Origin: an uncultured Gammaproteobacteria bacterium
GTDB taxonomy: Bacteria; Pseudomonadota; Gammaproteobacteria; UBA9214
Reading direction: 5' to 3'
NCBI GenBank assembly: GCA_963824045.1
Contig: CAWGNW010000012.1
Coordinates: forward strand, 1,415-65,414
DNA: 64,000 nt
The notes under the pieces are model-generated. The model was not told the DNA's origin. It was given only the letters and a program-made list of their open reading frames with translations, and ran no database searches. Made by a program: the position numbers and the translations under genes. This document shows positions 1 through 64,000 of this stretch, piece after piece (positions within the stretch are counted from its first letter, which is position 1; each line of letters opens with the position of its first letter).

Positions 1-632
1 ACCCCGTCCTCCATCGCCAGAAAACGCTTTTCACCGCGCTCATTCACACCGATCACCACCAGGGCACACAACTTCGCCTGCTCCACCCGTAGCCCGCTGT
101 AGACACCGTCTGCCCACACATAAACCCAACGATCCTTATCCAGCCGCTCCTCGCACCAACTCCGGTACTCCTGGGCCCAGACCTGCTTCAGGCGCGATAC
201 CGTGCTCGCCGACAGACCCTGCGCCTGCGGGCCCACCAGAACCGCCAGCGCCTCACCCATCTCGCCACTGGAGATCCCCTTCAAATACAGCCAGGGCAGC
301 GCCGCCTCCAGCGCCTTCGTCTTCCTCACATACGGTGGCACCAGCGCCGAGCGAAAGGTCACCGGCTCACCCGTCTTCGCACGGACCTTCGGAATCCTGA
401 CCGTCACCGGACCCAAACCCGTCTGCAGCTCGCGTTCCGGCAGATAGCCATTGCGCACCACAGCCGCCTGGCCACCCTCCAGCTGGCGCCCGGAATGCTC
501 GGCCAAGAGCTCTTGCAACTCCGCCTCTACGGCTTGGTAAATCAACTGCTCGGCACCGGCTCTCAGCAGCTCCGTCAACGGATCCGATCGACCCTCTCGA
601 CCTTGAAACTCAATAACGTTACTCTTGCCCAT
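1..632 (-). CDS. IS256-family (mutator-type) transposase, N-terminal part
   Basis: Manual translation MGKSNVIEFQ..DPLTELLRAGAEQLI..VRNGYLPERELQTGLGPVTVRIPKVR..WLYLKGISSGEM..YVWADG..LVVIGVNERGEKRFL, typical IS256 motifs. Runs off the window, so absent from the ORF track. Confidence 0.9.
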   Translation of the reverse strand, partial: MGKSNVIEFQGREGRSDPLTELLRAGAEQLIYQAVEAELQELLAEHSGRQLEGGQAAVVRNGYLPERELQTGLGPVTVRIPKVRAKTGEPVTFRSALVPPYVRKTKALEAALPWLYLKGISSGEMGEALAVLVGPQAQGLSASTVSRLKQVWAQEYRSWCEERLDKDRWVYVWADGVYSGLRVEQAKLCALVVIGVNERGEKRFLAMEDG

Positions 633-734
633 AGTGGCGTATCTCCTCAGGTTGTTTGTTTGTCTCGCAACAACAAATCAACCAGATACGCCGCTTCTCT
701 TCAACTCCTTAAACACCAGATCCGGTTATAACTC
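1..734 (-). mobile_element. IS256-family insertion sequence, left part (truncated by window edge)
   Basis: Minus-strand transposase ORF preceded by a putative end GAGTTATAACCGGATCTGGTGTTT at 734; intron-like sequence stops abruptly at 735. Confidence 0.8.
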
Positions 735-1322
735 GGTTTTCCCTGCCTCAGACTACTACGGGAACTCCGCCAGCCTATCGATCATCGGGGCCACATTCCC
801 TTAACATCTCGATAGACCTTCCCCAGTCCACATGCCGGACTCAAACGTATTGGTGAGGTTGCCGATCGCAGTCTTTACCCTTGCTTGCCGCAAGTCGATA
901 CAGACGCCACGGTCTGACTATGTTCTCCCCGTGGCACCCTGCCTGCTGACCTACATATACCGCAGACATTTGAGAACGAAACCATATCTGTGTTTCGTTT
1001 CCGTCTGTATCCCACCTGTTAAGTCGTGTAGGTGGTGGTGACATTTCAACCCATAGACACGGTTTAATCGGTTCGTGTTCCTCAACCTTCCAATACTCAG
1101 CCTGGAGACGCATCTTGGCGTAACGACTTCGCCTCACGCCCCGTTTCCCACGGGCTCCGTCACCCTGCCAATGTACGACAGGTCACCGCCGCTTCGGCTC
1201 GCGCTTTCTCATAGCAGAAAGCGGGCATCTGATTGATTCCATCCTTGTACAATTTCGATGCATTCCAAACATGCTCAAGCTTCGACAGCATCATCAATGA
1301 CACCTTCGAAGGATGGGCGCAC
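735..1322 (-). mobile_element. Group II intron, 5' part (domains I-III), interrupted by IS256
   Basis: Starts GTGCGCCC exactly where IS3 orfB breaks. Domain-III-like GGCGGAGTTCCCGTAGTAGTCTGAGGCAGGGAAAACC at the other end. EBS1-like loop (949-955) is complementary to the 5' exon. Confidence 0.85.
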
Positions 1323-1692
1323 TGTAGGTGATATCAGTCGCCCAGACCTGGTTTGGTCTGTCTATGTTCAAGCCTTTCAGCAGGTACGGGTAGATCCTGT
1401 GCCCCTTGCCCGGCCGACTGGTGTTGGCCTTCGGATAGAGGGCGGTAATCCCCATCAGCTGCATCAGGCGCTGCACCTTCTTGCGATTGACCGGGTGCCC
1501 CAGATCCTGCAGATTATCCCGAATCCGGCGGCTGCCGTAGAACGGGCGCTTGAGATGGATCTCGTCGATCAGCCGCATCAGTCTCAAATCCTCATCAGAG
1601 ACACCGATCGGTTGGTAATACACCGAGGAGCGATTGAGACCCAGCAACTGACACTGGCGGGTCACCGGCAATGAATGCGTCCGATCAATCAT
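1323..1692 (-). pseudogene. IS3 transposase OrfB, 5' exon ending at WATDITY
   Basis: HTH_21-like FYGSRRI..VNRKKVQRLM and rve start PNQVWATDITY; homology ends at the intron junction. Confidence 0.85.
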
Positions 1693-1994
1693 TTTTTGCC
1701 GCTCGGGCCGTGAATCCTTTCCAGCCCTTGTTCTAAAAAATCCCGTTCCATCGTCAGCTGACCGATCTTGGCATGCAACTCCTTGACCTTGTGTTCCGAC
1801 TCGGCCGGTGAACCACCTCCCCGCTCAAATACCTGATCCGCCTGATCCAGCAACTTCCGCCGCCAGTCCTGAATCTGGTTCTGATGCACATCAAACTGCT
1901 CGGATAGCTCCGCCAGCGTCTTGTCGCCCCGAATCGCTGCCAGGGCCACCTTCGCCTTGAAACTCGGCGAATGATTCCTGCGCTTTCTCTTCAT
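1689..1994 (-). CDS. IS3 transposase OrfA (HTH)
   Basis: KRRNHSPSFKAKVALAAIRGDKTLAELSEQFDVH..KELHAKIGQLTMERDFL; T TTT TTA slippery site at 1734-1740 opens into the orfB frame. Confidence 0.9.
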   Translation of the reverse strand: MKRKRRNHSPSFKAKVALAAIRGDKTLAELSEQFDVHQNQIQDWRRKLLDQADQVFERGGGSPAESEHKVKELHAKIGQLTMERDFLEQGLERIHGPSGKK

Positions 1995-2186
1995 CTTCTG
2001 CTCCTGTCTCTATTCCAATTATCTTCGCAGAAGACACTTAAACTTTCCTCTCCCTGTCCGGCTAACGGGGTCCACCTCTCCAGTTCGCGGTACAACCGCT
2101 AATGATTACCTCCAAGGTGGGGCTTTTGAGTGCTGCATCAATGCGGCAAATCATGCCGGTATTAATCAGAAAAGCAGCTCGCCAGA

Positions 2187-2212
2187 CTGTTCAAATTTCT
2201 GGGGCCACTTCT
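2187..2212. repeat. Second IS3-like terminal repeat (solo or remnant)
   Basis: CTGTTCAAATTTCTGGGGCCACTTCT resembles CTGTCCGGCTAACGGGGTCCACCTCT at 2054-2079, in the same orientation. Confidence 0.5.
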
Positions 2213-2374
2213 CGCCATCACGTTAAGAGCTACTCTGCTGAATTGAACTGTACTATTTTCGGAAATAATGGATAATTGCGGCAGTCACATGATTTATGGT
2301 TGTAAATGACATGAACTCGTGGCGAATTATGCTGATCAACTGGCTAATTCCTCTGATTGTGTTAGGAACTGATC

Positions 2375-2830
2375 ATGCCCAATATCTTGGTGCTTAATGG
2401 TCCCAACCTGAATCTGCTGGGTACCCGCGAGCCCGAGCACTATGGCGCAACAACACTTGAAGAAATCCTTGACGATCTGGAGCAACAGGCCAATTCACAA
2501 GGCATCAAACTGGTCAGTTACCAAAGCAATGCCGAACATGAACTGATCGGCAAGGTTCAGGATGCACCAAACCAGGGCATTGATTTTATTGTAATTAACC
2601 CGGCAGCCCTGACCCATACCAGTGTCGGCTTGCGGGATGCCCTGCAGGCGGTCGGTATCCCGTTCATCGAGGTTCACCTGTCGAATATCCATGCCCGCGA
2701 GGCTTTCCGCAGGGAGTCGTTTTTCTCGGATATCGCCGTGGGTGTGATTTCGGGGTTGGGGCCGATTGGTTATGAACTGGCGTTGCGGGCGGCGGTGAAT
2801 TATCTGGAAAAAGTAAAAAGTAAGAAGTGA
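2375..2830 (+). CDS. aroQ: Type II 3-dehydroquinate dehydratase
   Basis: [29 protein letters not shown] motifs; aroQ-accB-accC synteny. Confidence 0.97.
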
Positions 2831-2849
2831 AAAGTAAAAAGTGAAAGTT
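2807..2849. repeat. Degenerate heptamer (GTGAAAA/GTAAAAA) tract, single arm, overlapping the aroQ stop
   Basis: GAAAAAGTAAAAAGTAAGAAGTGAAAAGTAAAAAGTGAAAGTT. Confidence 0.7.
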
Positions 2850-2910
2850 GCCAATCGCGGCGATAAGCCGAGTCTATACAAACAGGCATATCTGACAAAC
2901 AGGGTTTGAT

Positions 2911-3348
2911 ATGGATATTCGCAAAGTCAAAAAACTGATCGAACTGCTGGAAGAGTCGCAAATCGCCGAGATCGAGATTCACGAGGGCGAGGAATCGGTC
3001 CGCATCAGCCGGATGCAGGTCGCGGTGGCTGCGGCCCCTGTCGCCGTTGCGGCACCGGTCCCGGCGCCCGCCGCGGCCGCGGTAACCGCGCCTGCCGAGC
3101 CCGCCGCGCCTGAAGGTCATACCGTGACCTCGCCCATGGTCGGCACCTTTTACGAGGCATCTTCTCCCGGCGCGAAGCCGTTTGTCGAAATCGGACAGCC
3201 GGTGAACGTCGGCGATACCCTGTGCATCATCGAGGCGATGAAGATGCTCAACCAGATCGAGGCGGACAAGGCGGGTACGGTGTCTGCCCGTCTGGTCGAG
3301 AACGGTCAGCCGGTCGAGTTCGGTCAATCCCTGTTCGTGATCAGCTGA
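2911..3348 (+). CDS. accB: Acetyl-CoA carboxylase biotin carboxyl carrier protein
   Basis: [12 protein letters not shown], Ala/Pro linker, EAMKM biotinylation motif. Confidence 0.97.
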
Positions 3349-4688
3349 TGCTGGACAAGGTTGTGATCGCCAATCGGGGCGAGATCGCCCTGCGTATCCT
3401 GCGTTCCTGCCAGGAACTCGGTATCAGTACGGTGGCCGTCCATTCCACGGCCGACCGGGACCTGAAGCATGTGCTGCTGGCTGACGAGAGCGTCTGCATC
3501 GGGCCGGCCTCATCCGTTGACAGTTATCTGAATATTCCAGCCATAATCAGCGCCGCCGAGGTCACCGACGCCAGCGCCATCCATCCCGGTTACGGTTTTC
3601 TCTCCGAGAATGACGACTTTGCCGAGCAGGTGGAGCGCAGCGGCTTTATCTTCATCGGGCCGCGGCCGGAGACCATCCGCATCATGGGTGACAAGGTGGC
3701 TGCCATCCGCGCCATGAAGGAAGCCGGCGTGCCCTGTGTCCCGGGTTCCGATGGCTCCCTGACGGAAGACGATGAGGAAAATATCAGGCTGGCCAGAAAG
3801 ATCGGTTACCCGATCATCATCAAGGCCGCCGGGGGTGGCGGCGGCCGGGGAATGCGCGTGGTGCATGCCGAGGCAGCCCTGCCCGGGGCTATCTCGCTGA
3901 CCCGGACGGAAGCACAGAACGCCTTTAATAACAGCGTCGTGTACATGGAAAAGTTCCTCGAAAAGCCGCGGCATATCGAGTTTCAGGTGCTGGGCGATGG
4001 TGAGGGCAACGCCATACACCTGGGCGAGCGCGATTGCTCCATGCAGCGGCGCCACCAGAAAGTGGTGGAGGAGGCCCCGGCACCCGGCATCAGCGATGAG
4101 CAGCGAAACGCAATGGGGAAGCGCTGTGCCGAGGCCTGTGCCAAGCTGCACTATCGCGGCGCGGGGACTTTCGAGTTTCTCTATGAGAACGGCGAGTTTT
4201 ATTTCATCGAGATGAATACCCGGGTGCAGGTCGAGCACCCGGTTACCGAGATGATCACCGGTGTGGACATCGTGAAGGAACAGCTGTTTGTTGCCGCCGG
4301 CCTGGGTCTGTCGCACAAGCAGGAGGATATCCGTTGGCGGGGACATGCCATTGAGTGCCGCATCAACGCGGAAGATCCGAAGACCTTCATGCCGTCGCCG
4401 GGCACTATCAAGAGCTACCACGCCCCGGGAGGGCCCGGCATTCGCATGGATACCCATATCTACAACGGCTATTTCGTGCCGCCTTATTATGATTCCATGA
4501 TCGGCAAACTGATTGCCTATGGGGAAACGCGGGAATCGGCCCTGGCCCGCATGCGCGTGGCGCTGAATGAAATCGTCATCGAAGGCATCAAGACCAACGT
4601 GCCGCTGCAACGCGAAATCATCACCGACTGCGCCTTCATGAAAGGCGGCGCGGATATTCACTACCTGGAGAAGAAGCTGGGGCTGTAG
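3348..4688 (+). CDS. accC: Biotin carboxylase
   Basis: [39 protein letters not shown]; start overlaps the accB stop. Confidence 0.97.
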
Positions 4689-4738
4689 CTAGGTACGGCT
4701 TGATCAGGGTTTCCCCGATAGTGTGATTCTGGCTCTGT

Positions 4739-4809
4739 CCTGCAGGGGCGGTCTCCTGACCGCGTACCGGTTATCAACAATCGCGCCGGAGAGCGGCGCT
4801 CCTACAGGT
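4739..4809. repeat. GTAG-class REP doublet
   Basis: GCAGGGGCGGTCTCCTGACCGCG ... CGCGCCGGAGAGCGGCGCTCCTAC; same arms as at 5941, 8495 and 10298. Confidence 0.75.
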
Positions 4810-5001
4810 GGATTTACACCGAGGGGGTTTCTTTGGAAAGATCTGAATAAATCCCCTACGGTCATTCCGGTGTGTCTCGGTATCCTGAAAAACACCATGG
4901 ACCCCTGTCGCGCCGATGCGTCGATTGTTTCAGAACTTTCCCGGTGATTTCGTCGGGTGACTTGCCATAATGAAATTCTCCAGCTACTGATTGCCTGAAC
5001 C

Positions 5002-5877
5002 ATGCCCTGGCGACAATTTTCACTTGATGTCCGCGGCGACCAGGCGGATATGGTTTCTGCTATTTTCGACGACGCGGGCGCACTGTCCGTCACCATACTC
5101 GATGCTGCCGATGAACCGTTGCTGGAGCCGCTGCCGGGTGAGACCCCGCTGTGGAATAGCACCCGTATCGTTGCCCTGTTCGAAGCGGATGCCGATCCGC
5201 GGTCGCTGCAGGAAATCCTGCAGAACCTGCTTGAAAGCCCACTTCTGCAGCTGCAGGTCGAGCAACTCGATGACCGGGACTGGTCCACGACCTGGCGTGA
5301 CACCTTCGGTGCCATGTGTTTTGGCAAACGCCTCTGGGTGTGTCCGTTCGGGGAGGACCCCGTGCAAGCGGATGCAGTCGTCGTGCACCTGGACCCCGGA
5401 CTGGCCTTCGGAACGGGCACGCACGCAACAACCGCGCTGTGCCTGGAATGGCTCGATGTGCATCCGCCGGCCGGTATGTCCGTCATCGACTACGGCTGTG
5501 GTTCGGGGATTCTGGCCATCGCCGCACACAAGCTCGGAGCCGGTAGCGTCGTCGCGGTGGACATCGATCCCCAGGCGCTGCAGGCAACCCGCGAGAATGC
5601 CCTGCGCAACCAGATTGACGCGCGGCTCTCCGTGGTGCTCCCGCAGGACCTTGAGGCCGCGCCGGTCGATGTCGTTCTCGCCAACATCCTGGCAAATCCG
5701 CTGATCGAACATGCCGCATCGCTTGCCGGACTGGTGAGGCAGGGCGGTCATATCGTGCTGACCGGCATCCTGGCGGAGCAGGCCGGTGAGGTGATGGCGG
5801 CGTATCGCCGCTGGTTCGATTTCAGCGCCCCCGTACAGCGCGAGGAGTGGACCCTGCTGGCGGGGACGAGGCGGTAG
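5002..5877 (+). CDS. prmA: Ribosomal protein L11 methyltransferase
   Basis: LDPGLAFGTGTHATT, IDYGCGSGILAI, ANILANPL. Confidence 0.96.
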   Translation: MPWRQFSLDVRGDQADMVSAIFDDAGALSVTILDAADEPLLEPLPGETPLWNSTRIVALFEADADPRSLQEILQNLLESPLLQLQVEQLDDRDWSTTWRDTFGAMCFGKRLWVCPFGEDPVQADAVVVHLDPGLAFGTGTHATTALCLEWLDVHPPAGMSVIDYGCGSGILAIAAHKLGAGSVVAVDIDPQALQATRENALRNQIDARLSVVLPQDLEAAPVDVVLANILANPLIEHAASLAGLVRQGGHIVLTGILAEQAGEVMAAYRRWFDFSAPVQREEWTLLAGTRR

Positions 5878-5940
5878 TGTTTTTTCGATGCAAATAATCC
5901 ACCTGCAGGCGCCTTCTTCTGCGCAATTTTTTAAATGTAG

Positions 5941-6050
5941 CATCGCGGTCAGGCGACCGCTCCTACCCCACTCGTGCCACCGGTAGGAGCGTCGCCCTCC
6001 GGCGCGATTACCTGGTAACGCATCGCGGTCAGGAGACCGCTCCTGCAGGG
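5941..6050. repeat. GTAG-class REP cluster (three arms)
   Basis: ATCGCGGTCAGGCGACCGCTCCTAC, GTAGGAGCGTCGCCCTCCGGCGCGAT, ATCGCGGTCAGGAGACCGCTCCTGC. Confidence 0.8.
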
Positions 6051-6116
6051 GGCGCCAGAACCGAGCTGACAAATCGGTATTCGAAACGCGGCATGATTGG
6101 GGTTAGAATCACCGGC

Positions 6117-6875
6117 ATGTATACCTACTGTCCGGGATGTGCGGCCATTTTCAGGATCACTGCCGAGACCGTCAGCGCGGCGGGCGGGCGGGTGCACTGT
6201 GGCGAATGTGACCGGGTTTTCAATGCCGTTGATTGTCTCTATGACGATGCGGTCACGGCACGACATGCCGCATTGATGCATACCGGGCAGGGATTGCCCC
6301 CAGCTAACGCGCCGCCGCCTTATATGGAGGAAATCGTGCATATTGCAGCACCAAACCCGCTGCACCGGTCCTTGCCAGATGCCGGCTGGACCGGGAAATC
6401 CGTTACCACGAAAGATATGGCCAGTGGCCTGATGGTCGGGTTGTTGCTGTTGCTGCTGGGGTTGCAGTGGGTTTATTTCAGTCGCGATACACTTGCCGGA
6501 GATGCCCGTCTCCGACCTGCCCTGGAGCGTTTTTGCAGCTTGCTGCAATGCCGATTGCCGCTGCGCGTTGATCTGGCTCAACTGGAGATTATAGACCGCG
6601 ATGTTCGCAAGCATCCGACGGCGGACGCAGCGCTGTTGATCAACGCAAGCATCGCCAATCGTGCCGCATTCAACCAGCCTTACCCGCTTTTCGAGATCAG
6701 TTTTTCCGATGCCGCCGGCAAGCCGGTCGCGATGCGCCGATTCCTGCCCGGGGAATACCTGGGCAAAGGCAGCGATACCACTGCCGGAATGGCGCCGGAT
6801 GTGCCGGTAAATATTGTCCTGGAAGTCCAGGATCCTGGCGAGGAAGCCGTCTCCTTCCAGTTCGGTTTTCTTTAA
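6117..6875 (+). CDS. Zinc-ribbon / DUF3426-type membrane protein
   Basis: CPGC..GRVHCGEC N-terminus, one TM helix; usual position between prmA and dusB. Confidence 0.85.
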   Translation: MYTYCPGCAAIFRITAETVSAAGGRVHCGECDRVFNAVDCLYDDAVTARHAALMHTGQGLPPANAPPPYMEEIVHIAAPNPLHRSLPDAGWTGKSVTTKDMASGLMVGLLLLLLGLQWVYFSRDTLAGDARLRPALERFCSLLQCRLPLRVDLAQLEIIDRDVRKHPTADAALLINASIANRAAFNQPYPLFEISFSDAAGKPVAMRRFLPGEYLGKGSDTTAGMAPDVPVNIVLEVQDPGEEAVSFQFGFL

Positions 6876-6984
6876 TTTCCGGGACTTGGCGGGGCTCCGC
6901 CAGCACGCTTTATCCGGCTGGCGTATAGGGGTATCATCTCCCGTCCTCAACCCTGCGGAAACCGATAGAGCTGCTGTCAGTTCG

Positions 6985-7971
6985 GTGAAAATAGGTCCCT
7001 ACAAACTTCATAACAACCTGATACTGGCACCGATGGCCGGGGTGACTGATCGCCCGTTCCGGCAGTTGTGCCGTACCCAGGGTGCCGGCCTTGCGGTATC
7101 CGAAATGGTGTCTTCGAATGCGCTGCTCTGGGGCAGCCACAAGACCCGCCGTCGCATCGATCATGCCGGGGAGGTTGCACCAGTCTCGGTGCAGATAGCC
7201 GGTGCCGACCCTGCGCAAATGGCGGCTGCAGCTCGCTTCAATGTCGAGCATGGCGCGCAGATTATTGATATCAATATGGGTTGCCCGGCAAAAAAGGTCT
7301 GCAATGTCATGGCGGGATCCGCGCTGCTGCGTGATGAGTCCCTGGTTGGCCGCATACTCGAGGCCGTGGTCAACGCGGTGGATGTGCCGGTGACGCTGAA
7401 GATTCGTACCGGCTGGGATCGCGAAAACAGGAATGGCCTTGCCATAGCAGCGATTGCCGAACAGGCCGGTATAAAGGCACTGACGGTACACGGGCGTACC
7501 CGCACCTGCGCGTTTCGCGGCGACGCCGAACATGCTACGACCCGGGCCATCAAGGACGCGGTCAACATCCCGGTGATCGCCAATGGCGATATCGATTCAG
7601 CCGAGGCAGCAGAGGCCGTGTTGCAGTACACCGCTGCCGACGCGGTGATGATTGGCCGTGCCGCCCAGGGGCGTCCCTGGCTGTTCCGCGACATTGCTCA
7701 CTACCTGGCGACCGGCAGGCACCTGCCTGAGCCCGGGCCGCAGGAAATCTGCCAAATCCTGAGCGGGCACCTGGACAACCTGTACCACTTCTACGGCGAA
7801 TATACCGGCGTGCGTGTGGCGCGCAAGCACATCGCCTGGTACAGCAAGGGACAGCGGGATGGCAACGCCTTCCGCCAGCAGATCTACCGTTTCGAATCGT
7901 CTGCCACGCAGCTGCGGTGTGTGCGGGAATATTTCGAGCGGCTCGTAGAGCAACAGGGGCTGGCGGCATGA
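6985..7971 (+). CDS. dusB: tRNA dihydrouridine synthase B
   Basis: LAPMAGVTDRPFR, IDINMGCPAKKV, VHGRTR; upstream of fis. Confidence 0.96.
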   Translation: MKIGPYKLHNNLILAPMAGVTDRPFRQLCRTQGAGLAVSEMVSSNALLWGSHKTRRRIDHAGEVAPVSVQIAGADPAQMAAAARFNVEHGAQIIDINMGCPAKKVCNVMAGSALLRDESLVGRILEAVVNAVDVPVTLKIRTGWDRENRNGLAIAAIAEQAGIKALTVHGRTRTCAFRGDAEHATTRAIKDAVNIPVIANGDIDSAEAAEAVLQYTAADAVMIGRAAQGRPWLFRDIAHYLATGRHLPEPGPQEICQILSGHLDNLYHFYGEYTGVRVARKHIAWYSKGQRDGNAFRQQIYRFESSATQLRCVREYFERLVEQQGLAA

Positions 7972-8231
7972 ACGTGCCGACGCAGCGGGAGCGTCGCAAG
8001 CAGCCGATCCGGCGCAGCGTCACCTCGGCACTGGAACTCTACCTGGGTGACATGAACGGGCATGAAGTCAACGACCTCTACCATGTGGTTCTCAGCGAGG
8101 TGGAGCCGGCGATACTCAATGTTGTCATGGATTACGTTGATGGCAACCAGAGCCAGGCTGCCGAAGTTCTCGGGATCAGCCGCAGCACCTTGCGCAAGAA
8201 GCTCAAGCTGTACGGGCTGGATGCCAATTGA
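7968..8231 (+). CDS. fis: Fis DNA-binding protein
   Basis: LYHVVLSEVE..GNQSQAAEVLGISRSTLRKKLK; dusB-fis operon. Confidence 0.93.
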   Translation: MNVPTQRERRKQPIRRSVTSALELYLGDMNGHEVNDLYHVVLSEVEPAILNVVMDYVDGNQSQAAEVLGISRSTLRKKLKLYGLDAN

Positions 8232-8298
8232 CTGCAGTCAACGGTCTTTCCCCGATTGTTGCATACGTTCAGGGAGCCTCCGATTACTTCATGTGTTA

Positions 8299-8384
8299 CG
8301 TCATTGCGTGAGTCGCGAAGCAATCTGTAACGATCGATTCACTGGTCAGGAGATTGCTTCGTTACGGTGCGCCTCGCAATGACG
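8299..8384. repeat. CGTC-class palindromic element
   Basis: CGTCATTGCG..GAAGCAATCT / AGATTGCTTC..CGCAATGACG inverted arms. Confidence 0.75.
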
Positions 8385-8494
8385 AGTCAGTCATGGGCAC
8401 CGCAGGACTGAATTCCGCCCGGCAGGTGATTGGCAGGCTGTATGCATCCTGATGTGTTGACTGGTATTAACCGATAGTGAGGTCCTGGCCCCGT

Positions 8495-8587
8495 CCTGCA
8501 GGAGTACCCCAGTGGGCATAAACGCCGTCCTCCGGCGCGACCGCGGCCAGCCCCCAAAACGGGCATAAAGAGGCCGTTCCTGCAGGA
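8495..8587. repeat. GTAG-class REP doublet with a short insert in each arm
   Basis: Arms match the 10298 REP, but each is split by CCCC-n-GGGCATAAA. Confidence 0.65.
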
Positions 8588-8712
8588 GAATGGCGGCAAT
8601 GCGCGGGCTCACACAGTCTGTACAGCCTGTGGTATGCGGGTGACTGTTTGAGCAGGAAATGTTTTGGTTTCATTACCCCGTATCAATGACGGGCAGACAG
8701 GACAACAACATC

Positions 8713-10281
8713 ATGACAAAAGTAAGCCGCGCACTGATCAGCGTATCGGACAAAACCGGCATCACGGAATTCGCCCGCGCCCTGCAGCGTCTGGGCATAG
8801 AGATCCTGTCAACGGGTGGTACCGCGCGCCTGCTGGCCGACGCAGGCATTCCGGTCATCGAGGTATCAGACTACACGGGTTTCCCCGAAATGATGGACGG
8901 GCGCGTCAAGACCCTGCACCCGAAAGTGCATGGCGGCATACTCGCGCGGCGCGGTATAGACGAAGCGGTCATGGCTGCGAATGCGATTGAGCCAATCGAC
9001 CTCGTGGTGGTCAATCTGTATCCCTTTGAGCAAACGGTAGCCCGGACTGACTGCGACCTGCCGCTGGCCATTGAAAATATCGATATCGGAGGTCCCACGA
9101 TGCTGCGTGCGGCCGCAAAGAACCACGCCGCCGTTACCGTGATCGTCGACAGCGCCGATTACGCCGCGGTGCTCGAGGAGCTGCAGCAGCAGGATAACCG
9201 GGTGTCCGACGCCACCCGATACCGGCTGGCGGTCAAGACCTTCGAACACACGGCGCGCTATGATGGCGCCATCGCCAACTATCTCGGTGCTATCGACTTG
9301 TCAGGGGGGCAGGCGGATTTTCCGAACACCATCAACCTGCAGTACCGCCAGGTCCAGACCATGCGGTACGGGGAGAACCCGCACCAGCGGGCTGCCTTTT
9401 TCGTTGAGCATGCACCGGCCGAGGCCTCCGTCGCCACGGCGCGCCAGCTGCAAGGCAAGGAATTGTCGTATAACAACGTGGCGGACACCGATGCCGCGCT
9501 GGAGTGCGTGAAAACCTTCAGCGAGTCGCCCGCCTGCGTGATTGTCAAACATGCCAATCCCTGCGGTGTTGCACTGGGTGCCACGCAGCTTGAAGCCTAT
9601 GACCGGGCATTCCGGACCGACCCGACCTCGGCCTTTGGCGGCATCATTGCCTTTAACCGCCCGCTGGATGCGGCCACGGCCAGTGCCATTATCGAGCGCC
9701 AGTTCGTCGAGGTCATCATCGCCCCGGTGGTGGAAACGGATGCCCTGCCTGTTCTCGCCGGCAAGAAGAATGTGCGGGTGCTGGAATGCGGCAACTGGCC
9801 GGACCTGCCCGTGCCCGGGCTGGACTTCAAGCGTGTAAACGGCGGGCTGCTGGTGCAGGACCGGGACCTGGGCCGCATTTGCGCGGCAGATCTCAAGGTC
9901 ATGACCAGGCGGGCGCCCACCGACCAGGAACTGCAGGACCTGCTGTTTGCGTGGCGGGTGGCCAAGTTCGTCAAGTCGAACGCCATCGTCTATTGCCGAG
10001 ACGGCATGACCGTCGGCGTCGGCGCCGGCCAGATGAGCCGCGTGTACAGCGCCAGGGTCGCTGCGCTCAAGGCGGCCGACGAAGGCCTCGAAGTGCGCGG
10101 TTCAGTGATGGCCTCTGATGCATTCTTTCCCTTTCGTGACGGCATCGACCAGGCAGCGGATGCCGGTATCGCAGCAGTCATCGAGCCCGGTGGCTCCATG
10201 CGGGATGATGAAGTGATCGCCGCAGCCAACGAACATGGCATGGCCATGGTGTTTACCGGGATGCGGCATTTCCGGCACTGA
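8713..10281 (+). CDS. purH: Bifunctional AICAR transformylase/IMP cyclohydrolase
   Basis: [43 protein letters not shown]. Confidence 0.98.
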
Positions 10282-10290
10282 TTACATCAA

Positions 10291-10360
10291 GTGAGAGGTA
10301 GGAGCGCCGTCCTCCGGCGCGATCGCGGCCAGGAGGCCGCTCCTACATGTCACCTCTCAC
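10291..10360. repeat. GTAG-class REP doublet hairpin
   Basis: GTAGGAGCGCCGTCCTCCGGCGCGATCGCGGCCAGGAGGCCGCTCCTAC, flanked by GTGAGAGG/CCTCTCAC. Confidence 0.85.
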
Positions 10361-10380
10361 TGTCTTCATAGGGAGAAGGA

Positions 10381-11664
10381 ATGAACATCCTTATCATCGG
10401 TGGTGGCGGGCGCGAGCACGCACTGGCCTGGAAGGTGGCGCAGTCACCACTGGCCGGGCGCGTTTTTGTCGCGCCGGGTAACGCAGGCACCGCGCAGGAA
10501 CCCGGCCTGGAAAATGTCGCCATCGATGCGGGTGACATCGATGCGCTGCTGGCGTTTGCCCGGGAGCAGGACGTCGGTCTGACGATTGTGGGTCCCGAGG
10601 TGCCGCTGGTGGCTGGGGTCGTCGACCGCTTCAGTGCTGCCGGCCTGCGTTGCTTCGGCCCGTCACAGGCCGCTGCCCGGCTGGAAGGCTCCAAGACATT
10701 TTCCAAGGATTTTCTGGCGCGGAACGGGATTCCGACTGCGGCCTATGAAACGTTCACCGACAGTGTCGCGGCCGCCGGTTATATACGCCGGCAGGGGGCG
10801 CCGATCGTTGTGAAGGCGGATGGTCTGGCAGCCGGCAAGGGTGTGTTCCTGGCGCAGACCGAGGCGCAGGCCGTCGCGGCCGTCGAAGACATGCTGGCCG
10901 GCAATGTGTTCGGCGAGGCCGGTCACCGGGTGGTCATTGAGGAGTTCCTGCAGGGTGAGGAAGCCAGCTTTATCGTCATGGTCGACGGCGAGCACTGTCT
11001 GCCGCTGGCAACCTCGCAGGACCACAAGGCGCGCGACAACGGCGATACCGGCCCGAACACCGGTGGCATGGGGGCCTATTCCCCGGCGCCGGTGGTGACG
11101 CCGGCCATTCATGACCGGGTGATGCAGGAGGTGATTCTGCCGACCGTGAGCGGCATGGCCGCGGAAGGCAGTCCCTTTACCGGTTTTCTCTATGCCGGCC
11201 TGATGATCGCCGCCGACGGCACGCCGAAGGTGCTGGAGTACAATGTCCGCTTCGGCGATCCGGAAACCCAGCCTGTCATGCTGCGCCTGCACTCCGACCT
11301 TGTCGCGTTATGCCTTGCGGCAATGGATGGGCGTCTGGACAGCGTGACGGCTGAATGGGACACGCGCGTTTCACTGGGCGTGGTGATGGCAGCCGGCGGC
11401 TATCCCGATGCCTGTCGCAAGGGCGATGTCATTGAAGGTTTGCCACCGGTTGACGACAAAGACTGCAAGGTTTTTCATGCCGGAACAACAGCCCGGGGAG
11501 ATGCAGTGCTGACCAGCGGCGGACGCGTCCTGTGCGTGTGTGCGCTGGGTGATACGATTGCAGCTGCGCAGCAACAGGCCTACGCCTGTGTCGGCAGGAT
11601 CCACTGGCCGGATGTTTATTATCGTACTGATATCGGGTATCGGGCGATAGCTCGGGGAAAGTGA
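10381..11664 (+). CDS. purD: Phosphoribosylamine-glycine ligase
   Basis: GGGGREHAL, KADGLAAGKGV, GPNTGGMGAYSP, RFGDPETQ. Confidence 0.98.
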   Translation: MNILIIGGGGREHALAWKVAQSPLAGRVFVAPGNAGTAQEPGLENVAIDAGDIDALLAFAREQDVGLTIVGPEVPLVAGVVDRFSAAGLRCFGPSQAAARLEGSKTFSKDFLARNGIPTAAYETFTDSVAAAGYIRRQGAPIVVKADGLAAGKGVFLAQTEAQAVAAVEDMLAGNVFGEAGHRVVIEEFLQGEEASFIVMVDGEHCLPLATSQDHKARDNGDTGPNTGGMGAYSPAPVVTPAIHDRVMQEVILPTVSGMAAEGSPFTGFLYAGLMIAADGTPKVLEYNVRFGDPETQPVMLRLHSDLVALCLAAMDGRLDSVTAEWDTRVSLGVVMAAGGYPDACRKGDVIEGLPPVDDKDCKVFHAGTTARGDAVLTSGGRVLCVCALGDTIAAAQQQAYACVGRIHWPDVYYRTDIGYRAIARGK

Positions 11665-11785
11665 GAAGTTGAAAGTTAGAAGTGAGAAGTTAGTAGTGAG
11701 AAGTGAGAAGTGAAAAGAAGCGAGAATAACGACACCTGCCATCTATTTCTTTTCACTTCTCACTTTTTACTTTTCATCCTTTATC
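11657..11785. repeat. Heptamer inverted-repeat element (GTGAGAA arm - spacer - TTCTCAC arm)
   Basis: Purine arm overlapping the purD stop, short spacer, pyrimidine arm ending TCCTTTATC. Confidence 0.8.
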
Positions 11786-11798
11786 ATGGAGTTTAAAT

Positions 11799-12356
11799 AT
11801 GGAAATTTTCGGCTGGGTCATCGTGGCACTCATCGTCGGTATCCCGTTGTGGGGCGTCGCCCTCTACAACCGTCTGGTTGGTTTGCGCAACCAGGTCAAG
11901 AATGCCTGGCGCCAGATCGATGTGCAGCTGAAACGCCGCCATGACCTGATCCCGAACCTGGTCGAGGTCGTCAAGGACTACATGTCCTATGAGCAGGAAA
12001 CCCTGCAGAAGGTGATCCAGGCGCGTAACCAGGCGGTCAGCGCCGGCAGCCCGGAGGCCGCGATCGCTGCGGAAGGCATACTGGGCGGCGCCATGAGCAA
12101 GCTGTTCGCGCTGATGGAGAATTATCCCGACCTCAAGGCCAATGAAAATGTCTCGCGCCTGATGGAAGAATTGAGCGCGACTGAAAACAAGATCTCGTTC
12201 TCGCGGCAGTTCTACAATGACAGCGTCATGTCGCTGAACAATGCGGTGCAGGCGTTTCCTTCGAATATCGTTGCCGGCATGTTCCGCTTCACTGAGGCCA
12301 CGTATTTCGAGGTGCCGGAAACCGAGACCGCAACACCAAAGGTGGACCTGCGCTAG
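11799..12356 (+). CDS. lemA: LemA family protein
   Basis: YNRLV..IDVQLKRRHDLIPNLVE..ENYPDLKAN..ENKISFSRQFYND..FPSNIVA. Confidence 0.93.
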   Translation: MEIFGWVIVALIVGIPLWGVALYNRLVGLRNQVKNAWRQIDVQLKRRHDLIPNLVEVVKDYMSYEQETLQKVIQARNQAVSAGSPEAAIAAEGILGGAMSKLFALMENYPDLKANENVSRLMEELSATENKISFSRQFYNDSVMSLNNAVQAFPSNIVAGMFRFTEATYFEVPETETATPKVDLR

Positions 12357-12499
12357 CGACCGGTCTGTCTGCATGACGTCCTGCGGTTGCCCCGGGAAGA
12401 TGCCTGCGCTTGACTCGTGCAGGAAGTGTCGGCCGGGAATTGCCCGCGCGTGCCTGCGTTGTATCCTTTCTCTCTCTGTGTGACTGCGCCAGGCCACTG

Positions 12500-13594
12500 A
12501 TGCCGCTATCAGAAGACAACCGTTGTCCGGAGTGCGGCGCGCAGAATCGCATGCATGCCAGGGCCTGTCGCCAGTGCGGCACGCCGCTCGCCGCAGACTG
12601 GCAGCACAGTCGGCGCATGCGCAACAAGGTCCTGCGACGCACCGACTTCATGGCGGCCGCCCGTGCCAACCAGGCGGCAACCCGCCGGCTGGTGATTATT
12701 CTTCTCCTGATTCTCGGTGTGCTGGGTTATCTCATTGGCTGGAGTATGCAACTCGCCGGTGGTGAGCTGCCGCCAGGTGTGGAGACGGTCTGGTTTGTGA
12801 GCCGCTGGGGTGTGCTGGTGGCGCTGGTGCTGTTCGCCATCGGCAGCATCTGGTCATGGATCGCGTTTCGCCAGGGCGACCGGATCATCCTGCGGGTGAC
12901 GGGTGCCCGTCCGGTGACGCCGGACGAGGAGCCGGTATTGCATAACGTGGTGCAGGAAATGGCACTGGCCGCGGGCATCAGGGAGCCGCGGGTCTATGTC
13001 ATGGAAACCGATGCCCTGAATGCCTTTGCGACCGGAATGAGCCCGGCGCGTTCGGCCATCGGCGTCACCCGCGGCCTGCTGGATACGCTGGATCGAGAAG
13101 AACTGCAGGGCGTCATCGGTCACGAGATGGGCCATATCGTGAACTGGGATATCCGCTATGCCACGGCGGTGGGTGTCATCGTCGGCATGGTCGCGCTGGT
13201 CAGCGATGGCGCCTTGCGCTCGCTGTATTTCTCCGGGCGCTCTCGTAACTCGGGCAAGGGCGGGGCCGGGGCGGCGGTGATCCTGCTGGTGTTGCTGGTA
13301 TTTGCGGCACTCGCGCCTTTGTTTGCCCTGCTGGTGCAGATGGCGGTTTCGAGACAGCGTGAATTCCTTGCGGATGCAACCAGCGTGCGCCTGACACGCC
13401 ACCCGCAGGGCTTGATCTCCGCGCTGGAAAAGCTGGCTGCCGGCGCGAAGCCGTTCAAGGGCGCCAACCGCGCCACCCAGCACATGTTCATTGTCAATCC
13501 CTTCAGGAACTTCAGGGAAAACAGCAGTCGGCTCTATGCGACCCACCCGCCGCTGGAGTTGCGGATAAACCGGTTGCGGAACCTGGGAGGTTGA
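12500..13594 (+). CDS. HtpX-like M48 zinc metalloprotease with N-terminal zinc ribbon
   Basis: NAFATG, HEMGH, SRQREFLADA, THPPLELRI; CPECG..CRQCG at the N-terminus. Confidence 0.9.
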   Translation: MPLSEDNRCPECGAQNRMHARACRQCGTPLAADWQHSRRMRNKVLRRTDFMAAARANQAATRRLVIILLLILGVLGYLIGWSMQLAGGELPPGVETVWFVSRWGVLVALVLFAIGSIWSWIAFRQGDRIILRVTGARPVTPDEEPVLHNVVQEMALAAGIREPRVYVMETDALNAFATGMSPARSAIGVTRGLLDTLDREELQGVIGHEMGHIVNWDIRYATAVGVIVGMVALVSDGALRSLYFSGRSRNSGKGGAGAAVILLVLLVFAALAPLFALLVQMAVSRQREFLADATSVRLTRHPQGLISALEKLAAGAKPFKGANRATQHMFIVNPFRNFRENSSRLYATHPPLELRINRLRNLGG

Positions 13595-13710
13595 AAGAAA
13601 GTAAAAGGTGAACAGTGAAAAGTGAGGAGAGGCGGGTAGCGTTACAGTCATCCTGACAAACATCCACTTGTTTCACGTTTCACTTATTACTTTTCACTTA
13701 GTCCTTTATC
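13594..13710. repeat. Degenerate heptamer inverted-repeat element between convergent htpX-like and rho
   Basis: GTAAAAGGTGAACAGTGAAAAGTGAGG ... TTTCACGTTTCACTTATTACTTTTCACTT..TCCTTTATC. Confidence 0.75.
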
Positions 13711-14962
13711 TTTTCATCGATTCGAAGAATTCGGCGTTGTTCTTGGTGGCTTTCAGCTTGTCGAGCATAAACTCCATGGCGGCGAGTTCGTCCATCGGAT
13801 GCAGCAGCTTGCGCAGGATCCACATCTTCTGCAGTTCCTTGGGGTCGGTCAGCAGTTCCTCGCGGCGGGTACCGGAGCGATTGATGTTGATTGCCGGGTA
13901 AACGCGCTTCTCGGCAATCTTCCTGTCCAGGTGTATTTCGTGGTTGCCGGTGCCCTTGAACTCTTCATAGATAACGTCGTCCATGCGTGAACCGGTGTCA
14001 ATCAGCGCGGTGGCCAGGATGGTCAGGCTGCCGCCTTCCTCGATATTGCGCGCGGCGCCGAAGAAACGCTTCGGACGCTGCAGGGCGTTGGCGTCGACAC
14101 CGCCTGTCAGGACCTTGCCGGATGAGGGTACGACCGTGTTATAGGCGCGTCCGAGCCGGGTGATGGAGTCCAGCAGGATCACCACGTCGCGCTTGTGCTC
14201 GACCAGGCGGCGCGCCTTTTCGATAACCATCTCGGCGACCTGTACATGCCGGCTGGCGGGTTCGTCAAAGGTGCTCGAGACCACTTCGCCATTTACCGAA
14301 CGGGTCATTTCGGTGACTTCCTCGGGACGTTCATCGATCAGCAGTACAATCAGGTAACACTCCGGATAATTGGAGGTGATCGACTGGGCAACGTTCTGCA
14401 GCAGCATGGTCTTGCCCGCCTTGGGCGGCGAGACGATCAGGCCGCGCTGGCCCTTGCCCAGCGGCGCGACCATGTCAATGATGCGTGCGGTGATGTCTTC
14501 CGTGCTGCCGTTGCCGCGCTCCAGGGTAAGGCGCTCATTGGGATGCAGCGGCGTGAGATTTTCGAAGGCGACCTTGTTTTTCGCATTCTCCGGCTTTTCA
14601 TAATTGATCTCGCTCACCTTGAGCAGCGCGAAATAGCGCTCGCTGTCCTTGGGTGGGCGGATCTTGCCATCCACCGTGTCGCCGGTGCGCAGGCTGAAGC
14701 GCCGGATCTGGCTGGGTGAGACATAGATATCGTCCGGTCCTGCCAGGTAGGAACTGTCCGCTGAGCGCAGGAACCCGAAACCATCCTGGAGTATTTCCAG
14801 GACACCGTTCCCGAAAATATCCTCGCCTTTCTTGGCGTGTGACTTGAGGATGGAAAAGATGATGTCCTGCTTGCGGGATCGTGCGGTTCCCTCGATGCCC
14901 ATCTCCTGGGCGATTTCTATCAGCTCCGCGGCTGGTTTCAGCTTGAGTTCGGAAAGGTTCAT
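13706..14962 (-). CDS. rho: Transcription termination factor Rho
   Basis: [33 protein letters not shown]. Confidence 0.99.
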
Positions 14963-15152
14963 AGATGGCCTTCTCTAGTGTGGTTCGCTGTGGTTTGGTG
15001 GGGTCGGCCGCAATGGCCTGGTAGAAGAAAACGATTGCTTGAAAATTCGCAGACAATCAGTCTGTAAAAATGCCGGCCTGGCTGTTATTTGACAATGACC
15101 GCATCCGGCAGTATTTACCTGCAGCACGGGTTGTCCGCTTCTTTTCCTGTGT

Positions 15153-15479
15153 TCAGATGTTGCTGTCAATAAAGGCGGTGAGCTGTGACTTGGACAGCGC
15201 TCCGACCTTGGTTGCCTCTACGTTGCCGTCCTTGAACAGCATCAGGGTCGGGATGCCGCGAATACCGTACTTTGGCGGTGTCTGCGGGTTGTCATCGATA
15301 TTGAGCTTGGCGACCTTGATCTTGCCGGTATACTCACTGGCGATTTCGTCCAGGATTGGAGCTATCATCTTGCAGGGTCCGCACCATTCCGCCCAGTAAT
15401 CGACCAGCACGGGTGCGGAAGATTTCAGGACTTCATCCTCAAAGGTGTCGTCTGTCAGGTACAAGATATTCTCGCTCAC
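15153..15479 (-). CDS. trxA: Thioredoxin 1
   Basis: WCGPCKM; trxA-rho synteny. Confidence 0.98.
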
Positions 15480-15963
15480 TGTTCAAATTCTCCTGTTAAG
15501 AAAAAACTATTGCCCTGTTACTGCAAAGCAGGTGACGGGGCTGGCGCCGTGCTTTTTTCATACAAGGAAATCCGCTGCGCGGTGTGTCGGGGTTCTGCCC
15601 GGGAGTCGGTAGCCTGAGCAGGACTTGTAAGGTGTGTTGATACGTGCTGTTGGACGATCTACACTCAGTCAGGTTGTATTTCAGCCTAAATCAGGCCAAT
15701 TTACAAGTCCGGCGAGTATATTTTCTGCTGCATCTCACGCACCTCCCGTGCTTGTCGCCGGGCTGTTCGGAATCACCCGGGGATGTCCGCCGGCAAGTTG
15801 CGTTAGCGGGCTGTACGGGGGCGGCGGTGCGTGCGCAGCTTTTTGCATTGCAGTCTTTCGGGCGCGTCACAAAACAATCATTAGCATATTAACAAGCATC
15901 TGAAATATAATACGAAATTCTTTTTCATCAGGCCGGTGGCAAGACACCGGCAAAAAGGCAAAC

Positions 15964-17263
15964 ATGTCTGAAACGTATTTGACGGAAACATCCTTCAGCA
16001 GTTTTTCCCTGCCTGCAGAACTAATGCAAGGCATTGAAGACGCAGGTTTTTCAATGTGTACACCGATACAGGCGGAAACACTGCCAGTAGCACTGCAAGG
16101 GCGCGATATCGCAGGGCAGGCGCAAACCGGCACCGGCAAGACGGCAGCTTTTCTGGTCGCAGTGTACAACCAACTGCTAACACATGAGGTCGACAGCCGC
16201 CGTAAACCCAATCAGCCTCGGGCGCTGATACTGGCGCCAACACGGGAACTGGCGATACAGATACACCATGACGCGCTTCGTTATCGGCAAACACACCGGG
16301 TTGCAGCTGGGCCTTGCCTACGGGGGTACCGGTTACGAGCAACAGCGTGACGATATCACGGCAGGCGTTGATATTCTGGTTGGTACACCGGGACGCCTGA
16401 TTGATTATTTCAAGCAGCATGTTTTCGATCTGAAAATGATACAGGCCATTGTGCTGGATGAAGCAGACCGCATGTTCGACCTCGGCTTTATCAAGGATAT
16501 TCGCTTCCTGATCCGCCGTTGTCCGCCGCCGGAAGAACGTCTTGGGCTGCTGTTCTCGGCAACGCTGTCGCACCGTGTCCAGGAACTCGCCTATGAGCAC
16601 ATGAACAACCCGGTACACATCGATATCGAGCCCGAGAAAGTCACGGCGGACAAGGTCAGACAGGTCCTGTACCATACCGCGAATGAAGAAAAGATTCCGT
16701 TGCTGGTGGGTATACTGAACCATGTCGATCCCCACCGAAGCATCGTCTTCGTCAATACCAAACGCAATGCCGAGCGGGTGTGGTCCTATCTTGAAGGCAA
16801 CGGATTCAAATGCGCCGTGCTCTCGGGTGACGTACCGCAGACAAAACGCCAGCGCCTGCTGCGGGAATTCCAGAGCGGAGAGTTGCCGGTGCTGATCGCA
16901 ACTGATGTGGCGGCCAGGGGACTGCACATTCCGGACGTGAGCCACGTATTCAACTACGATCTTCCCCAGGACGCCGAGGATTACGTACATCGAATCGGGC
17001 GCACGGCGCGCGTCGGCAAGGACGGTGATGCCGTCAGCTTTGCCTGCGAGAACTTTGTCTATTCCCTGCCCGAGATCGAGGCCTATATCGGGCACAAGAT
17101 ACCTGTGGAACCCGTACCGGACGGCTATGTTGCCGAACTCAAGCCGCCTGTCAAAATCAAGCGTGCACCGCGACCGGAACATGGACGCGGCAGGCCGGTT
17201 AAATCAGCGGCAGGTGGCAAGCGCAGTGGCGGGCGAAGTCGCGAGCGTCGCGCACACAGCTAG
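15964..17263 (+). CDS. rhlB: DEAD-box RNA helicase RhlB (one +1 frameshift near 16279, probably sequence error)
   Basis: AQTGTGKT and PTRELA in one frame; DEAD, SAT and HRIGR in the next; divergent from trxA. Confidence 0.9.
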
Positions 17264-17298
17264 AATCCATAGACCGGACGGCAGATGCTGGGACGAAT

Positions 17299-18226
17299 AT
17301 GCAGACAATAGCTTCAATGCAACAGGTGGATTTCGTCAGGTTGATGCAAAGCACACAGATGCGGCGCGTTATCCTGGGAATAAACCTGCTGCTGGTCATC
17401 TGGATTGCGAGCCAGCTGGCAAGCCTGACCTGGGGGTTTTTTGCTCCCGACCGGGAAACCGGGCCTGCAGCGGTTGAGACCGCGGCAGCACCGGTGCAGC
17501 GCAATGAAGAACTGGAGTTGATCCGCCAGATACCAGGCTGGCACCTGATGGGTGTTGTCAGCCAGCAGGCTGCGCCGGTCAGGGAAGCGGCTCCCATTGA
17601 AGCACCGGATACGCGTCTCAAGCTGATACTGCGGGGGGCGCTGTCATCGGACGATCCTGAGCATGCCCGCGCCATCATTGCGGATCCGCGTGGCAAGGAA
17701 GACCAGTATGCCATCGGCGACAACCTGCCGGGGAATGCCGAGCTGAGCGAGGTTCATCCTGACCGGGTCATCCTGAAGCGCAATGGCCGTTACGAGACCC
17801 TGCGTCTGCCGCAGGATCAGCAGCAGAACCAGCAGAAGAATACAGTATCCGCAATGAATACCTCGCTGCGTTCAGCAGCGCCGCCCCAGCCCGGTACCAG
17901 TCCCGCGCAGCGTCTGCAAGCCATCAGTCAGCGGGTACAGCAGAATCCCGTATCACTCTACGAAGTCGTGCGGCCGGTGCCGAAACAGGATGAGGAAGGC
18001 AATATCATTGGTTACGTACTGCAGCCCGGGCCGTGACCGGGAACTCTTTGATCACCTTGGCCTGCAGGCCGGTGATGTTGTTGTGCAGATCAATGATCTC
18101 AAGCTGGATAATGCTGCCAGCAGTGCACAGGCACTCAAGAGTGTGCAAAATGGGCAGGAGGTAACCATGACGGTCTTGCGTGACGGGCAGGAGCAGGTGC
18201 TGAGTTTCAGTCTGCCGGCAGAGTAA
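17299..18226 (+). CDS. gspC: Type II secretion protein C (frameshift near 18028)
   Basis: TM helix, HR domain (DRVILKRNGRYETLRL), PDZ completed in the +1 frame (GLQAGDVVVQIND). Confidence 0.88.
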
Positions 18227-18315
18227 ATATATAATGGAATCAGCCTGTTTAAGTTTCCGGATGGCTGAATTTTGATATGCTGTTTCAGGGCAAAACCTAC
18301 ACGGTGGGATACAGA

Positions 18316-20358
18316 ATGAAAACTCCGGTCAAGATTGGATGGCTTGCTGCTGGTGTGGCTGGTGATTGCCCTGCCGCTGCGCGCCGAAACAGTTACCCTG
18401 AATCTCAAGGATGCTGATATCGGCGCCCTGATCAGCACGGTTGCCGAAGTCACCGATCGAAACTTCATCGTCGATCCCCGGGTAAAGGGCAAGGTGACCG
18501 TGATTTCGACCCGGCCGATGGACAGTGACGAGGTCTACCAGGTCTTTCTTTCGATTCTGAAGGTCCACGGTTTTGCCGCCGTACCCAGCGGCGAGGTCAT
18601 CAAGATCGTGCCCGATGTCAATGCCAAGCAGGACGGTATTCCAACCACAACTGAGGCCGAGCCGGGACAGGGTGACGAGATGGTTACCCGTGTCATACAG
18701 GTCGACAACGTCACGGCCGCTCAGCTGGTGCCGATTCTGCGTCCCCTGGTTCCGCAGCAGGGGCATCTCGCGGCATATCCCGCGACCAATGTTCTGATCA
18801 TTTCCGACCGGGCCAACAACGTGGAGCGCCTGGTTAGTATCATCCACCGCATTGACCAGGTTAGCGACAGTGAAATCGAGGTGATTCCGCTTGAACACGC
18901 CTCTGCCGTGGAAGTGGTGCGGGTACTGACCAGTCTGAATCGCGCGGTTCCCGGCCAGCAGGCAGGGGCTGGAACAGACGGGCCGATACTGGTTGCAGAC
19001 GAACGCACCAATAGCGTTCTGCTCGGTGGTGACCATGCTGATCGACTGCGCATGCGGGCGATAATTTCCCATCTGGATACCCCGCTGGATAGTGGGGGCA
19101 ATACCGATGTGATCTACCTGCGCTATGCCGAGGCCGCCGAAATCGTCGATACCCTGATGGGTGTCGGAAAGATCGAGGAAAAGGAGTCGCAGCAGGGGAA
19201 AGACCACCACGACTCGCGGTGTGTTCGATATCCAGGCAGACGAGTCGACCAACTCCCTGGTGATCACCGCACCACCCGACATCATGCGTACCCTGAAACG
19301 CGTCATAAGCCAGCTGGATATTCGCCGGGCCCAGGTGCTGGTCGAGGCGGTGATTGCCGAGGTGTCGGCTGATACCACGCGCGAGCTGGGAGTGCAGTGG
19401 ATATTTTCCGGCGCCAAGGACGGCGAAGGCCCCATTGGCGTGGTTAATTTCACCAATTCGGGCAGCCCGGTCGCGGATGTGATCAATGGCGCTGCGGCTG
19501 TGGCAAATGGCGGAACGTTTCCCGAGTATCGTTGACAACGCGCTGCTCGGCTTTGGCAGGACTAACGGCAGCTTCAACTACGTCGCCGTCATGAATGCAC
19601 TGGCATCCGACGCCAATACCAATATCCTGTCGACGCCGACGCTGGTGACGCTCGACAACGAGGAGGCCGAAATCGTCATTGGCGAGAATGTTCCGTTCGT
19701 GACCGGCTCCTTTACGAGTACCGGTGGTGCTGACGGTGCGACCAACCCGTTTCAGACCATTCAGCGTGAGGACGTGGGCCTGACGCTGAAGATCAAGCCG
19801 CAGATCAACGAGGGCGACGCGCTGCGCCTGGAGATCGAGCAGGAGGTTTCCAGCATAGCCGATAGTGTGGCCGGCGCCTCCGACCTGGTCACCAATAAAC
19901 GTTCGATCAAGACCAATGTGATGGTGGATAATGGCCAGGTTGTCGTACTGGGTGGCCTGATCGAGGAGAATGTCCGGGAAAGCAAGCAAAAGGTCCCGCT
20001 ACTCGGCGACATTCCGCTGCTGGGCGCACTGTTCAGGTCAAGCACGGGTGATGTGGAGAAAACCAACCTGATGGTGTTCATCCACCCGGTTATTCTGCGT
20101 GACGCCGCCGTCACCAATCTCTATACAAACAACAAGTACAACTACATCCGCTCGCTGCAGCTTGATCAGGATGAGGACGGTGTCAACCTGATGCCGGACG
20201 CCAACCATCCGGCACTGCCGCGTCTGGAGGAGTTTTCCGGGATCTCCGCCCCGGCGGCGGAGCCAGCCGTGTCGGATGCCCCTGCCGTTGAAACCGCACC
20301 GCCCGATGCGGCAGAAGAGTCCGGCACGGTGGTGCACGACAGCTTCCTGGATAACTGA
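18316..20358 (+). CDS. gspD: Type II secretion secretin D (frameshifts near 18320, 19200, 19521)
   Basis: [51 protein letters not shown] spread over consecutive frames. Confidence 0.9.
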
Positions 20359-20359
20359 G

Positions 20360-21877
20360 ATGCCTCCTCCGCAGGATTCCGGGTTGGCCGCAGGGCTGCC
20401 GCTCACGAGGCAGCGACGTCCGACATTCCTGTTTGCCAAGCGGCATGGTGTGCTGGTCACAGGCGAGGAGGAGGGCAAGGTCGTGGTGCTGCATACCCCC
20501 GGTATTGAACCCGCTGCCGTGGTCGAATTGCGGCGTTTCATGGGCAAGCCGCTGAAGCTGCAGGAGGTCGAAAAGGACCAGTTCGACAGCCTGCTGGCAA
20601 TGAACTATGAGCAGGATTCCAATGAAGCCATGATCATGATGGGTGAACTGGGCGAAGACATGGACCTGATGCAAATCGCCCAGCATCTGCCCGAGCCCGA
20701 AGACCTGCTGGAGAGCGAGGACGATGCGCCCATCATCCGGCTAATCAATGCGCTCCTCACCGAGGCGGTGAAGGAAAATGCCTCTGATATCCATATCGAA
20801 CCGTTCGAGAACCGATTGGTGGTGCGTTTCCGCTCCGATGGCGTGTTGCGCGAGGTGCTGGAGCCGCAGCGTGTCCTTGCACCCCTGCTGGTGTCCCGCA
20901 TCAAAGTGATGGCGCGGCTGGATATTGCAGAGAAGCGTCTGCCGCAGGATGGTCGCATTTCCCTGCGTGTTGCCGGACGTGCGGTTGACGTGCGTGTTTC
21001 CACCCTGCCTTCGGGTAACGGTGAGCGCGTGGTGCTGCGTCTGCTTGACAAGCAGGCCGGCCGGCTGGATCTCGAGCACCTGGGAATGGCGGCACATTCC
21101 CGCAAGGTGGTGGACGTCCTGATCAACAAACCGCATGGCATCATCCTGGTAACAGGGCCGACCGGCTCCGGCAAGACCACCACGCTGTATGCCGCGCTGG
21201 GGCGCCTCAACAACAAGCGCAGGAATATCATGACGGTCGAAGACCCTATCGAGTATTATCTCGACGGAATTGGCCAGACCCAGGTCAATACCAAGGTGGA
21301 TCTCAGTTTCGCGCGCGGTTTGCGGGCGATCCTGCGACAAGACCCTGACGTTGTGATGGTCGGTGAGATACGCGACCTGGAAACCGCCGAAATTGCTGTA
21401 CAGGCGAGCCTGACGGGGCATCTGGTATTTTCAACCTTGCACACGAACAGTGCCGTCGGTGCCGTGACCCGTCTGCGGGACATGGGTGTCGAACCGTTTC
21501 TGCTGTCATCGAGTCTCATCGGTGTGCTGGCGCAGCGACTGGTGCGCATGCTGTGCACCGAGTGCAGGGAACCCTACAAGGCCAGCCCCGTGGACTGCGC
21601 GGCGCTGGGTATTGAAGTGGATGAAACGCGGACACTGTACCGGGCAAATGGCTGTGCCAGCTGTAACCAGCTCGGCTATCGCGGCCGCACGGGGATCTAC
21701 GAACTGATCGAGATCAATGATGCCATGCGTGCCATGATTCATGATGGTGACGGCGAGATCGAACTCGAGCGAGAGGCCCGCAAGCTATCTCCCAGCATCC
21801 GCCAGGACGGCTGGCGCAAGGTGCTGGAGGGCATAACGACTGTCGAGGAAGTGCTGCGCGTGACACAGGGCGACTGA
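20360..21877 (+). CDS. gspE: Type II secretion ATPase E
   Basis: [31 protein letters not shown], tetracysteine motif. Confidence 0.96.
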
Positions 21878-21952
21878 GGTGTTCTACCCGGCAGGGCTCG
21901 CAGTACAACGGATTGTATCCTCTGATATGGAAATGGCCGGATCCTCCTGATC

Positions 21953-23170
21953 ATGGGTGCCTTCGAATACACCGCGCTGGATAAAACCGGGCGTGAAAAG
22001 AAAGGTGTCATCGAGGGAGATGCACCGCGCCAGGTTCGCCAGCAATTGCGTGATCAGGGATGGGTCCCGCTTGAAGTGCAGGAAGTCGCGCAGCGTGAAA
22101 CGCGCGGCCGCAGGCGCTTTTCCATGCCAAGACGCGGTATCAGCGCAACCGATCTTGCACTCATTACCCGGCAGCTTGCGACGCTGGTGCGTGCCGCACT
22201 GCCGCTCGAGGAATGCCTGCGGGCGGTTGCCCAGCAGACCGACCGCTCGCGCCTGAAGAGCATGCTGCTGGCGGTACGCTCGCGAGTCATGGAAGGCCAT
22301 ACACTTGCGGCCGGGCTTTCAGATTTCAGGCATATATTCCCGGAACTGTACCGCACAACGGTGGAGGCGGGTGAACAGTCGGGGCATCTTGAACGGGTTC
22401 TGGAACGCCTTGCCGATTACACCGAAAACCGCCAGCAGATGCGGCAGAAGATTCAACTAGCCGTATTCTATCCGGCACTGCTTACGATCGTGGCGATTCT
22501 GGTGGTGGGCGGCCTGATGACTTACGTGGTGCCGCAGGTCGTGCAGGTGTTCGATAATATCGGCGAAGACCTGCCGTCACTCACCGTTGGACTGATCGCC
22601 GTCAGTGACTTTATGCGCGAATACGGTCTGCTGATGATTATGCTGCTGGTGCTTGCCGGCATCATTGTCTCCTACCTGCTGCGCAACATTGACAACCGTC
22701 GCAGGTTTCATCGTATGCTGCTTGCCATTCCACTTGCCGGCAGGCTTGAGCGTGGCCTCAATACCGGCCGCTTCGCACGTACCTTCAGCATCCTGACGGC
22801 CAGTGGTGTGTCAGTGCTGGAAGCCTTGCGGATTTCTTCCCAGGTGATGTCCAACATTCCCATGCGTGAATCGGTGGACGAGGCGACGGCCCGGGTTCGC
22901 GAAGGCGCGGGTATTGCGGCAGCACTGGAGAAGGGAGGCTACTTCCCCCCCATGACAGTGCACCTCATAGCCAGTGGCGAGGCCAGTGGCAAACTAGAGG
23001 AGATGCTGGAGCGCGCTGCCATAAACCAGGAGCGTGAAATCGAGACCCTGATCGCTGCGGTACTTGGGTTGTTCGAGCCGCTGCTGATACTGCTGATGGG
23101 CGGTGTGGTACTGATTATTGTGCTGGCAATCCTGTTGCCGATTTTTGATCTGAACCAGCTGGTCCAGTAG
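21953..23170 (+). CDS. gspF: Type II secretion inner membrane platform protein F
   Basis: TRQLATLV, GEQSGHL, GEASGKLEEML..FEP. Confidence 0.96.
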   Translation: MGAFEYTALDKTGREKKGVIEGDAPRQVRQQLRDQGWVPLEVQEVAQRETRGRRRFSMPRRGISATDLALITRQLATLVRAALPLEECLRAVAQQTDRSRLKSMLLAVRSRVMEGHTLAAGLSDFRHIFPELYRTTVEAGEQSGHLERVLERLADYTENRQQMRQKIQLAVFYPALLTIVAILVVGGLMTYVVPQVVQVFDNIGEDLPSLTVGLIAVSDFMREYGLLMIMLLVLAGIIVSYLLRNIDNRRRFHRMLLAIPLAGRLERGLNTGRFARTFSILTASGVSVLEALRISSQVMSNIPMRESVDEATARVREGAGIAAALEKGGYFPPMTVHLIASGEASGKLEEMLERAAINQEREIETLIAAVLGLFEPLLILLMGGVVLIIVLAILLPIFDLNQLVQ

Positions 23171-23187
23171 CAGGGGAACTGCAGAAA

Positions 23188-24009
23188 TCAGTACCCGTTG
23201 GAGGCCATGTCCACCTTGCCGGTGACTGCCGCAATGCGTTCAACGGCAGTCTCGATATGACCGTCTGGATGCAGGTCAAGCCTGCGATAGCCCGGGGTGG
23301 CAGGGTCCAGCGCGAAGTTCCTGCTCCTTGGCAGGAACTGGATACAGGTTGACGGAGTCGACATCAACCTGACGTCATTGCGCATACCGTCAAACTGCTG
23401 GTGTACGTGTCCCCAGAGTATGCCGCGTATCTGCGGGTGGCGGTCTGTTATGCCAAAGAATGCGTTCGGATTGTCCACAGCCATGGTGTCCAGCCAGTGG
23501 CTCCCCATGGCGACGGGTTGGTGATGCAGGCAGATGAGCGTGTGGGTGTCAGGTGCTTCCTGCAAATGTGACTCCAGTGCATTCAGCGTGGCCCGTGTGA
23601 GGTGGGCGCCTTCACTGTGCGGTACGGTTGAGTCGAGAAAAATGAAATGCCAGTTGCCGTGGAAGGCATGCTGGACGTACTTGATGTGACCTTCCCGGAG
23701 CGTGCTTTGCAACGTCCTGGCCTCGTCATGGTTTCCGGGCAGGCAGTAGACCGGCCGATCGAAACTCCCGAGGCGTGAAAAAATTCGCTGGTAGGCTGCA
23801 GGGGTGCCGTCGTGAACCAGGTCGCCTGTTGCAAGAATCAGATCGGGTGCAAGTCTGTGTGCCCTGATCTGGCTTATTACCGCCTGCAGGGACTGCTCTG
23901 TATTCAGTCCCAGCAGACAGCCCTGGCTGTCAGCAAACAGGTGGGTATCAGTGATTTGCAGGACCTTGACTACCTGCCCGGCTCCGGGATGCTCGGTGAT
24001 TATCTTCAT
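23188..24009 (-). CDS. cpdA: 3',5'-cyclic AMP phosphodiesterase (class III)
   Basis: ITDTHL, TGDLVHD, PGNHD, LHH, WGHVHQ, PSTCIQF. Confidence 0.92.
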   Translation of the reverse strand: MKIITEHPGAGQVVKVLQITDTHLFADSQGCLLGLNTEQSLQAVISQIRAHRLAPDLILATGDLVHDGTPAAYQRIFSRLGSFDRPVYCLPGNHDEARTLQSTLREGHIKYVQHAFHGNWHFIFLDSTVPHSEGAHLTRATLNALESHLQEAPDTHTLICLHHQPVAMGSHWLDTMAVDNPNAFFGITDRHPQIRGILWGHVHQQFDGMRNDVRLMSTPSTCIQFLPRSRNFALDPATPGYRRLDLHPDGHIETAVERIAAVTGKVDMASNGY

Positions 24010-24347
24010 ATCTGTAGTCAAGTTGTGGATTTGCTTCCTGTACCCTCAATCAGGCATGTCTTGCACTCTTCTTTGTCGCATGCATAAAACAGGTATCTTC
24101 CCATTGAGAATAATCAAAATACCGCGCCAGTAAATTGAATATTCACAGAATCGCAAAAAACTTGCCTGCGCGCATTGCAGTGGCGTTTTGCTGATTCCCT
24201 TGAGTCATAACTATCGGACGTCCCCGGCGATACTGAAGCTCTGCAAATCTGCGCAGGTGAGTTCCTTTTCCAGGGGGGGCAAACCGCCCGTACCGCCGGA
24301 ATTGCCGCCGGGCTGCTATCCGGGAATGAGCAAACTGACACAGACTC

Positions 24348-25673
24348 TCAACCGAGGGTTTTGTAGAAAACCTTGGAATTGCGCTTGTAGTTGTAGAGCG
24401 CCTTTTTCCCTGCAGGTAGATGTGCCATGTCGCCAGCAAGGAAGCCGCGTTCACGAAACCAGTGCGCGGTGCGGGTCGTGAGCACAACCAGCTGTTCTAT
24501 CCCGTCCTGGCGCGCCCTGGTTTCGATGGCCTGCAGGAGTGCTTCCCCGCGTCCGGCCCCGTGATATTCCGGGTGTACAGCCAGGCAGGCCAGTTCGGCC
24601 AGCTTCTCGTCCTTGCTCGGATAGAGTGCGGCGCAGCCGATGATGGTCCCGTCGCGTTCAATGACCAGGAAGTGGCTGATCTCGATCTCCAGCAGTTCGC
24701 GGGAACGTTTTACCAGAATGCCATCGTCCTCGAGGGGCTTGATCAGCTCCAGGATGCCGCCGACATCATCAATGCTTGCAGGCCTCAGGCCTTCATAGGT
24801 CTCAGCAGTAATCAGCGTGCCGTGGCCATCACGCGTGAACAGTTCCAGCAGTAGTACACCGTCTGTTTCCCGGTCGAGCAGGTGCACTCGCCGAACGCCG
24901 CTGCTGCATGCCTGAATCGCATGCTGCAGGTACTTTCTGGTTGAATTGCCGAGGCGCCGCCGCGAAGCCAGCAGCGCCTTCGCATCCTGTAATTTCAGCT
25001 GGTAAATCCTGCGCCTGCGGGTATCCCTGATGCCATGGCCCTCCGTCATGAAGACCAGCTTGTCTGCGTGTAACTCGCATGCTGCCACGGTAGCAACTTC
25101 CTCGGCGCTTAGGTTGAAAACCTCGCCGGTCGGCGAATAGCCCAGGGGCGACAGCAACACGATACGACGCTCGGCAAGATGCTGTCGAATCGCGGAGGTG
25201 TCAATGCGACGAACCTCGCCGGTGTGGCAGTAGTCTATGCCGTCACGCACGCCCAGCGGGCGGGCTGTAACAAAGTTGCCTGATGTGACGCCTATACGTG
25301 CTCCTGACATGGGTGTGTTGGCAAGGCCCATGGACAGGAGTGCCTCGATTTCCACACGAACCGTGCCGGCCGCTTCCTTTACGCACACCAGCGCCGCATC
25401 GTTGGTGACGCGCAGGCCACCGGCGTATTCCAGTTTCGCGCCGGCTGCCATGAGTTTGGTCTCGATCTGCGGGCGCGCGCCGTGCACAAGCACCAGGCGG
25501 AGTCCGAGGCTGTGGAGCAGGGCAATGTCATGCACCAGATCGGCAAATCTGCCGGAGGCGACGGCTTCGCCGCCGAAAACCAGTACCACAGTACGGTCAC
25601 GGTGTGCGTGGATATAGGGGGCAGAGTGCCTGAAACTCTCGATAAACCGTTTGTCGTTGTTCTTGCTGTTCAT
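24348..25673 (-). CDS. argA: N-acetylglutamate synthase
   Basis: FRHSAPYIHAHR, kinase-like domain plus GNAT (LLELFTRDG, AELACLAV). Confidence 0.96.
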   Translation of the reverse strand: MNSKNNDKRFIESFRHSAPYIHAHRDRTVVLVFGGEAVASGRFADLVHDIALLHSLGLRLVLVHGARPQIETKLMAAGAKLEYAGGLRVTNDAALVCVKEAAGTVRVEIEALLSMGLANTPMSGARIGVTSGNFVTARPLGVRDGIDYCHTGEVRRIDTSAIRQHLAERRIVLLSPLGYSPTGEVFNLSAEEVATVAACELHADKLVFMTEGHGIRDTRRRRIYQLKLQDAKALLASRRRLGNSTRKYLQHAIQACSSGVRRVHLLDRETDGVLLLELFTRDGHGTLITAETYEGLRPASIDDVGGILELIKPLEDDGILVKRSRELLEIEISHFLVIERDGTIIGCAALYPSKDEKLAELACLAVHPEYHGAGRGEALLQAIETRARQDGIEQLVVLTTRTAHWFRERGFLAGDMAHLPAGKKALYNYKRNSKVFYKTLG

Positions 25674-25708
25674 AATCAGGTCTTCCCGGCACAGTGTTAT
25701 AGCAAGCG

Positions 25709-26863
25709 TCAGCCCCTGATACAAACCGTATTGATCAGCGATTTCAGCAGATCGACGGTCGGAGCAAGACGATCCAGCCTGATAAATTCATCGGGCTGGT
25801 GGGCCTGGGCGATGTCGCCCGGACCCAGTATTACGGTTTCCATGCCCAGCCGGCCAAGGTAGGGCGCTTCGGTTCCGAACGCCACGGCTTCCGCTGCGTG
25901 CCCCGTGAGCTTCTCGGCCAGCTGTACGATTTTGGCGTTTGCGGGTGTCTCCATGGCGGGAATGCCCTCGAACAGCGGCTCAAAATTCACCTCGATGCCC
26001 GTATCCTGCAGCACCCCGAGCACCCGGTTCCGCAACTCGTCGCGTAGTTCCTGCAGGTCCATGCCCGGCAGTGGTCTCAGGTCAATATGCAGGTCGCAGC
26101 TGGCGCAGATCCGGTTGGGGCTGTCGCCACCGTGAATGTGTCCCAGGTTCAGGGTCGGTACGGGCACCGCGAAAAGCGGGTTGGTGTGACTGGCCTGGAG
26201 TTCCTTGCGCCAGCTAATCAATGCGCCGAGTACGGTATACATGGCCTCCAGGGCACTGTTTCCCAGCGCGGGGTCGCTCGAATGTCCTGACTGACCGGTA
26301 AGGCGAATCGCCTCCATGAGGATACCCTTGTGCATGCGCACCGGACGCAGTCCTGTCGGCTCACCGATGAGTGCGTGGCGTGCTCGTGGCCGATTGTGCT
26401 CAACCAGTGCCCTGGCGCCCGACATGGAGGTTTCCTCATCGGCCGTAGCCAGCAGGATCAGGGGAGCCTGCAGGTCGCCCGCCCGCTGTCCCCGGGCGGC
26501 TTCCAATGCCAGCGCCAGAAAGGACTTCATGTCGGAAGTTCCCAGGCCATAGAGTTTCTGGTCGGCGCTGGTGAGGCGAAAGGGATCGTGACGCCATTTC
26601 CCTTCGTCGTACGGGACGGTATCGGTATGTCCTGCGAGCACCAGGCCGCCGTCCCCACGACCGAGCGTGGCGATCAGGTTTGCCTTTGCCGGTTCCCCGG
26701 GAAGGCGCATGATCTCTATATCGAAGCCGGTACCATCCAGCCAGTTTGCCAGCAACTCGATAACCGCAAGATTGCCCTGGTCCAGTGCCGGGTTCGCGCT
26801 GCTGACAGACGGTGTGGCGATGAGACCGGAGATCATATCCAGCAGTTCGGGAATCCTGCTCAT
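25709..26863 (-). CDS. argE: Acetylornithine deacetylase
   Basis: GHTDTVP, GTSDMK, ADEET, GEPT, AHQPDE; upstream of argA. Confidence 0.95.
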   Translation of the reverse strand: MSRIPELLDMISGLIATPSVSSANPALDQGNLAVIELLANWLDGTGFDIEIMRLPGEPAKANLIATLGRGDGGLVLAGHTDTVPYDEGKWRHDPFRLTSADQKLYGLGTSDMKSFLALALEAARGQRAGDLQAPLILLATADEETSMSGARALVEHNRPRARHALIGEPTGLRPVRMHKGILMEAIRLTGQSGHSSDPALGNSALEAMYTVLGALISWRKELQASHTNPLFAVPVPTLNLGHIHGGDSPNRICASCDLHIDLRPLPGMDLQELRDELRNRVLGVLQDTGIEVNFEPLFEGIPAMETPANAKIVQLAEKLTGHAAEAVAFGTEAPYLGRLGMETVILGPGDIAQAHQPDEFIRLDRLAPTVDLLKSLINTVCIRG

Positions 26864-26958
26864 CAGATTATTCCTGTTTTGCCGTGTGTGGACCCTAATC
26901 AGTGCGGCTACCGGAATATAGCGCAGTACGCAGCCGGTTTATATATGTGGCAGGTGCT

Positions 26959-28932
26959 TCAGGAAGACACCACGACAAGGCGTGGTGCCACGGCATGTAC
27001 GAAATTGTTCAATGGTGCCGGGGTTGCATAGGCGCAGCCCTGCGCATAGTTAACGCCCATCTTGCGGAGTTCGTCTGCGATATCCAGTGACTCAACATAC
27101 TCGGCAATGGTTTCCTTGCCCAGCAGCTGTCCGAGTTCATTGAAGGATCGTACCATTGCGTAGTCGACCGGGTCGGCAAGAATATCGCGGACGAATGTGC
27201 CGTCTATCTTGAGGTAATCAACCGGCAACTTCTTGAGGTAGGTGAAAGTCGACAAGCCACTGCCGAACTTGTCCAGCGAGAAGCGGAAACCACAGCTTCG
27301 CAGCGTGAGCATGAAGTTGGTTGTCGACGGTACGCTGGTAACCGCGTTGGTTTCCGAAATCTCGAAGATAATGTACTTTGGCGAAACGCCGGTATTCTTG
27401 ACCTGGTCGATGATGAATTTCAGCATATCGGGGCTGTGCAGTGTCTGCCCGGACAGATTGACGGTGATTGTCGGCGGCGGGTGTGCTGCAGTGGTGTGTT
27501 GTGCCTGCCAATCCATGATACGGGAGATAACCCAGCGATCAATGTGTGCCGCCAGGTTGTATTTTTCCGCGGCCGGCAGAAACGTACCAGGTCTTACCAG
27601 TGTCCCGTCCTCATCGATCATGCGCAGCAGGATCTCGATATGCCGCTCCCGGCTGTTGCCGCCCGCACAGGGCACGATAGGCTGATAGTACAGTGTGAAC
27701 CGGTCATCGGCCAGGGCCTGTTTTAACCGGGATACCCATTGCATCTCACCCTGGCGCTGCTGCATGCGACGATCCCCGAGATGTGCGATCTGCACCCGGT
27801 TGCGCCCGGACTCCTTGGCGATGTAGCAGGCCGCATCCGCGGCACTCATGACGCTGGCGATGCCGGATGTGTTTTCGTCTATCAGAACGACGCCGATACT
27901 CGCGCCAAGACTGAATGCCTCTTTCCCCTGTGCATACTGGAAGCTGCCTATAGTTTTCTGGATTCCTGCGGCGATTTCGACGGCCTTGCCGAGGGGGCAG
28001 TTCTCCAGCAGCAGACCGAATTCATCACCGCCAAGGCGGCCCAGGGTGTCGCGTTGTCTGATCGCGCCGAGCAGCAGCTGCGTGACCTGTCTGAGTAATT
28101 CATCGCCGGCTGCGTGACTGCAGCTGTCATTGACAAGCTTGAACTGATCCAGGTCCATATACAGCAGGGCGTGTGTCGCAGGCTTGCTTGCGGTTTGTTG
28201 GACCAGACGGTCGAGGCGTGTTTCGAACTCGCGTCTGTTGATGAGTCCGGTAAGCGGGTCGTATGAACAGTGGTATGCCAACTGGCGATTTTTTTCGCCA
28301 AGGTGCCGGGAAACTACACGGAATCCGGCCACTATCAGCAGCAGCATGAGCAGCGCAATGCCCGGGAGCACTTTCTGGATAAAGGATTGCTGCTGGCGAC
28401 TGGCACCGAGTATCCGCACGGCATGGTCATGCTGAATGTCCGCGAGCCTGCCCAGTAATGCAATCATGGGTTCCTGCTGTGCTGCGATGTCCCGCATGGC
28501 AGCCGCCACGAGGCTGGCTGATGCGCTGTCCATGATCAGCTTCGCGGTGCTGTCGTAGTATGGTTCGGAAAACCTGGCCTGCTGTTGCAGTTGCGAGTGG
28601 ACGACGGCTTCATCTCCCAGTGTCCCCAGGCTGGCCAGATGACTGGCGGCGTCGGAATAGCTGGAGGAAGCTTCGATAAAACGCTGGTAGCAGGTGTTGC
28701 GTTCAGCGGCAGTGCCGGCCTGCAGCATGCGGTGCAGGCCGGCTGTTTTCTGCCAGAGCGCGTTTTGCATGCTGGTGATCGCTGCTGACTTGCGATTGAT
28801 GGCTTCAATCAGGATTTCCATACCCCTGTGTTGTGCCCCGTTCTGTACCACCGGGATGCTTACCAGCATGACCAGCAGGGCGACTACGCCCAGCGATATC
28901 GCGGTTAACAGTATGTGGACCCTGTCCTTCAT
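26959..28932 (-). CDS. Membrane-anchored GGDEF-EAL protein
   Basis: Two TMs flanking a periplasmic region; RxxD + GGDEF; EIL and DKFG variants in the EAL domain. Confidence 0.93.
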   Translation of the reverse strand: MKDRVHILLTAISLGVVALLVMLVSIPVVQNGAQHRGMEILIEAINRKSAAITSMQNALWQKTAGLHRMLQAGTAAERNTCYQRFIEASSSYSDAASHLASLGTLGDEAVVHSQLQQQARFSEPYYDSTAKLIMDSASASLVAAAMRDIAAQQEPMIALLGRLADIQHDHAVRILGASRQQQSFIQKVLPGIALLMLLLIVAGFRVVSRHLGEKNRQLAYHCSYDPLTGLINRREFETRLDRLVQQTASKPATHALLYMDLDQFKLVNDSCSHAAGDELLRQVTQLLLGAIRQRDTLGRLGGDEFGLLLENCPLGKAVEIAAGIQKTIGSFQYAQGKEAFSLGASIGVVLIDENTSGIASVMSAADAACYIAKESGRNRVQIAHLGDRRMQQRQGEMQWVSRLKQALADDRFTLYYQPIVPCAGGNSRERHIEILLRMIDEDGTLVRPGTFLPAAEKYNLAAHIDRWVISRIMDWQAQHTTAAHPPPTITVNLSGQTLHSPDMLKFIIDQVKNTGVSPKYIIFEISETNAVTSVPSTTNFMLTLRSCGFRFSLDKFGSGLSTFTYLKKLPVDYLKIDGTFVRDILADPVDYAMVRSFNELGQLLGKETIAEYVESLDIADELRKMGVNYAQGCAYATPAPLNNFVHAVAPRLVVVSS

Positions 28933-29186
28933 TGAATCGCGCCGCTGATCCGGGGTTGTTTGTTATGCGCCGGGGCATCTTGCGGCCTGTGGATTATCTG
29001 GAGATTCATCAGATATCCCATCGGCAAGGAGGGTAAGGACTTGATGATGGTGCGCTATGGGACGCCCGCCGTTGTCACCACGGGCCGGATGTGCCGGCAG
29101 GCCCGCAAGCAGCGCGGCCATTGTGGATGTGTTGCAGTGTTCCGGCTGGCCCCGGAACCGGGACAGATGCCGCGCCTGGTGCCAGG

Positions 29187-29909
29187 CTACAGATTGCAGA
29201 CGTCAGTACTGGCGGGATTGTAGTCCGGGGTTCCGCAGCGCAGATTCGATGGCCATGCCTCGTGAAGATGCTGCGGTGGTGCCAGATCCAGCTGGCTCAT
29301 GGTGACAATGAATTCATCGCGCGTGATGCCCTTGCGGATACGCGGATTCTTCAGCTGCTCTTCCGCGATCGTCGAATGGGTCCGCCCGTTGTAGTCATGG
29401 CCGGGATAGACGCGGGTATTACCGGGCAGGGTGAACAGGTGCCGGGTAATGGAATCATACAGGGTGCCGGCATCACCGGACTGGAAGTCGGTACGACCGC
29501 AACCCCGTATCAGCAGCGTGTCACCGGTAAATACGGCTCCGTCTATCAGGTAGCAGACATCGCAGTCGGTATGCCCGGGCGTGTGCACGATGTGAATCTT
29601 CTTCGTACCCAGTGGTACGAAATCCCCATCCTTGACCAGGACATCTGCACATTTCGAACGGCTGTTCTCGTGGACCAGCACGATGGAATTCAGGATGTTC
29701 CTGATGGCGCCGGCGCCCGTGATGCGGTCTGCGTGGATATGGGTCTCGAGCGTGTACTTCAGTGTCAGACCCAGCTGGCGCACCAGCCGGATATCCCTGC
29801 CGACCTGTTGCCGGACCGGGTCAATCAGTGCTGCCTCAAGACTGTGCGCGTCCCACACGAGGTAGGTATAGGTTGAACTGTCCGGGTCGAAGAGTTGCCG
29901 AATCTCCAT
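29187..29909 (-). CDS. ETHE1-type persulfide dioxygenase (MBL fold)
   Basis: RQLFDPDSSTYTYL, THIHAD, TPGHT, FTGDTLLIRGCGRTDFQ, YPGHDY, NLRCG. Confidence 0.88.
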   Translation of the reverse strand: MEIRQLFDPDSSTYTYLVWDAHSLEAALIDPVRQQVGRDIRLVRQLGLTLKYTLETHIHADRITGAGAIRNILNSIVLVHENSRSKCADVLVKDGDFVPLGTKKIHIVHTPGHTDCDVCYLIDGAVFTGDTLLIRGCGRTDFQSGDAGTLYDSITRHLFTLPGNTRVYPGHDYNGRTHSTIAEEQLKNPRIRKGITRDEFIVTMSQLDLAPPQHLHEAWPSNLRCGTPDYNPASTDVCNL

Positions 29910-30025
29910 TGCACTATCCACCGCGTTGTGTTGCCGCCGCCGGGAAACGTTACGGGAGCCACCACCCTGAGGCAGGGTACTCCACCCTCTAACTCCTATA
30001 ATTTAATATTTAAGAATACGCTTAT

Positions 30026-30053
30026 ATGGTAGTACTGATCTGTTATTTGTCAA
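30026..30053 (-). promoter_or_regulatory. Putative sigma70 promoter for the persulfide dioxygenase
   Basis: TTGACA-N16-TACCAT on the minus strand in an AT-rich intergenic region. Confidence 0.45.
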
Positions 30054-30311
30054 GGATTACTTTACTTAAGACTGATTATTAACTAATTGAAAATTATGAA
30101 TTTAATGTTATTACCTGGTGCCGGTTTTCCGTCGCTACGATTAATGAATATAAAACAGGTGGTTAGTTGTCGCAGCTGTTCCGGTGTGAGCGGCTTTTCC
30201 GTCTGGAAGGATGTCGTCAAAGACGGTACAGGACTGCGGGGCCACTCTGTACAATAGCCAGCCCACTGTATATTCGCGGTTTCGTGCAGGCGACTGCCAC
30301 TGGAGAAAAAC

Positions 30312-31992
30312 ATGAGTAACAAGCTGAATCGCTACAGTTCCCGTATCACGCAGCCCAAATCACAGGGCGCTTCCCAGGCCATGCTTTACGGCACTGGTCT
30401 CACCGCTGAGGATATGGACAAGGGACAGGTCGGCATATCCAGTGTCTGGTACGAGGGCAATACCTGCAATATGCATCTCAATGACCTGGCCGCCAGGGTG
30501 CGTGAAGGCGTGCGCGCTGCCGGTCTGGTCGGCATGCGCTTCAACACCATCGGGGTGAGTGACGGGATTTCCATGGGTACCGATGGCATGAGCTATTCAT
30601 TGCAGTCCCGCGACCTGATCGCGGACTCGATCGAGACCGTGATGTCCGCGCAGTGGTACGACGCCAATATCTCGATTCCGGGCTGCGACAAGAACATGCC
30701 CGGCTGCCTGATCGCCATGGGCCGGCTGAATCGTCCCGCACTGATGGTCTACGGCGGCACCATCAAACCGGGGCATTACCATGACCAGACGCTGGATATC
30801 GTGTCGGCGTTCCAGAGTTATGGCGAGTTTATTGCCGGCAAGATCGACGAGGAGACACGCCATGGCATCGTCAACCATGCCTGCCCCGGCGCGGGTGCGT
30901 GCGGTGGTATGTATACGGCGAATACCATGGCCTCGGCGATCGAGGCGCTGGGCATGTCACTGCCCTACAGTTCATCCACGCCGGCGGTGGACCCGGTCAA
31001 ACTGGAAGAGTGTTTCAATGCGGGCCAGGCGATCCGTAACCTGCTGGAAAGGGACATCAAGCCGCGCGACATTATGACGCGAGCGGCGTTTGAAAATGCC
31101 ATGGTTATCGTGATGGCACTCGGCGGGTCGACCAATGCCGTGTTGCACCTGATTGCCATGGCGCGGGCGGTCGATGTCCCGCTGACCATTGACGATTTCC
31201 AGTTGGTCAGCGACCGTATCCCGTTTCTCGCCGATCTCAAACCCAGCGGCAGGTATGTCATGGAGGATCTGCACGATGCGGGCGGGACCCCGGCAGTGAT
31301 GAAGTACCTGCTGGACGAGGGGTTGATGACAGGAGACTGTCTGACGGTGACCGGCAAACACGCTGGCCGAGAACCTGCAGTCACTGCCCGGTCTGGCGGT
31401 GGGGCAGGAGGTTATCCATCCCCTGAACGATCCCATCAAGCAGACCGGCCATATCCAGATTCTCAAGGGCAATCTTGCGCCGGGCGGCTCGGTGGCGAAG
31501 ATCACCGGCAAGGAAGGGCTGCAATTCAAGGGGCCGGCAAAGGTATACGATTCCGAGGAGGCCATGCTCGAGGCGCTGGAAGACGGGTATATCAGCAAGG
31601 GTGACGTGGTGGTGATCCGTTATGAAGGTCCCAAGGGCGGTCCCGGCATGCCGGAGATGCTGACGCCGACCTCGGCGATCATGGGTGCGGGACTGGGCAA
31701 GGATGTGGCCCTGTTGACGGACGGCCGTTTCTCGGGGGGGTCGCACGGCTTTATCATCGGGCATATTGTTCCCGAGGCACAGGAAGGCGGACCGATCGGG
31801 TTGCTGCGGGACGGGGACATTATCAGCATTGATGCCGAGCATAAAACTCTCTCGGTTGCGGTCAGCGATGCGGAACTGGAGCAGCGCCGTCGTGACTGGC
31901 AGATGCCGCCTTACAAGGCGCAGCGCGGTACGCTGTACAAGTATATACAGCAGGTACGCAATGCATCGGACGGCTGTGTCACCGACGAGTAA
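30312..31992 (+). CDS. ilvD: Dihydroxy-acid dehydratase (frameshift near 31359)
   Basis: [29 protein letters not shown]; then [13 protein letters not shown] and TDGRFSGG in the +1 frame. Confidence 0.95.
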
Positions 31993-32043
31993 GCACCGCA
32001 GCCGGGTGACAGTGCCCCCGGGTGCCGGGCCGGAGGCTGTCGT

Positions 32044-32713
32044 CTAGAAGGTGTCCCAGCTGGATTTCTTGCGCCAGCGGATGCGCGGGATGATCAGGCC
32101 GACGATGATGCCCAGCAGTACGACGCCGGCACCCACCATGAACCAGTCGCGCGCTGTACGGTCCCTGAGCCCCTCGTTTTCCTGTTGCAGGGTCTGCAAT
32201 TGCCGTTCCAGTGATACCACCCGGCCTTTCAGGTCCTTGTTTTCCGAGTCGATTGCCAGGGCACTGGAGGCGGTGCGCTTGATTTCCGAAAGTTCCTGGC
32301 TGACGTTACGGGATTGTCCATCCAGGGCTGCCAGTTCTTTTGCCAGTGGCCGCTTTCTCTTCGGTCAGAGCCGCCATGCTGGTTTCCATTTTGCGGTTTT
32401 CCAGTTCCAGTTCCGCCAGGTTCTTTTCAGCCGCTGCGAGTCGGTCGCGCGCGGCCTGGCCCTTCATCAGATAGCGTGACAGGACCCAGCCTTCCTTGCC
32501 GCCCTTGACGCGAATATTTGTGTAGCCGGTTTCCTTGTCCTCCTCGAGCACGTCCACCGGTGTGCCGCTGCGCAGCATGCGGGTGATTCCATAGCTGGTG
32601 CCTTTGCCGCTGCGCATGGTGATCTCGAGGTTGTCGCTGACATAGCGGGTCTCGGCAAGGGCAGTGCCGCTGACCAGCAGTGAGAGGAATACCGGGATGA
32701 TTGCGTTTTTCAC
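32044..32713 (-). CDS. SH3-domain coiled-coil protein, YgiM/HtrG-like (frameshift near 32350)
   Basis: Signal peptide, ETRYVSD..MRSG SH3, coiled coil, C-terminal TM followed by RKKSSWDTF. Confidence 0.85.
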
Positions 32714-32896
32714 GACTGCTCCATTACGTCTGTCAGGAAATAAAGTTAGCTATTCTAGCCGATCGGCGGGACGGATGGGGGGTCGCCGCGGGCACTGCTC
32801 CGGGTTGCGGGTAACCACAGTAAAAACAACGGGGTTAGCTGTCAACCAGGAGCGATAACAGGGTATCATCCGGGCATTCCCTGGCAATGACGGAAA

Positions 32897-33479
32897 GTGT
32901 TTGAAGTGAATATTGATTCCACCGGAGAGCGATTGCTGGAAGCACGTCAGGTGGCGTCACCCAACTGTGACGCAGCGTCCCGCCGGCTGCGAAGTCTCCC
33001 TGGTCGTAATTCACGGCATCAGCCTGCCGCCGGGTCACTATGGCGGTCCGGAAATCGACCAGTTGTTCACCAACCGGCTCGATGCCGCTGCGCATCCCTA
33101 TTTTGCCGCGATTGCCGGGCTCAGGGTCTCCACCCATCTGCTGATCCGCCGGGATGGCGAACTGGTGCAGTATGTCCCGTTTACCCTGCGTGCCTGGCAT
33201 GCCGGCGAATCCTGTTACGACGGCTGCGGCGCCTGCAATGACTTCTCGATCGGTATCGAACTCGAAGGCCAGGATCACGAGGCCTACACCGCCATACAGT
33301 ACGAGCAGCTGGCGGCCGTACTGCAGGTCCTGATAGAGACCTTCCCGCGCCTCTCGGCCGAGCGCGTTGCCGGGCACAGCGATGTCGCGCCCGGGCGCAA
33401 GACGGACCCGGGACCGGCCTTTGACTGGAACAGTCTGCAGCAGCAGCTGGCGCTGCTGCAGTCACAGCAGGTCGGATGA
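32897..33479 (+). CDS. ampD: 1,6-anhydro-N-acetylmuramyl-L-alanine amidase (frameshift near 32973)
   Basis: SPNCD, VIHGISLPPG, RAWHAG, CNDFSIGIELEG, GHSDVAPGRKTDPG. Confidence 0.93.
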
Positions 33480-34087
33480 GCAGGGCGGCGATGGAGTACC
33501 GGGAAACCGAGATCGAACTGTTGCGTCATGGCGAACCGGTGGGTGGGCGGCGCTATCGCGGCAAGCTCGATGATGCATTGAGTGAAAGGGGCTGGCAGCA
33601 AATGTGGCATGCGGTCGGAGACCGCGCCGACTGGCAACAGATTGTCACCTCACCCCTGCAGCGCTGCCGTGCCTTTGCGATGGCGCTGGGCGAGCGGCAC
33701 GGGCTGCCGGTGGCGGTCGATGCGCGTTTTGCAGAAGTCGGGTTCGGCAGCTGGGAGGGCCGGACAAGGCAGGAACTGGAAGCGCAGGCACCCGGGCAGG
33801 TAGCACGCTTCCTGCAGGACCCGGTCGATAATCGTCCCCCGGGTGCCGAGGTGCTGGATGATTTCATTTCCCGCGTATACGCAGGCCTGGGTAACATCCT
33901 GCATGCTTATGCCGGGCAGCGGGTATTGCTGGTTGCCCATGCGGGTGTAATCCGTGCCGTAATGACCCATGTGCTGGAAATGCCGCCTGCCGTGATGTAC
34001 CGCATCCATGTGGCAAATGCGGGTATGACGCGTATTCGTACCGACCGGGAACGCACCTTCACCCTGATATCCCACGACAGCCCCTGA
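33476..34087 (+). CDS. Histidine phosphatase family protein (CobC-like)
   Basis: LLRHGE, TSPLQRC, EVGFGSWEG, VAHAGVIR. Confidence 0.88.
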   Translation: MSRAAMEYRETEIELLRHGEPVGGRRYRGKLDDALSERGWQQMWHAVGDRADWQQIVTSPLQRCRAFAMALGERHGLPVAVDARFAEVGFGSWEGRTRQELEAQAPGQVARFLQDPVDNRPPGAEVLDDFISRVYAGLGNILHAYAGQRVLLVAHAGVIRAVMTHVLEMPPAVMYRIHVANAGMTRIRTDRERTFTLISHDSP

Positions 34088-34118
34088 AGTCCCCGCTTGT
34101 CAGGCAGTGCACAGGGTG

Positions 34119-34147
34119 AAAAAAACGGCGGTCCGCTGTCCCGCCGT
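34119..34147 (-). terminator. Intrinsic terminator facing the minus strand
   Basis: ACGGCGG-loop-CCGCCGT stem followed by a T run on the minus strand. Confidence 0.65.
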
Positions 34148-34545
34148 AATACCCCCAAGTGGGGGGAGAATAGACCGGTTCCGGGTTGTGTCGCTATTAG
34201 GGAAACTACTTATGAAGACCTGCCAGACTGCTCCCATTCTGTGCCGCCCGCTGCAAGGGGGAGCGGAAGCGTGTCACCGGGCGCAGCTTGCAAACGGAAT
34301 TGTCAGGACAGGTTATCCAGCAATAACACGAAGGGCGGTGTCAGCGCAGTGACAAGCATGAGAATGCCAAACAATATCTCACGAACATTCTGGATCATGG
34401 GCAGGCACCGGTTCGGTTATTGCAACGGCTATCGTCCGTTTCCGGATCATCTTGAGAGCGGTGAATACCGGGACGCCGGCGCAGCAGACACGGGCATGAT
34501 ACATGTCGGGGCGCCAGGACGCTTCATGCAGGGATGTGGCAATAC

Positions 34546-35454
34546 ATGAACAGCAACAGCCTGCGCATGGGCGTTGACCTTGGCGGCACCAAGATCGAGG
34601 CGCTGGTTCTGGATGACGAGGGTGCTGAACTTGCCCGGGAGCGCATCCCGACGCCATCCGGTGACTATACGGCAACGCTGCAGGCACTGGCCGGCCTCGT
34701 CGGCAGGCTTGAAGCGCGCGTCGGGTGCCAGTGTCGTGTCGGTATCGGGATGCCGGGCACCTTCTCCCGCGCGACCGGATGGGTAAAGAACTCGAATTCC
34801 GTTTGTCTCAACGGACAGCCATTGCGCCAGGACCTGGAGTTATTACTGCAGCGGCCGCTGCGTTTCGCCAACGACGCCGACTGTTTCACCCTGTCCGAGG
34901 CAACGGACGGCGCGGCACGCCATGCCGCGGTGGTGTTTGGAGTGATCCTCGGTACCGGGACCGGTGGCGGTATCTGCGTGAACGGGAAACCGCTGGCAGG
35001 TCCCAATGCCATCACCGGCGAGTGGGGCCACAATCCGTTGCCGTGGCCGCAGGCGGATGAGTTGCCGGGCCGGGCGTGTTATTGCGGCAAGCGTGGCTGC
35101 ATCGAAACCTGGGTGTCGGGGCCGGGACTGGTACTGGATTACCGGGAATGCAGTACGCAGGACCTGACAGCGCCGGTAATAATCCGTGCTGCCGGGACTG
35201 GCGATGCCGTGGCGCAGGCTGCTGTGGAACGCTATGTGGACAGGCTTGCGCGGTCGCTGGCCGGCGTCATCAACATTCTGGACCCTGACTGCATCGTTCT
35301 TGGCGGCGGCCTGTCCAACCATGCGGGACTTTACGCAGCGGTGCCTTCCCGCTGGGAGCGCTACGTTTTCTCGGACAGGGTTGAGACAGCTCTGGTGCCC
35401 GCGAAATACGGGGATTCCAGCGGCGTCAGGGGCGCTGCCTGGCTCTGGGTATAG
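34546..35454 (+). CDS. ROK-family sugar kinase (Mak-like)
   Basis: GVDLGGTKIE, ANDADC, GEWGHNPLP..CYCGKRGCIE. Confidence 0.92.
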   Translation: MNSNSLRMGVDLGGTKIEALVLDDEGAELARERIPTPSGDYTATLQALAGLVGRLEARVGCQCRVGIGMPGTFSRATGWVKNSNSVCLNGQPLRQDLELLLQRPLRFANDADCFTLSEATDGAARHAAVVFGVILGTGTGGGICVNGKPLAGPNAITGEWGHNPLPWPQADELPGRACYCGKRGCIETWVSGPGLVLDYRECSTQDLTAPVIIRAAGTGDAVAQAAVERYVDRLARSLAGVINILDPDCIVLGGGLSNHAGLYAAVPSRWERYVFSDRVETALVPAKYGDSSGVRGAAWLWV

Positions 35455-35480
35455 TGGTGCTGGCTGCTCTGTGCCGGAAC

Positions 35481-36251
35481 TCAGTCTGACTGACGCGCAG
35501 CGATTTCCCGCAGGTGCGGCACCTCCAGCCCGGCCACAGCGGCCTGCTGCAGGGCGCGCTTGAGACGTGCCGGAGCGCTGCGCCCCGTACACTTGTGGTC
35601 GGGGTCACCGTCAAAGGCCGCCAGCATACCCTTGATCAGGGCATCCGCATCGAACGAGCGTCCTGCCAGGGTTTCCTGGATGCTGATTACCTCGCGGGCC
35701 ACGGCTTCGGCAAGTTCCCGGTGTTCTGACCAGAGTTCGCTGACGCTGCCGCCTGTGACCAGTCCGGCACAATTCGTGGTGACAATGTAGACGTTCTTGA
35801 CGACCAGCTCGAACAGCAGTTCCGATCTGTTTTCCAGCACGCGTGCCGGAATATCGATGGCTCCTAGGCTGGCCGCCAGGATGTCCGCCTGCGGGCCATA
35901 CACCGGTGACGGGATCAGCACTTTTGCATCCTGGCCCGGCTTTTTTTCGAACCAGACGGAAATCACGGTTGGCTGTGCCAGGCCGTGCTGCTCCCAGTCG
36001 CGGGGCAGCAGTTCATTCTGCAGCAGGGCGACACGCGAATGCCAGGCCGGAGGCAACCGCTCCAGTACGGTATGCAGGTCGTTCTCTGCGACTGCCACCA
36101 GCACGATTTCCGGATCGGGCAGTTCCCCGGCGGCTTCCGCCAGGTCCATGCCACGCGTGAGGGGGTACACGGGGTAGCCCGTGCGCAGCAGGCCGCGCGC
36201 AAACACGCCGCCCATTTCACCAATGCCGATAACAACAACGGGAATGTTCAT
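35481..36251 (-). CDS. Uncharacterised Rossmann-fold protein (ketopantoate-reductase-like)
   Basis: VVVIGIGEMGGVFA nucleotide-binding start, LLQNE; function unclear. Confidence 0.7.
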   Translation of the reverse strand: MNIPVVVIGIGEMGGVFARGLLRTGYPVYPLTRGMDLAEAAGELPDPEIVLVAVAENDLHTVLERLPPAWHSRVALLQNELLPRDWEQHGLAQPTVISVWFEKKPGQDAKVLIPSPVYGPQADILAASLGAIDIPARVLENRSELLFELVVKNVYIVTTNCAGLVTGGSVSELWSEHRELAEAVAREVISIQETLAGRSFDADALIKGMLAAFDGDPDHKCTGRSAPARLKRALQQAAVAGLEVPHLREIAARQSD

Positions 36252-36304
36252 CTGCCGGGATTCCTGCTTGTGTCATGTGGAATGACGCGAGAGTATAGCG
36301 CACC

Positions 36305-37225
36305 ATGAGAAAACGCATCGTGTGGCTGGTCGCAATCCTCGCAGGTTGCGGGTTGTTGTTGCCTGGCATGCCGGTGCGCGCGGATCCCGCGGTAAGGGTA
36401 CTCGATGATGCCGGACATACGATCGTGCTTGACGCCCCGGCGCGGCGCATTGTGAGCCTGGCTCCGAACCTGACCGAACTGCTGTACGCGGCAGGTGCCG
36501 GAGACGCAATCGTGGGCACCTCCGAATTCAGCGATTACCCGGCGGCAGCCCGAGACATTCCCCGCATCGGCGGCGGCGGCGGCCTGGACATCGAGGCGAT
36601 CATCGCCCTGCAACCGGACCTTGTGGTCGCCTGGCAAAGCGGTAATCCCGATGGCCAGCTGGAGCGCCTGCAGGCGCTCGGGATGACGTTGTTCCTGTCC
36701 GAGCCGCGGCAGTTGCTGGATGTGCCGGGGACGCTTGTCCGGCTGGGGCGGCTGGCGGGCCATGAACAGGTCGCGCAGGCCGCGGCACGTGCCTTTGCTG
36801 TGCGCTACCGGGAATTACAGCGGCGATATTCCGAACGCCCGACTGTCGATGTCTTCTACCAGGTCTGGCGACAGCCGCTGATGACAGTAAACGGGAAACA
36901 CCTGATCAGCGATGTCATACGTTTATGTGGCGGGCGCAACGTGTTCAGTGACCTGCCGGTACTCGCGCCGCAGGTCGACATCGAGGCGGTGCTTGCTGCG
37001 GATCCCGCGGTGATCATCGTTGGCACGGGTGGCACCAGTGAAACCGCTGAGTTGCAGGACTGGAAACGCTGGCCGATGCTGGCGGCAGTGGCGGGTGGAC
37101 ACCTGTACGGGGTGCAGCGCGAACTGCTGGTGCGGCACAGTCCGCGCATACTGGAAGGCGCCGGGCAGGTGTGCAGGATTCTGGAAAAAGTGAGAAGTGA
37201 AAAAGGTGAGAAGGGGAAAAAGTGA
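36305..37225 (+). CDS. btuF: Cobalamin-binding periplasmic protein
   Basis: RIVSLAPNLTELLYAAG, SDYP, DIEAIIALQPDLV, CGGRNVF; lies in the B12 locus. Confidence 0.88.
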   Translation: MRKRIVWLVAILAGCGLLLPGMPVRADPAVRVLDDAGHTIVLDAPARRIVSLAPNLTELLYAAGAGDAIVGTSEFSDYPAAARDIPRIGGGGGLDIEAIIALQPDLVVAWQSGNPDGQLERLQALGMTLFLSEPRQLLDVPGTLVRLGRLAGHEQVAQAAARAFAVRYRELQRRYSERPTVDVFYQVWRQPLMTVNGKHLISDVIRLCGGRNVFSDLPVLAPQVDIEAVLAADPAVIIVGTGGTSETAELQDWKRWPMLAAVAGGHLYGVQRELLVRHSPRILEGAGQVCRILEKVRSEKGEKGKK

Positions 37226-37490
37226 AAAGTTAAAAGTAAAAAAGTGACGGGTCAGGTGTTGACAGGGCAGTGGAATCGGCCATCATCCTGATCACTTCTC
37301 ACTTCTCACTTCTCACTTCTCACTTCTCACTTCTCACTTCTCACTTCTCACTTCTCACTTCTCACTTCTCACTTCTCACTTCTCACTTCTCACTTCTCAC
37401 TTCTCACTTCTCACTTCTCACTTCTCACTTCTCACTTCTCACTTCTCACTTCTCACTTCTCACTTCTCACTTTTCACTTCTCACTTCTTT
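37184..37490. repeat. Heptamer inverted-repeat element with 28 x TCACTTC
   Basis: Degenerate purine arm, conserved spacer, array at 37292-37487 (27 perfect units and 1 variant). Confidence 0.95.
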
Positions 37491-38029
37491 CATGCCGCCA
37501 GAAGACATCCGGTTTGCCGGCCAGGCGGTTGAACTCCCGGGCGATCACAAACAGCAGGTCGGAGAGGCGATTCAGGTAGCCGACTGCGGCCGGGTTGACG
37601 GCTTCCCTTTGCGAAAGCGTGTACAGGCGGCGTTCCGCCCGCCGGCAGATGGCCCGTGCAAGATGGCAGGCTGCCGCCGCTGAGGATACCGCCCGGCAGG
37701 ATGAATTCCTTCAGTGGCGGCAGCGCTTCATTGAGCGCGTCCAGCCATTGTTCCAGCCGGGTTACCCGCTCTCCCGTGAGACAGGCGGTTCCCGGCATGC
37801 TGAGTTCACCGCCCAGGTCGAACAGTGTGTGCTGGATTTCCGTGAGTATGGTGTCGAGGGTTGCCGGCGGCGCATGCGCGAGAACGGTTCCGATGGCGCT
37901 GTTGAGTTCATCGATGGCACCGATTGCCTCGATTCTGGGGTGGTCCTTGGCGATGCGGGCACCATCGGATAGACCGGTGCTGCCATCGTCGCCGGTCCGG
38001 GTATAAATCCTGGTAAGGCGGTTGCCCAT
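37474..38029 (-). CDS. PduO-type ATP:cob(I)alamin adenosyltransferase (frameshift near 37687)
   Basis: [26 protein letters not shown]; then [14 protein letters not shown] in the shifted frame. Confidence 0.9.
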
Positions 38030-38030
38030 G

Positions 38031-38693
38031 TCAGCCCTCCAGCAGCCGGTATTCAACAGGCAGTATCAGGTCAACATGGCGGCCTTGCAGCCATGTGCCT
38101 GCGTTCGGAAGCCGCGCCAGCCGCGAGAGGCTGTTGATGGCGGCAGTGTTCAGTACCTCGTAGGGCGATGGCTCGACCAGATGCAGCCGGGTCAGGTTGC
38201 CGTTGGCCTCGATACGCAGCCCGACTCGCACAATGCCTTCCCAGCCCCGCCGGCGTGCCAGCAGCGGGTAACTGAAATGCGGCATTAATGCCGTGTGCAG
38301 GCTGTCGAGCAACTGTTGCTCAAGTGTCGCCGTGCGGGTCGCGGTTGCCGCTGCCTGCTGCTGTGTACTTCCGGCGGGGGCATCGGTGTCGGGCAGGTTC
38401 TCCGCAACTGCGGGGAGTGTGGCGGGAAGCCTTGCGGGGTGGCGCTGTGGCAGAAATCTCTCCGCTGCAGTGGTTGTCTGCAATGTCGCAGCCTGTTGCG
38501 TTTTGACAGCGGCTGCCATCCCGTCGCTGGTCGGGCGGCTTTCCGGGGTACTCCCGGGTGCCGGCACCAGTCTGACGATGACCGGGCCAGCCAGCCAGTT
38601 TAGCTGCGGCCGGTCGCTGCGTGCCACGAGCAGGGCGGCCGCATGCAGGGCCAGCGAGATGGCAAGAAAGTGGCTGAGACGGGGGCTGAGCAT
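38031..38693 (-). CDS. TonB family energy transducer
   Basis: SLALH TM motif; YPLLARRRGWEGIVRV C-terminal domain. Confidence 0.87.
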   Translation of the reverse strand: MLSPRLSHFLAISLALHAAALLVARSDRPQLNWLAGPVIVRLVPAPGSTPESRPTSDGMAAAVKTQQAATLQTTTAAERFLPQRHPARLPATLPAVAENLPDTDAPAGSTQQQAAATATRTATLEQQLLDSLHTALMPHFSYPLLARRRGWEGIVRVGLRIEANGNLTRLHLVEPSPYEVLNTAAINSLSRLARLPNAGTWLQGRHVDLILPVEYRLLEG

Positions 38694-38697
38694 GGCG

Positions 38698-40641
38698 TTA
38701 CAGGGTGCTTGCCTTGACGCCGACGTACACGCCTCTGCCCGGCTGCGCGAAGCCGGCGGGTTCCTCGTAATCCCGGTCGAACAGATTTTCCACCCGCCCG
38801 ATCAGTTCCCAGTGCCGGTTCAGATTCCAGGATGCCGCAAGGTTGGCGAGGAAATAACTCCCGCGCTGGATGCGGGCACCCGTCGTCGGGTCGGTGTCGT
38901 AGCGATTGCCGATGAAAATGCCCTCGGGGTACACACCCAGCTCATCGAACGGCGTATAGGCCAGGGTCAGCACGGCCTTTCGCAGCGGGCGCCGCTGCAG
39001 GTTCTCGTCGGTCTGCTGGTCCACGGCACGGGTGTAGCTGTAACTGAGCGTGCTGTTCAAGCGGCTGGAGAATTCCGTTTTCAGAAAGCTCTCAACGCCG
39101 TATGTCCTGACTTCTTTCCGGTTGATGTTGGTGGTGAAGGTATCGTCGAAGGTGATCAGGTTATCGATATCGTTGCGGTAGTAGGTCGCGCCGAATTGCG
39201 TGTGGATGCGCTGCAGCGCCTGTTCGAAACCCAGCTCCCAGCCTTTGCTGGTTTCGGGGTCGAGGTCCGGGTTGCCCGTGAACGGACCGAAGGAGCTTAC
39301 GGATACGCCGTAGAGCTGGGTCAGGGTGGGCGCCTTGAATCCGGTTGCCCAGGATCCTTTCAGGCGGGTGTCACTGGCGGGCAGGTTCCAGGAAAGGGCG
39401 AGTCGCCAGGTGGTTTTACCACTGAAGTCTTCACTGTGATCGTAACGGACGCCTGCGGTCCCGGAAAGATTTTCACCGGCATTGAACTGGTCCTGGAAGT
39501 AGGCGGCATTGTTTCGCTGGTTGGCGTCGGCGCTGGACAGGTAGGGTCCGAACGCGCTTTGCTGGTTCAGGCTGGCGTCAACTTTGTCTTCTTCGGTTTC
39601 GATGCCGAGGGTGAGTGTGTGGGTCTCGGAAAGATAGGCATCGTTCTGCAGGTCAAACTTGAGTTTACTGCCCTTGTTGGTCGCCCGCAGGTAATCCAGG
39701 GTGTTTACAGGGTCGTAATCGTCGCGGTCGCGGCGGTTTATGTCCGTGTAGTTGATGCCGAAGCGGTGCTCCGTGCGCCCCTCGAAAAGGTTCAGCCGGG
39801 TGTTCAGGCCCAGGATCACCTGCTCGGTCGTGTTGTCGCTGTCTGAATCGTCCCGCACCGGATAGACATTCAGGTCCAGGTCGTTGTCGGTTTTTACATA
39901 GCGTCCGCTGAAGTCGAAACCAAGCATGCTCGTGAGGTCGTATACGAGTCGGCTGGAGAGTGTCAGGCCCTCGTTGCCGTCATCATCGAGCACCCCGTTG
40001 GGCTGGCGGAAATCACTGGAAAGCGCCGAAACACCATCCGTGTCGGTGTGCTGGACGTTGAAGGTGTAGGACAACTGCCGGGTGGCACCGCTGAGGTAGG
40101 CATACTCGTTGAAGGTGTCGAAAGACCCGCCCTCCAGCGTGCCGCTCAGCGTCGTTTTTCCGCTGCCCTTTTTGGTGAATATCTGGATGACTGCGCCGAT
40201 GGCGTCCGAGCCGTACAGTGTGCTTTGCGGGCCATGCAGGACTTCGATCCTTTCGACATCGCCGATATACAGGTGGGAGAGGTCAATGCGGCCGTCGGTA
40301 TTGCTGGGATCGTTGATCTCGATGCCGTCAATCATCACCAGGGTATGGTTGGCGTTGGTCCCGCGGCTGAAAATGGAGGTCAGCTTGCCCGGGCCGCCAC
40401 TGCGAATAATGCTCAGGGAGGGAACGGACTGCAATGCCTCGGTGGCGGAACGATACTGGTGGTTGGCGATGTCCTCCGCCGTGATCACCGTGACGCTGCT
40501 GCCGATACGGCTGGAGGGCGTCGGAATGCGGGTCGCGGTGACGATGATGTTGTCCGGTGAAACTTCCACGGCTGCAAGGGCCGCTGCGGGAACGGCCAGT
40601 GCGGCCAGGATGAATGCGCCTGGCATGAGACCTGCTGGCAT
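38698..40641 (-). CDS. btuB: TonB-dependent receptor, BtuB-like
   Basis: IIVTATR TonB box, RGTNANHTLVMIDG, RIEVLHGPQSTLYGSDAIG, ENLFDRDY; downstream of a B12 riboswitch. Confidence 0.85.
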   Translation of the reverse strand: MPAGLMPGAFILAALAVPAAALAAVEVSPDNIIVTATRIPTPSSRIGSSVTVITAEDIANHQYRSATEALQSVPSLSIIRSGGPGKLTSIFSRGTNANHTLVMIDGIEINDPSNTDGRIDLSHLYIGDVERIEVLHGPQSTLYGSDAIGAVIQIFTKKGSGKTTLSGTLEGGSFDTFNEYAYLSGATRQLSYTFNVQHTDTDGVSALSSDFRQPNGVLDDDGNEGLTLSSRLVYDLTSMLGFDFSGRYVKTDNDLDLNVYPVRDDSDSDNTTEQVILGLNTRLNLFEGRTEHRFGINYTDINRRDRDDYDPVNTLDYLRATNKGSKLKFDLQNDAYLSETHTLTLGIETEEDKVDASLNQQSAFGPYLSSADANQRNNAAYFQDQFNAGENLSGTAGVRYDHSEDFSGKTTWRLALSWNLPASDTRLKGSWATGFKAPTLTQLYGVSVSSFGPFTGNPDLDPETSKGWELGFEQALQRIHTQFGATYYRNDIDNLITFDDTFTTNINRKEVRTYGVESFLKTEFSSRLNSTLSYSYTRAVDQQTDENLQRRPLRKAVLTLAYTPFDELGVYPEGIFIGNRYDTDPTTGARIQRGSYFLANLAASWNLNRHWELIGRVENLFDRDYEEPAGFAQPGRGVYVGVKASTL

Positions 40642-40763
40642 GGTGTCTTCCTCGTGTATGCAGCGCACACCCGCGCCGCCGGTTATCGGGCGCAGAGGAA
40701 GAGAGACAGGGTGGAAATTATTGCGTCTGTCTGCATCGCCCCCCGCGATACGTCCAAGTCAGA

Positions 40764-40951
40764 ATTTCAGGCCGGTCTCCGGGCTTGCGAGCGGGATTAT
40801 CCCCGGTGAACCGCCTTCCCGCGCTGTGCGCAGTGGCATACTGGTTCACCTAGACTCGCTTACCGTTGCGGGGGCAGCGCCGGAATTGTCAGGTTGACGC
40901 ACCGGCTTCCCGTTTCATCCCTTGAACGAAGGTTCTCGGGACACCTGAAAC
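40764..40951 (-). ncRNA. Cobalamin riboswitch
   Basis: AAACGGGAAGCCGGTG..TTCCGGCGCTGCCCCCGCAACGGTAA..GCCACTG..GGGAAGGC..AGCCCGGAGACCGGCC (B12 box). Confidence 0.95.
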
Positions 40952-40988
40952 TAAGCTGTGCCGACTCTAAGTCCCTCGTTGCGGGCTG

Positions 40989-42041
40989 TCAAGGCATTAC
41001 TGGTCCGCAACGCGACGGGCGTGATCTGTCGCCTGCCGGGACAAGTTCCCGCAGCAACGCCGCCAGACGCGGCGTATAGCCGGCCGATTCCAGGACTGCT
41101 TCACGGGCCGCGTGGCCGAGCTGCCGGCGTTCGTCGGCATGCGCCAGGTAGTGCAGGATACTTTCGGCAAACTCGGGCAGGGAACGGCAGAAGATGGTGT
41201 GCCTGCCGTGTGCGGTTGTCGTGAGTGCGGGCTGCCGGTCACAGACCTGGAAACCGCCTGCAGCCGGAATTTCCCAGTATTTCATGTTGCCGCCGTCAGC
41301 GCTGCCGGCATGGTGCAGGTTGAGGGAGATTTTCGAGCAGGCATGCACCAGCTGACTCTCGTGCAATGACAATGGGCCGCGCCCCCGCACACCGGGGCAG
41401 TGGCGCCAGCCGCGTCCCCAGACCGCAACCGGCAACGCCAGCCGGCTGTTCAGATAACGCAACAGTTCGCAACGTTCCGCGTAGCAGGTCCCGACGAAGG
41501 CAACTTCGGCGCCAAAGCGGCGGCGCTCTCGCGCGGTCGGGGTATCGACGCTGTGGAACGCCGGGGAGACCCCGAAGGGGAAATACAGCACCTGGTCCCC
41601 GTATAACTTTTCCAGCTGCGCATGGCTGCCGGCATAGGAGACCAGGATGCGGTCGGCGAAACCGGCCGCGTCCCGGATGCGGGCAAGGGCCGCTTCACTG
41701 AGGATGTCGCCCCACCAGTAGATCACCCGCAGGCCGGGCGAGTTTTGCCGCAGCTGCTCCACGGTTGCGGCATCGACCTTGCCCTGGATGCTGAGGAGCA
41801 CATCCAGTGGGGTGCGGCCTGTGCGTTCCAGCAGGCGTTGCCGGAAACGCCGTGCCCAGGCTGCGCCACGGTCCTCACCGTGAAGCCAGGTGCGACCGGC
41901 AAGGAACAGGCGGTCGCCGGGGAGCCTGGCGTTGTGATGCAGGTACTCGACCCGATGGCCGAGCTGCTGCAGGGATGCGGCAATGATCTCGGTCCACATG
42001 CCGGCCCAGCGAGGACCCTCGATAAAGATGTCCATCCGCAA
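40989..42041 (-). CDS. CgeB-like glycosyltransferase (GT-B)
   Basis: VAFVGT..ER..VWGRGW..SKISLNLH..NMKYWEIPAAGGFQV. Confidence 0.8.
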   Translation of the reverse strand: MRMDIFIEGPRWAGMWTEIIAASLQQLGHRVEYLHHNARLPGDRLFLAGRTWLHGEDRGAAWARRFRQRLLERTGRTPLDVLLSIQGKVDAATVEQLRQNSPGLRVIYWWGDILSEAALARIRDAAGFADRILVSYAGSHAQLEKLYGDQVLYFPFGVSPAFHSVDTPTARERRRFGAEVAFVGTCYAERCELLRYLNSRLALPVAVWGRGWRHCPGVRGRGPLSLHESQLVHACSKISLNLHHAGSADGGNMKYWEIPAAGGFQVCDRQPALTTTAHGRHTIFCRSLPEFAESILHYLAHADERRQLGHAAREAVLESAGYTPRLAALLRELVPAGDRSRPSRCGPVMP

Positions 42042-42054
42042 GCCGGTTCCGCGC

Positions 42055-42822
42055 TTACTGCGGTATCCAGACCGGTCCCAGCGGTCCCTGCAACGGCAGC
42101 AGCGGGTGCCGGTAGAGACGCTCCAGGTTGGGCCGGGTCAGGACGTCGGCGGCACAGCCCTGTGCCGTCTCACCGTCACCGAACAGCAGCAGGAAGCGGT
42201 TGCAATAGCGCGCAGCGAGGTTGAGGTCGTGCATGACCAGCAGCAGGGCCCGGTCGTCGTCCGCGGCGAGGTCGCCAAGCAGTTGCAGTGTCCGGATCTG
42301 GTGGTGGATATCCAGATGGTTGGTCGGTTCATCCAGCAACAGGAGTTGCGGGTCCTGGGTCAGCAGGGTCGCGATGCCCAATCGGCGGCGCTCGCCACCC
42401 GAGAGGGTGGTGACGAGGCGTTGTTCGATCCCGGCCAGCCCGACGGCCTGCAGGGCTGAGCGGGCCTTTGCCCGGTCGGCATCGCTTTCCCATTGCAGCG
42501 GCCCCAGCCAGGGATGCCGTCCGCTGAGCACGGTGTCGAGCGCGTTCGCCGGAAAGACGTCTGTCTGTTCCTGGAACAGGATGCCGATCAGTTGCGCGAC
42601 CTGCCGGCGCGGCAATGCAGGCAATGCCTGTTGTTGCAGTGCTATGTGTCCTGACTGCGGGGGGCGCAGTCCCGCCAGGGTCAGCAGCAACGTGGTCTTC
42701 CCGGCGCCATTGCACCCCAGGATGCACCAGCGATCGCCGGTATTGATTTCCAGATTGAGGTCGCGACATACCGTGGTGCTGCCAATCACCACCTCCAGCG
42801 CGCGTGTTTCCAGCAGCGCCAT
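42055..42822 (-). CDS. ABC transporter ATP-binding protein (BtuD/FecE-like)
   Basis: GCNGAGKT, LSGGERRR, LLLDEPTNHLD, MHDLNLA. Confidence 0.93.
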   Translation of the reverse strand: MALLETRALEVVIGSTTVCRDLNLEINTGDRWCILGCNGAGKTTLLLTLAGLRPPQSGHIALQQQALPALPRRQVAQLIGILFQEQTDVFPANALDTVLSGRHPWLGPLQWESDADRAKARSALQAVGLAGIEQRLVTTLSGGERRRLGIATLLTQDPQLLLLDEPTNHLDIHHQIRTLQLLGDLAADDDRALLLVMHDLNLAARYCNRFLLLFGDGETAQGCAADVLTRPNLERLYRHPLLPLQGPLGPVWIPQ

Positions 42823-42825
42823 GGC

Positions 42826-43821
42826 CTACTGGCTGTCCCGGCCATGCAGGGTGCGGCCGTGATGCAGCAGCAACAGGAACAGGGGGACGCCGATCATGGC
42901 CGTGAGAATTCCCACCGGCAGCTGCCGCGGTGCCAGCAGGGTGCGGGCCAGGGTGTCGGCGCAAACCAGCAGGCTGCCACCCAGCAGGACCGAGGCCGGT
43001 AACAGCAGGCGGTGATCGCGGATTCCCAGCAGGCGCAGCATGTGCGGCACAATCAGTCCGACGAAGCCGATGCTGCCGGCAAGCGTGACGGCGGTCGCGG
43101 TCAACAGCGATGCCAGCAGGTAGACGAGGCGGCGCAGCGGCTGGACCGCTATCCCCAGTGCACCGGCAGTCAGGTCACCATGAATGAGGATGTTGAGCGA
43201 GCGTCCCATGGCGGTGGCTGCCAGCAGCCCGCCAAGCAGGATCATGAAGCCGGTTGTCGGGAGACTTGCATAGGACAGGTCGCCCATCAGCCAGAACAGC
43301 ATGTTGCGCAGGCCCTGTTCCGGGCTGAGCGCCAGCATGAAACCGATGACGGCGCCCCAGCCGGCCGCGATGACCACACCGGTCAGCAGCAGCCGGCTGG
43401 TGGTCCAGCTGCCGCTGCCGTGTGACAGTCCAAAGACCAGTAGCATGGAAAGCAGCGCCCCGCAGAAGGCGGCGCCCTGCAGCCAGAACCCGCCCAGTCC
43501 GAACAGCAGTGCCAGCAGGGCGCCGCTGGCTGCCCCGCCCGAGACGCCCAGCACATAGGGGTCTGCCAGCGGGTTGCGCAACAGTACCTGCATCAATGCA
43601 CCGGCCAGCGCCAGCAGTCCGCCGGTGGTAAAGGCCGCGGCACTGCGTGGCCAGCGCAGTTCCAGGATCACCCGTGCCGTGATGGCATCGGCGTCCCCGC
43701 GGTACAACGCCAGCAGGTCATTCCAGCCGGTGCTGACGGTGCCGCTGGTCAGGCTCAGCATCATGCTTAGCAGTGTCAGCAGCAACAGGACTGTCAGCAG
43801 CATTCGCGCTCGCCCGGTCAT
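42826..43821 (-). CDS. FecCD/BtuC-family ABC permease
   Basis: LRNPLADPYVLGVSGGA, GSIGFVGLIVPH, LPVGILTA. Confidence 0.93.
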   Translation of the reverse strand: MTGRARMLLTVLLLLTLLSMMLSLTSGTVSTGWNDLLALYRGDADAITARVILELRWPRSAAAFTTGGLLALAGALMQVLLRNPLADPYVLGVSGGAASGALLALLFGLGGFWLQGAAFCGALLSMLLVFGLSHGSGSWTTSRLLLTGVVIAAGWGAVIGFMLALSPEQGLRNMLFWLMGDLSYASLPTTGFMILLGGLLAATAMGRSLNILIHGDLTAGALGIAVQPLRRLVYLLASLLTATAVTLAGSIGFVGLIVPHMLRLLGIRDHRLLLPASVLLGGSLLVCADTLARTLLAPRQLPVGILTAMIGVPLFLLLLHHGRTLHGRDSQ

Positions 43822-43903
43822 CGGTGGTGCTGGTGGGCGAGCGAGTGGCGTGCCGTTATGGACTGCGGCCAGGCGAATGCTGCGCGTCCCGGGGTAAACC
43901 GTG

Positions 43904-44557
43904 TCATCGCAGGCTGATGACCGGCCAGGCGTGCCTGTCGGCGTGTTGCCTGAGAATTTCATCCGGATCCACAGCTACCGGCCGGTCCACTCTGCCCAGC
44001 AGGGGCAGGTCATTATGCGAGTCGCTGTAGAACCAGCTGTCCCCCAGTGTCTCACCGTGTTCTGCCAGCCAGCCCTGCAGCCACGTCACCTTGCCCTCCT
44101 GGAAGCAGGGGACGCCGGCAATCCTCCCGGTGTAGCGGTCGTTGCAGATTTCCGGTTCGGTGGCCAGCAGGTGATCGATGCCGTAGAGCGCGGCGATCGG
44201 TGCGGTGATGAAGCGGTTGGTGGCGGTAATCATGACCAGGGTATCACCCTGCTGCCGGTGCCCGTCGAGCAGGTCGTGCGCCCTGGGCAGCAGGATGGGG
44301 GTGATCTTTTCCTCGATATACTGCCGGCGCCAGTGCTGCAGGACGTCCATGTCGTGCGCGGCCAGGGGCCGGAGCTGGAAGTCGAGGAATTCATGGATGT
44401 CCAGTTCCCCGCGCTTGTACTGGTCATAGAAACGCCGGTTTTCCCGTTCGTAGGTTACCCCGTCGACAATTCCCTGTTCGACCAGGAAACAGCCCCACAG
44501 ATAGTCGCTGTCCCCGGCGATGAGGGTATTGTCGAGATCGAATAATGCTATGCCCAC
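43904..44557 (-). CDS. HAD-IB family hydrolase
   Basis: FDLDNTL, ITAT, YSDSHNDLPLL; divergent from rppH. Confidence 0.9.
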   Translation of the reverse strand: MGIALFDLDNTLIAGDSDYLWGCFLVEQGIVDGVTYERENRRFYDQYKRGELDIHEFLDFQLRPLAAHDMDVLQHWRRQYIEEKITPILLPRAHDLLDGHRQQGDTLVMITATNRFITAPIAALYGIDHLLATEPEICNDRYTGRIAGVPCFQEGKVTWLQGWLAEHGETLGDSWFYSDSHNDLPLLGRVDRPVAVDPDEILRQHADRHAWPVISLR

Positions 44558-44703
44558 GGTCCTGCATCCATCACGGTTGAACCGCCGCAAAGCATACACG
44601 AAACCGTCCCGCAAACAGCGCATGGCACGGCATTGGTGTTTGCTACCGCTTACCGCCTATGGGAGAATGATCGCCAGGCGGGTATGCGGCCGGGGTATTG
44701 CAA

Positions 44704-45231
44704 GTGATTGATCCGGATGGATTTAGGCCAAATGTAGGCATCATTCTTTCGAATGCGGAAGGACGTCTGCTTTGGGCTCGTCGTGTGGGGCAGGATGCCT
44801 GGCAGTTTCCGCAGGGCGGCATGCGTTCCGACGAGACTCCAGCCGAGGCAATGTACCGCGAACTGGCCGAGGAAATCGGCCTGCGGCCCGAGCAGGTCGA
44901 AGTCATCGGTGCGACGCGGGGCTGGTTGCGCTACCGGCTGCCGCGCCAGTTCATCCGCCGCACCAGCAAACCCCTGTGCATCGGCCAGAAACAGGTGTGG
45001 TTCCTGCTGCGCATGTTGTGTTCTGACAAGGCGGTCTGCCTGAACCATTCCGAGAGGCCGGAATTCGATCACTGGCGCTGGGTGGAATACTGGCAGCCGC
45101 TGGAGGAGGTCGTGGCATTCAAGCGCCGGGTCTACCGCAAGGCGTTGCATGAACTGGCCCCCCTGTTGTTCCCTGATGGTGTTCCGAAGCTGAAAAAAGA
45201 TCGTCTTCCCAGGCAGATCCAGACACAATAG
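44704..45231 (+). CDS. rppH: RNA pyrophosphohydrolase
   Basis: [15 protein letters not shown], Nudix box [12 protein letters not shown]. Confidence 0.96.
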
Positions 45232-45296
45232 CAACATGCCCTCAAGACCGCAGGCCATGGAATGGATATCTCACTCGCGGTCACAGGCCCACCGTT

Positions 45297-47561
45297 ATGC
45301 TTGAAATCCTGCGGCGGATTGTCCAGGAAGTTAATTCGGCGCCCGACCTCGATCAGGCGTTGCAGATTATCGTGCAACGGGTGCGCGAGTCCGTCGGCGT
45401 CGATGTGGCGTCGGTTTACCTGAAGGATGCCGACCGTGGCCAGTATGTCCTGAGCGCCACGGAAGGATTGCGCAAGGATGCTGTCGGCAACGTGCGCTTC
45501 TACATGCATGAAGGCCTCGTCGGCATGGTCGGTGAACGCGAGGAGCCGGTGAATCTCGAGGATGCCTCGACCCATCCCCGCTACCGTTTTGCCAGCGAGA
45601 CCGGCGAGCAGCGGTTTCACGGATTCCTGGGCGTGCCCATTATCCAGCATGGCAAGGTTCTTGGCGTGCTGGTGATCAGGCAGAAGGAGTTGCGTCGCTT
45701 CGGGGACGAGGAAGAGGCTTTCCTGGTCACGCTGGCGGCGCAGCTTGCAGGTGCCATCACGCATGCCGGTGCCTCGGGACAGGTTGCAAACGCCCTGCTG
45801 ACCCCGGACTCTGTCACCACCGCTATCCAGGGGATTCCCGGCTCCCCGGGTGTTGCGATCGGGCAGGCGATGGTGGTCTACCCGCCGGCCAATCTTGAGG
45901 TGGTACCTGACCGGGTGGTCGCGGACACGGTGCGCGAGGAACAGACATTACTGGCGGCAGTCGCTGCGGTGCAGGATGATCTGCGGGACTACGCCAGACG
46001 CTTGTCCGCGGTACTGCCGGCTGAGGAACTCGCGCTGTTCGATGCCTGGCTGCTGATGCTCAGCGGCGACAGCCTGGTCGGCGAGACCGTCGAGCGCATT
46101 CGCGCAGGAAACTGGGCACAGGGCGCCCTGCGGGAAACCATCGGGCAGCACGTGCGTGTCTTCGAGGCCATGGAAGACAGTTACCTGCGCGAGCGGGCCA
46201 GCGATATTCGTGATCTCGGGCGCCGCATCCTGACGCACCTGCAAAGTGACCGGCCCAGCGCCGGGGTGGTTTATCCGCAAACCGTGCTGGTTGGAGAGGA
46301 TATCAGTGCCGGGCAACTGACCGGTGTCCCGCTGGAAAACCTTGCCGGTATCGTTTCCGCCAGCGGTTCCAGTTCATCCCACGTGGCAATCCTTGCCCAG
46401 GCCCTGGGTGTTCCGGCGGTCATGGGCGTGCGCGACATCCCGGTGGGCAGGCTGGAAGGTCGCATGATGATCGCCGACGGTTACCGCGGCAGCATCTACA
46501 TCAACCCCTCGGAGCTGGTGTGCAAGGAATTCCAGCTGCTGCAGTCGCAGGAGTCCGCACTGACCGAGAAGCTGCGCGAGATCTCGACGCAAGCTTCCGT
46601 GACACCGGACGGTGTTTCCATCCCGCTATATCTGAATATCGGTCTGGTCTCGGGCGTGGAAGCGGAAGTTCACAGCGAGGGTGACGGCGTAGGCCTGTAT
46701 CGCACGGAAATACCGTTCCTGATGCGGGAGAACTTCCCGGGTGAGGAAGAGCAGATGCGTATTTACCGCAAGGCGCTGGAAGCGTTTGCGCCACGCCCGG
46801 TCACGCTGCGCACCCTGGATGTGGGCGGTGACAAAATGCTGCCCTACTTTCCGGTGCATGAGGAGAACCCCTTTCTCGGCTGGCGCGGGATCCGTATCTC
46901 GCTGGATCATCCGGAGATATTTCTCACCCAGATGCGGGCCATGCTGCGCGCCAGCGTGGGGCTGAACAACCTGACCGTCATGTTGCCGATGATCTCCACG
47001 GTCACTGAACTGGATATCGCCCTGACCCTGATAAACCAGGCACAGGGTGAGTTGATCGAGGAGGGCGAGAAGGTACTGCGTCCCCCCATAGGCATCATGA
47101 TCGAGGTGCCCTCGGCGGTTTATCAGACCGCCGCGTTGGCCAAACGGGTGGATTTCTTTTCCATTGGCACCAATGACCTGACCCAGTACCTGCTGGCGGT
47201 GGACCGCAACAACTCCCGCGTTGCCAGCCTCTACCAATCGTTGCACCCGGCGGTGCTGTGTGCCATCGGGCAGGTGGTGCGGGAGGCGCATCGTCTGGGC
47301 AAGCCGGTCAGCGTCTGCGGGGAAATGGCCGGTGACCCGGCTGCGGCCCTGGCGCTGCTGGGGCTGGATGTTGACAGCCTGAGCATGAGTGTCAGTAATA
47401 TCGCCCGGGTGAAGTGGGTGATTCGCAGCTTCTCACGCTCGGAGGCCCGGGACCTCCTGGAACAGGCATTGCAACTGGAGGAACCGCGCGCCATCCGGGA
47501 GATGTACAACAACGTACTGGAGCAGGGCGGGCTGGGTGGTCTGGTCAGGGCGGGTAACTAA
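45297..47561 (+). CDS. ptsP: PTS(Ntr) enzyme I
   Basis: N-terminal GAF, SHVAIL, GLYRTE, EENPFLGWRGIR, SIGTNDL; follows rppH. Confidence 0.96.
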   Translation: MLEILRRIVQEVNSAPDLDQALQIIVQRVRESVGVDVASVYLKDADRGQYVLSATEGLRKDAVGNVRFYMHEGLVGMVGEREEPVNLEDASTHPRYRFASETGEQRFHGFLGVPIIQHGKVLGVLVIRQKELRRFGDEEEAFLVTLAAQLAGAITHAGASGQVANALLTPDSVTTAIQGIPGSPGVAIGQAMVVYPPANLEVVPDRVVADTVREEQTLLAAVAAVQDDLRDYARRLSAVLPAEELALFDAWLLMLSGDSLVGETVERIRAGNWAQGALRETIGQHVRVFEAMEDSYLRERASDIRDLGRRILTHLQSDRPSAGVVYPQTVLVGEDISAGQLTGVPLENLAGIVSASGSSSSHVAILAQALGVPAVMGVRDIPVGRLEGRMMIADGYRGSIYINPSELVCKEFQLLQSQESALTEKLREISTQASVTPDGVSIPLYLNIGLVSGVEAEVHSEGDGVGLYRTEIPFLMRENFPGEEEQMRIYRKALEAFAPRPVTLRTLDVGGDKMLPYFPVHEENPFLGWRGIRISLDHPEIFLTQMRAMLRASVGLNNLTVMLPMISTVTELDIALTLINQAQGELIEEGEKVLRPPIGIMIEVPSAVYQTAALAKRVDFFSIGTNDLTQYLLAVDRNNSRVASLYQSLHPAVLCAIGQVVREAHRLGKPVSVCGEMAGDPAAALALLGLDVDSLSMSVSNIARVKWVIRSFSRSEARDLLEQALQLEEPRAIREMYNNVLEQGGLGGLVRAGN

Positions 47562-47623
47562 GTATTCTTTCAAATTGAAAAACGGGCTCTGACAAGTCAG
47601 GCTGGATGCCGGTATTTCTGAAT

Positions 47624-47704
47624 AGCCGCGGAATCCGCGGAAGCTCACGGAAAAGTTATCAATGAAGTTATTTCTTTCTGTGTTATTCCGTGGAGTCCGT
47701 GGCT
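47624..47704. repeat. Palindromic element with (C/A)CGGAA / TTCCGTG arms
   Basis: AGCCGCGGAATCCGCGGAAGCTCACGGAAA ... TTTCTGTGTTATTCCGTGGAGTCCGTGGCT. Confidence 0.65.
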
Positions 47705-47902
47705 GGCCATAATATTCGTCTGCATCGGGCTGGAAAAGCGCTGGACGGGTATGCACGCCAGCCTTCATCACGGCGAACTCAAGCAAATCACCTGAATTTG
47801 CGTTTGTAGACACGGGCTATCGCCATCGGCTGATTGCCCAGAGCGCCTGTCTGCTCTGGACTAATTCAGATTATGCTTATATTATTAAATGGAGAGACAG
47901 TT

Positions 47903-48937
47903 ATGTTCAGGAAGGCGAGTGGATTTCTTGCTTTAATTCTTGGTGTTGTGGCGTTTCCCGCTGTCGCCGTCGAATGGCAGGCACTGCCGGATGTGGCGCC
48001 GGCACCCGCGGACAACCCGACGACCCCGGAGAAGGTCGAACTGGGCCGCATGCTCTACCTGGACCCGCGTTTTTCCTCGACCGGGACAGTTTCCTGCAAC
48101 TCCTGTCACAACGTGATGCTGGGTGGTGACGACAACCGCCCCGTATCCATGGGCGTACATGGCAAGACCGGTGGACGCAGTTCCCCTACCGTGTGGAATT
48201 CCGCATTCAATTCCTCGCAGTTCTGGGACGGTCGTGCGGCGAGCCTGGAAGACCAGGCCAAGGGCCCGGTAGTAAATCCCATCGAAATGGGCATGGGCGA
48301 GCTTGAAGAAGCCATGGATCGGGTGCGTGACATCCCGGGTTATCGCCCTTACTTCGAGGCGGCTTTCGGTACGGACAATCCGCTGACGGTCGACAACGCT
48401 GCCAAGGCCGTTGCCGCCTATGAGCGTACCCTGATTACCCCCGGCAGTGCCTATGACCGCTATGTCAAGGGTGACAAGAAGGCCCTGACGGAGCAGCAGG
48501 TGCGCGGCATGGATACCTTTGCCAGCGTGGGCTGTGTTGCCTGCCATTCAGGTGCGGCATTCAGCGGACCTGCGCTGAGCCCCGGCAGCGGCTTCTTCAT
48601 GAAGTTCCCGACCTTCACCGACAACGATTATGTGAAGCAATATGACTTCACCGCGGACGAGGGACGCATGGCCGTTACCACCAACGTGGCGGACAGGCAC
48701 ATGTGGAAAGTGCCGACGCTGCGGAATATCGCCCTGACAGCACCCTATTTCCACAACGGTTCCGTGAAGACGCTGGATGAAGCCGTGCGAATCATGGCCA
48801 GGGTGCAGCTGAACCAGGACCTGTCCGGCGAGCAGACCGCGGATATCGTGTCATTCCTGACAGCACTGACCGGTGAGTTCCCGCGGCAGACCATGCCGCA
48901 GCTGCCGCCGACGCCGGGACGTTCGATCGTCGACTGA
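47903..48937 (+). CDS. Di-haem cytochrome c peroxidase
   Basis: Signal peptide, CNSCH and CVACH, QFWDGRA, KVPTLRNIALTAPYFHNG. Confidence 0.93.
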   Translation: MFRKASGFLALILGVVAFPAVAVEWQALPDVAPAPADNPTTPEKVELGRMLYLDPRFSSTGTVSCNSCHNVMLGGDDNRPVSMGVHGKTGGRSSPTVWNSAFNSSQFWDGRAASLEDQAKGPVVNPIEMGMGELEEAMDRVRDIPGYRPYFEAAFGTDNPLTVDNAAKAVAAYERTLITPGSAYDRYVKGDKKALTEQQVRGMDTFASVGCVACHSGAAFSGPALSPGSGFFMKFPTFTDNDYVKQYDFTADEGRMAVTTNVADRHMWKVPTLRNIALTAPYFHNGSVKTLDEAVRIMARVQLNQDLSGEQTADIVSFLTALTGEFPRQTMPQLPPTPGRSIVD

Positions 48938-49032
48938 GAACGGGCAGAACTATCGCGCGGCTGAACCCGGCGCGCACGCCACAGTGGCTGCCAGGCCGGG
49001 GCCGCTGGCGTGCGCGTTTGTTTGCGCCGTTG

Positions 49033-49839
49033 CTAAGGCTGCGGCTTGCGGGCATTGATGTCGCGTGCGTGGGCGCGGGCGCTGGCACGACGCCGCCCCC
49101 ATAACCAGACGCCGCTGCCGGCCAGCAGCAGGAACAGCAGGGCGGCGGCATCGACCAGCCAGACACCGGCTTCACCAAGTATCCTGCCGCTGTGCAGATC
49201 GAGCAGGACGCGTTCCAGCGACAGGCCGGTGCCGCGCCAGGCGCTGCGCAAGGCCCGGGCCAGTTCCTCATCGGGGGGTGACTCTGCGGCCCAGGCTACT
49301 TTGCTTTCAGTGGCTGCCGTCCATTCGATGAAATTCTCGTCGGTCAGATAGTTGCCCTGTGCGGTTCTGATCACCAGTTTGCCGTCACCATCGGTGCCGA
49401 CTGCCTGGATACCCGCGGGCACACCCGCAGCAGGTCCCAGCTGTTCAATCAACTCCCCTGCGCTGGTAAACAACAGCAGACCGCTGTCAAGGCCTGCGAC
49501 GATCAGCCCCGCATATTCCACCGCGCCCGCAAGCGTCCCCTCTGCAGTTCGCACGAGTTGCAGGTCCCGGTAGATGTGCTTGCCCAGTTGCGAGACTGCA
49601 TGCGATCCGGCACGATAACTGATGACCGTATCCGGTGCATGAATTCCGTACCAGTCGAGCAGGGCATCCGACTGGACGTGCCTGGCGTCCAGTTGCAGCG
49701 CTTCGGTGTGGTTGAGGGCAAGACCGGTGACGCTCAGGATGACCACGAACAGTGCCACAGTCAGGCCGAAATAACGGTGCCAGATATACAGCGAACGCAG
49801 CAGCCTGAGGCGGGGTTTAGTCCCTGGGTGGCGGGTCAT
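49033..49839 (-). CDS. PepSY-associated TM helix protein
   Basis: WHRYFG..SVTGLALNH and LLDLHSGR with terminal TMs. Confidence 0.85.
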   Translation of the reverse strand: MTRHPGTKPRLRLLRSLYIWHRYFGLTVALFVVILSVTGLALNHTEALQLDARHVQSDALLDWYGIHAPDTVISYRAGSHAVSQLGKHIYRDLQLVRTAEGTLAGAVEYAGLIVAGLDSGLLLFTSAGELIEQLGPAAGVPAGIQAVGTDGDGKLVIRTAQGNYLTDENFIEWTAATESKVAWAAESPPDEELARALRSAWRGTGLSLERVLLDLHSGRILGEAGVWLVDAAALLFLLLAGSGVWLWGRRRASARAHARDINARKPQP

Positions 49840-50350
49840 TGGCTGCCTGTGTTTGTTGAGTCAGATACAGGGCGAGGCGCGCCAGTTTCTTCAGCGCACG
49901 CACCGACAGGGTGGCACCCGAGATGCCGTCAATGTGCCGGTCCAGCTGCCGGTCCGCAGTCAGCCCGATCCCGTCGAACTGGTCGGTGAAGAAGGGATAG
50001 CGCACCTCCCAGCCGCGGCTTTCCCGGAAATCCAGCACCCGCAGCAACTCCATTCCCGCGGGGCCGACGACCAGCCCCACGGTTATGGGTTTTTCCTTGC
50101 CGATTTCCTCCAGTATCCAGGCTGTGCGACCGTCCTGTTCCCAGTAGCGAATGCGCAGGCCGGGATAGGGATGCCCGAGAATCGCGGCCGCTGATTCCCT
50201 GACGTCCCCGTTCAGCCACAGTACCTGTGGCGAAGGGGGCGTATTCGCAAACACTTCATGCAGGAAGGCATCCGTTGTCTGGTAGCTTTCGCCGGCGACT
50301 GTGCTGGCGGCAGCCAGCAGCGTCAGAAAAGTCAGGAGTCTGAAGTACAT
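49817..50350 (-). CDS. Exported FMN-binding domain protein
   Basis: Signal peptide; RESRGWEV; DGISGATLS flavinylation-type motif. Confidence 0.85.
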   Translation of the reverse strand: MYFRLLTFLTLLAAASTVAGESYQTTDAFLHEVFANTPPSPQVLWLNGDVRESAAAILGHPYPGLRIRYWEQDGRTAWILEEIGKEKPITVGLVVGPAGMELLRVLDFRESRGWEVRYPFFTDQFDGIGLTADRQLDRHIDGISGATLSVRALKKLARLALYLTQQTQAANDPPPRD

Positions 50351-50405
50351 TGCTGCCTAGCTTACCAGAATGGATCTGCATTTCCGGCAGGATACCGGGC
50401 GCCGC

Positions 50406-51644
50406 TCAGAACTGGTAGCCGATGCCCAGATCGAAGGCATCGAAATCGCTGTAACCGGGAGGGGAGGCCGTGCTCGCCATGTCATAGTCACGGCTGCGGT
50501 AGTCCACTTTCAGTACGACACCCTCGTCGGGCCAGAAGTTGGCACCGATTTCCCACTGGTTGAACTGGTCCTGATCGCGTGCCGCGTCGACATCTTCATA
50601 GCGGGTGTAGAATCCGAGCTTATCCCACGGCTTGTAGCTGGGTTCTATGTACCAGCCGCTCTGGGTTTCATCCCCCGCCGCCTCGACGGCCGAGCCATTG
50701 AAATCCCACTGCGCATACAGTGCGCGCAGGGCGAACGGGCCCTGCTGGTAAACCGCATGGGTTTCATACAGGATGCCCTCGTTCAGGCCGTCACCGCTGA
50801 TCTGCGAGGCATCCGTCTGGTAGTTGAGGCTGGCGGCAAGTTCCAGCCCGGAAATTCCGGTGTACTTGATGCGCCCGGTATAGGCAAGGTCGTTGGCATC
50901 CGCCTCGGAGCTTTCTTGCCGGCCGTCGCGAACCACGAAGGCGTCGCTGCCGGTGGTTTCCATCTTGAGGCCCTCGGTCACGGCCAGGTTCCAGCTGATG
51001 CCGTTGTCAAAATAACCGTTGATTCCGGCGCCGCCCGCCCACCACGATGTGGGGATGATAATGTTTTCAACATCGTTGCGTTCCACGCCATAAAACGTCG
51101 TCGGTTCATGGGTTTCGTTGATAATGCCGACGGGCAGCAGAAACACGCCGCCGCGCGCCTGCAGAGCGTCCTTCAGGTCAAACTCAACATAGGCCTCTTC
51201 CACTTCCACTTCTTCATTGTCATGCTCGATCTCGAATTCGGAGAAGAAACGAATGCTGTCGGTAAATTCATGGCCGACGTACAACACGAAGCGGTGCAAG
51301 TCGATTTCATCGTAGTCGTTGGCCGAGTCGTCGGCGTTGACATTGTTGTAGTGCAGTTCACCATAGCCACCGATGGTGGTTTTGTCGGCCCAGCTGCCGG
51401 CACTGGATGACCTCGTGGCAGATTCTTCCACGGCAACGACCGCAGCTTCCGCTTTTTCCCCTGCGTCGGTCGCTGTTTTTGCGGTGTCTGCCTGTTGCTT
51501 TTTCAGCGCATCGATTTCTGCCTGCTGTGCCTGGATAATCTGCCAGAGCTGTTCGATCGTCGGCGCGCCGGAAGCCTCCGGGAAGGCCGGTACGGCGTAC
51601 ACCAGAAGACCGGCCATAAAAAGTGGGAGGAATGGGTGATTCAT
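50406..51644 (-). CDS. Outer-membrane porin with N-terminal coiled coil
   Basis: Signal peptide, GGYGELHYN, FFSEFEIEH, NETHEPTTF, C-terminal GIGYQF. Confidence 0.85.
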   Translation of the reverse strand: MNHPFLPLFMAGLLVYAVPAFPEASGAPTIEQLWQIIQAQQAEIDALKKQQADTAKTATDAGEKAEAAVVAVEESATRSSSAGSWADKTTIGGYGELHYNNVNADDSANDYDEIDLHRFVLYVGHEFTDSIRFFSEFEIEHDNEEVEVEEAYVEFDLKDALQARGGVFLLPVGIINETHEPTTFYGVERNDVENIIIPTSWWAGGAGINGYFDNGISWNLAVTEGLKMETTGSDAFVVRDGRQESSEADANDLAYTGRIKYTGISGLELAASLNYQTDASQISGDGLNEGILYETHAVYQQGPFALRALYAQWDFNGSAVEAAGDETQSGWYIEPSYKPWDKLGFYTRYEDVDAARDQDQFNQWEIGANFWPDEGVVLKVDYRSRDYDMASTASPPGYSDFDAFDLGIGYQF

Positions 51645-51701
51645 CGGTGTCTCCGGGTGAGTGATTATTGACAGTCGAGTATTCTACGAATTATAAAGAC
51701 A

Positions 51702-51723
51702 AATGCAAATCATTCTCATTAAC
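51702..51723. promoter_or_regulatory. Putative Fur box
   Basis: Minus-strand GTTAATGAGAATGATTTGC matches 14/19 of GATAATGATAATCATTATC, about 60 bp upstream of the porin start. Confidence 0.7.
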
Positions 51724-51918
51724 GATATCTGTCGGATGCAAAAGTGGGTGTGTCCAGGGTTCGTCCTGTGATATCAACTTGTTGTATTGGAAAATGAAAC
51801 CTGTGTCCTTGTCGGGTAATCCCATCCCCAATCAGGGAGACTGGTAACAGGCATCTTCTGCCCTTATATTCAATCCATGCGGGGATGGTCCCTGTGACAA
51901 CAAGTGACGGAGTGGGAT

Positions 51919-52311
51919 ATGACACAGGCTGCAACTGATTTCAGGATGGAACTGGCGGAAAGCGACGTCGCTCTGACGGCCGCCGCCCGCGAGAAGATGA
52001 TCGAGCTGTTCAACCAGGTTGAAGATGATGACCTCAAGGCGATACGGGTGTTCGTGTCCGGGGGTGGCTGCGGTGGTATGGGTTACGGTATGACCTTTAC
52101 CGACAGTCGCACGGAATATGACTGTGTGCGCACGGAAGACGGATTTGAAATCTACGTCGATGCCGTTGCCCTGAATTTCCTGCGGGGTGTCGAGATCGAC
52201 TACGTAGAGCGCCCTACCGGCGCCAGCTTCATATTCAACAATGCCTTTGCCATTACGGGCGGCTCGGGTACCTGCGGTGCCTGCGGTGCTGCTGGCGGAG
52301 GATGTGCCTGA
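51919..52311 (+). CDS. HesB/IscA-family Fe-S carrier (variant C-terminus)
   Basis: LTAAA..IRVFVSGGGCGGMGY..VD..FLRGVEIDYV..CGACG. Confidence 0.88.
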   Translation: MTQAATDFRMELAESDVALTAAAREKMIELFNQVEDDDLKAIRVFVSGGGCGGMGYGMTFTDSRTEYDCVRTEDGFEIYVDAVALNFLRGVEIDYVERPTGASFIFNNAFAITGGSGTCGACGAAGGGCA

Positions 52312-53575
52312 TCCGGGCAACCAGCAGGCGCGTCCGCGCCTCCTGCTGATAGCACCGCCCGGCAGTTACCGGACTGTCGCCTACCTGGAGACTGCCCGCA
52401 ACCTGGGCGTGGATGTGCTGGTTGCGTCAGAGGGCAAGCACTCCCTTGTAGGTGAGATCGCGGCCGGCCTGCATGTCGACCTGCACAGCCCGGGCGCGCT
52501 GCATCTCCTGCTGCAAGCAAACGAGGTGCGACCTTTCAGCGGCGTGGTCGCGACGGACGATGCCAGCGTCGAACTGGCCAGCAGGATCGCCCGGGCGCTC
52601 GACCTGCCGCACAATCCTCCGCATGCTGCAAAATTGTCCCGTCGCAAGGACTTGTCGAGGCAGGCGCTGCAACAGGCCGGCGTGCCGGTCCCGGCATTTC
52701 GCGTGGTTGACCTCGCTGCACCGCTCAGGGATCAGCTACAGGACATTGATTTTCCCTGTGTGATTAAACCCCTGGCCATGTCTGCCAGTCGCGGTGTCAT
52801 ACGTGCCGATAATCCGGCGGCTGTGGAAACGGCCTGTGTCCGGGTGCAGGCCCTGCTGCGGGAAACAGCGGGCAGGGATCCGTTTGCGGATTCGCACGTG
52901 CTGGCCGAACAGTTTGTCCCGGGACCGGAGGTGGCACTGGAGGGCCTGTTGCAGCAGGGGCGGCTGCAGGTGCTTGCGATCTTCGACAAGCCCGATCCAC
53001 TGGATGGGCCGTATTTCGAGGAGACTTATTACATCACCCCGTCGCGGCATTCCGGTGCCTTGCAGCGGAGCCTGGTTGACTGCGTGCAGGCGGCATGCGC
53101 CGCGCACGGCTTGCGGGAAGGCCCGGTGCATGCGGAAGCGAGACTGCCGCGCGATGGTTGCGTCATCATGGAAGTGGCTGCCAGGACCATTGGCGGGGAG
53201 TGCGCACGGCTGCTGGATTTCGGCACCGGGCATAGCCTGGAGGCGCTGGTGATCTCACATGCCATCGCCAGGCCCCTGCAGTTTGAACCGCAGGCGGGTG
53301 GGGCTGGTGTCCTGATGTTGCCGATCACCAGCGCCGGCATTCTGCGCCGCATTGAGGGCATCACGGCAGCGCGCGCAGTGCCCTGGATTGAGGATATCCT
53401 GATCAGCCGGCGCGATGGCTATGAACTGGTGCCGCTGCCGGAAGGCAACAGCTACCTGGGTTTCATGTTTGCCCGCGCGCCGACCGCTGCGCAGGCGGAA
53501 TCCGCGCTGCGTACGGCGCATGCCAGTCTGAAGGTTGTGACGGCGCCGCTGCTGCGGATTGAGGACCGGCGCTGA
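52304..53575 (+). CDS. ATP-grasp ligase (L-amino-acid-ligase-like)
   Basis: FPCVIKP..SASRGVIRAD, EQFVPGPEVALEG, GPVHAE, MEVAARTIGG; start codon uncertain. Confidence 0.85.
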   Translation: MPDPGNQQARPRLLLIAPPGSYRTVAYLETARNLGVDVLVASEGKHSLVGEIAAGLHVDLHSPGALHLLLQANEVRPFSGVVATDDASVELASRIARALDLPHNPPHAAKLSRRKDLSRQALQQAGVPVPAFRVVDLAAPLRDQLQDIDFPCVIKPLAMSASRGVIRADNPAAVETACVRVQALLRETAGRDPFADSHVLAEQFVPGPEVALEGLLQQGRLQVLAIFDKPDPLDGPYFEETYYITPSRHSGALQRSLVDCVQAACAAHGLREGPVHAEARLPRDGCVIMEVAARTIGGECARLLDFGTGHSLEALVISHAIARPLQFEPQAGGAGVLMLPITSAGILRRIEGITAARAVPWIEDILISRRDGYELVPLPEGNSYLGFMFARAPTAAQAESALRTAHASLKVVTAPLLRIEDRR

Positions 53576-53855
53576 GAAGCTAGCTAAAAGTGAAAAGTGA
53601 GAAGTGAAAAGTCAAAAGTAAAAAAGTGAAGGGTCAGGGGTTGACAGGGCAGTGGAATCGGCCAGTATCCTGATCACTTCTCTCTCTCCTCTCACTTCTC
53701 ACTTCTCACTTCTCACTTCTCACTTCTCACTTCTCACTTCTCACTTCTCACTTCTCACTTCTCACTTCTCACTTCTCACTTCTCACTTCTCACTTCTCAC
53801 TTCTCACTTCTCACTTCTCACTTCTCACTTCTCACTTCTCACTTCTCACTTCTTC
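53573..53855. repeat. Heptamer inverted-repeat element with 23 perfect TCACTTC units
   Basis: Same core as 37184-37490; array at 53692-53852. Confidence 0.95.
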
Positions 53856-54130
53856 GCCCCAGGCGGCTGGAATCCGGCGGGTACGGAACCAAAGTCCCCC
53901 TCGCCGAACAGGAAGCCGATCATATGTTTTTCAATGACCTCGACACTGTCCTTGTCGGCTGTGTTGAGGCCGTTTTCATTGATGATCATGGTGAGCCGCT
54001 CTACCCACTGTTTCCAGCCTTCCGCGGAAACATTCTCATAGATTCGCTGTCCGAGGGCCCCGGGATGGGGCGGAGCGTCCAGCCCCTCGGCTTCACGCTT
54101 GAGTACGACACAATTCACAATATGGCTCAT
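53846..54130 (-). CDS. yggX: Fe(II) trafficking / oxidative damage protection protein
   Basis: [37 protein letters not shown]. Confidence 0.92.
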
Positions 54131-54210
54131 GCAGGCTTGCTCCGTTTCAGTTTCCGATATGCCGGTTATTGTAACCCGATTTGTACTTGTGAGCCCCTTT
54201 TCCCGGACGA

Positions 54211-54633
54211 TCAGAAAGGTTTGACCACGGCCAGCATTACGATTGCGATCAGCAGCAGTGAAGGGACTTCATTGACCCAGCGATAGAACACATGGCTGTG
54301 GCTGGCGGTTCCGGCACGGAAGTCGCGCACCAGTTTCCCGCAGTAGAGATGATAGGCAATGAGGCCTGCCACCAGCAGCAGCTTGGTGATCAGCCAGCCC
54401 GTCTCGTGGTAGGCCGTCCAGGCATAGGCGGCCAGCATCCAGGTGCCGAATATCGCCGTCAGCACGGCGCCGATGGTCATGATGATATACAACTTGCGTT
54501 CCATCACCAGAAAGCGGGCGTGGCTGATTTCATCGCGGGTGTCTGCGTGGTAGACGAACAGGCGCGGCAGATAGAAAAGTCCGGCGAACCAGGTGACCAG
54601 AAAGATGATATGCAGTGCCTTGATCCAGAGCAT
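54211..54633 (-). CDS. hemJ: Protoporphyrinogen oxidase HemJ
   Basis: [37 protein letters not shown]. Confidence 0.9.
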
Positions 54634-54659
54634 GAGTCGTTGCGGCCGTAGGTGTTTTT

Positions 54660-55202
54660 TCAGGGGTCAGGTAAGGCAGGTTCCGTCATCGAGCCCTCTT
54701 GCAGCGCAATCATAGCAAGAATTTCCCGGCGCAGCCCTGTCATGTCCAGCCTTCCGAGCGTGCGCTGGACGACCCGGCCGTCGGGCGCGATGAGAAAGGA
54801 AGTCGGCGTCAGCCTGACATCGCCAAAGGCACGCGCGGCATCGGCATGGATATCGAGCGTGACGGGGTATGCCATGCCGCGCGATTTGCGCATTGCCAGT
54901 ACCTGGTCCGGGGGGTCGTCGGCCATGGCGATACCGATGATCTCCAGTCCCCGGGGTGCCAGTTCCCGGTAGAGCTCGATCAGGTGGGGGATTTCCCGCA
55001 CACAACCCGGGCAGGTGGTGGACCAGAAGGTTACCAGCAAGGGTCTGCCCCGGAAGGCAGGCAGTCGCAGTTCCTCGCCGGTGACAGACATCAGGGTGAT
55101 ATCCGGTACGCGTGCAAGCTGGTGCGGCACGAAATGGTAGTATCCGGCAGCGGCAATGGCCAGCAGCACGAGCAAAGAGAAGGTCAGGATGCGGGTACGC
55201 AT
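54660..55202 (-). CDS. TlpA/ResA-like thiol-disulfide oxidoreductase
   Basis: TM anchor, FWSTTCPGCVREIP, TPTSFLI. Confidence 0.88.
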   Translation of the reverse strand: MRTRILTFSLLVLLAIAAAGYYHFVPHQLARVPDITLMSVTGEELRLPAFRGRPLLVTFWSTTCPGCVREIPHLIELYRELAPRGLEIIGIAMADDPPDQVLAMRKSRGMAYPVTLDIHADAARAFGDVRLTPTSFLIAPDGRVVQRTLGRLDMTGLRREILAMIALQEGSMTEPALPDP

Positions 55203-55203
55203 G

Positions 55204-55836
55204 CTATTCCTGTGGCGGGTCACCGGACGCGGGTCCGGCTTTGCCTGTGCCGAATGACCTGCCGATAAATCCGAAGGCACGCCGGATGCCGCGCCACAGC
55301 TTCGGCAACAGCCAGATCATCAACAGGATGAACATGACCAGCAGCACGATGAACAACACCGGGTGGTAAAGCGCCGTCCAGAGGCCGGCAATGACCGCGA
55401 CATCCTCGCCCACGGAGGCCAACCAGTTGCTGACCGGTTCCGGCGAGGTATTGATCAGGATCCGGGTTCCGGCCTTGGTCGCATGGCTGCCCGCCGCGAG
55501 CGTGCCGCCGGCTATCGCGGCGGCCAGGTGTGCCGCCGCACCGACATCACCGACAGCGCCGGCAGCAAGCACAGCACCGGCCGGAATCCGGATAAATGTC
55601 GACAGTCCGTCCCAGCCCGTATCGATACCCGGTACCTTGTCCGCAAAGAACTCGATGCAGTACATAACGCCTGCAGACAGCATGACCAGTGGATGGGTGA
55701 GGATCTGCAGATCGGGCGGCAGGTCCAGGTTGCCGGATGTTCCCAGGTAACCCAGCATCAGGATTGCGGCATACAGGTTAATGCCGCTGGCCCAGGCAGC
55801 GCCGAGTGTGAGGGCAATGGTTTGGGTGATATCCAT
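55204..55836 (-). CDS. DUF4126-like membrane protein
   Basis: ASGINLYA, EFFADKVPG.D..WD, NTSPEP.SN..S..ED. Confidence 0.82.
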   Translation of the reverse strand: MDITQTIALTLGAAWASGINLYAAILMLGYLGTSGNLDLPPDLQILTHPLVMLSAGVMYCIEFFADKVPGIDTGWDGLSTFIRIPAGAVLAAGAVGDVGAAAHLAAAIAGGTLAAGSHATKAGTRILINTSPEPVSNWLASVGEDVAVIAGLWTALYHPVLFIVLLVMFILLMIWLLPKLWRGIRRAFGFIGRSFGTGKAGPASGDPPQE

Positions 55837-56236
55837 GGCAATTTTAGGGAAGGTCCGTTGCTGCGATGCGTGGATTCTAGCAATTCGGGTGACGCAGTAC
55901 TCTTGATGTAGCGTGCGTATTCATGGCAGGCATCGAGGAATGTCCTGTAACAATTTGATATTTCTATGCTACTTGCCTGATGCTTTGTCCGGCTTGCGCA
56001 TGTTTACATCAATTGCCTGCCAAGGTCTAATAACGCCACTGGTTTTTTACAAACTGTCGAGGGGTGACCAGGCGAGATCATAACGGTTTTGTAACGGCGC
56101 ACTATCCCGTATAGATAATATGCCAATGATGTCTGGCCACACCATGATGCCTCGCCGACAGCAACCAGAGATATTCGCGTCAGTTGCTGAAGTCAATGTT
56201 TTGTTTTAACAGGCAGTAACCCACAGGAGTGAAGAC

Positions 56237-56602
56237 ATGAAAAAGATATTGGTAATGGCCGCGGCGGCGGCCGGGATGGTACTGGCTGGATGCAGTGACA
56301 AGGAGCAGCCTGATGCCGGCGCAATGGTTGAGGAAATCACTATCGAAGAACCGGCCGGTGACGATTCCGGCTCAGCCGTTGATGCTGCCATGGATGCTGC
56401 CGATGAGGCCGCCACGGCGGCCGCTGAATCAGAAGCTGCTGCCGAGGTGGCCGAGATGGCTGATGATACCGCCGAAATGGCGGATGATGCCGCCGAGCAG
56501 GCGGCAGCGGTGGCACAGGATGCTGCTGATGCGGCGGTTGAAGCTGCGGAGGATGCAGCCGGGAAAGCCCCGGATGCTGCCGGTGATGCCATGGGCCAGT
56601 AG
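56237..56602 (+). CDS. Acidic Ala/Asp/Glu-rich lipoprotein
   Basis: AGGAG RBS, LAGC lipobox, low-complexity body, downstream terminator. Confidence 0.8.
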   Translation: MKKILVMAAAAAGMVLAGCSDKEQPDAGAMVEEITIEEPAGDDSGSAVDAAMDAADEAATAAAESEAAAEVAEMADDTAEMADDAAEQAAAVAQDAADAAVEAAEDAAGKAPDAAGDAMGQ

Positions 56603-56624
56603 CCGTCCGGAAAACTGCTAAAGC

Positions 56625-56651
56625 AAAGGCCGGGTTATGCCCGGCCTTTTT
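56625..56651 (+). terminator. Intrinsic terminator
   Basis: GGCCGGG-TTATG-CCCGGCC followed by TTTTT. Confidence 0.85.
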
Positions 56652-56671
56652 CCATTCAGGATGCTGAACCT

Positions 56672-57049
56672 ATGCTGAGAAGTACCTTCCTGGTATTCAT
56701 CGCCGGATGGATCGTCTGGTTCTGGATAGACAAGCCGGATACACGCCAATTTCGCATGCCCGAAACCGGCGACAGCATGCTGGGTAATTTCCAGACAGCC
56801 TTCGATATGCTGAAAGCCGGTTATGTCGACATGTCGTTCGTTTACCTCTGGGGCGCGCATTACCTTGTGCTTTCACTGCTGGGCGGCGCCTTGCTGGCCG
56901 TCGTCTACGGCGCCATTGCCGATTACCTCGGCAGACGGCGAATGCGCAGTCACTTCCTGCCGCCCGTCCGGCAACATCCCGGGGCGGCTGCCAGCGTCCA
57001 GTCGGACCGGGCTGACAGGACGTCTGAGCAGGACCGCCCTGGCGAGTAA
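56672..57049 (+). CDS. Hypothetical membrane protein
   Basis: Two hydrophobic segments; coding-like composition. Confidence 0.65.
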   Translation: MLRSTFLVFIAGWIVWFWIDKPDTRQFRMPETGDSMLGNFQTAFDMLKAGYVDMSFVYLWGAHYLVLSLLGGALLAVVYGAIADYLGRRRMRSHFLPPVRQHPGAAASVQSDRADRTSEQDRPGE

Positions 57050-57492
57050 TCAGGGCCTGTTCAATCCAGCCGGTGTGCGTCAGTATCATGCTGGCGTTGA
57101 CTGCCGCCAGCCTTGCAGCGTGGGTCCCTGTTTAATGGTTGCGCAGCATCCAGGCGGTGCCCACGCCGCCGCTTCGGCAGAACCGGGTATTCCGCCAATT
57201 TCGAAAGTACACATAATGCCCGCCGCTGGTCCATGTGCACAACTGGTCGTGCAGTTCCTGTGAGCAGCATGCGGTGTATTCGGAACCCGGTTTTATGCAC
57301 TTTCCTTTGTGATGCGTACGCCGCATTCCGGCAATGCCTGCGCGGGTGATGGCTTCGCCATTTCAGGCGGCGTGTCGACTTGCAGCGTTTCCAGTATTAT
57401 TCCCCTTGCCGAATGATCCCGGGGATATCTGCCAGGCCTGTCCGCCGGGGATGCCGGTGTGGTGACGCTTCCGGCCGGTTGGGGGGTGCAGA

Positions 57493-57693
57493 GTGATCAA
57501 GACCCGGTTGCCAGAAGACGATCATAAACGCCTGGAAGTCATTATCAGGCGCATGCAGAAAATCCAGCGCGCCATCAAGGCATCGCGCCAGCCGGCCTCC
57601 ATGCTGGAGCTGGACGAGCTGAAATCGCTGGGCAATGAATACGCCAGGACGGTGGCACGACTTGCGGCTCTTGCACAGTCTCCGCCGGCCTGA
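57493..57693 (+). CDS. Small hypothetical helical protein
   Basis: Amphipathic 66-aa ORF ending 23 bp before the next gene. Confidence 0.5.
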
Positions 57694-57716
57694 AACACAC
57701 TCAAGCGAGAGAAGAT

Positions 57717-59186
57717 ATGACAGAAGATTCGGGGATATTTGTCGGCAGGGGAACCGGCCCGGTGTACCTGGAGCCGCGTCTTGCCAATCGTCATGGTCTG
57801 ATTGCGGGAGCCACCGGTACCGGCAAGACGGTTTCGCTGCAGATACTGGCCGAAGCCTTCTCACGACGCGGCGTGCCGGTATTCATGGCCGACGTGAAGG
57901 GAGACCTCTCCGGTATCAGTCAGCCCGGGAAGAAACACCCCGGGCTGCAGGAGCGTGCAGCACAGATCGGCCTGGATGATTATGCATTGGAGGGATTCCC
58001 GGTGGTGTATTGGGACCTGTTTGGCGAGCAGGGGCATCGGGTGCGTGCCACGGTGTCGGAGATGGGGCCGCTGCTGCTGGCACGCCTGCTGGGCCTGAAC
58101 GAAACCCAGGAGGGCGTGTTGTATGCCGTGTTCAAGATGGCCGACGATCAGGGCTTGCTGCTGCTCGACCTCAAGGACCTGCGGGCACTGCTGGCTTTTG
58201 CCGGCGAGAATGCACGGGAACTGACGCTGGAGTACGGCAACATCGCGAGCGCTTCGGTGGGTGCGATCCAGCGGCGTCTGCTGGTGCTGGAGCAGGAAGG
58301 AGCCGGAGAGTTTCTCGGCGAGCCGGCGCTGGACCTGTTCGATTTCATGCGCAACGGTGCAAATGGCTACGGCAACATCAATATCCTCGCGGCTGACAAA
58401 CTCATGCAGCACCCGAAACTGTACGCTACTTTTCTGTTGTGGCTGCTTTCCGAACTGTTCGAGGAATTACCCGAGGTCGGCGATCCCGCGCAGCCGCGGC
58501 TGGTGTTCTTTTTCGACGAGGCGCACCTCCTGTTTGACGATGCGCCAAAGGTGCTTGTCGACAAGGTGGAGCAGGTCGTACGTCTGATACGCTCCAAGGG
58601 CGTGGGTGTGTATTTCGTCACCCAGAACCCGCTGGATATCCCGGATGCCATCCTCGGGCAGCTCGGGAACCGCATTCAGCACGCCTTGCGTGCCTTCACG
58701 CCACGGGACCAGAAGGCCGTGAGGGCCGCCGCCGAAACCTTCCGTGCCAACCCCGCTTTTGACGCGGCCAGGGCCATCATGGAACTGGGCGTGGGCGAGG
58801 CGCTGGTTTCCATGCTTGGCGGCAAGGGCACCCCCGGTATCGTGGAGCGTACCCTGATTCGCCCACCCGCCTCGCGGCTGGGACCGGCAACCGCGGCGGA
58901 GCGCCAGGCAGTCATTCAGCAGAGCCTCCTGGGCAGCCGTTACGATCAGGCCATTGACCGCAAGTCTGCCTATGAAACACTGAAAGAGCGTGCGGACAAG
59001 GCGGTTGCCGGGGATGCGAAACAGAAGGGGACAACCGCGCGCGAAAAAACCCGGTCCGCTGGCAGTCGGAGCAGCAACCGGCAGGGTGTGATGGAGGCCA
59101 TGATCAAGAGTGTCGTGCGCTCGATCGGCAGTTCGCTGGGTCGGCAGATATCCCGCGGCATCCTGGGGTCCATTCTCAAGGGTTAG
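57717..59186 (+). CDS. DUF853/YjgR HerA-like ATPase
   Basis: [44 protein letters not shown]. Confidence 0.92.
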
Positions 59187-59207
59187 CATGCGCAGACCCC
59201 GGCGCCT

Positions 59208-59672
59208 GTGTCGGTACGCTTCCTGAACCGTCATCTGCTACTGATCAGCCGCCGGGTACTGCCGCTTCTGGTCGTACTGGGGCTGCTTGTCTGGCACTAT
59301 TTCGATCCCGGTGCTCCTGTTGATACCGGTGGTACCGGGCGCGGCAGCGGCGAGGTCGAATCTGCCTTCACTGCGCGACGCTCGGGGCAGTGGGTGGAGA
59401 CAAACGGCCGGGTGACGCGTCTGCTGACGGATGACGACGAGGGTTCGCGTCATCAGCGTTTCATCCTGGAACTGGACAGCGGGCACACGCTGCTGGTATC
59501 ACACAACATCGATCTGGCGCGTCGCCTGCCACTGGTGCGAAACGACCGGGTGGTGCTGCGGGGCCGCTACGAGTGGAATGTGCGCGGCGGTGTCGTGCAC
59601 TGGACGCACCACGATCCTGATGGCCGTCTGCAGGGCGGCTGGATACTGCACGAGGGTGTTCGCTATCACTAG
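59208..59672 (+). CDS. DUF3465-like protein
   Basis: DD.EGSRHQRFIL..HNIDLA..GGVVHWTH.DP. Confidence 0.8.
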   Translation: MSVRFLNRHLLLISRRVLPLLVVLGLLVWHYFDPGAPVDTGGTGRGSGEVESAFTARRSGQWVETNGRVTRLLTDDDEGSRHQRFILELDSGHTLLVSHNIDLARRLPLVRNDRVVLRGRYEWNVRGGVVHWTHHDPDGRLQGGWILHEGVRYH

Positions 59673-59862
59673 CCGGGACTCGCGCGGCATACTGCTGTGG
59701 GGGGGCTGCCCGGGGACGCCTGCCCGGGTACCGGCATGTTCCTGCAACGATGTGGCGGCATTGTTGCTACAATGCAGGCGGGTTCCGGGCAGGTCGAGTG
59801 CGTTGCGGATGCCCGTGACCAGATGAATGCGCTGCGAAACATTCCCCGGAGAGGTGGCCTGG

Positions 59863-60417
59863 ATGGATAAAAAGCTAGAAGATCTGTACGAACAGATCCT
59901 GGAGAGCATGGGCGAGGACCCGAAGCGGGACGGCCTGAAGAAGACGCCGGAGCGTGCCGCCAGGGCAATGGAGTATCTTACGCGCGGTTACCACCAGACG
60001 ATCGATGAAGTCGTAAATGATGCCGTTTTCGAATCTGACAACGAAGAGATGATTCTGGTCAAGGACATCGAACTGTATTCACTTTGCGAACATCACCTGC
60101 TGCCGTTCATTGGCAAGTGTCATGTGGCTTATATCCCGACCGGCATGGTGATCGGGCTGTCAAAAATCGCACGCATCGTAGACATGTTTGCGCGCCGCCT
60201 GCAGATCCAGGAAAACCTTACCAAGCAAATTGCCGACACCCTGATGACTGTGATTGCACCGGCAGGGGTCGGGGTGATTATCGAGGCCAGGCACCTGTGC
60301 ATGATGATGCGCGGGGTGGAGAAGCAGAACTCCATGATGACTACGTCGATGATGCTGGGTACGTTCCGCACCCATGACCGCACACGCTCGGAATTCCTCA
60401 GGCTCGTGAAATCCTGA
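59863..60417 (+). CDS. folE: GTP cyclohydrolase I
   Basis: [31 protein letters not shown]. Confidence 0.97.
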
Positions 60418-60439
60418 TTACCGGCCTGCGGCCTGAAAA

Positions 60440-61777
60440 TTATTGCCGGTCAACCTGCGGGCCGGCGGGTTCGGCTGTTGCCGCCGGTTTCCGGTTCCCG
60501 CTGTCCAGAAATGTTTTCGCAAGCTCGGGGTAAAGGGATTCAGGGCATACAATGCGCGATGTGATATAGGCTATGAATGCTGTAGCCATCAACGGCAACA
60601 CCAGTCCCGTATCCTGGGTCATCTCCATGACAATCACCAGTGCGGTGATCGGCGTCTGCACCACACCGGTAAAATATCCGACCATGCCAAGGATGATGAC
60701 TGCTCCCATTTCCGTATCGGGCATGAGCACAGACAGCGTCGAACCCAGTCCGGCTCCGGTTGCCAGCGAGGGGGAGAAAATGCCGCCGGGTATGCCGCTC
60801 AGGTAGGAGCCCAGTGTCGCCAGCATTTTCAGCACAGGGTAACTGGCCGGCAATTCACCGCTCCCGGTCATGATCATCCTTGCCTCCTGGTAACCCGTGC
60901 CGAACGTCAGGCTTCCACTCAGCATGCCCGTCAGGGCGATAAATACGCCACAGGTTGCGGCCAGCATGTACGGATGCCTGTTTGCCAGTGGTGCGATGCG
61001 GCGCGTGCTCCAGATGAGCACATGGCTGAAGATGCCTCCCAGCAGACCGCCGGAAATACCGCAGATCAGTACGGGCTTGAGTGTTTCGAACGGTGTGAGC
61101 GTGGCGGAGCTGGAGCCGAAGTAGGCATAGTTTCCCTGGATTATCACAGCGGTGATGCCTGCGAGAAAGACCGCGGTCAGCAGCGTGCCGCTGGTTTTAG
61201 CCTCGAAACTCTTGCTCATTTCCTCGATGGCAAACAGGATCCCTGCCAGGGGTGTATTGAACGCAGCGGCAATGCCCGCGGCACTGCCCGCGAGTATCAG
61301 CCCGCGGTCCATGTAATGCATGGGAAAATTGGCAAATCGTCCCAGTGAGAACATAATCGATGCGCCGATATGCACCGTGGGACCTTCACGACCGATTGAT
61401 GCCCCCGAGAGTATTCCGATCAGGGTAAGCAGGATTTTGCCAAAGACAATCCGCAGTGAGAGTATTCTGCTGCGGATGCTGTGTTCGGTCATGGCAAGTG
61501 CTGCGATCGACTGCGGGATGCCACTGCCCTGCGAGCCGGCAAACAGGTTCCGTGTCAGGAAGGCAACGACAGCCAGGCCCACCGGGCAGACGACCAGCGG
61601 TGCGAGTGCCCAGGAATCGTGCATCATGTGAAACCACTTGTTGGCAATTTCAGATGCCAGGGCAAATGCGACAGCCACGAGGCCAACGGTCACGGCGCCT
61701 GCCCAGAACACCAGACGTGTCTTCCATGCGTCCGGGGAGAGAAGGTCCCGTCCGGCTGTCTTCAGGCGTGTGAACAT
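60440..61777 (-). CDS. ClC-family chloride channel/transporter
   Basis: GSGIP, GREGP, GIFSP signature motifs. Confidence 0.93.
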   Translation of the reverse strand: MFTRLKTAGRDLLSPDAWKTRLVFWAGAVTVGLVAVAFALASEIANKWFHMMHDSWALAPLVVCPVGLAVVAFLTRNLFAGSQGSGIPQSIAALAMTEHSIRSRILSLRIVFGKILLTLIGILSGASIGREGPTVHIGASIMFSLGRFANFPMHYMDRGLILAGSAAGIAAAFNTPLAGILFAIEEMSKSFEAKTSGTLLTAVFLAGITAVIIQGNYAYFGSSSATLTPFETLKPVLICGISGGLLGGIFSHVLIWSTRRIAPLANRHPYMLAATCGVFIALTGMLSGSLTFGTGYQEARMIMTGSGELPASYPVLKMLATLGSYLSGIPGGIFSPSLATGAGLGSTLSVLMPDTEMGAVIILGMVGYFTGVVQTPITALVIVMEMTQDTGLVLPLMATAFIAYITSRIVCPESLYPELAKTFLDSGNRKPAATAEPAGPQVDRQ

Positions 61778-61944
61778 TGCAGGCACATGGTATCGAAATT
61801 TATGGTGAACGATACTCTGTGTGATTGCGATTCAGCAAGATGGCACGAAGTGACCGGTGTGACAACATCACCCGGATACGCCGGGCGGCCACCGGTTAAC
61901 GGGGCCCGGTGAGTTTTGCTTAATTCGTCCATTTACTGTAAAAA

Positions 61945-62985
61945 ATGCCCATGATGATCAAGGTAGGTGTCGTAGGTGGAACCGGCTATACCGGTGTGGA
62001 ATTGTTGCGGTTGCTGGCCGCGCATCCCGGTGCGGAGCTGGTCGTGATTACTTCCCGCTCGGAAGCGGGGCTGCCGGTGGCGGACATGTTTCCCAACCTG
62101 CGCGGCAGTCTTGATATTGCGTTTACCGAGCCAGACCCTGAAGTGCTGCAATCCTGTGACCTGGTGTTTTTTGCAACGCCGAATGGCATCGCGATGACCA
62201 TGGTGCCGGAGTTGCTCGCAGCAGGCGTGCGGGTGATCGACCTGGCTGCGGATTTCCGGCTGCGGCAGGCGGATGAATGGGCGCAGTGGTACGGCATGCC
62301 GCATGCATGCCCGGACTATCTGCAGCGTGCCGTCTACGGGCTGCCGGAAATCAACCGTGATGCGATTGCCGGGGCGCAGCTGGTGGCCAACCCGGGTTGC
62401 TATCCGACCGCCGTGCAGCTGGGTTTCCTGCCCCTGATTGAAGAGGGCCTGGTCGACCTGGATTACCTGATTGCCGATGCCAAGTCCGGGGTGAGCGGTG
62501 CCGGGAGGAAGGCGGCGACTGCCAACCTCCTGAGCGAGGCCAGCGAGAACTTCAAGGCGTACGCCGTTCCCGGACATCGCCACCTTCCGGAAATCCGCCA
62601 GGGACTTGAGCTGATCTCCGGACATCCGGTCGGTCTGACCTTTGTGCCGCACCTGACACCGATGATACGTGGCATCCATGCGACGCTGTATGCCAGGCTG
62701 CGCGACACCGAACGCGATTTGCAGGCGCTCTACGAAGCCCGCTTCGGTGATGAGCGGTTTGTCGATGTCCTGCCAGCAGGTGCTCACCCCGAGACCCGTA
62801 GCGTGCGCGGTGCCAATCACTGCCGTATTGCGCTGCACCGTCCACAGCAGGGGGATATAGTTGTGGTCCTTTCCGTGATCGACAATCTCGTCAAAGGTGC
62901 GGCCGGCCAGGCGGTACAGAACATGAATATCATGTTCGGTATTGCCGAAGAGGCCGGTTTGCAGGGAATTGCGCTGTTGCCCTGA
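61945..62985 (+). CDS. argC: N-acetyl-gamma-glutamyl-phosphate reductase
   Basis: [40 protein letters not shown]. Confidence 0.97.
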
Positions 62986-63076
62986 CGTGGTACTGCCTGA
63001 TGACTTTATGTGACCTGTATCCTGCCGTGCCCGCCGCAGTGTGTCATGCTTGTGCGGCATACCCCGGTTGCCAGCC

Positions 63077-63772
63077 ATGCTGCACAGCTACCTGATACGC
63101 GCGGCGCTGCTGCTCGGGAGTCTCGCGCTGCTCGCGGCCGGCTGGTGGTTGTATGACCTTGGCAAGCTGCACGGGGCCGATGAGCTCAGGTCCCTGCGGA
63201 CCCGGCACGGGGTGCTGGAGAAGCGTCACCGCAAGGTGCTCGGGGAGAACAGGGAATTACGTGAAAAGGTTGCGATACTGCAGCGTTCCAGCCAGATTGA
63301 CCGGCAGGCGGCGCTGGACGTGAAGGCGGACCTCGCCACGCTTGAGGAAGAACTGCAGGCTGCCCGCGAGGAGATTGAGTTCTACCGCGGCATTGTTTCT
63401 CCGGGGGATGTCAAACCCGGCCTGCGAATCCACCGCTTCCAGCTGGTTGCCGGGGGTGCCGCAGGAGAATATCGCTACGACCTGGTGTTAACGCAGTTGA
63501 AACACAATGACAACCATGTCAGCGGGGTTGCCGATTGGAAGATTGTCGGTACCTTGAACGGGGAACACGGCGAACTCGGACTTGCCGAGGTGACCCGGCC
63601 GGCGGTGCAGCAACTGAAGTTCAAGTTTCGCTATTTCCAGGATATTGCCGGAACCCTGTATCTGCCGGATGGCTTCGAGGCCAGGAAGGTGATTCTGAAA
63701 ATCAAGCCTGATGGTAAAGGCAATCCGCCGCCTGTCGAACAGGAATATGACTGGCCTGATCGCGGGCCTTAA
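63077..63772 (+). CDS. Membrane-anchored coiled-coil protein (DUF6776-like)
   Basis: TM, coiled coil, EFYRGIVSP, FRYFQ; sits between argC and bactofilin. Confidence 0.75.
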   Translation: MLHSYLIRAALLLGSLALLAAGWWLYDLGKLHGADELRSLRTRHGVLEKRHRKVLGENRELREKVAILQRSSQIDRQAALDVKADLATLEEELQAAREEIEFYRGIVSPGDVKPGLRIHRFQLVAGGAAGEYRYDLVLTQLKHNDNHVSGVADWKIVGTLNGEHGELGLAEVTRPAVQQLKFKFRYFQDIAGTLYLPDGFEARKVILKIKPDGKGNPPPVEQEYDWPDRGP

Positions 63773-63788
63773 CGAGGGAGAGGACATT

Positions 63789-64000
63789 ATGCTGGGACAG
63801 GGCAAGAAACCGAAAACCGCTGGCACCAAGGTGGATACGATCATCGGCAAGCAAACCCGCATCGAGGGTGATGTGCATTTCAGCGGCGGCCTGCACGTGG
63901 ATGGCAGGATCAAGGGAAACATTATCGCCGCAGATGGTTCCGCGTCGGTACTGACGGTGAGCGAGCACGGTGACATCGAAGGTGATGTGCGTGTGCCTAC
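63789..64000 (+). CDS. Bactofilin (truncated by window edge)
   Basis: DTIIGKQTRIEGDVHFSGGLHVDGRIKGNI..LTVSEHGDIEGDV beta-helix repeats; GAGG RBS. Confidence 0.9.
   Translation, partial: MLGQGKKPKTAGTKVDTIIGKQTRIEGDVHFSGGLHVDGRIKGNIIAADGSASVLTVSEHGDIEGDVRVP

Follow-up and report, generated by a model that had tools for sequence, protein, structure and literature searches.

Tandem heptamer repeats and small hairpins near bacterial gene boundaries belong to several described systems, which are summarized here from the available portions of the papers cited. Xanthomonas genomes carry 70–75 inverted pairs of GGGAATC heptamer arrays, mostly of four units, which are gene-less and intergenic, are read as G-quadruplexes and are of unknown function (Rehm et al., 2015, PMC4692102). 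As far as its available text goes, that paper reports no association with mobile elements, and its main text makes no mention of xcc0516, S23, four-helix or intervening sequences. The ORF-bearing IVSs in the 23S rRNA of Coxiella and Leptospira encode S23p (PF05635) proteins (Warrier et al., 2016, PMC4990558). REP/REPIN palindromes are described together with RAYT (Di Nocera et al., 2013, PMC3733652), and TAACTGA heptamers occur in Beggiatoaceae, where the main text of the report draws no link to IVP (MacGregor, 2015, PMC4679880). Avd of the diversity-generating retroelements is an S23-like pentameric, positively charged barrel that contacts structured RNA (bioRxiv 10.1101/2023.10.23.563531). 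Our literature search, which covered few subscription journals, found nothing that joins heptamer hairpins with IVP genes outside rRNA.

The window analysed here, a stretch of 64 000 nucleotides, comes from a gammaproteobacterial genome that is 85% complete (G000). A sequence-only reading had described five heptamer tracts in it, and all five are present where it had placed them (Table 1), with the layout it gave: four copies have two arms and the copy at 2807 has one. A sixth, minimal copy had been overlooked. The four paired copies run in the order purine arm, 36–44 nt loop, pyrimidine arm, and fold back better than shuffled sequences (z = −3.1, −2.8, −5.0 and −6.2 for the copies at 11659, 13598, 37184 and 53586, respectively). 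In the single-arm copy a decayed REP-like loop follows the purine arm, and no fold above shuffles is seen (z = −0.03). A near-perfect arm of TCACTTC units adjoins the pduO end (28 units) in the copy at 37184 and the yggX end (23–26 units) in that at 53586, and the loops of these two copies are identical at 41 of 44 positions. The five tracts overlap or directly follow the stop codons of aroQ, purD, htpX, btuF and the ATP-grasp gene, and three of them lie between convergent genes, as had been noted. The statement that no transposase is nearby proved wrong, as an IS3-type remnant lies about 0.8 kb from the tract at 2807; no link between this remnant and the element was found. The sole Rfam match in the window is a cobalamin riboswitch. 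The G000 assembly contains apparent frameshifts, for example in pduO.

Table 1. Heptamer elements and associated features in the window and the IVP/S23p locus elsewhere in the genome.
Feature	Sequence	Coordinates	Strand	Description
IS3-type transposase remnant	Window	1294..1994	-	No heptamer arms around it; not counted as part of the element
Single-arm copy	Window	2808..2846	+	5-6 purine units running over the aroQ stop, pyrimidine arm absent; aroQ-to-accB
Minimal copy	Window	10289..10361		Arms of 1-2 units around a GTAG-type REP pair; purH-to-purD
Paired element	Window	11659..11776		8 purine units, ~37-nt loop, 3-4 pyrimidine units; overlaps the purD stop; purD-to-lemA
Paired element	Window	13598..13707		36-nt loop; between convergent htpX and rho
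Paired element	Window	37184..37488		Loop family A at 37250-37293; between convergent btuF and pduO
Paired element	Window	53586..53853		Loop family A at 53632-53675; between convergent ATP-grasp gene and yggX
IVP/S23p gene	G000, C13	160909-161235		Same heptamer arms on both sides
Whole IVP cassette	G000, C13	160829-161361		Between dsbD and prsR

Scanning the whole genome for arms yielded 48 of them at 29 loci, compared with none in two local shuffles, and the purine arm comes first in all 19 paired loci. AAGTGAG (144 of 371) and AAGTGAA (82 of 371) lead the unit census; the units lack a G-run, and the long pyrimidine arms are C-rich and contain no G. Convergent junctions are over-represented (10 of 29 loci versus 310 of 2384 junctions overall; p = 0.003), and about 15 of the 29 loci lie between tandem genes. 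Placement at gene ends, which holds for every copy in the window, fails at 2–3 of the 29 loci, which touch no gene 3' end and sit between divergent starts. Loop A occurs at four sites and is absent from between the arms in the 36 other genomes of the genus. The elements are MITE-like in having terminal inverted repeats, several dispersed copies and no coding capacity; inspection by eye of alignments of filled and empty sites, the empty alleles being diverged, revealed no target-site duplication. RAYT was rejected as a mobiliser, since none of the three Y1-transposase loci carries arm words. Reverse transcriptases were also rejected as the source of the repeats: none of the seven matches lies beside the IVP gene and the two that were classified are of group II intron type. 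GxxExxY genes, which we take to be tied to CCACGGAA-type arms, were not found as partners for the nested arms of this type in the 85% complete genome.

One of the 29 loci encloses a gene. At C13 the arms surround an intact IVP/S23p gene (PF05635, TIGR02436; homologue of 2GSC, E = 1e-29), whereas the window copies consist of arms without an ORF. The sequence-only reading had named an IVP-like gene as candidate partner, and this intact gene inside the same arms makes that partner real. The cassette has a four-helix-bundle ORF inside complementary ends, as do known IVP/S23p cassettes, and lies between protein genes, not in 23S rRNA; Rfam matches are absent from all 20 IVP loci scanned (this locus, L001, and 19 others). 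To our knowledge, IVP has no catalytic activity. Among 77 IVP loci sampled across many phyla, 64 have a period-7 array on one side or both (controls 6 of 63) and 29 have arrays on both sides (controls 0 of 63); the flanks are complementary in 54 (controls 0 of 63). Their polarity is consistent, with G exceeding C in 40 of 47 upstream arrays and C exceeding G in 41 of 46 downstream arrays; GGG is present in just 16 of the 47 upstream arrays.

Within the genus, 37 genomes were compared (G000 included), with a FastTree phylogeny from a gappy 13-gene alignment. The IVP gene was detected in three of the 37 and in two of the seven that are array-rich, with G012 carrying it at the same site as G000. 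In G048, which is 95% complete, the array pattern matches 55 times and an IVP gene is absent; G015 has a broken IVP gene and no array match. The IVP site of G017 is occupied by a gene-less copy that matches the 3' end of the IVP gene with a score of 48, which none of 2000 shuffles reaches and which compares with at most 36 for 12 control loops; this remnant fits gene loss and gene insertion equally. A general origin of the short loops as simple IVP deletion products is not supported: comparison with the IVP cassette brings out no overall homology (best z 2.9–3.5), and only the G017 copy retains a remnant.

Both filled and empty sites were found in relatives. The metG junction has arms in G000 and G001 and a remnant in G048, and is bare in the array-rich G012 and G017; at gspF the distribution is the reverse. 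The ATP-grasp/yggX junction is bare, at 15–16 bp, in nine relatives, and the array pattern is unmatched in 21 of the 37 genomes. Elsewhere the same sites are occupied differently: long arrays are found at them in assemblies of other species, G017 has full arms at the purH-to-purD junction, the aroQ site in G048 carries a half REP, REPs hold the same junctions in other species, and different lineages can have different heptamer words at one junction. Of 25 orthologous loops, four are inverted, 11 the same and ten unrelated, where three of the four inversions involve a single fragmented assembly (G001) and the loop at C17:237277 is counted as the same although it looks inverted to the eye. One loop occurs at two sites in G012. 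Passengers in loops comprise REPs, CGTC-type repeats, IS remnants, a 580-aa low-GC gene and a gene whose motifs suggest a GIY-YIG-like nuclease; kilobase-scale cargo sits between arms or between direct copies. Site gains are thus lineage-specific, in support of the proposal of a non-autonomous dispersed element, and arms are long-lived while loops turn over fast. The arms stay at gene ends and the intervening DNA is inverted, copied across sites or swapped for foreign genes, a separate behaviour of arms and loops that the earlier reading had overlooked.

The elements meet each described system in part. Like the heptamers of Xanthomonas and Nostoc they form arrays, often as inverted pairs, with the purine strand after stops; as in Xanthomonas this purine- or G-rich strand follows the stop directly, and length and sequence differ between related species (PMC4692102). 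Unlike there, the AAGTGAG/AAGTGAA unit, with no GGG per unit, cannot form a G-quadruplex, and loop inversion, copying and cargo are seen, which the available account of the Xanthomonas pairs does not describe. With the Coxiella and Leptospira IVSs (PMC4990558) the IVP cassette shares the protein family, an ORF inside complementary long-stem ends and, ahead of that ORF, variable tandem heptamers, but it is not in rRNA and most copies have no ORF. As small palindromes 3' of genes, between tandem or convergent neighbours, with a rare gene that the same repeats flank, the elements recall REP/REPIN (PMC3733652), which co-occupy junctions with them and nest inside them; the tandem heptamer arms, however, carry neither a GTAG nor a CGTC tag, and the partner gene encodes a four-helix bundle rather than an HUH transposase. 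The Beggiatoaceae arrays are likewise intergenic, at gene boundaries, gammaproteobacterial and patchy by taxon, but are direct repeats before start codons (PMC4679880). Unlike Avd, the IVP gene has no reverse transcriptase next to it.

The same arms and polarity at an IVP gene, the lineage-limited gains, the inverted, shared and cargo-bearing loops and the G017 remnant lead us to regard the tracts as probably gene-less copies of the heptamer-armed IVP/S23p cassette, likely a non-autonomous dispersed element whose loops host recombination likely remodels. The scarcity of IVP in the genus, the array-rich and IVP-free G048, the array-free G015 with its broken IVP gene, the unrelated short loops, the ambiguous G017 remnant, the lack of a target-site duplication by eye, the lack of a known catalytic activity of IVP and the concentration of inversions in G001 argue against this, as does the mixed outcome of a test of the Lys-stop seed set up beforehand: metG passed (30 of 30 end in AAG/AAA) and murA failed (4 of 30). 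The hairpins may instead have come first, as microsatellite foldbacks that the host made by slippage and template switching; their loops would serve as landing sites, with the IVP gene a specialized homing passenger and not the parent. The unrelated passengers, the persistence of arrays in IVP-free genomes, the change of heptamer word between lineages at one junction and the slippage proposed for heptamer abundance in work cited by PMC4692102 all suit this scenario. We consider it unlikely, as it leaves unexplained the fixed purine-first polarity and the appearance of a two-armed unit with a common loop at new sites (loop A), and the IVP association is tight across phyla.

Selection by the host for RNA modules kept at gene ends, be they bidirectional terminators, Rho-loading tracts or 3' stabilizers, would account for the convergent excess, the stable stems, the REPs at the same junctions and the retention of sites between species that are ∼75% identical. 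Rho utilization sites are C-rich, G-poor tracts, which the long pyrimidine arms resemble. In intrinsic terminators a U-tract comes after a short GC-rich stem, and a scan of positions 11300–14100 gave four terminator-like sites, none of them on the two elements there. With about half of the loci tandem and 2–3 between divergent starts, with the bare ATP-grasp/yggX junction and with no array match in 21 genomes, this origin appears quite improbable, and the earlier suggestion of a microsatellite-derived bidirectional terminator is not supported as the origin. That the tracts are G-quadruplex repeats or an assembly artefact is very improbable: the placement equals that of the GGGAATC pairs (PMC4692102), long perfect arrays assemble poorly and this assembly has apparent frameshifts (pduO), but the unit sequence (no G-run, and GGG in a minority of IVP upstream arrays) and the arms at the same junctions in independent assemblies of other species already largely refute both.

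For the gene-less copies of the IVP cassette we infer a mobilizing mechanism of gain at gene ends followed by persistence, with the loop likely inverted, copied and exchanged through recombination by the host. Landing would be favoured at gene ends that resemble one unit, AAG or AAA plus the stop. With stops in every frame of the purine arm, which is invariably the first to be read, copies would be tolerated, and polymerase slippage may then lengthen one arm. The transcript would fold into an A/U-rich stem of 25–40 bp, which RNase III (rnc is present in the genome) would cut, or which would block 3' decay, as with IVS stems and REPs; a side effect at the RNA level is likely. The weakest step, and a doubtful one, is the binding of the heptamer arrays by the IVP pentamer, kin of Avd, which binds RNA; the pentamer would then be the trans-acting factor of the family. 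Extended to bacterial intergenic heptamer repeats at large, G-rich or not, the scheme would make them dispersed arms for both binding and landing in a mobile system that has no transposase, with the IVP/S23p pentamer acting in trans, Lys-stop seeding and an integron-like platform of arm pairs whose loops are inverted, exchanged and capture foreign genes; this generalization is rather unlikely.

Gene-less inverted heptamer pairs (Xanthomonas, PMC4692102) and the heptamers of the Coxiella IVS (PMC4990558) are already known from the available accounts, and what appears new here, within the literature searched, is that gene-less pairs and IVP/S23p cassettes are brought together. As the unit has no G-run, this class of repeat cannot be explained in general by the formation of G-quadruplexes. 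Arm pairs invert and exchange what lies between them and acquire foreign genes at junctions of core genes. One gene family, IVP/S23p, is likely tied to the unexplained 7-base repeats of bacteria, and two old puzzles, the excess of 7 bp repeats and the function of IVP/S23p, merge into a single question of whether the pentamer binds its cognate heptamer and promotes copying.

The heptamer-repeat hairpins are a real, dispersed element of the genome that contains the window (G000). A chain detector finds 48 arms, each a purine or pyrimidine tract of tandem heptamers, in the 3.56-Mb assembly and 0 in two local shuffles. AAGTGAG and AAGTGAA are the commonest units (226 of 371). The arms form 29 loci (19 paired, nine pyrimidine-only and one purine-only), and the purine arm comes first in all 19 pairs. 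Convergent junctions hold 10 of the 29 loci versus 310 of 2384 junctions overall (p = 0.003). About 15 loci are tandem and two or three divergent, as called automatically with two corrections by hand; the gene 3′ end, at which the sequence-only reading placed the copies, is therefore the rule but not universal. A stop codon occurs in each of the three frames of the purine arm and in no frame of the pyrimidine arm, and the coding ends of several genes (aroQ, purD, btuF and dsbD) now lie inside an arm. Two elements (C10:169629 and C10:186298, the latter with a loop of only 10 nt) follow genes that we take from the flanking sequence to be tuf copies.

In the window, all five tracts previously described were recovered, together with a sixth, minimal copy. 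In four of the five, a 36–44 nt loop separates a purine arm from the pyrimidine arm that follows it, and folding is more stable than in shuffled sequences (z −2.8 to −6.2); the tract at 2807 has a single arm and shows no such folding. Their neighbours are aroQ/accB, purD/lemA, htpX/rho, btuF/pduO and an ATP-grasp gene/yggX. Calling genes lemA and prsR is partly our assumption, since NCBIfam matches the first weakly to MamQ and the second to a PEP-CTERM response regulator. Transposases had been thought absent nearby, but an IS3-type remnant is present. A reverse-transcriptase fragment (C12:1–411) lies about 1 kb ahead of the window.

Features of the window outside the five tracts
Feature	Position	Strand	Remark
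IS3-type transposase remnant	1294–1994		at window start
Minimal sixth copy	10289–10361		REP enclosed
gspD	18335–20358		appears split or frameshifted; probably assembly indels
ilvD	30312–31992		appears split or frameshifted; probably assembly indels
pduO	37490–38056		appears split or frameshifted; probably assembly indels
Cobalamin riboswitch	40753–40963	-	upstream of btuB

At one G000 locus, between dsbD and prsR, the arms enclose an intact 120-residue IVP/S23p gene, the four-helix-bundle partner that had been put forward as a candidate. Its product is a homologue of 2GSC, described as a pentamer in PMC4990558. Related loci, 80 in all, were taken from named genomes across many phyla, and the flanks were usable in 77; period-7 arrays occur on at least one flank in 64/77 loci versus 6/63 controls, on both flanks in 29/77 versus 0/63, and the flanks are complementary in 54/77 versus 0/63. 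The heptamer word varies between loci, but they share one polarity (upstream G>C in 40/47, downstream C>G in 41/46). None of 20 IVP loci tested matched an Rfam family.

The array pattern is matched in 16 of 37 genomes of the genus. Seven are rich in it, mainly in two non-sister clades of a FastTree tree built on a gappy alignment. At the window junctions arms are present in both clades; elsewhere in the genus the same places are taken by REPs, by different palindromes or heptamer words, or are bare gaps of 15–16 bp. Site gains are lineage-specific: at metG, arms are confined to the G000 clade, G012 and G017 being bare, whereas at gspF it is G012 that has the arms and G000 that lacks them. Differently worded heptamer-like inverted tracts occupy shared junctions in other lineages (L355 and L359, at metG in G009 and G049, and L197). 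At dsbD/prsR, G012 carries IVP, G048 a nuclease-like gene flanked by CGTC-type repeats, and G017 arms around nested REPs. About 45 nt of the G017 loop still match the sequence around and just after the IVP stop codon in G000, with a score of 48 that 0 of 2000 shuffles reached (12 control loops score at most 36). This match ties gene-less and filled forms together at one site, in either direction of change.

Loops move independently of arms. In 25 orthologous comparisons 11 loops are the same, four inverted and ten unrelated; ten of the comparisons concern window sites, and nine of those give unrelated loops. The inversions are evident in the sequences themselves; three involve the fragmented assembly G001 and one lies between two assemblies of 10–20 contigs. 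The loops at 37250 and 53632 are identical at 41 of 44 positions, and their type occupies four G000 sites and was found between arms in none of 36 other genomes; G012 has one loop at two sites. Arms at C13:155336–158192 surround 2.7 kb of low-GC DNA, where the G048 equivalent is 87 bp. Next to hisD, a 370-residue gene with no counterpart in 36 relatives among the matches listed lies between two direct copies of the whole element, of which G048 has one; this is the pattern expected for integration or deletion via recombination between copies. A gene pair, presumably antitoxin–toxin, sits just within a single pyrimidine arm (C11:283088–283809), and the G006 junction is a paired element without it.

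Repeat classes are also nested. At dsbD/prsR in relatives (L067, L069, L070, L078, L079) and at L015 and L035, heptamer arms are outermost, followed by CCACGGAA-type arms and then REP or CGTC-type palindromes; some of these loci have a central gene that we assume from motifs to be GIY-YIG-like or RAYT-like. The CCACGGAA-type arms have 39 matches across G000, in which no GxxExxY gene was found, and are probably a second gene-less family of like kind.

Rehm et al. (PMC4692102) describe the same gene-less anatomy in Xanthomonas, interpreted as G-quadruplex DNA, whereas the G000 unit has no G-run, and Warrier et al. (PMC4990558) describe heptamers and a terminal stem around a Coxiella S23p ORF. 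Literature covered without most subscription journals yielded no paper joining gene-less heptamer pairs with S23p/IVP or describing loop exchange.

The elements thus disperse, persist and turn over their loops. Recombination or template switching between arms could invert a loop within a site or exchange loops between sites, and slippage could lengthen one arm. Entry might be seeded by a natural AAG/AAA-stop gene end, which is found in the relatives' rows read for yggX (30/30) and prsR (19/19). The idea is tentative because, of two predictions set beforehand, metG passed (30/30) and murA failed (4/30). In the transcript, the long A/U-rich stem would be closer to the stems of IVSs, which RNase III cleaves (PMC4990558), than to an intrinsic terminator, no terminator-like site having been found on the two elements scanned. 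G000 has the RNase III gene, rnc. By analogy with RNA-binding Avd, the leading candidate for a trans factor is the IVP pentamer, although its gene was detected in only three of the 37 genomes and two of the seven array-rich ones, and short loops generally do not derive from an IVP cassette. We know of no catalytic activity of IVP. The window tracts themselves most likely belong to the IVP cassette family, as versions that lack the gene.
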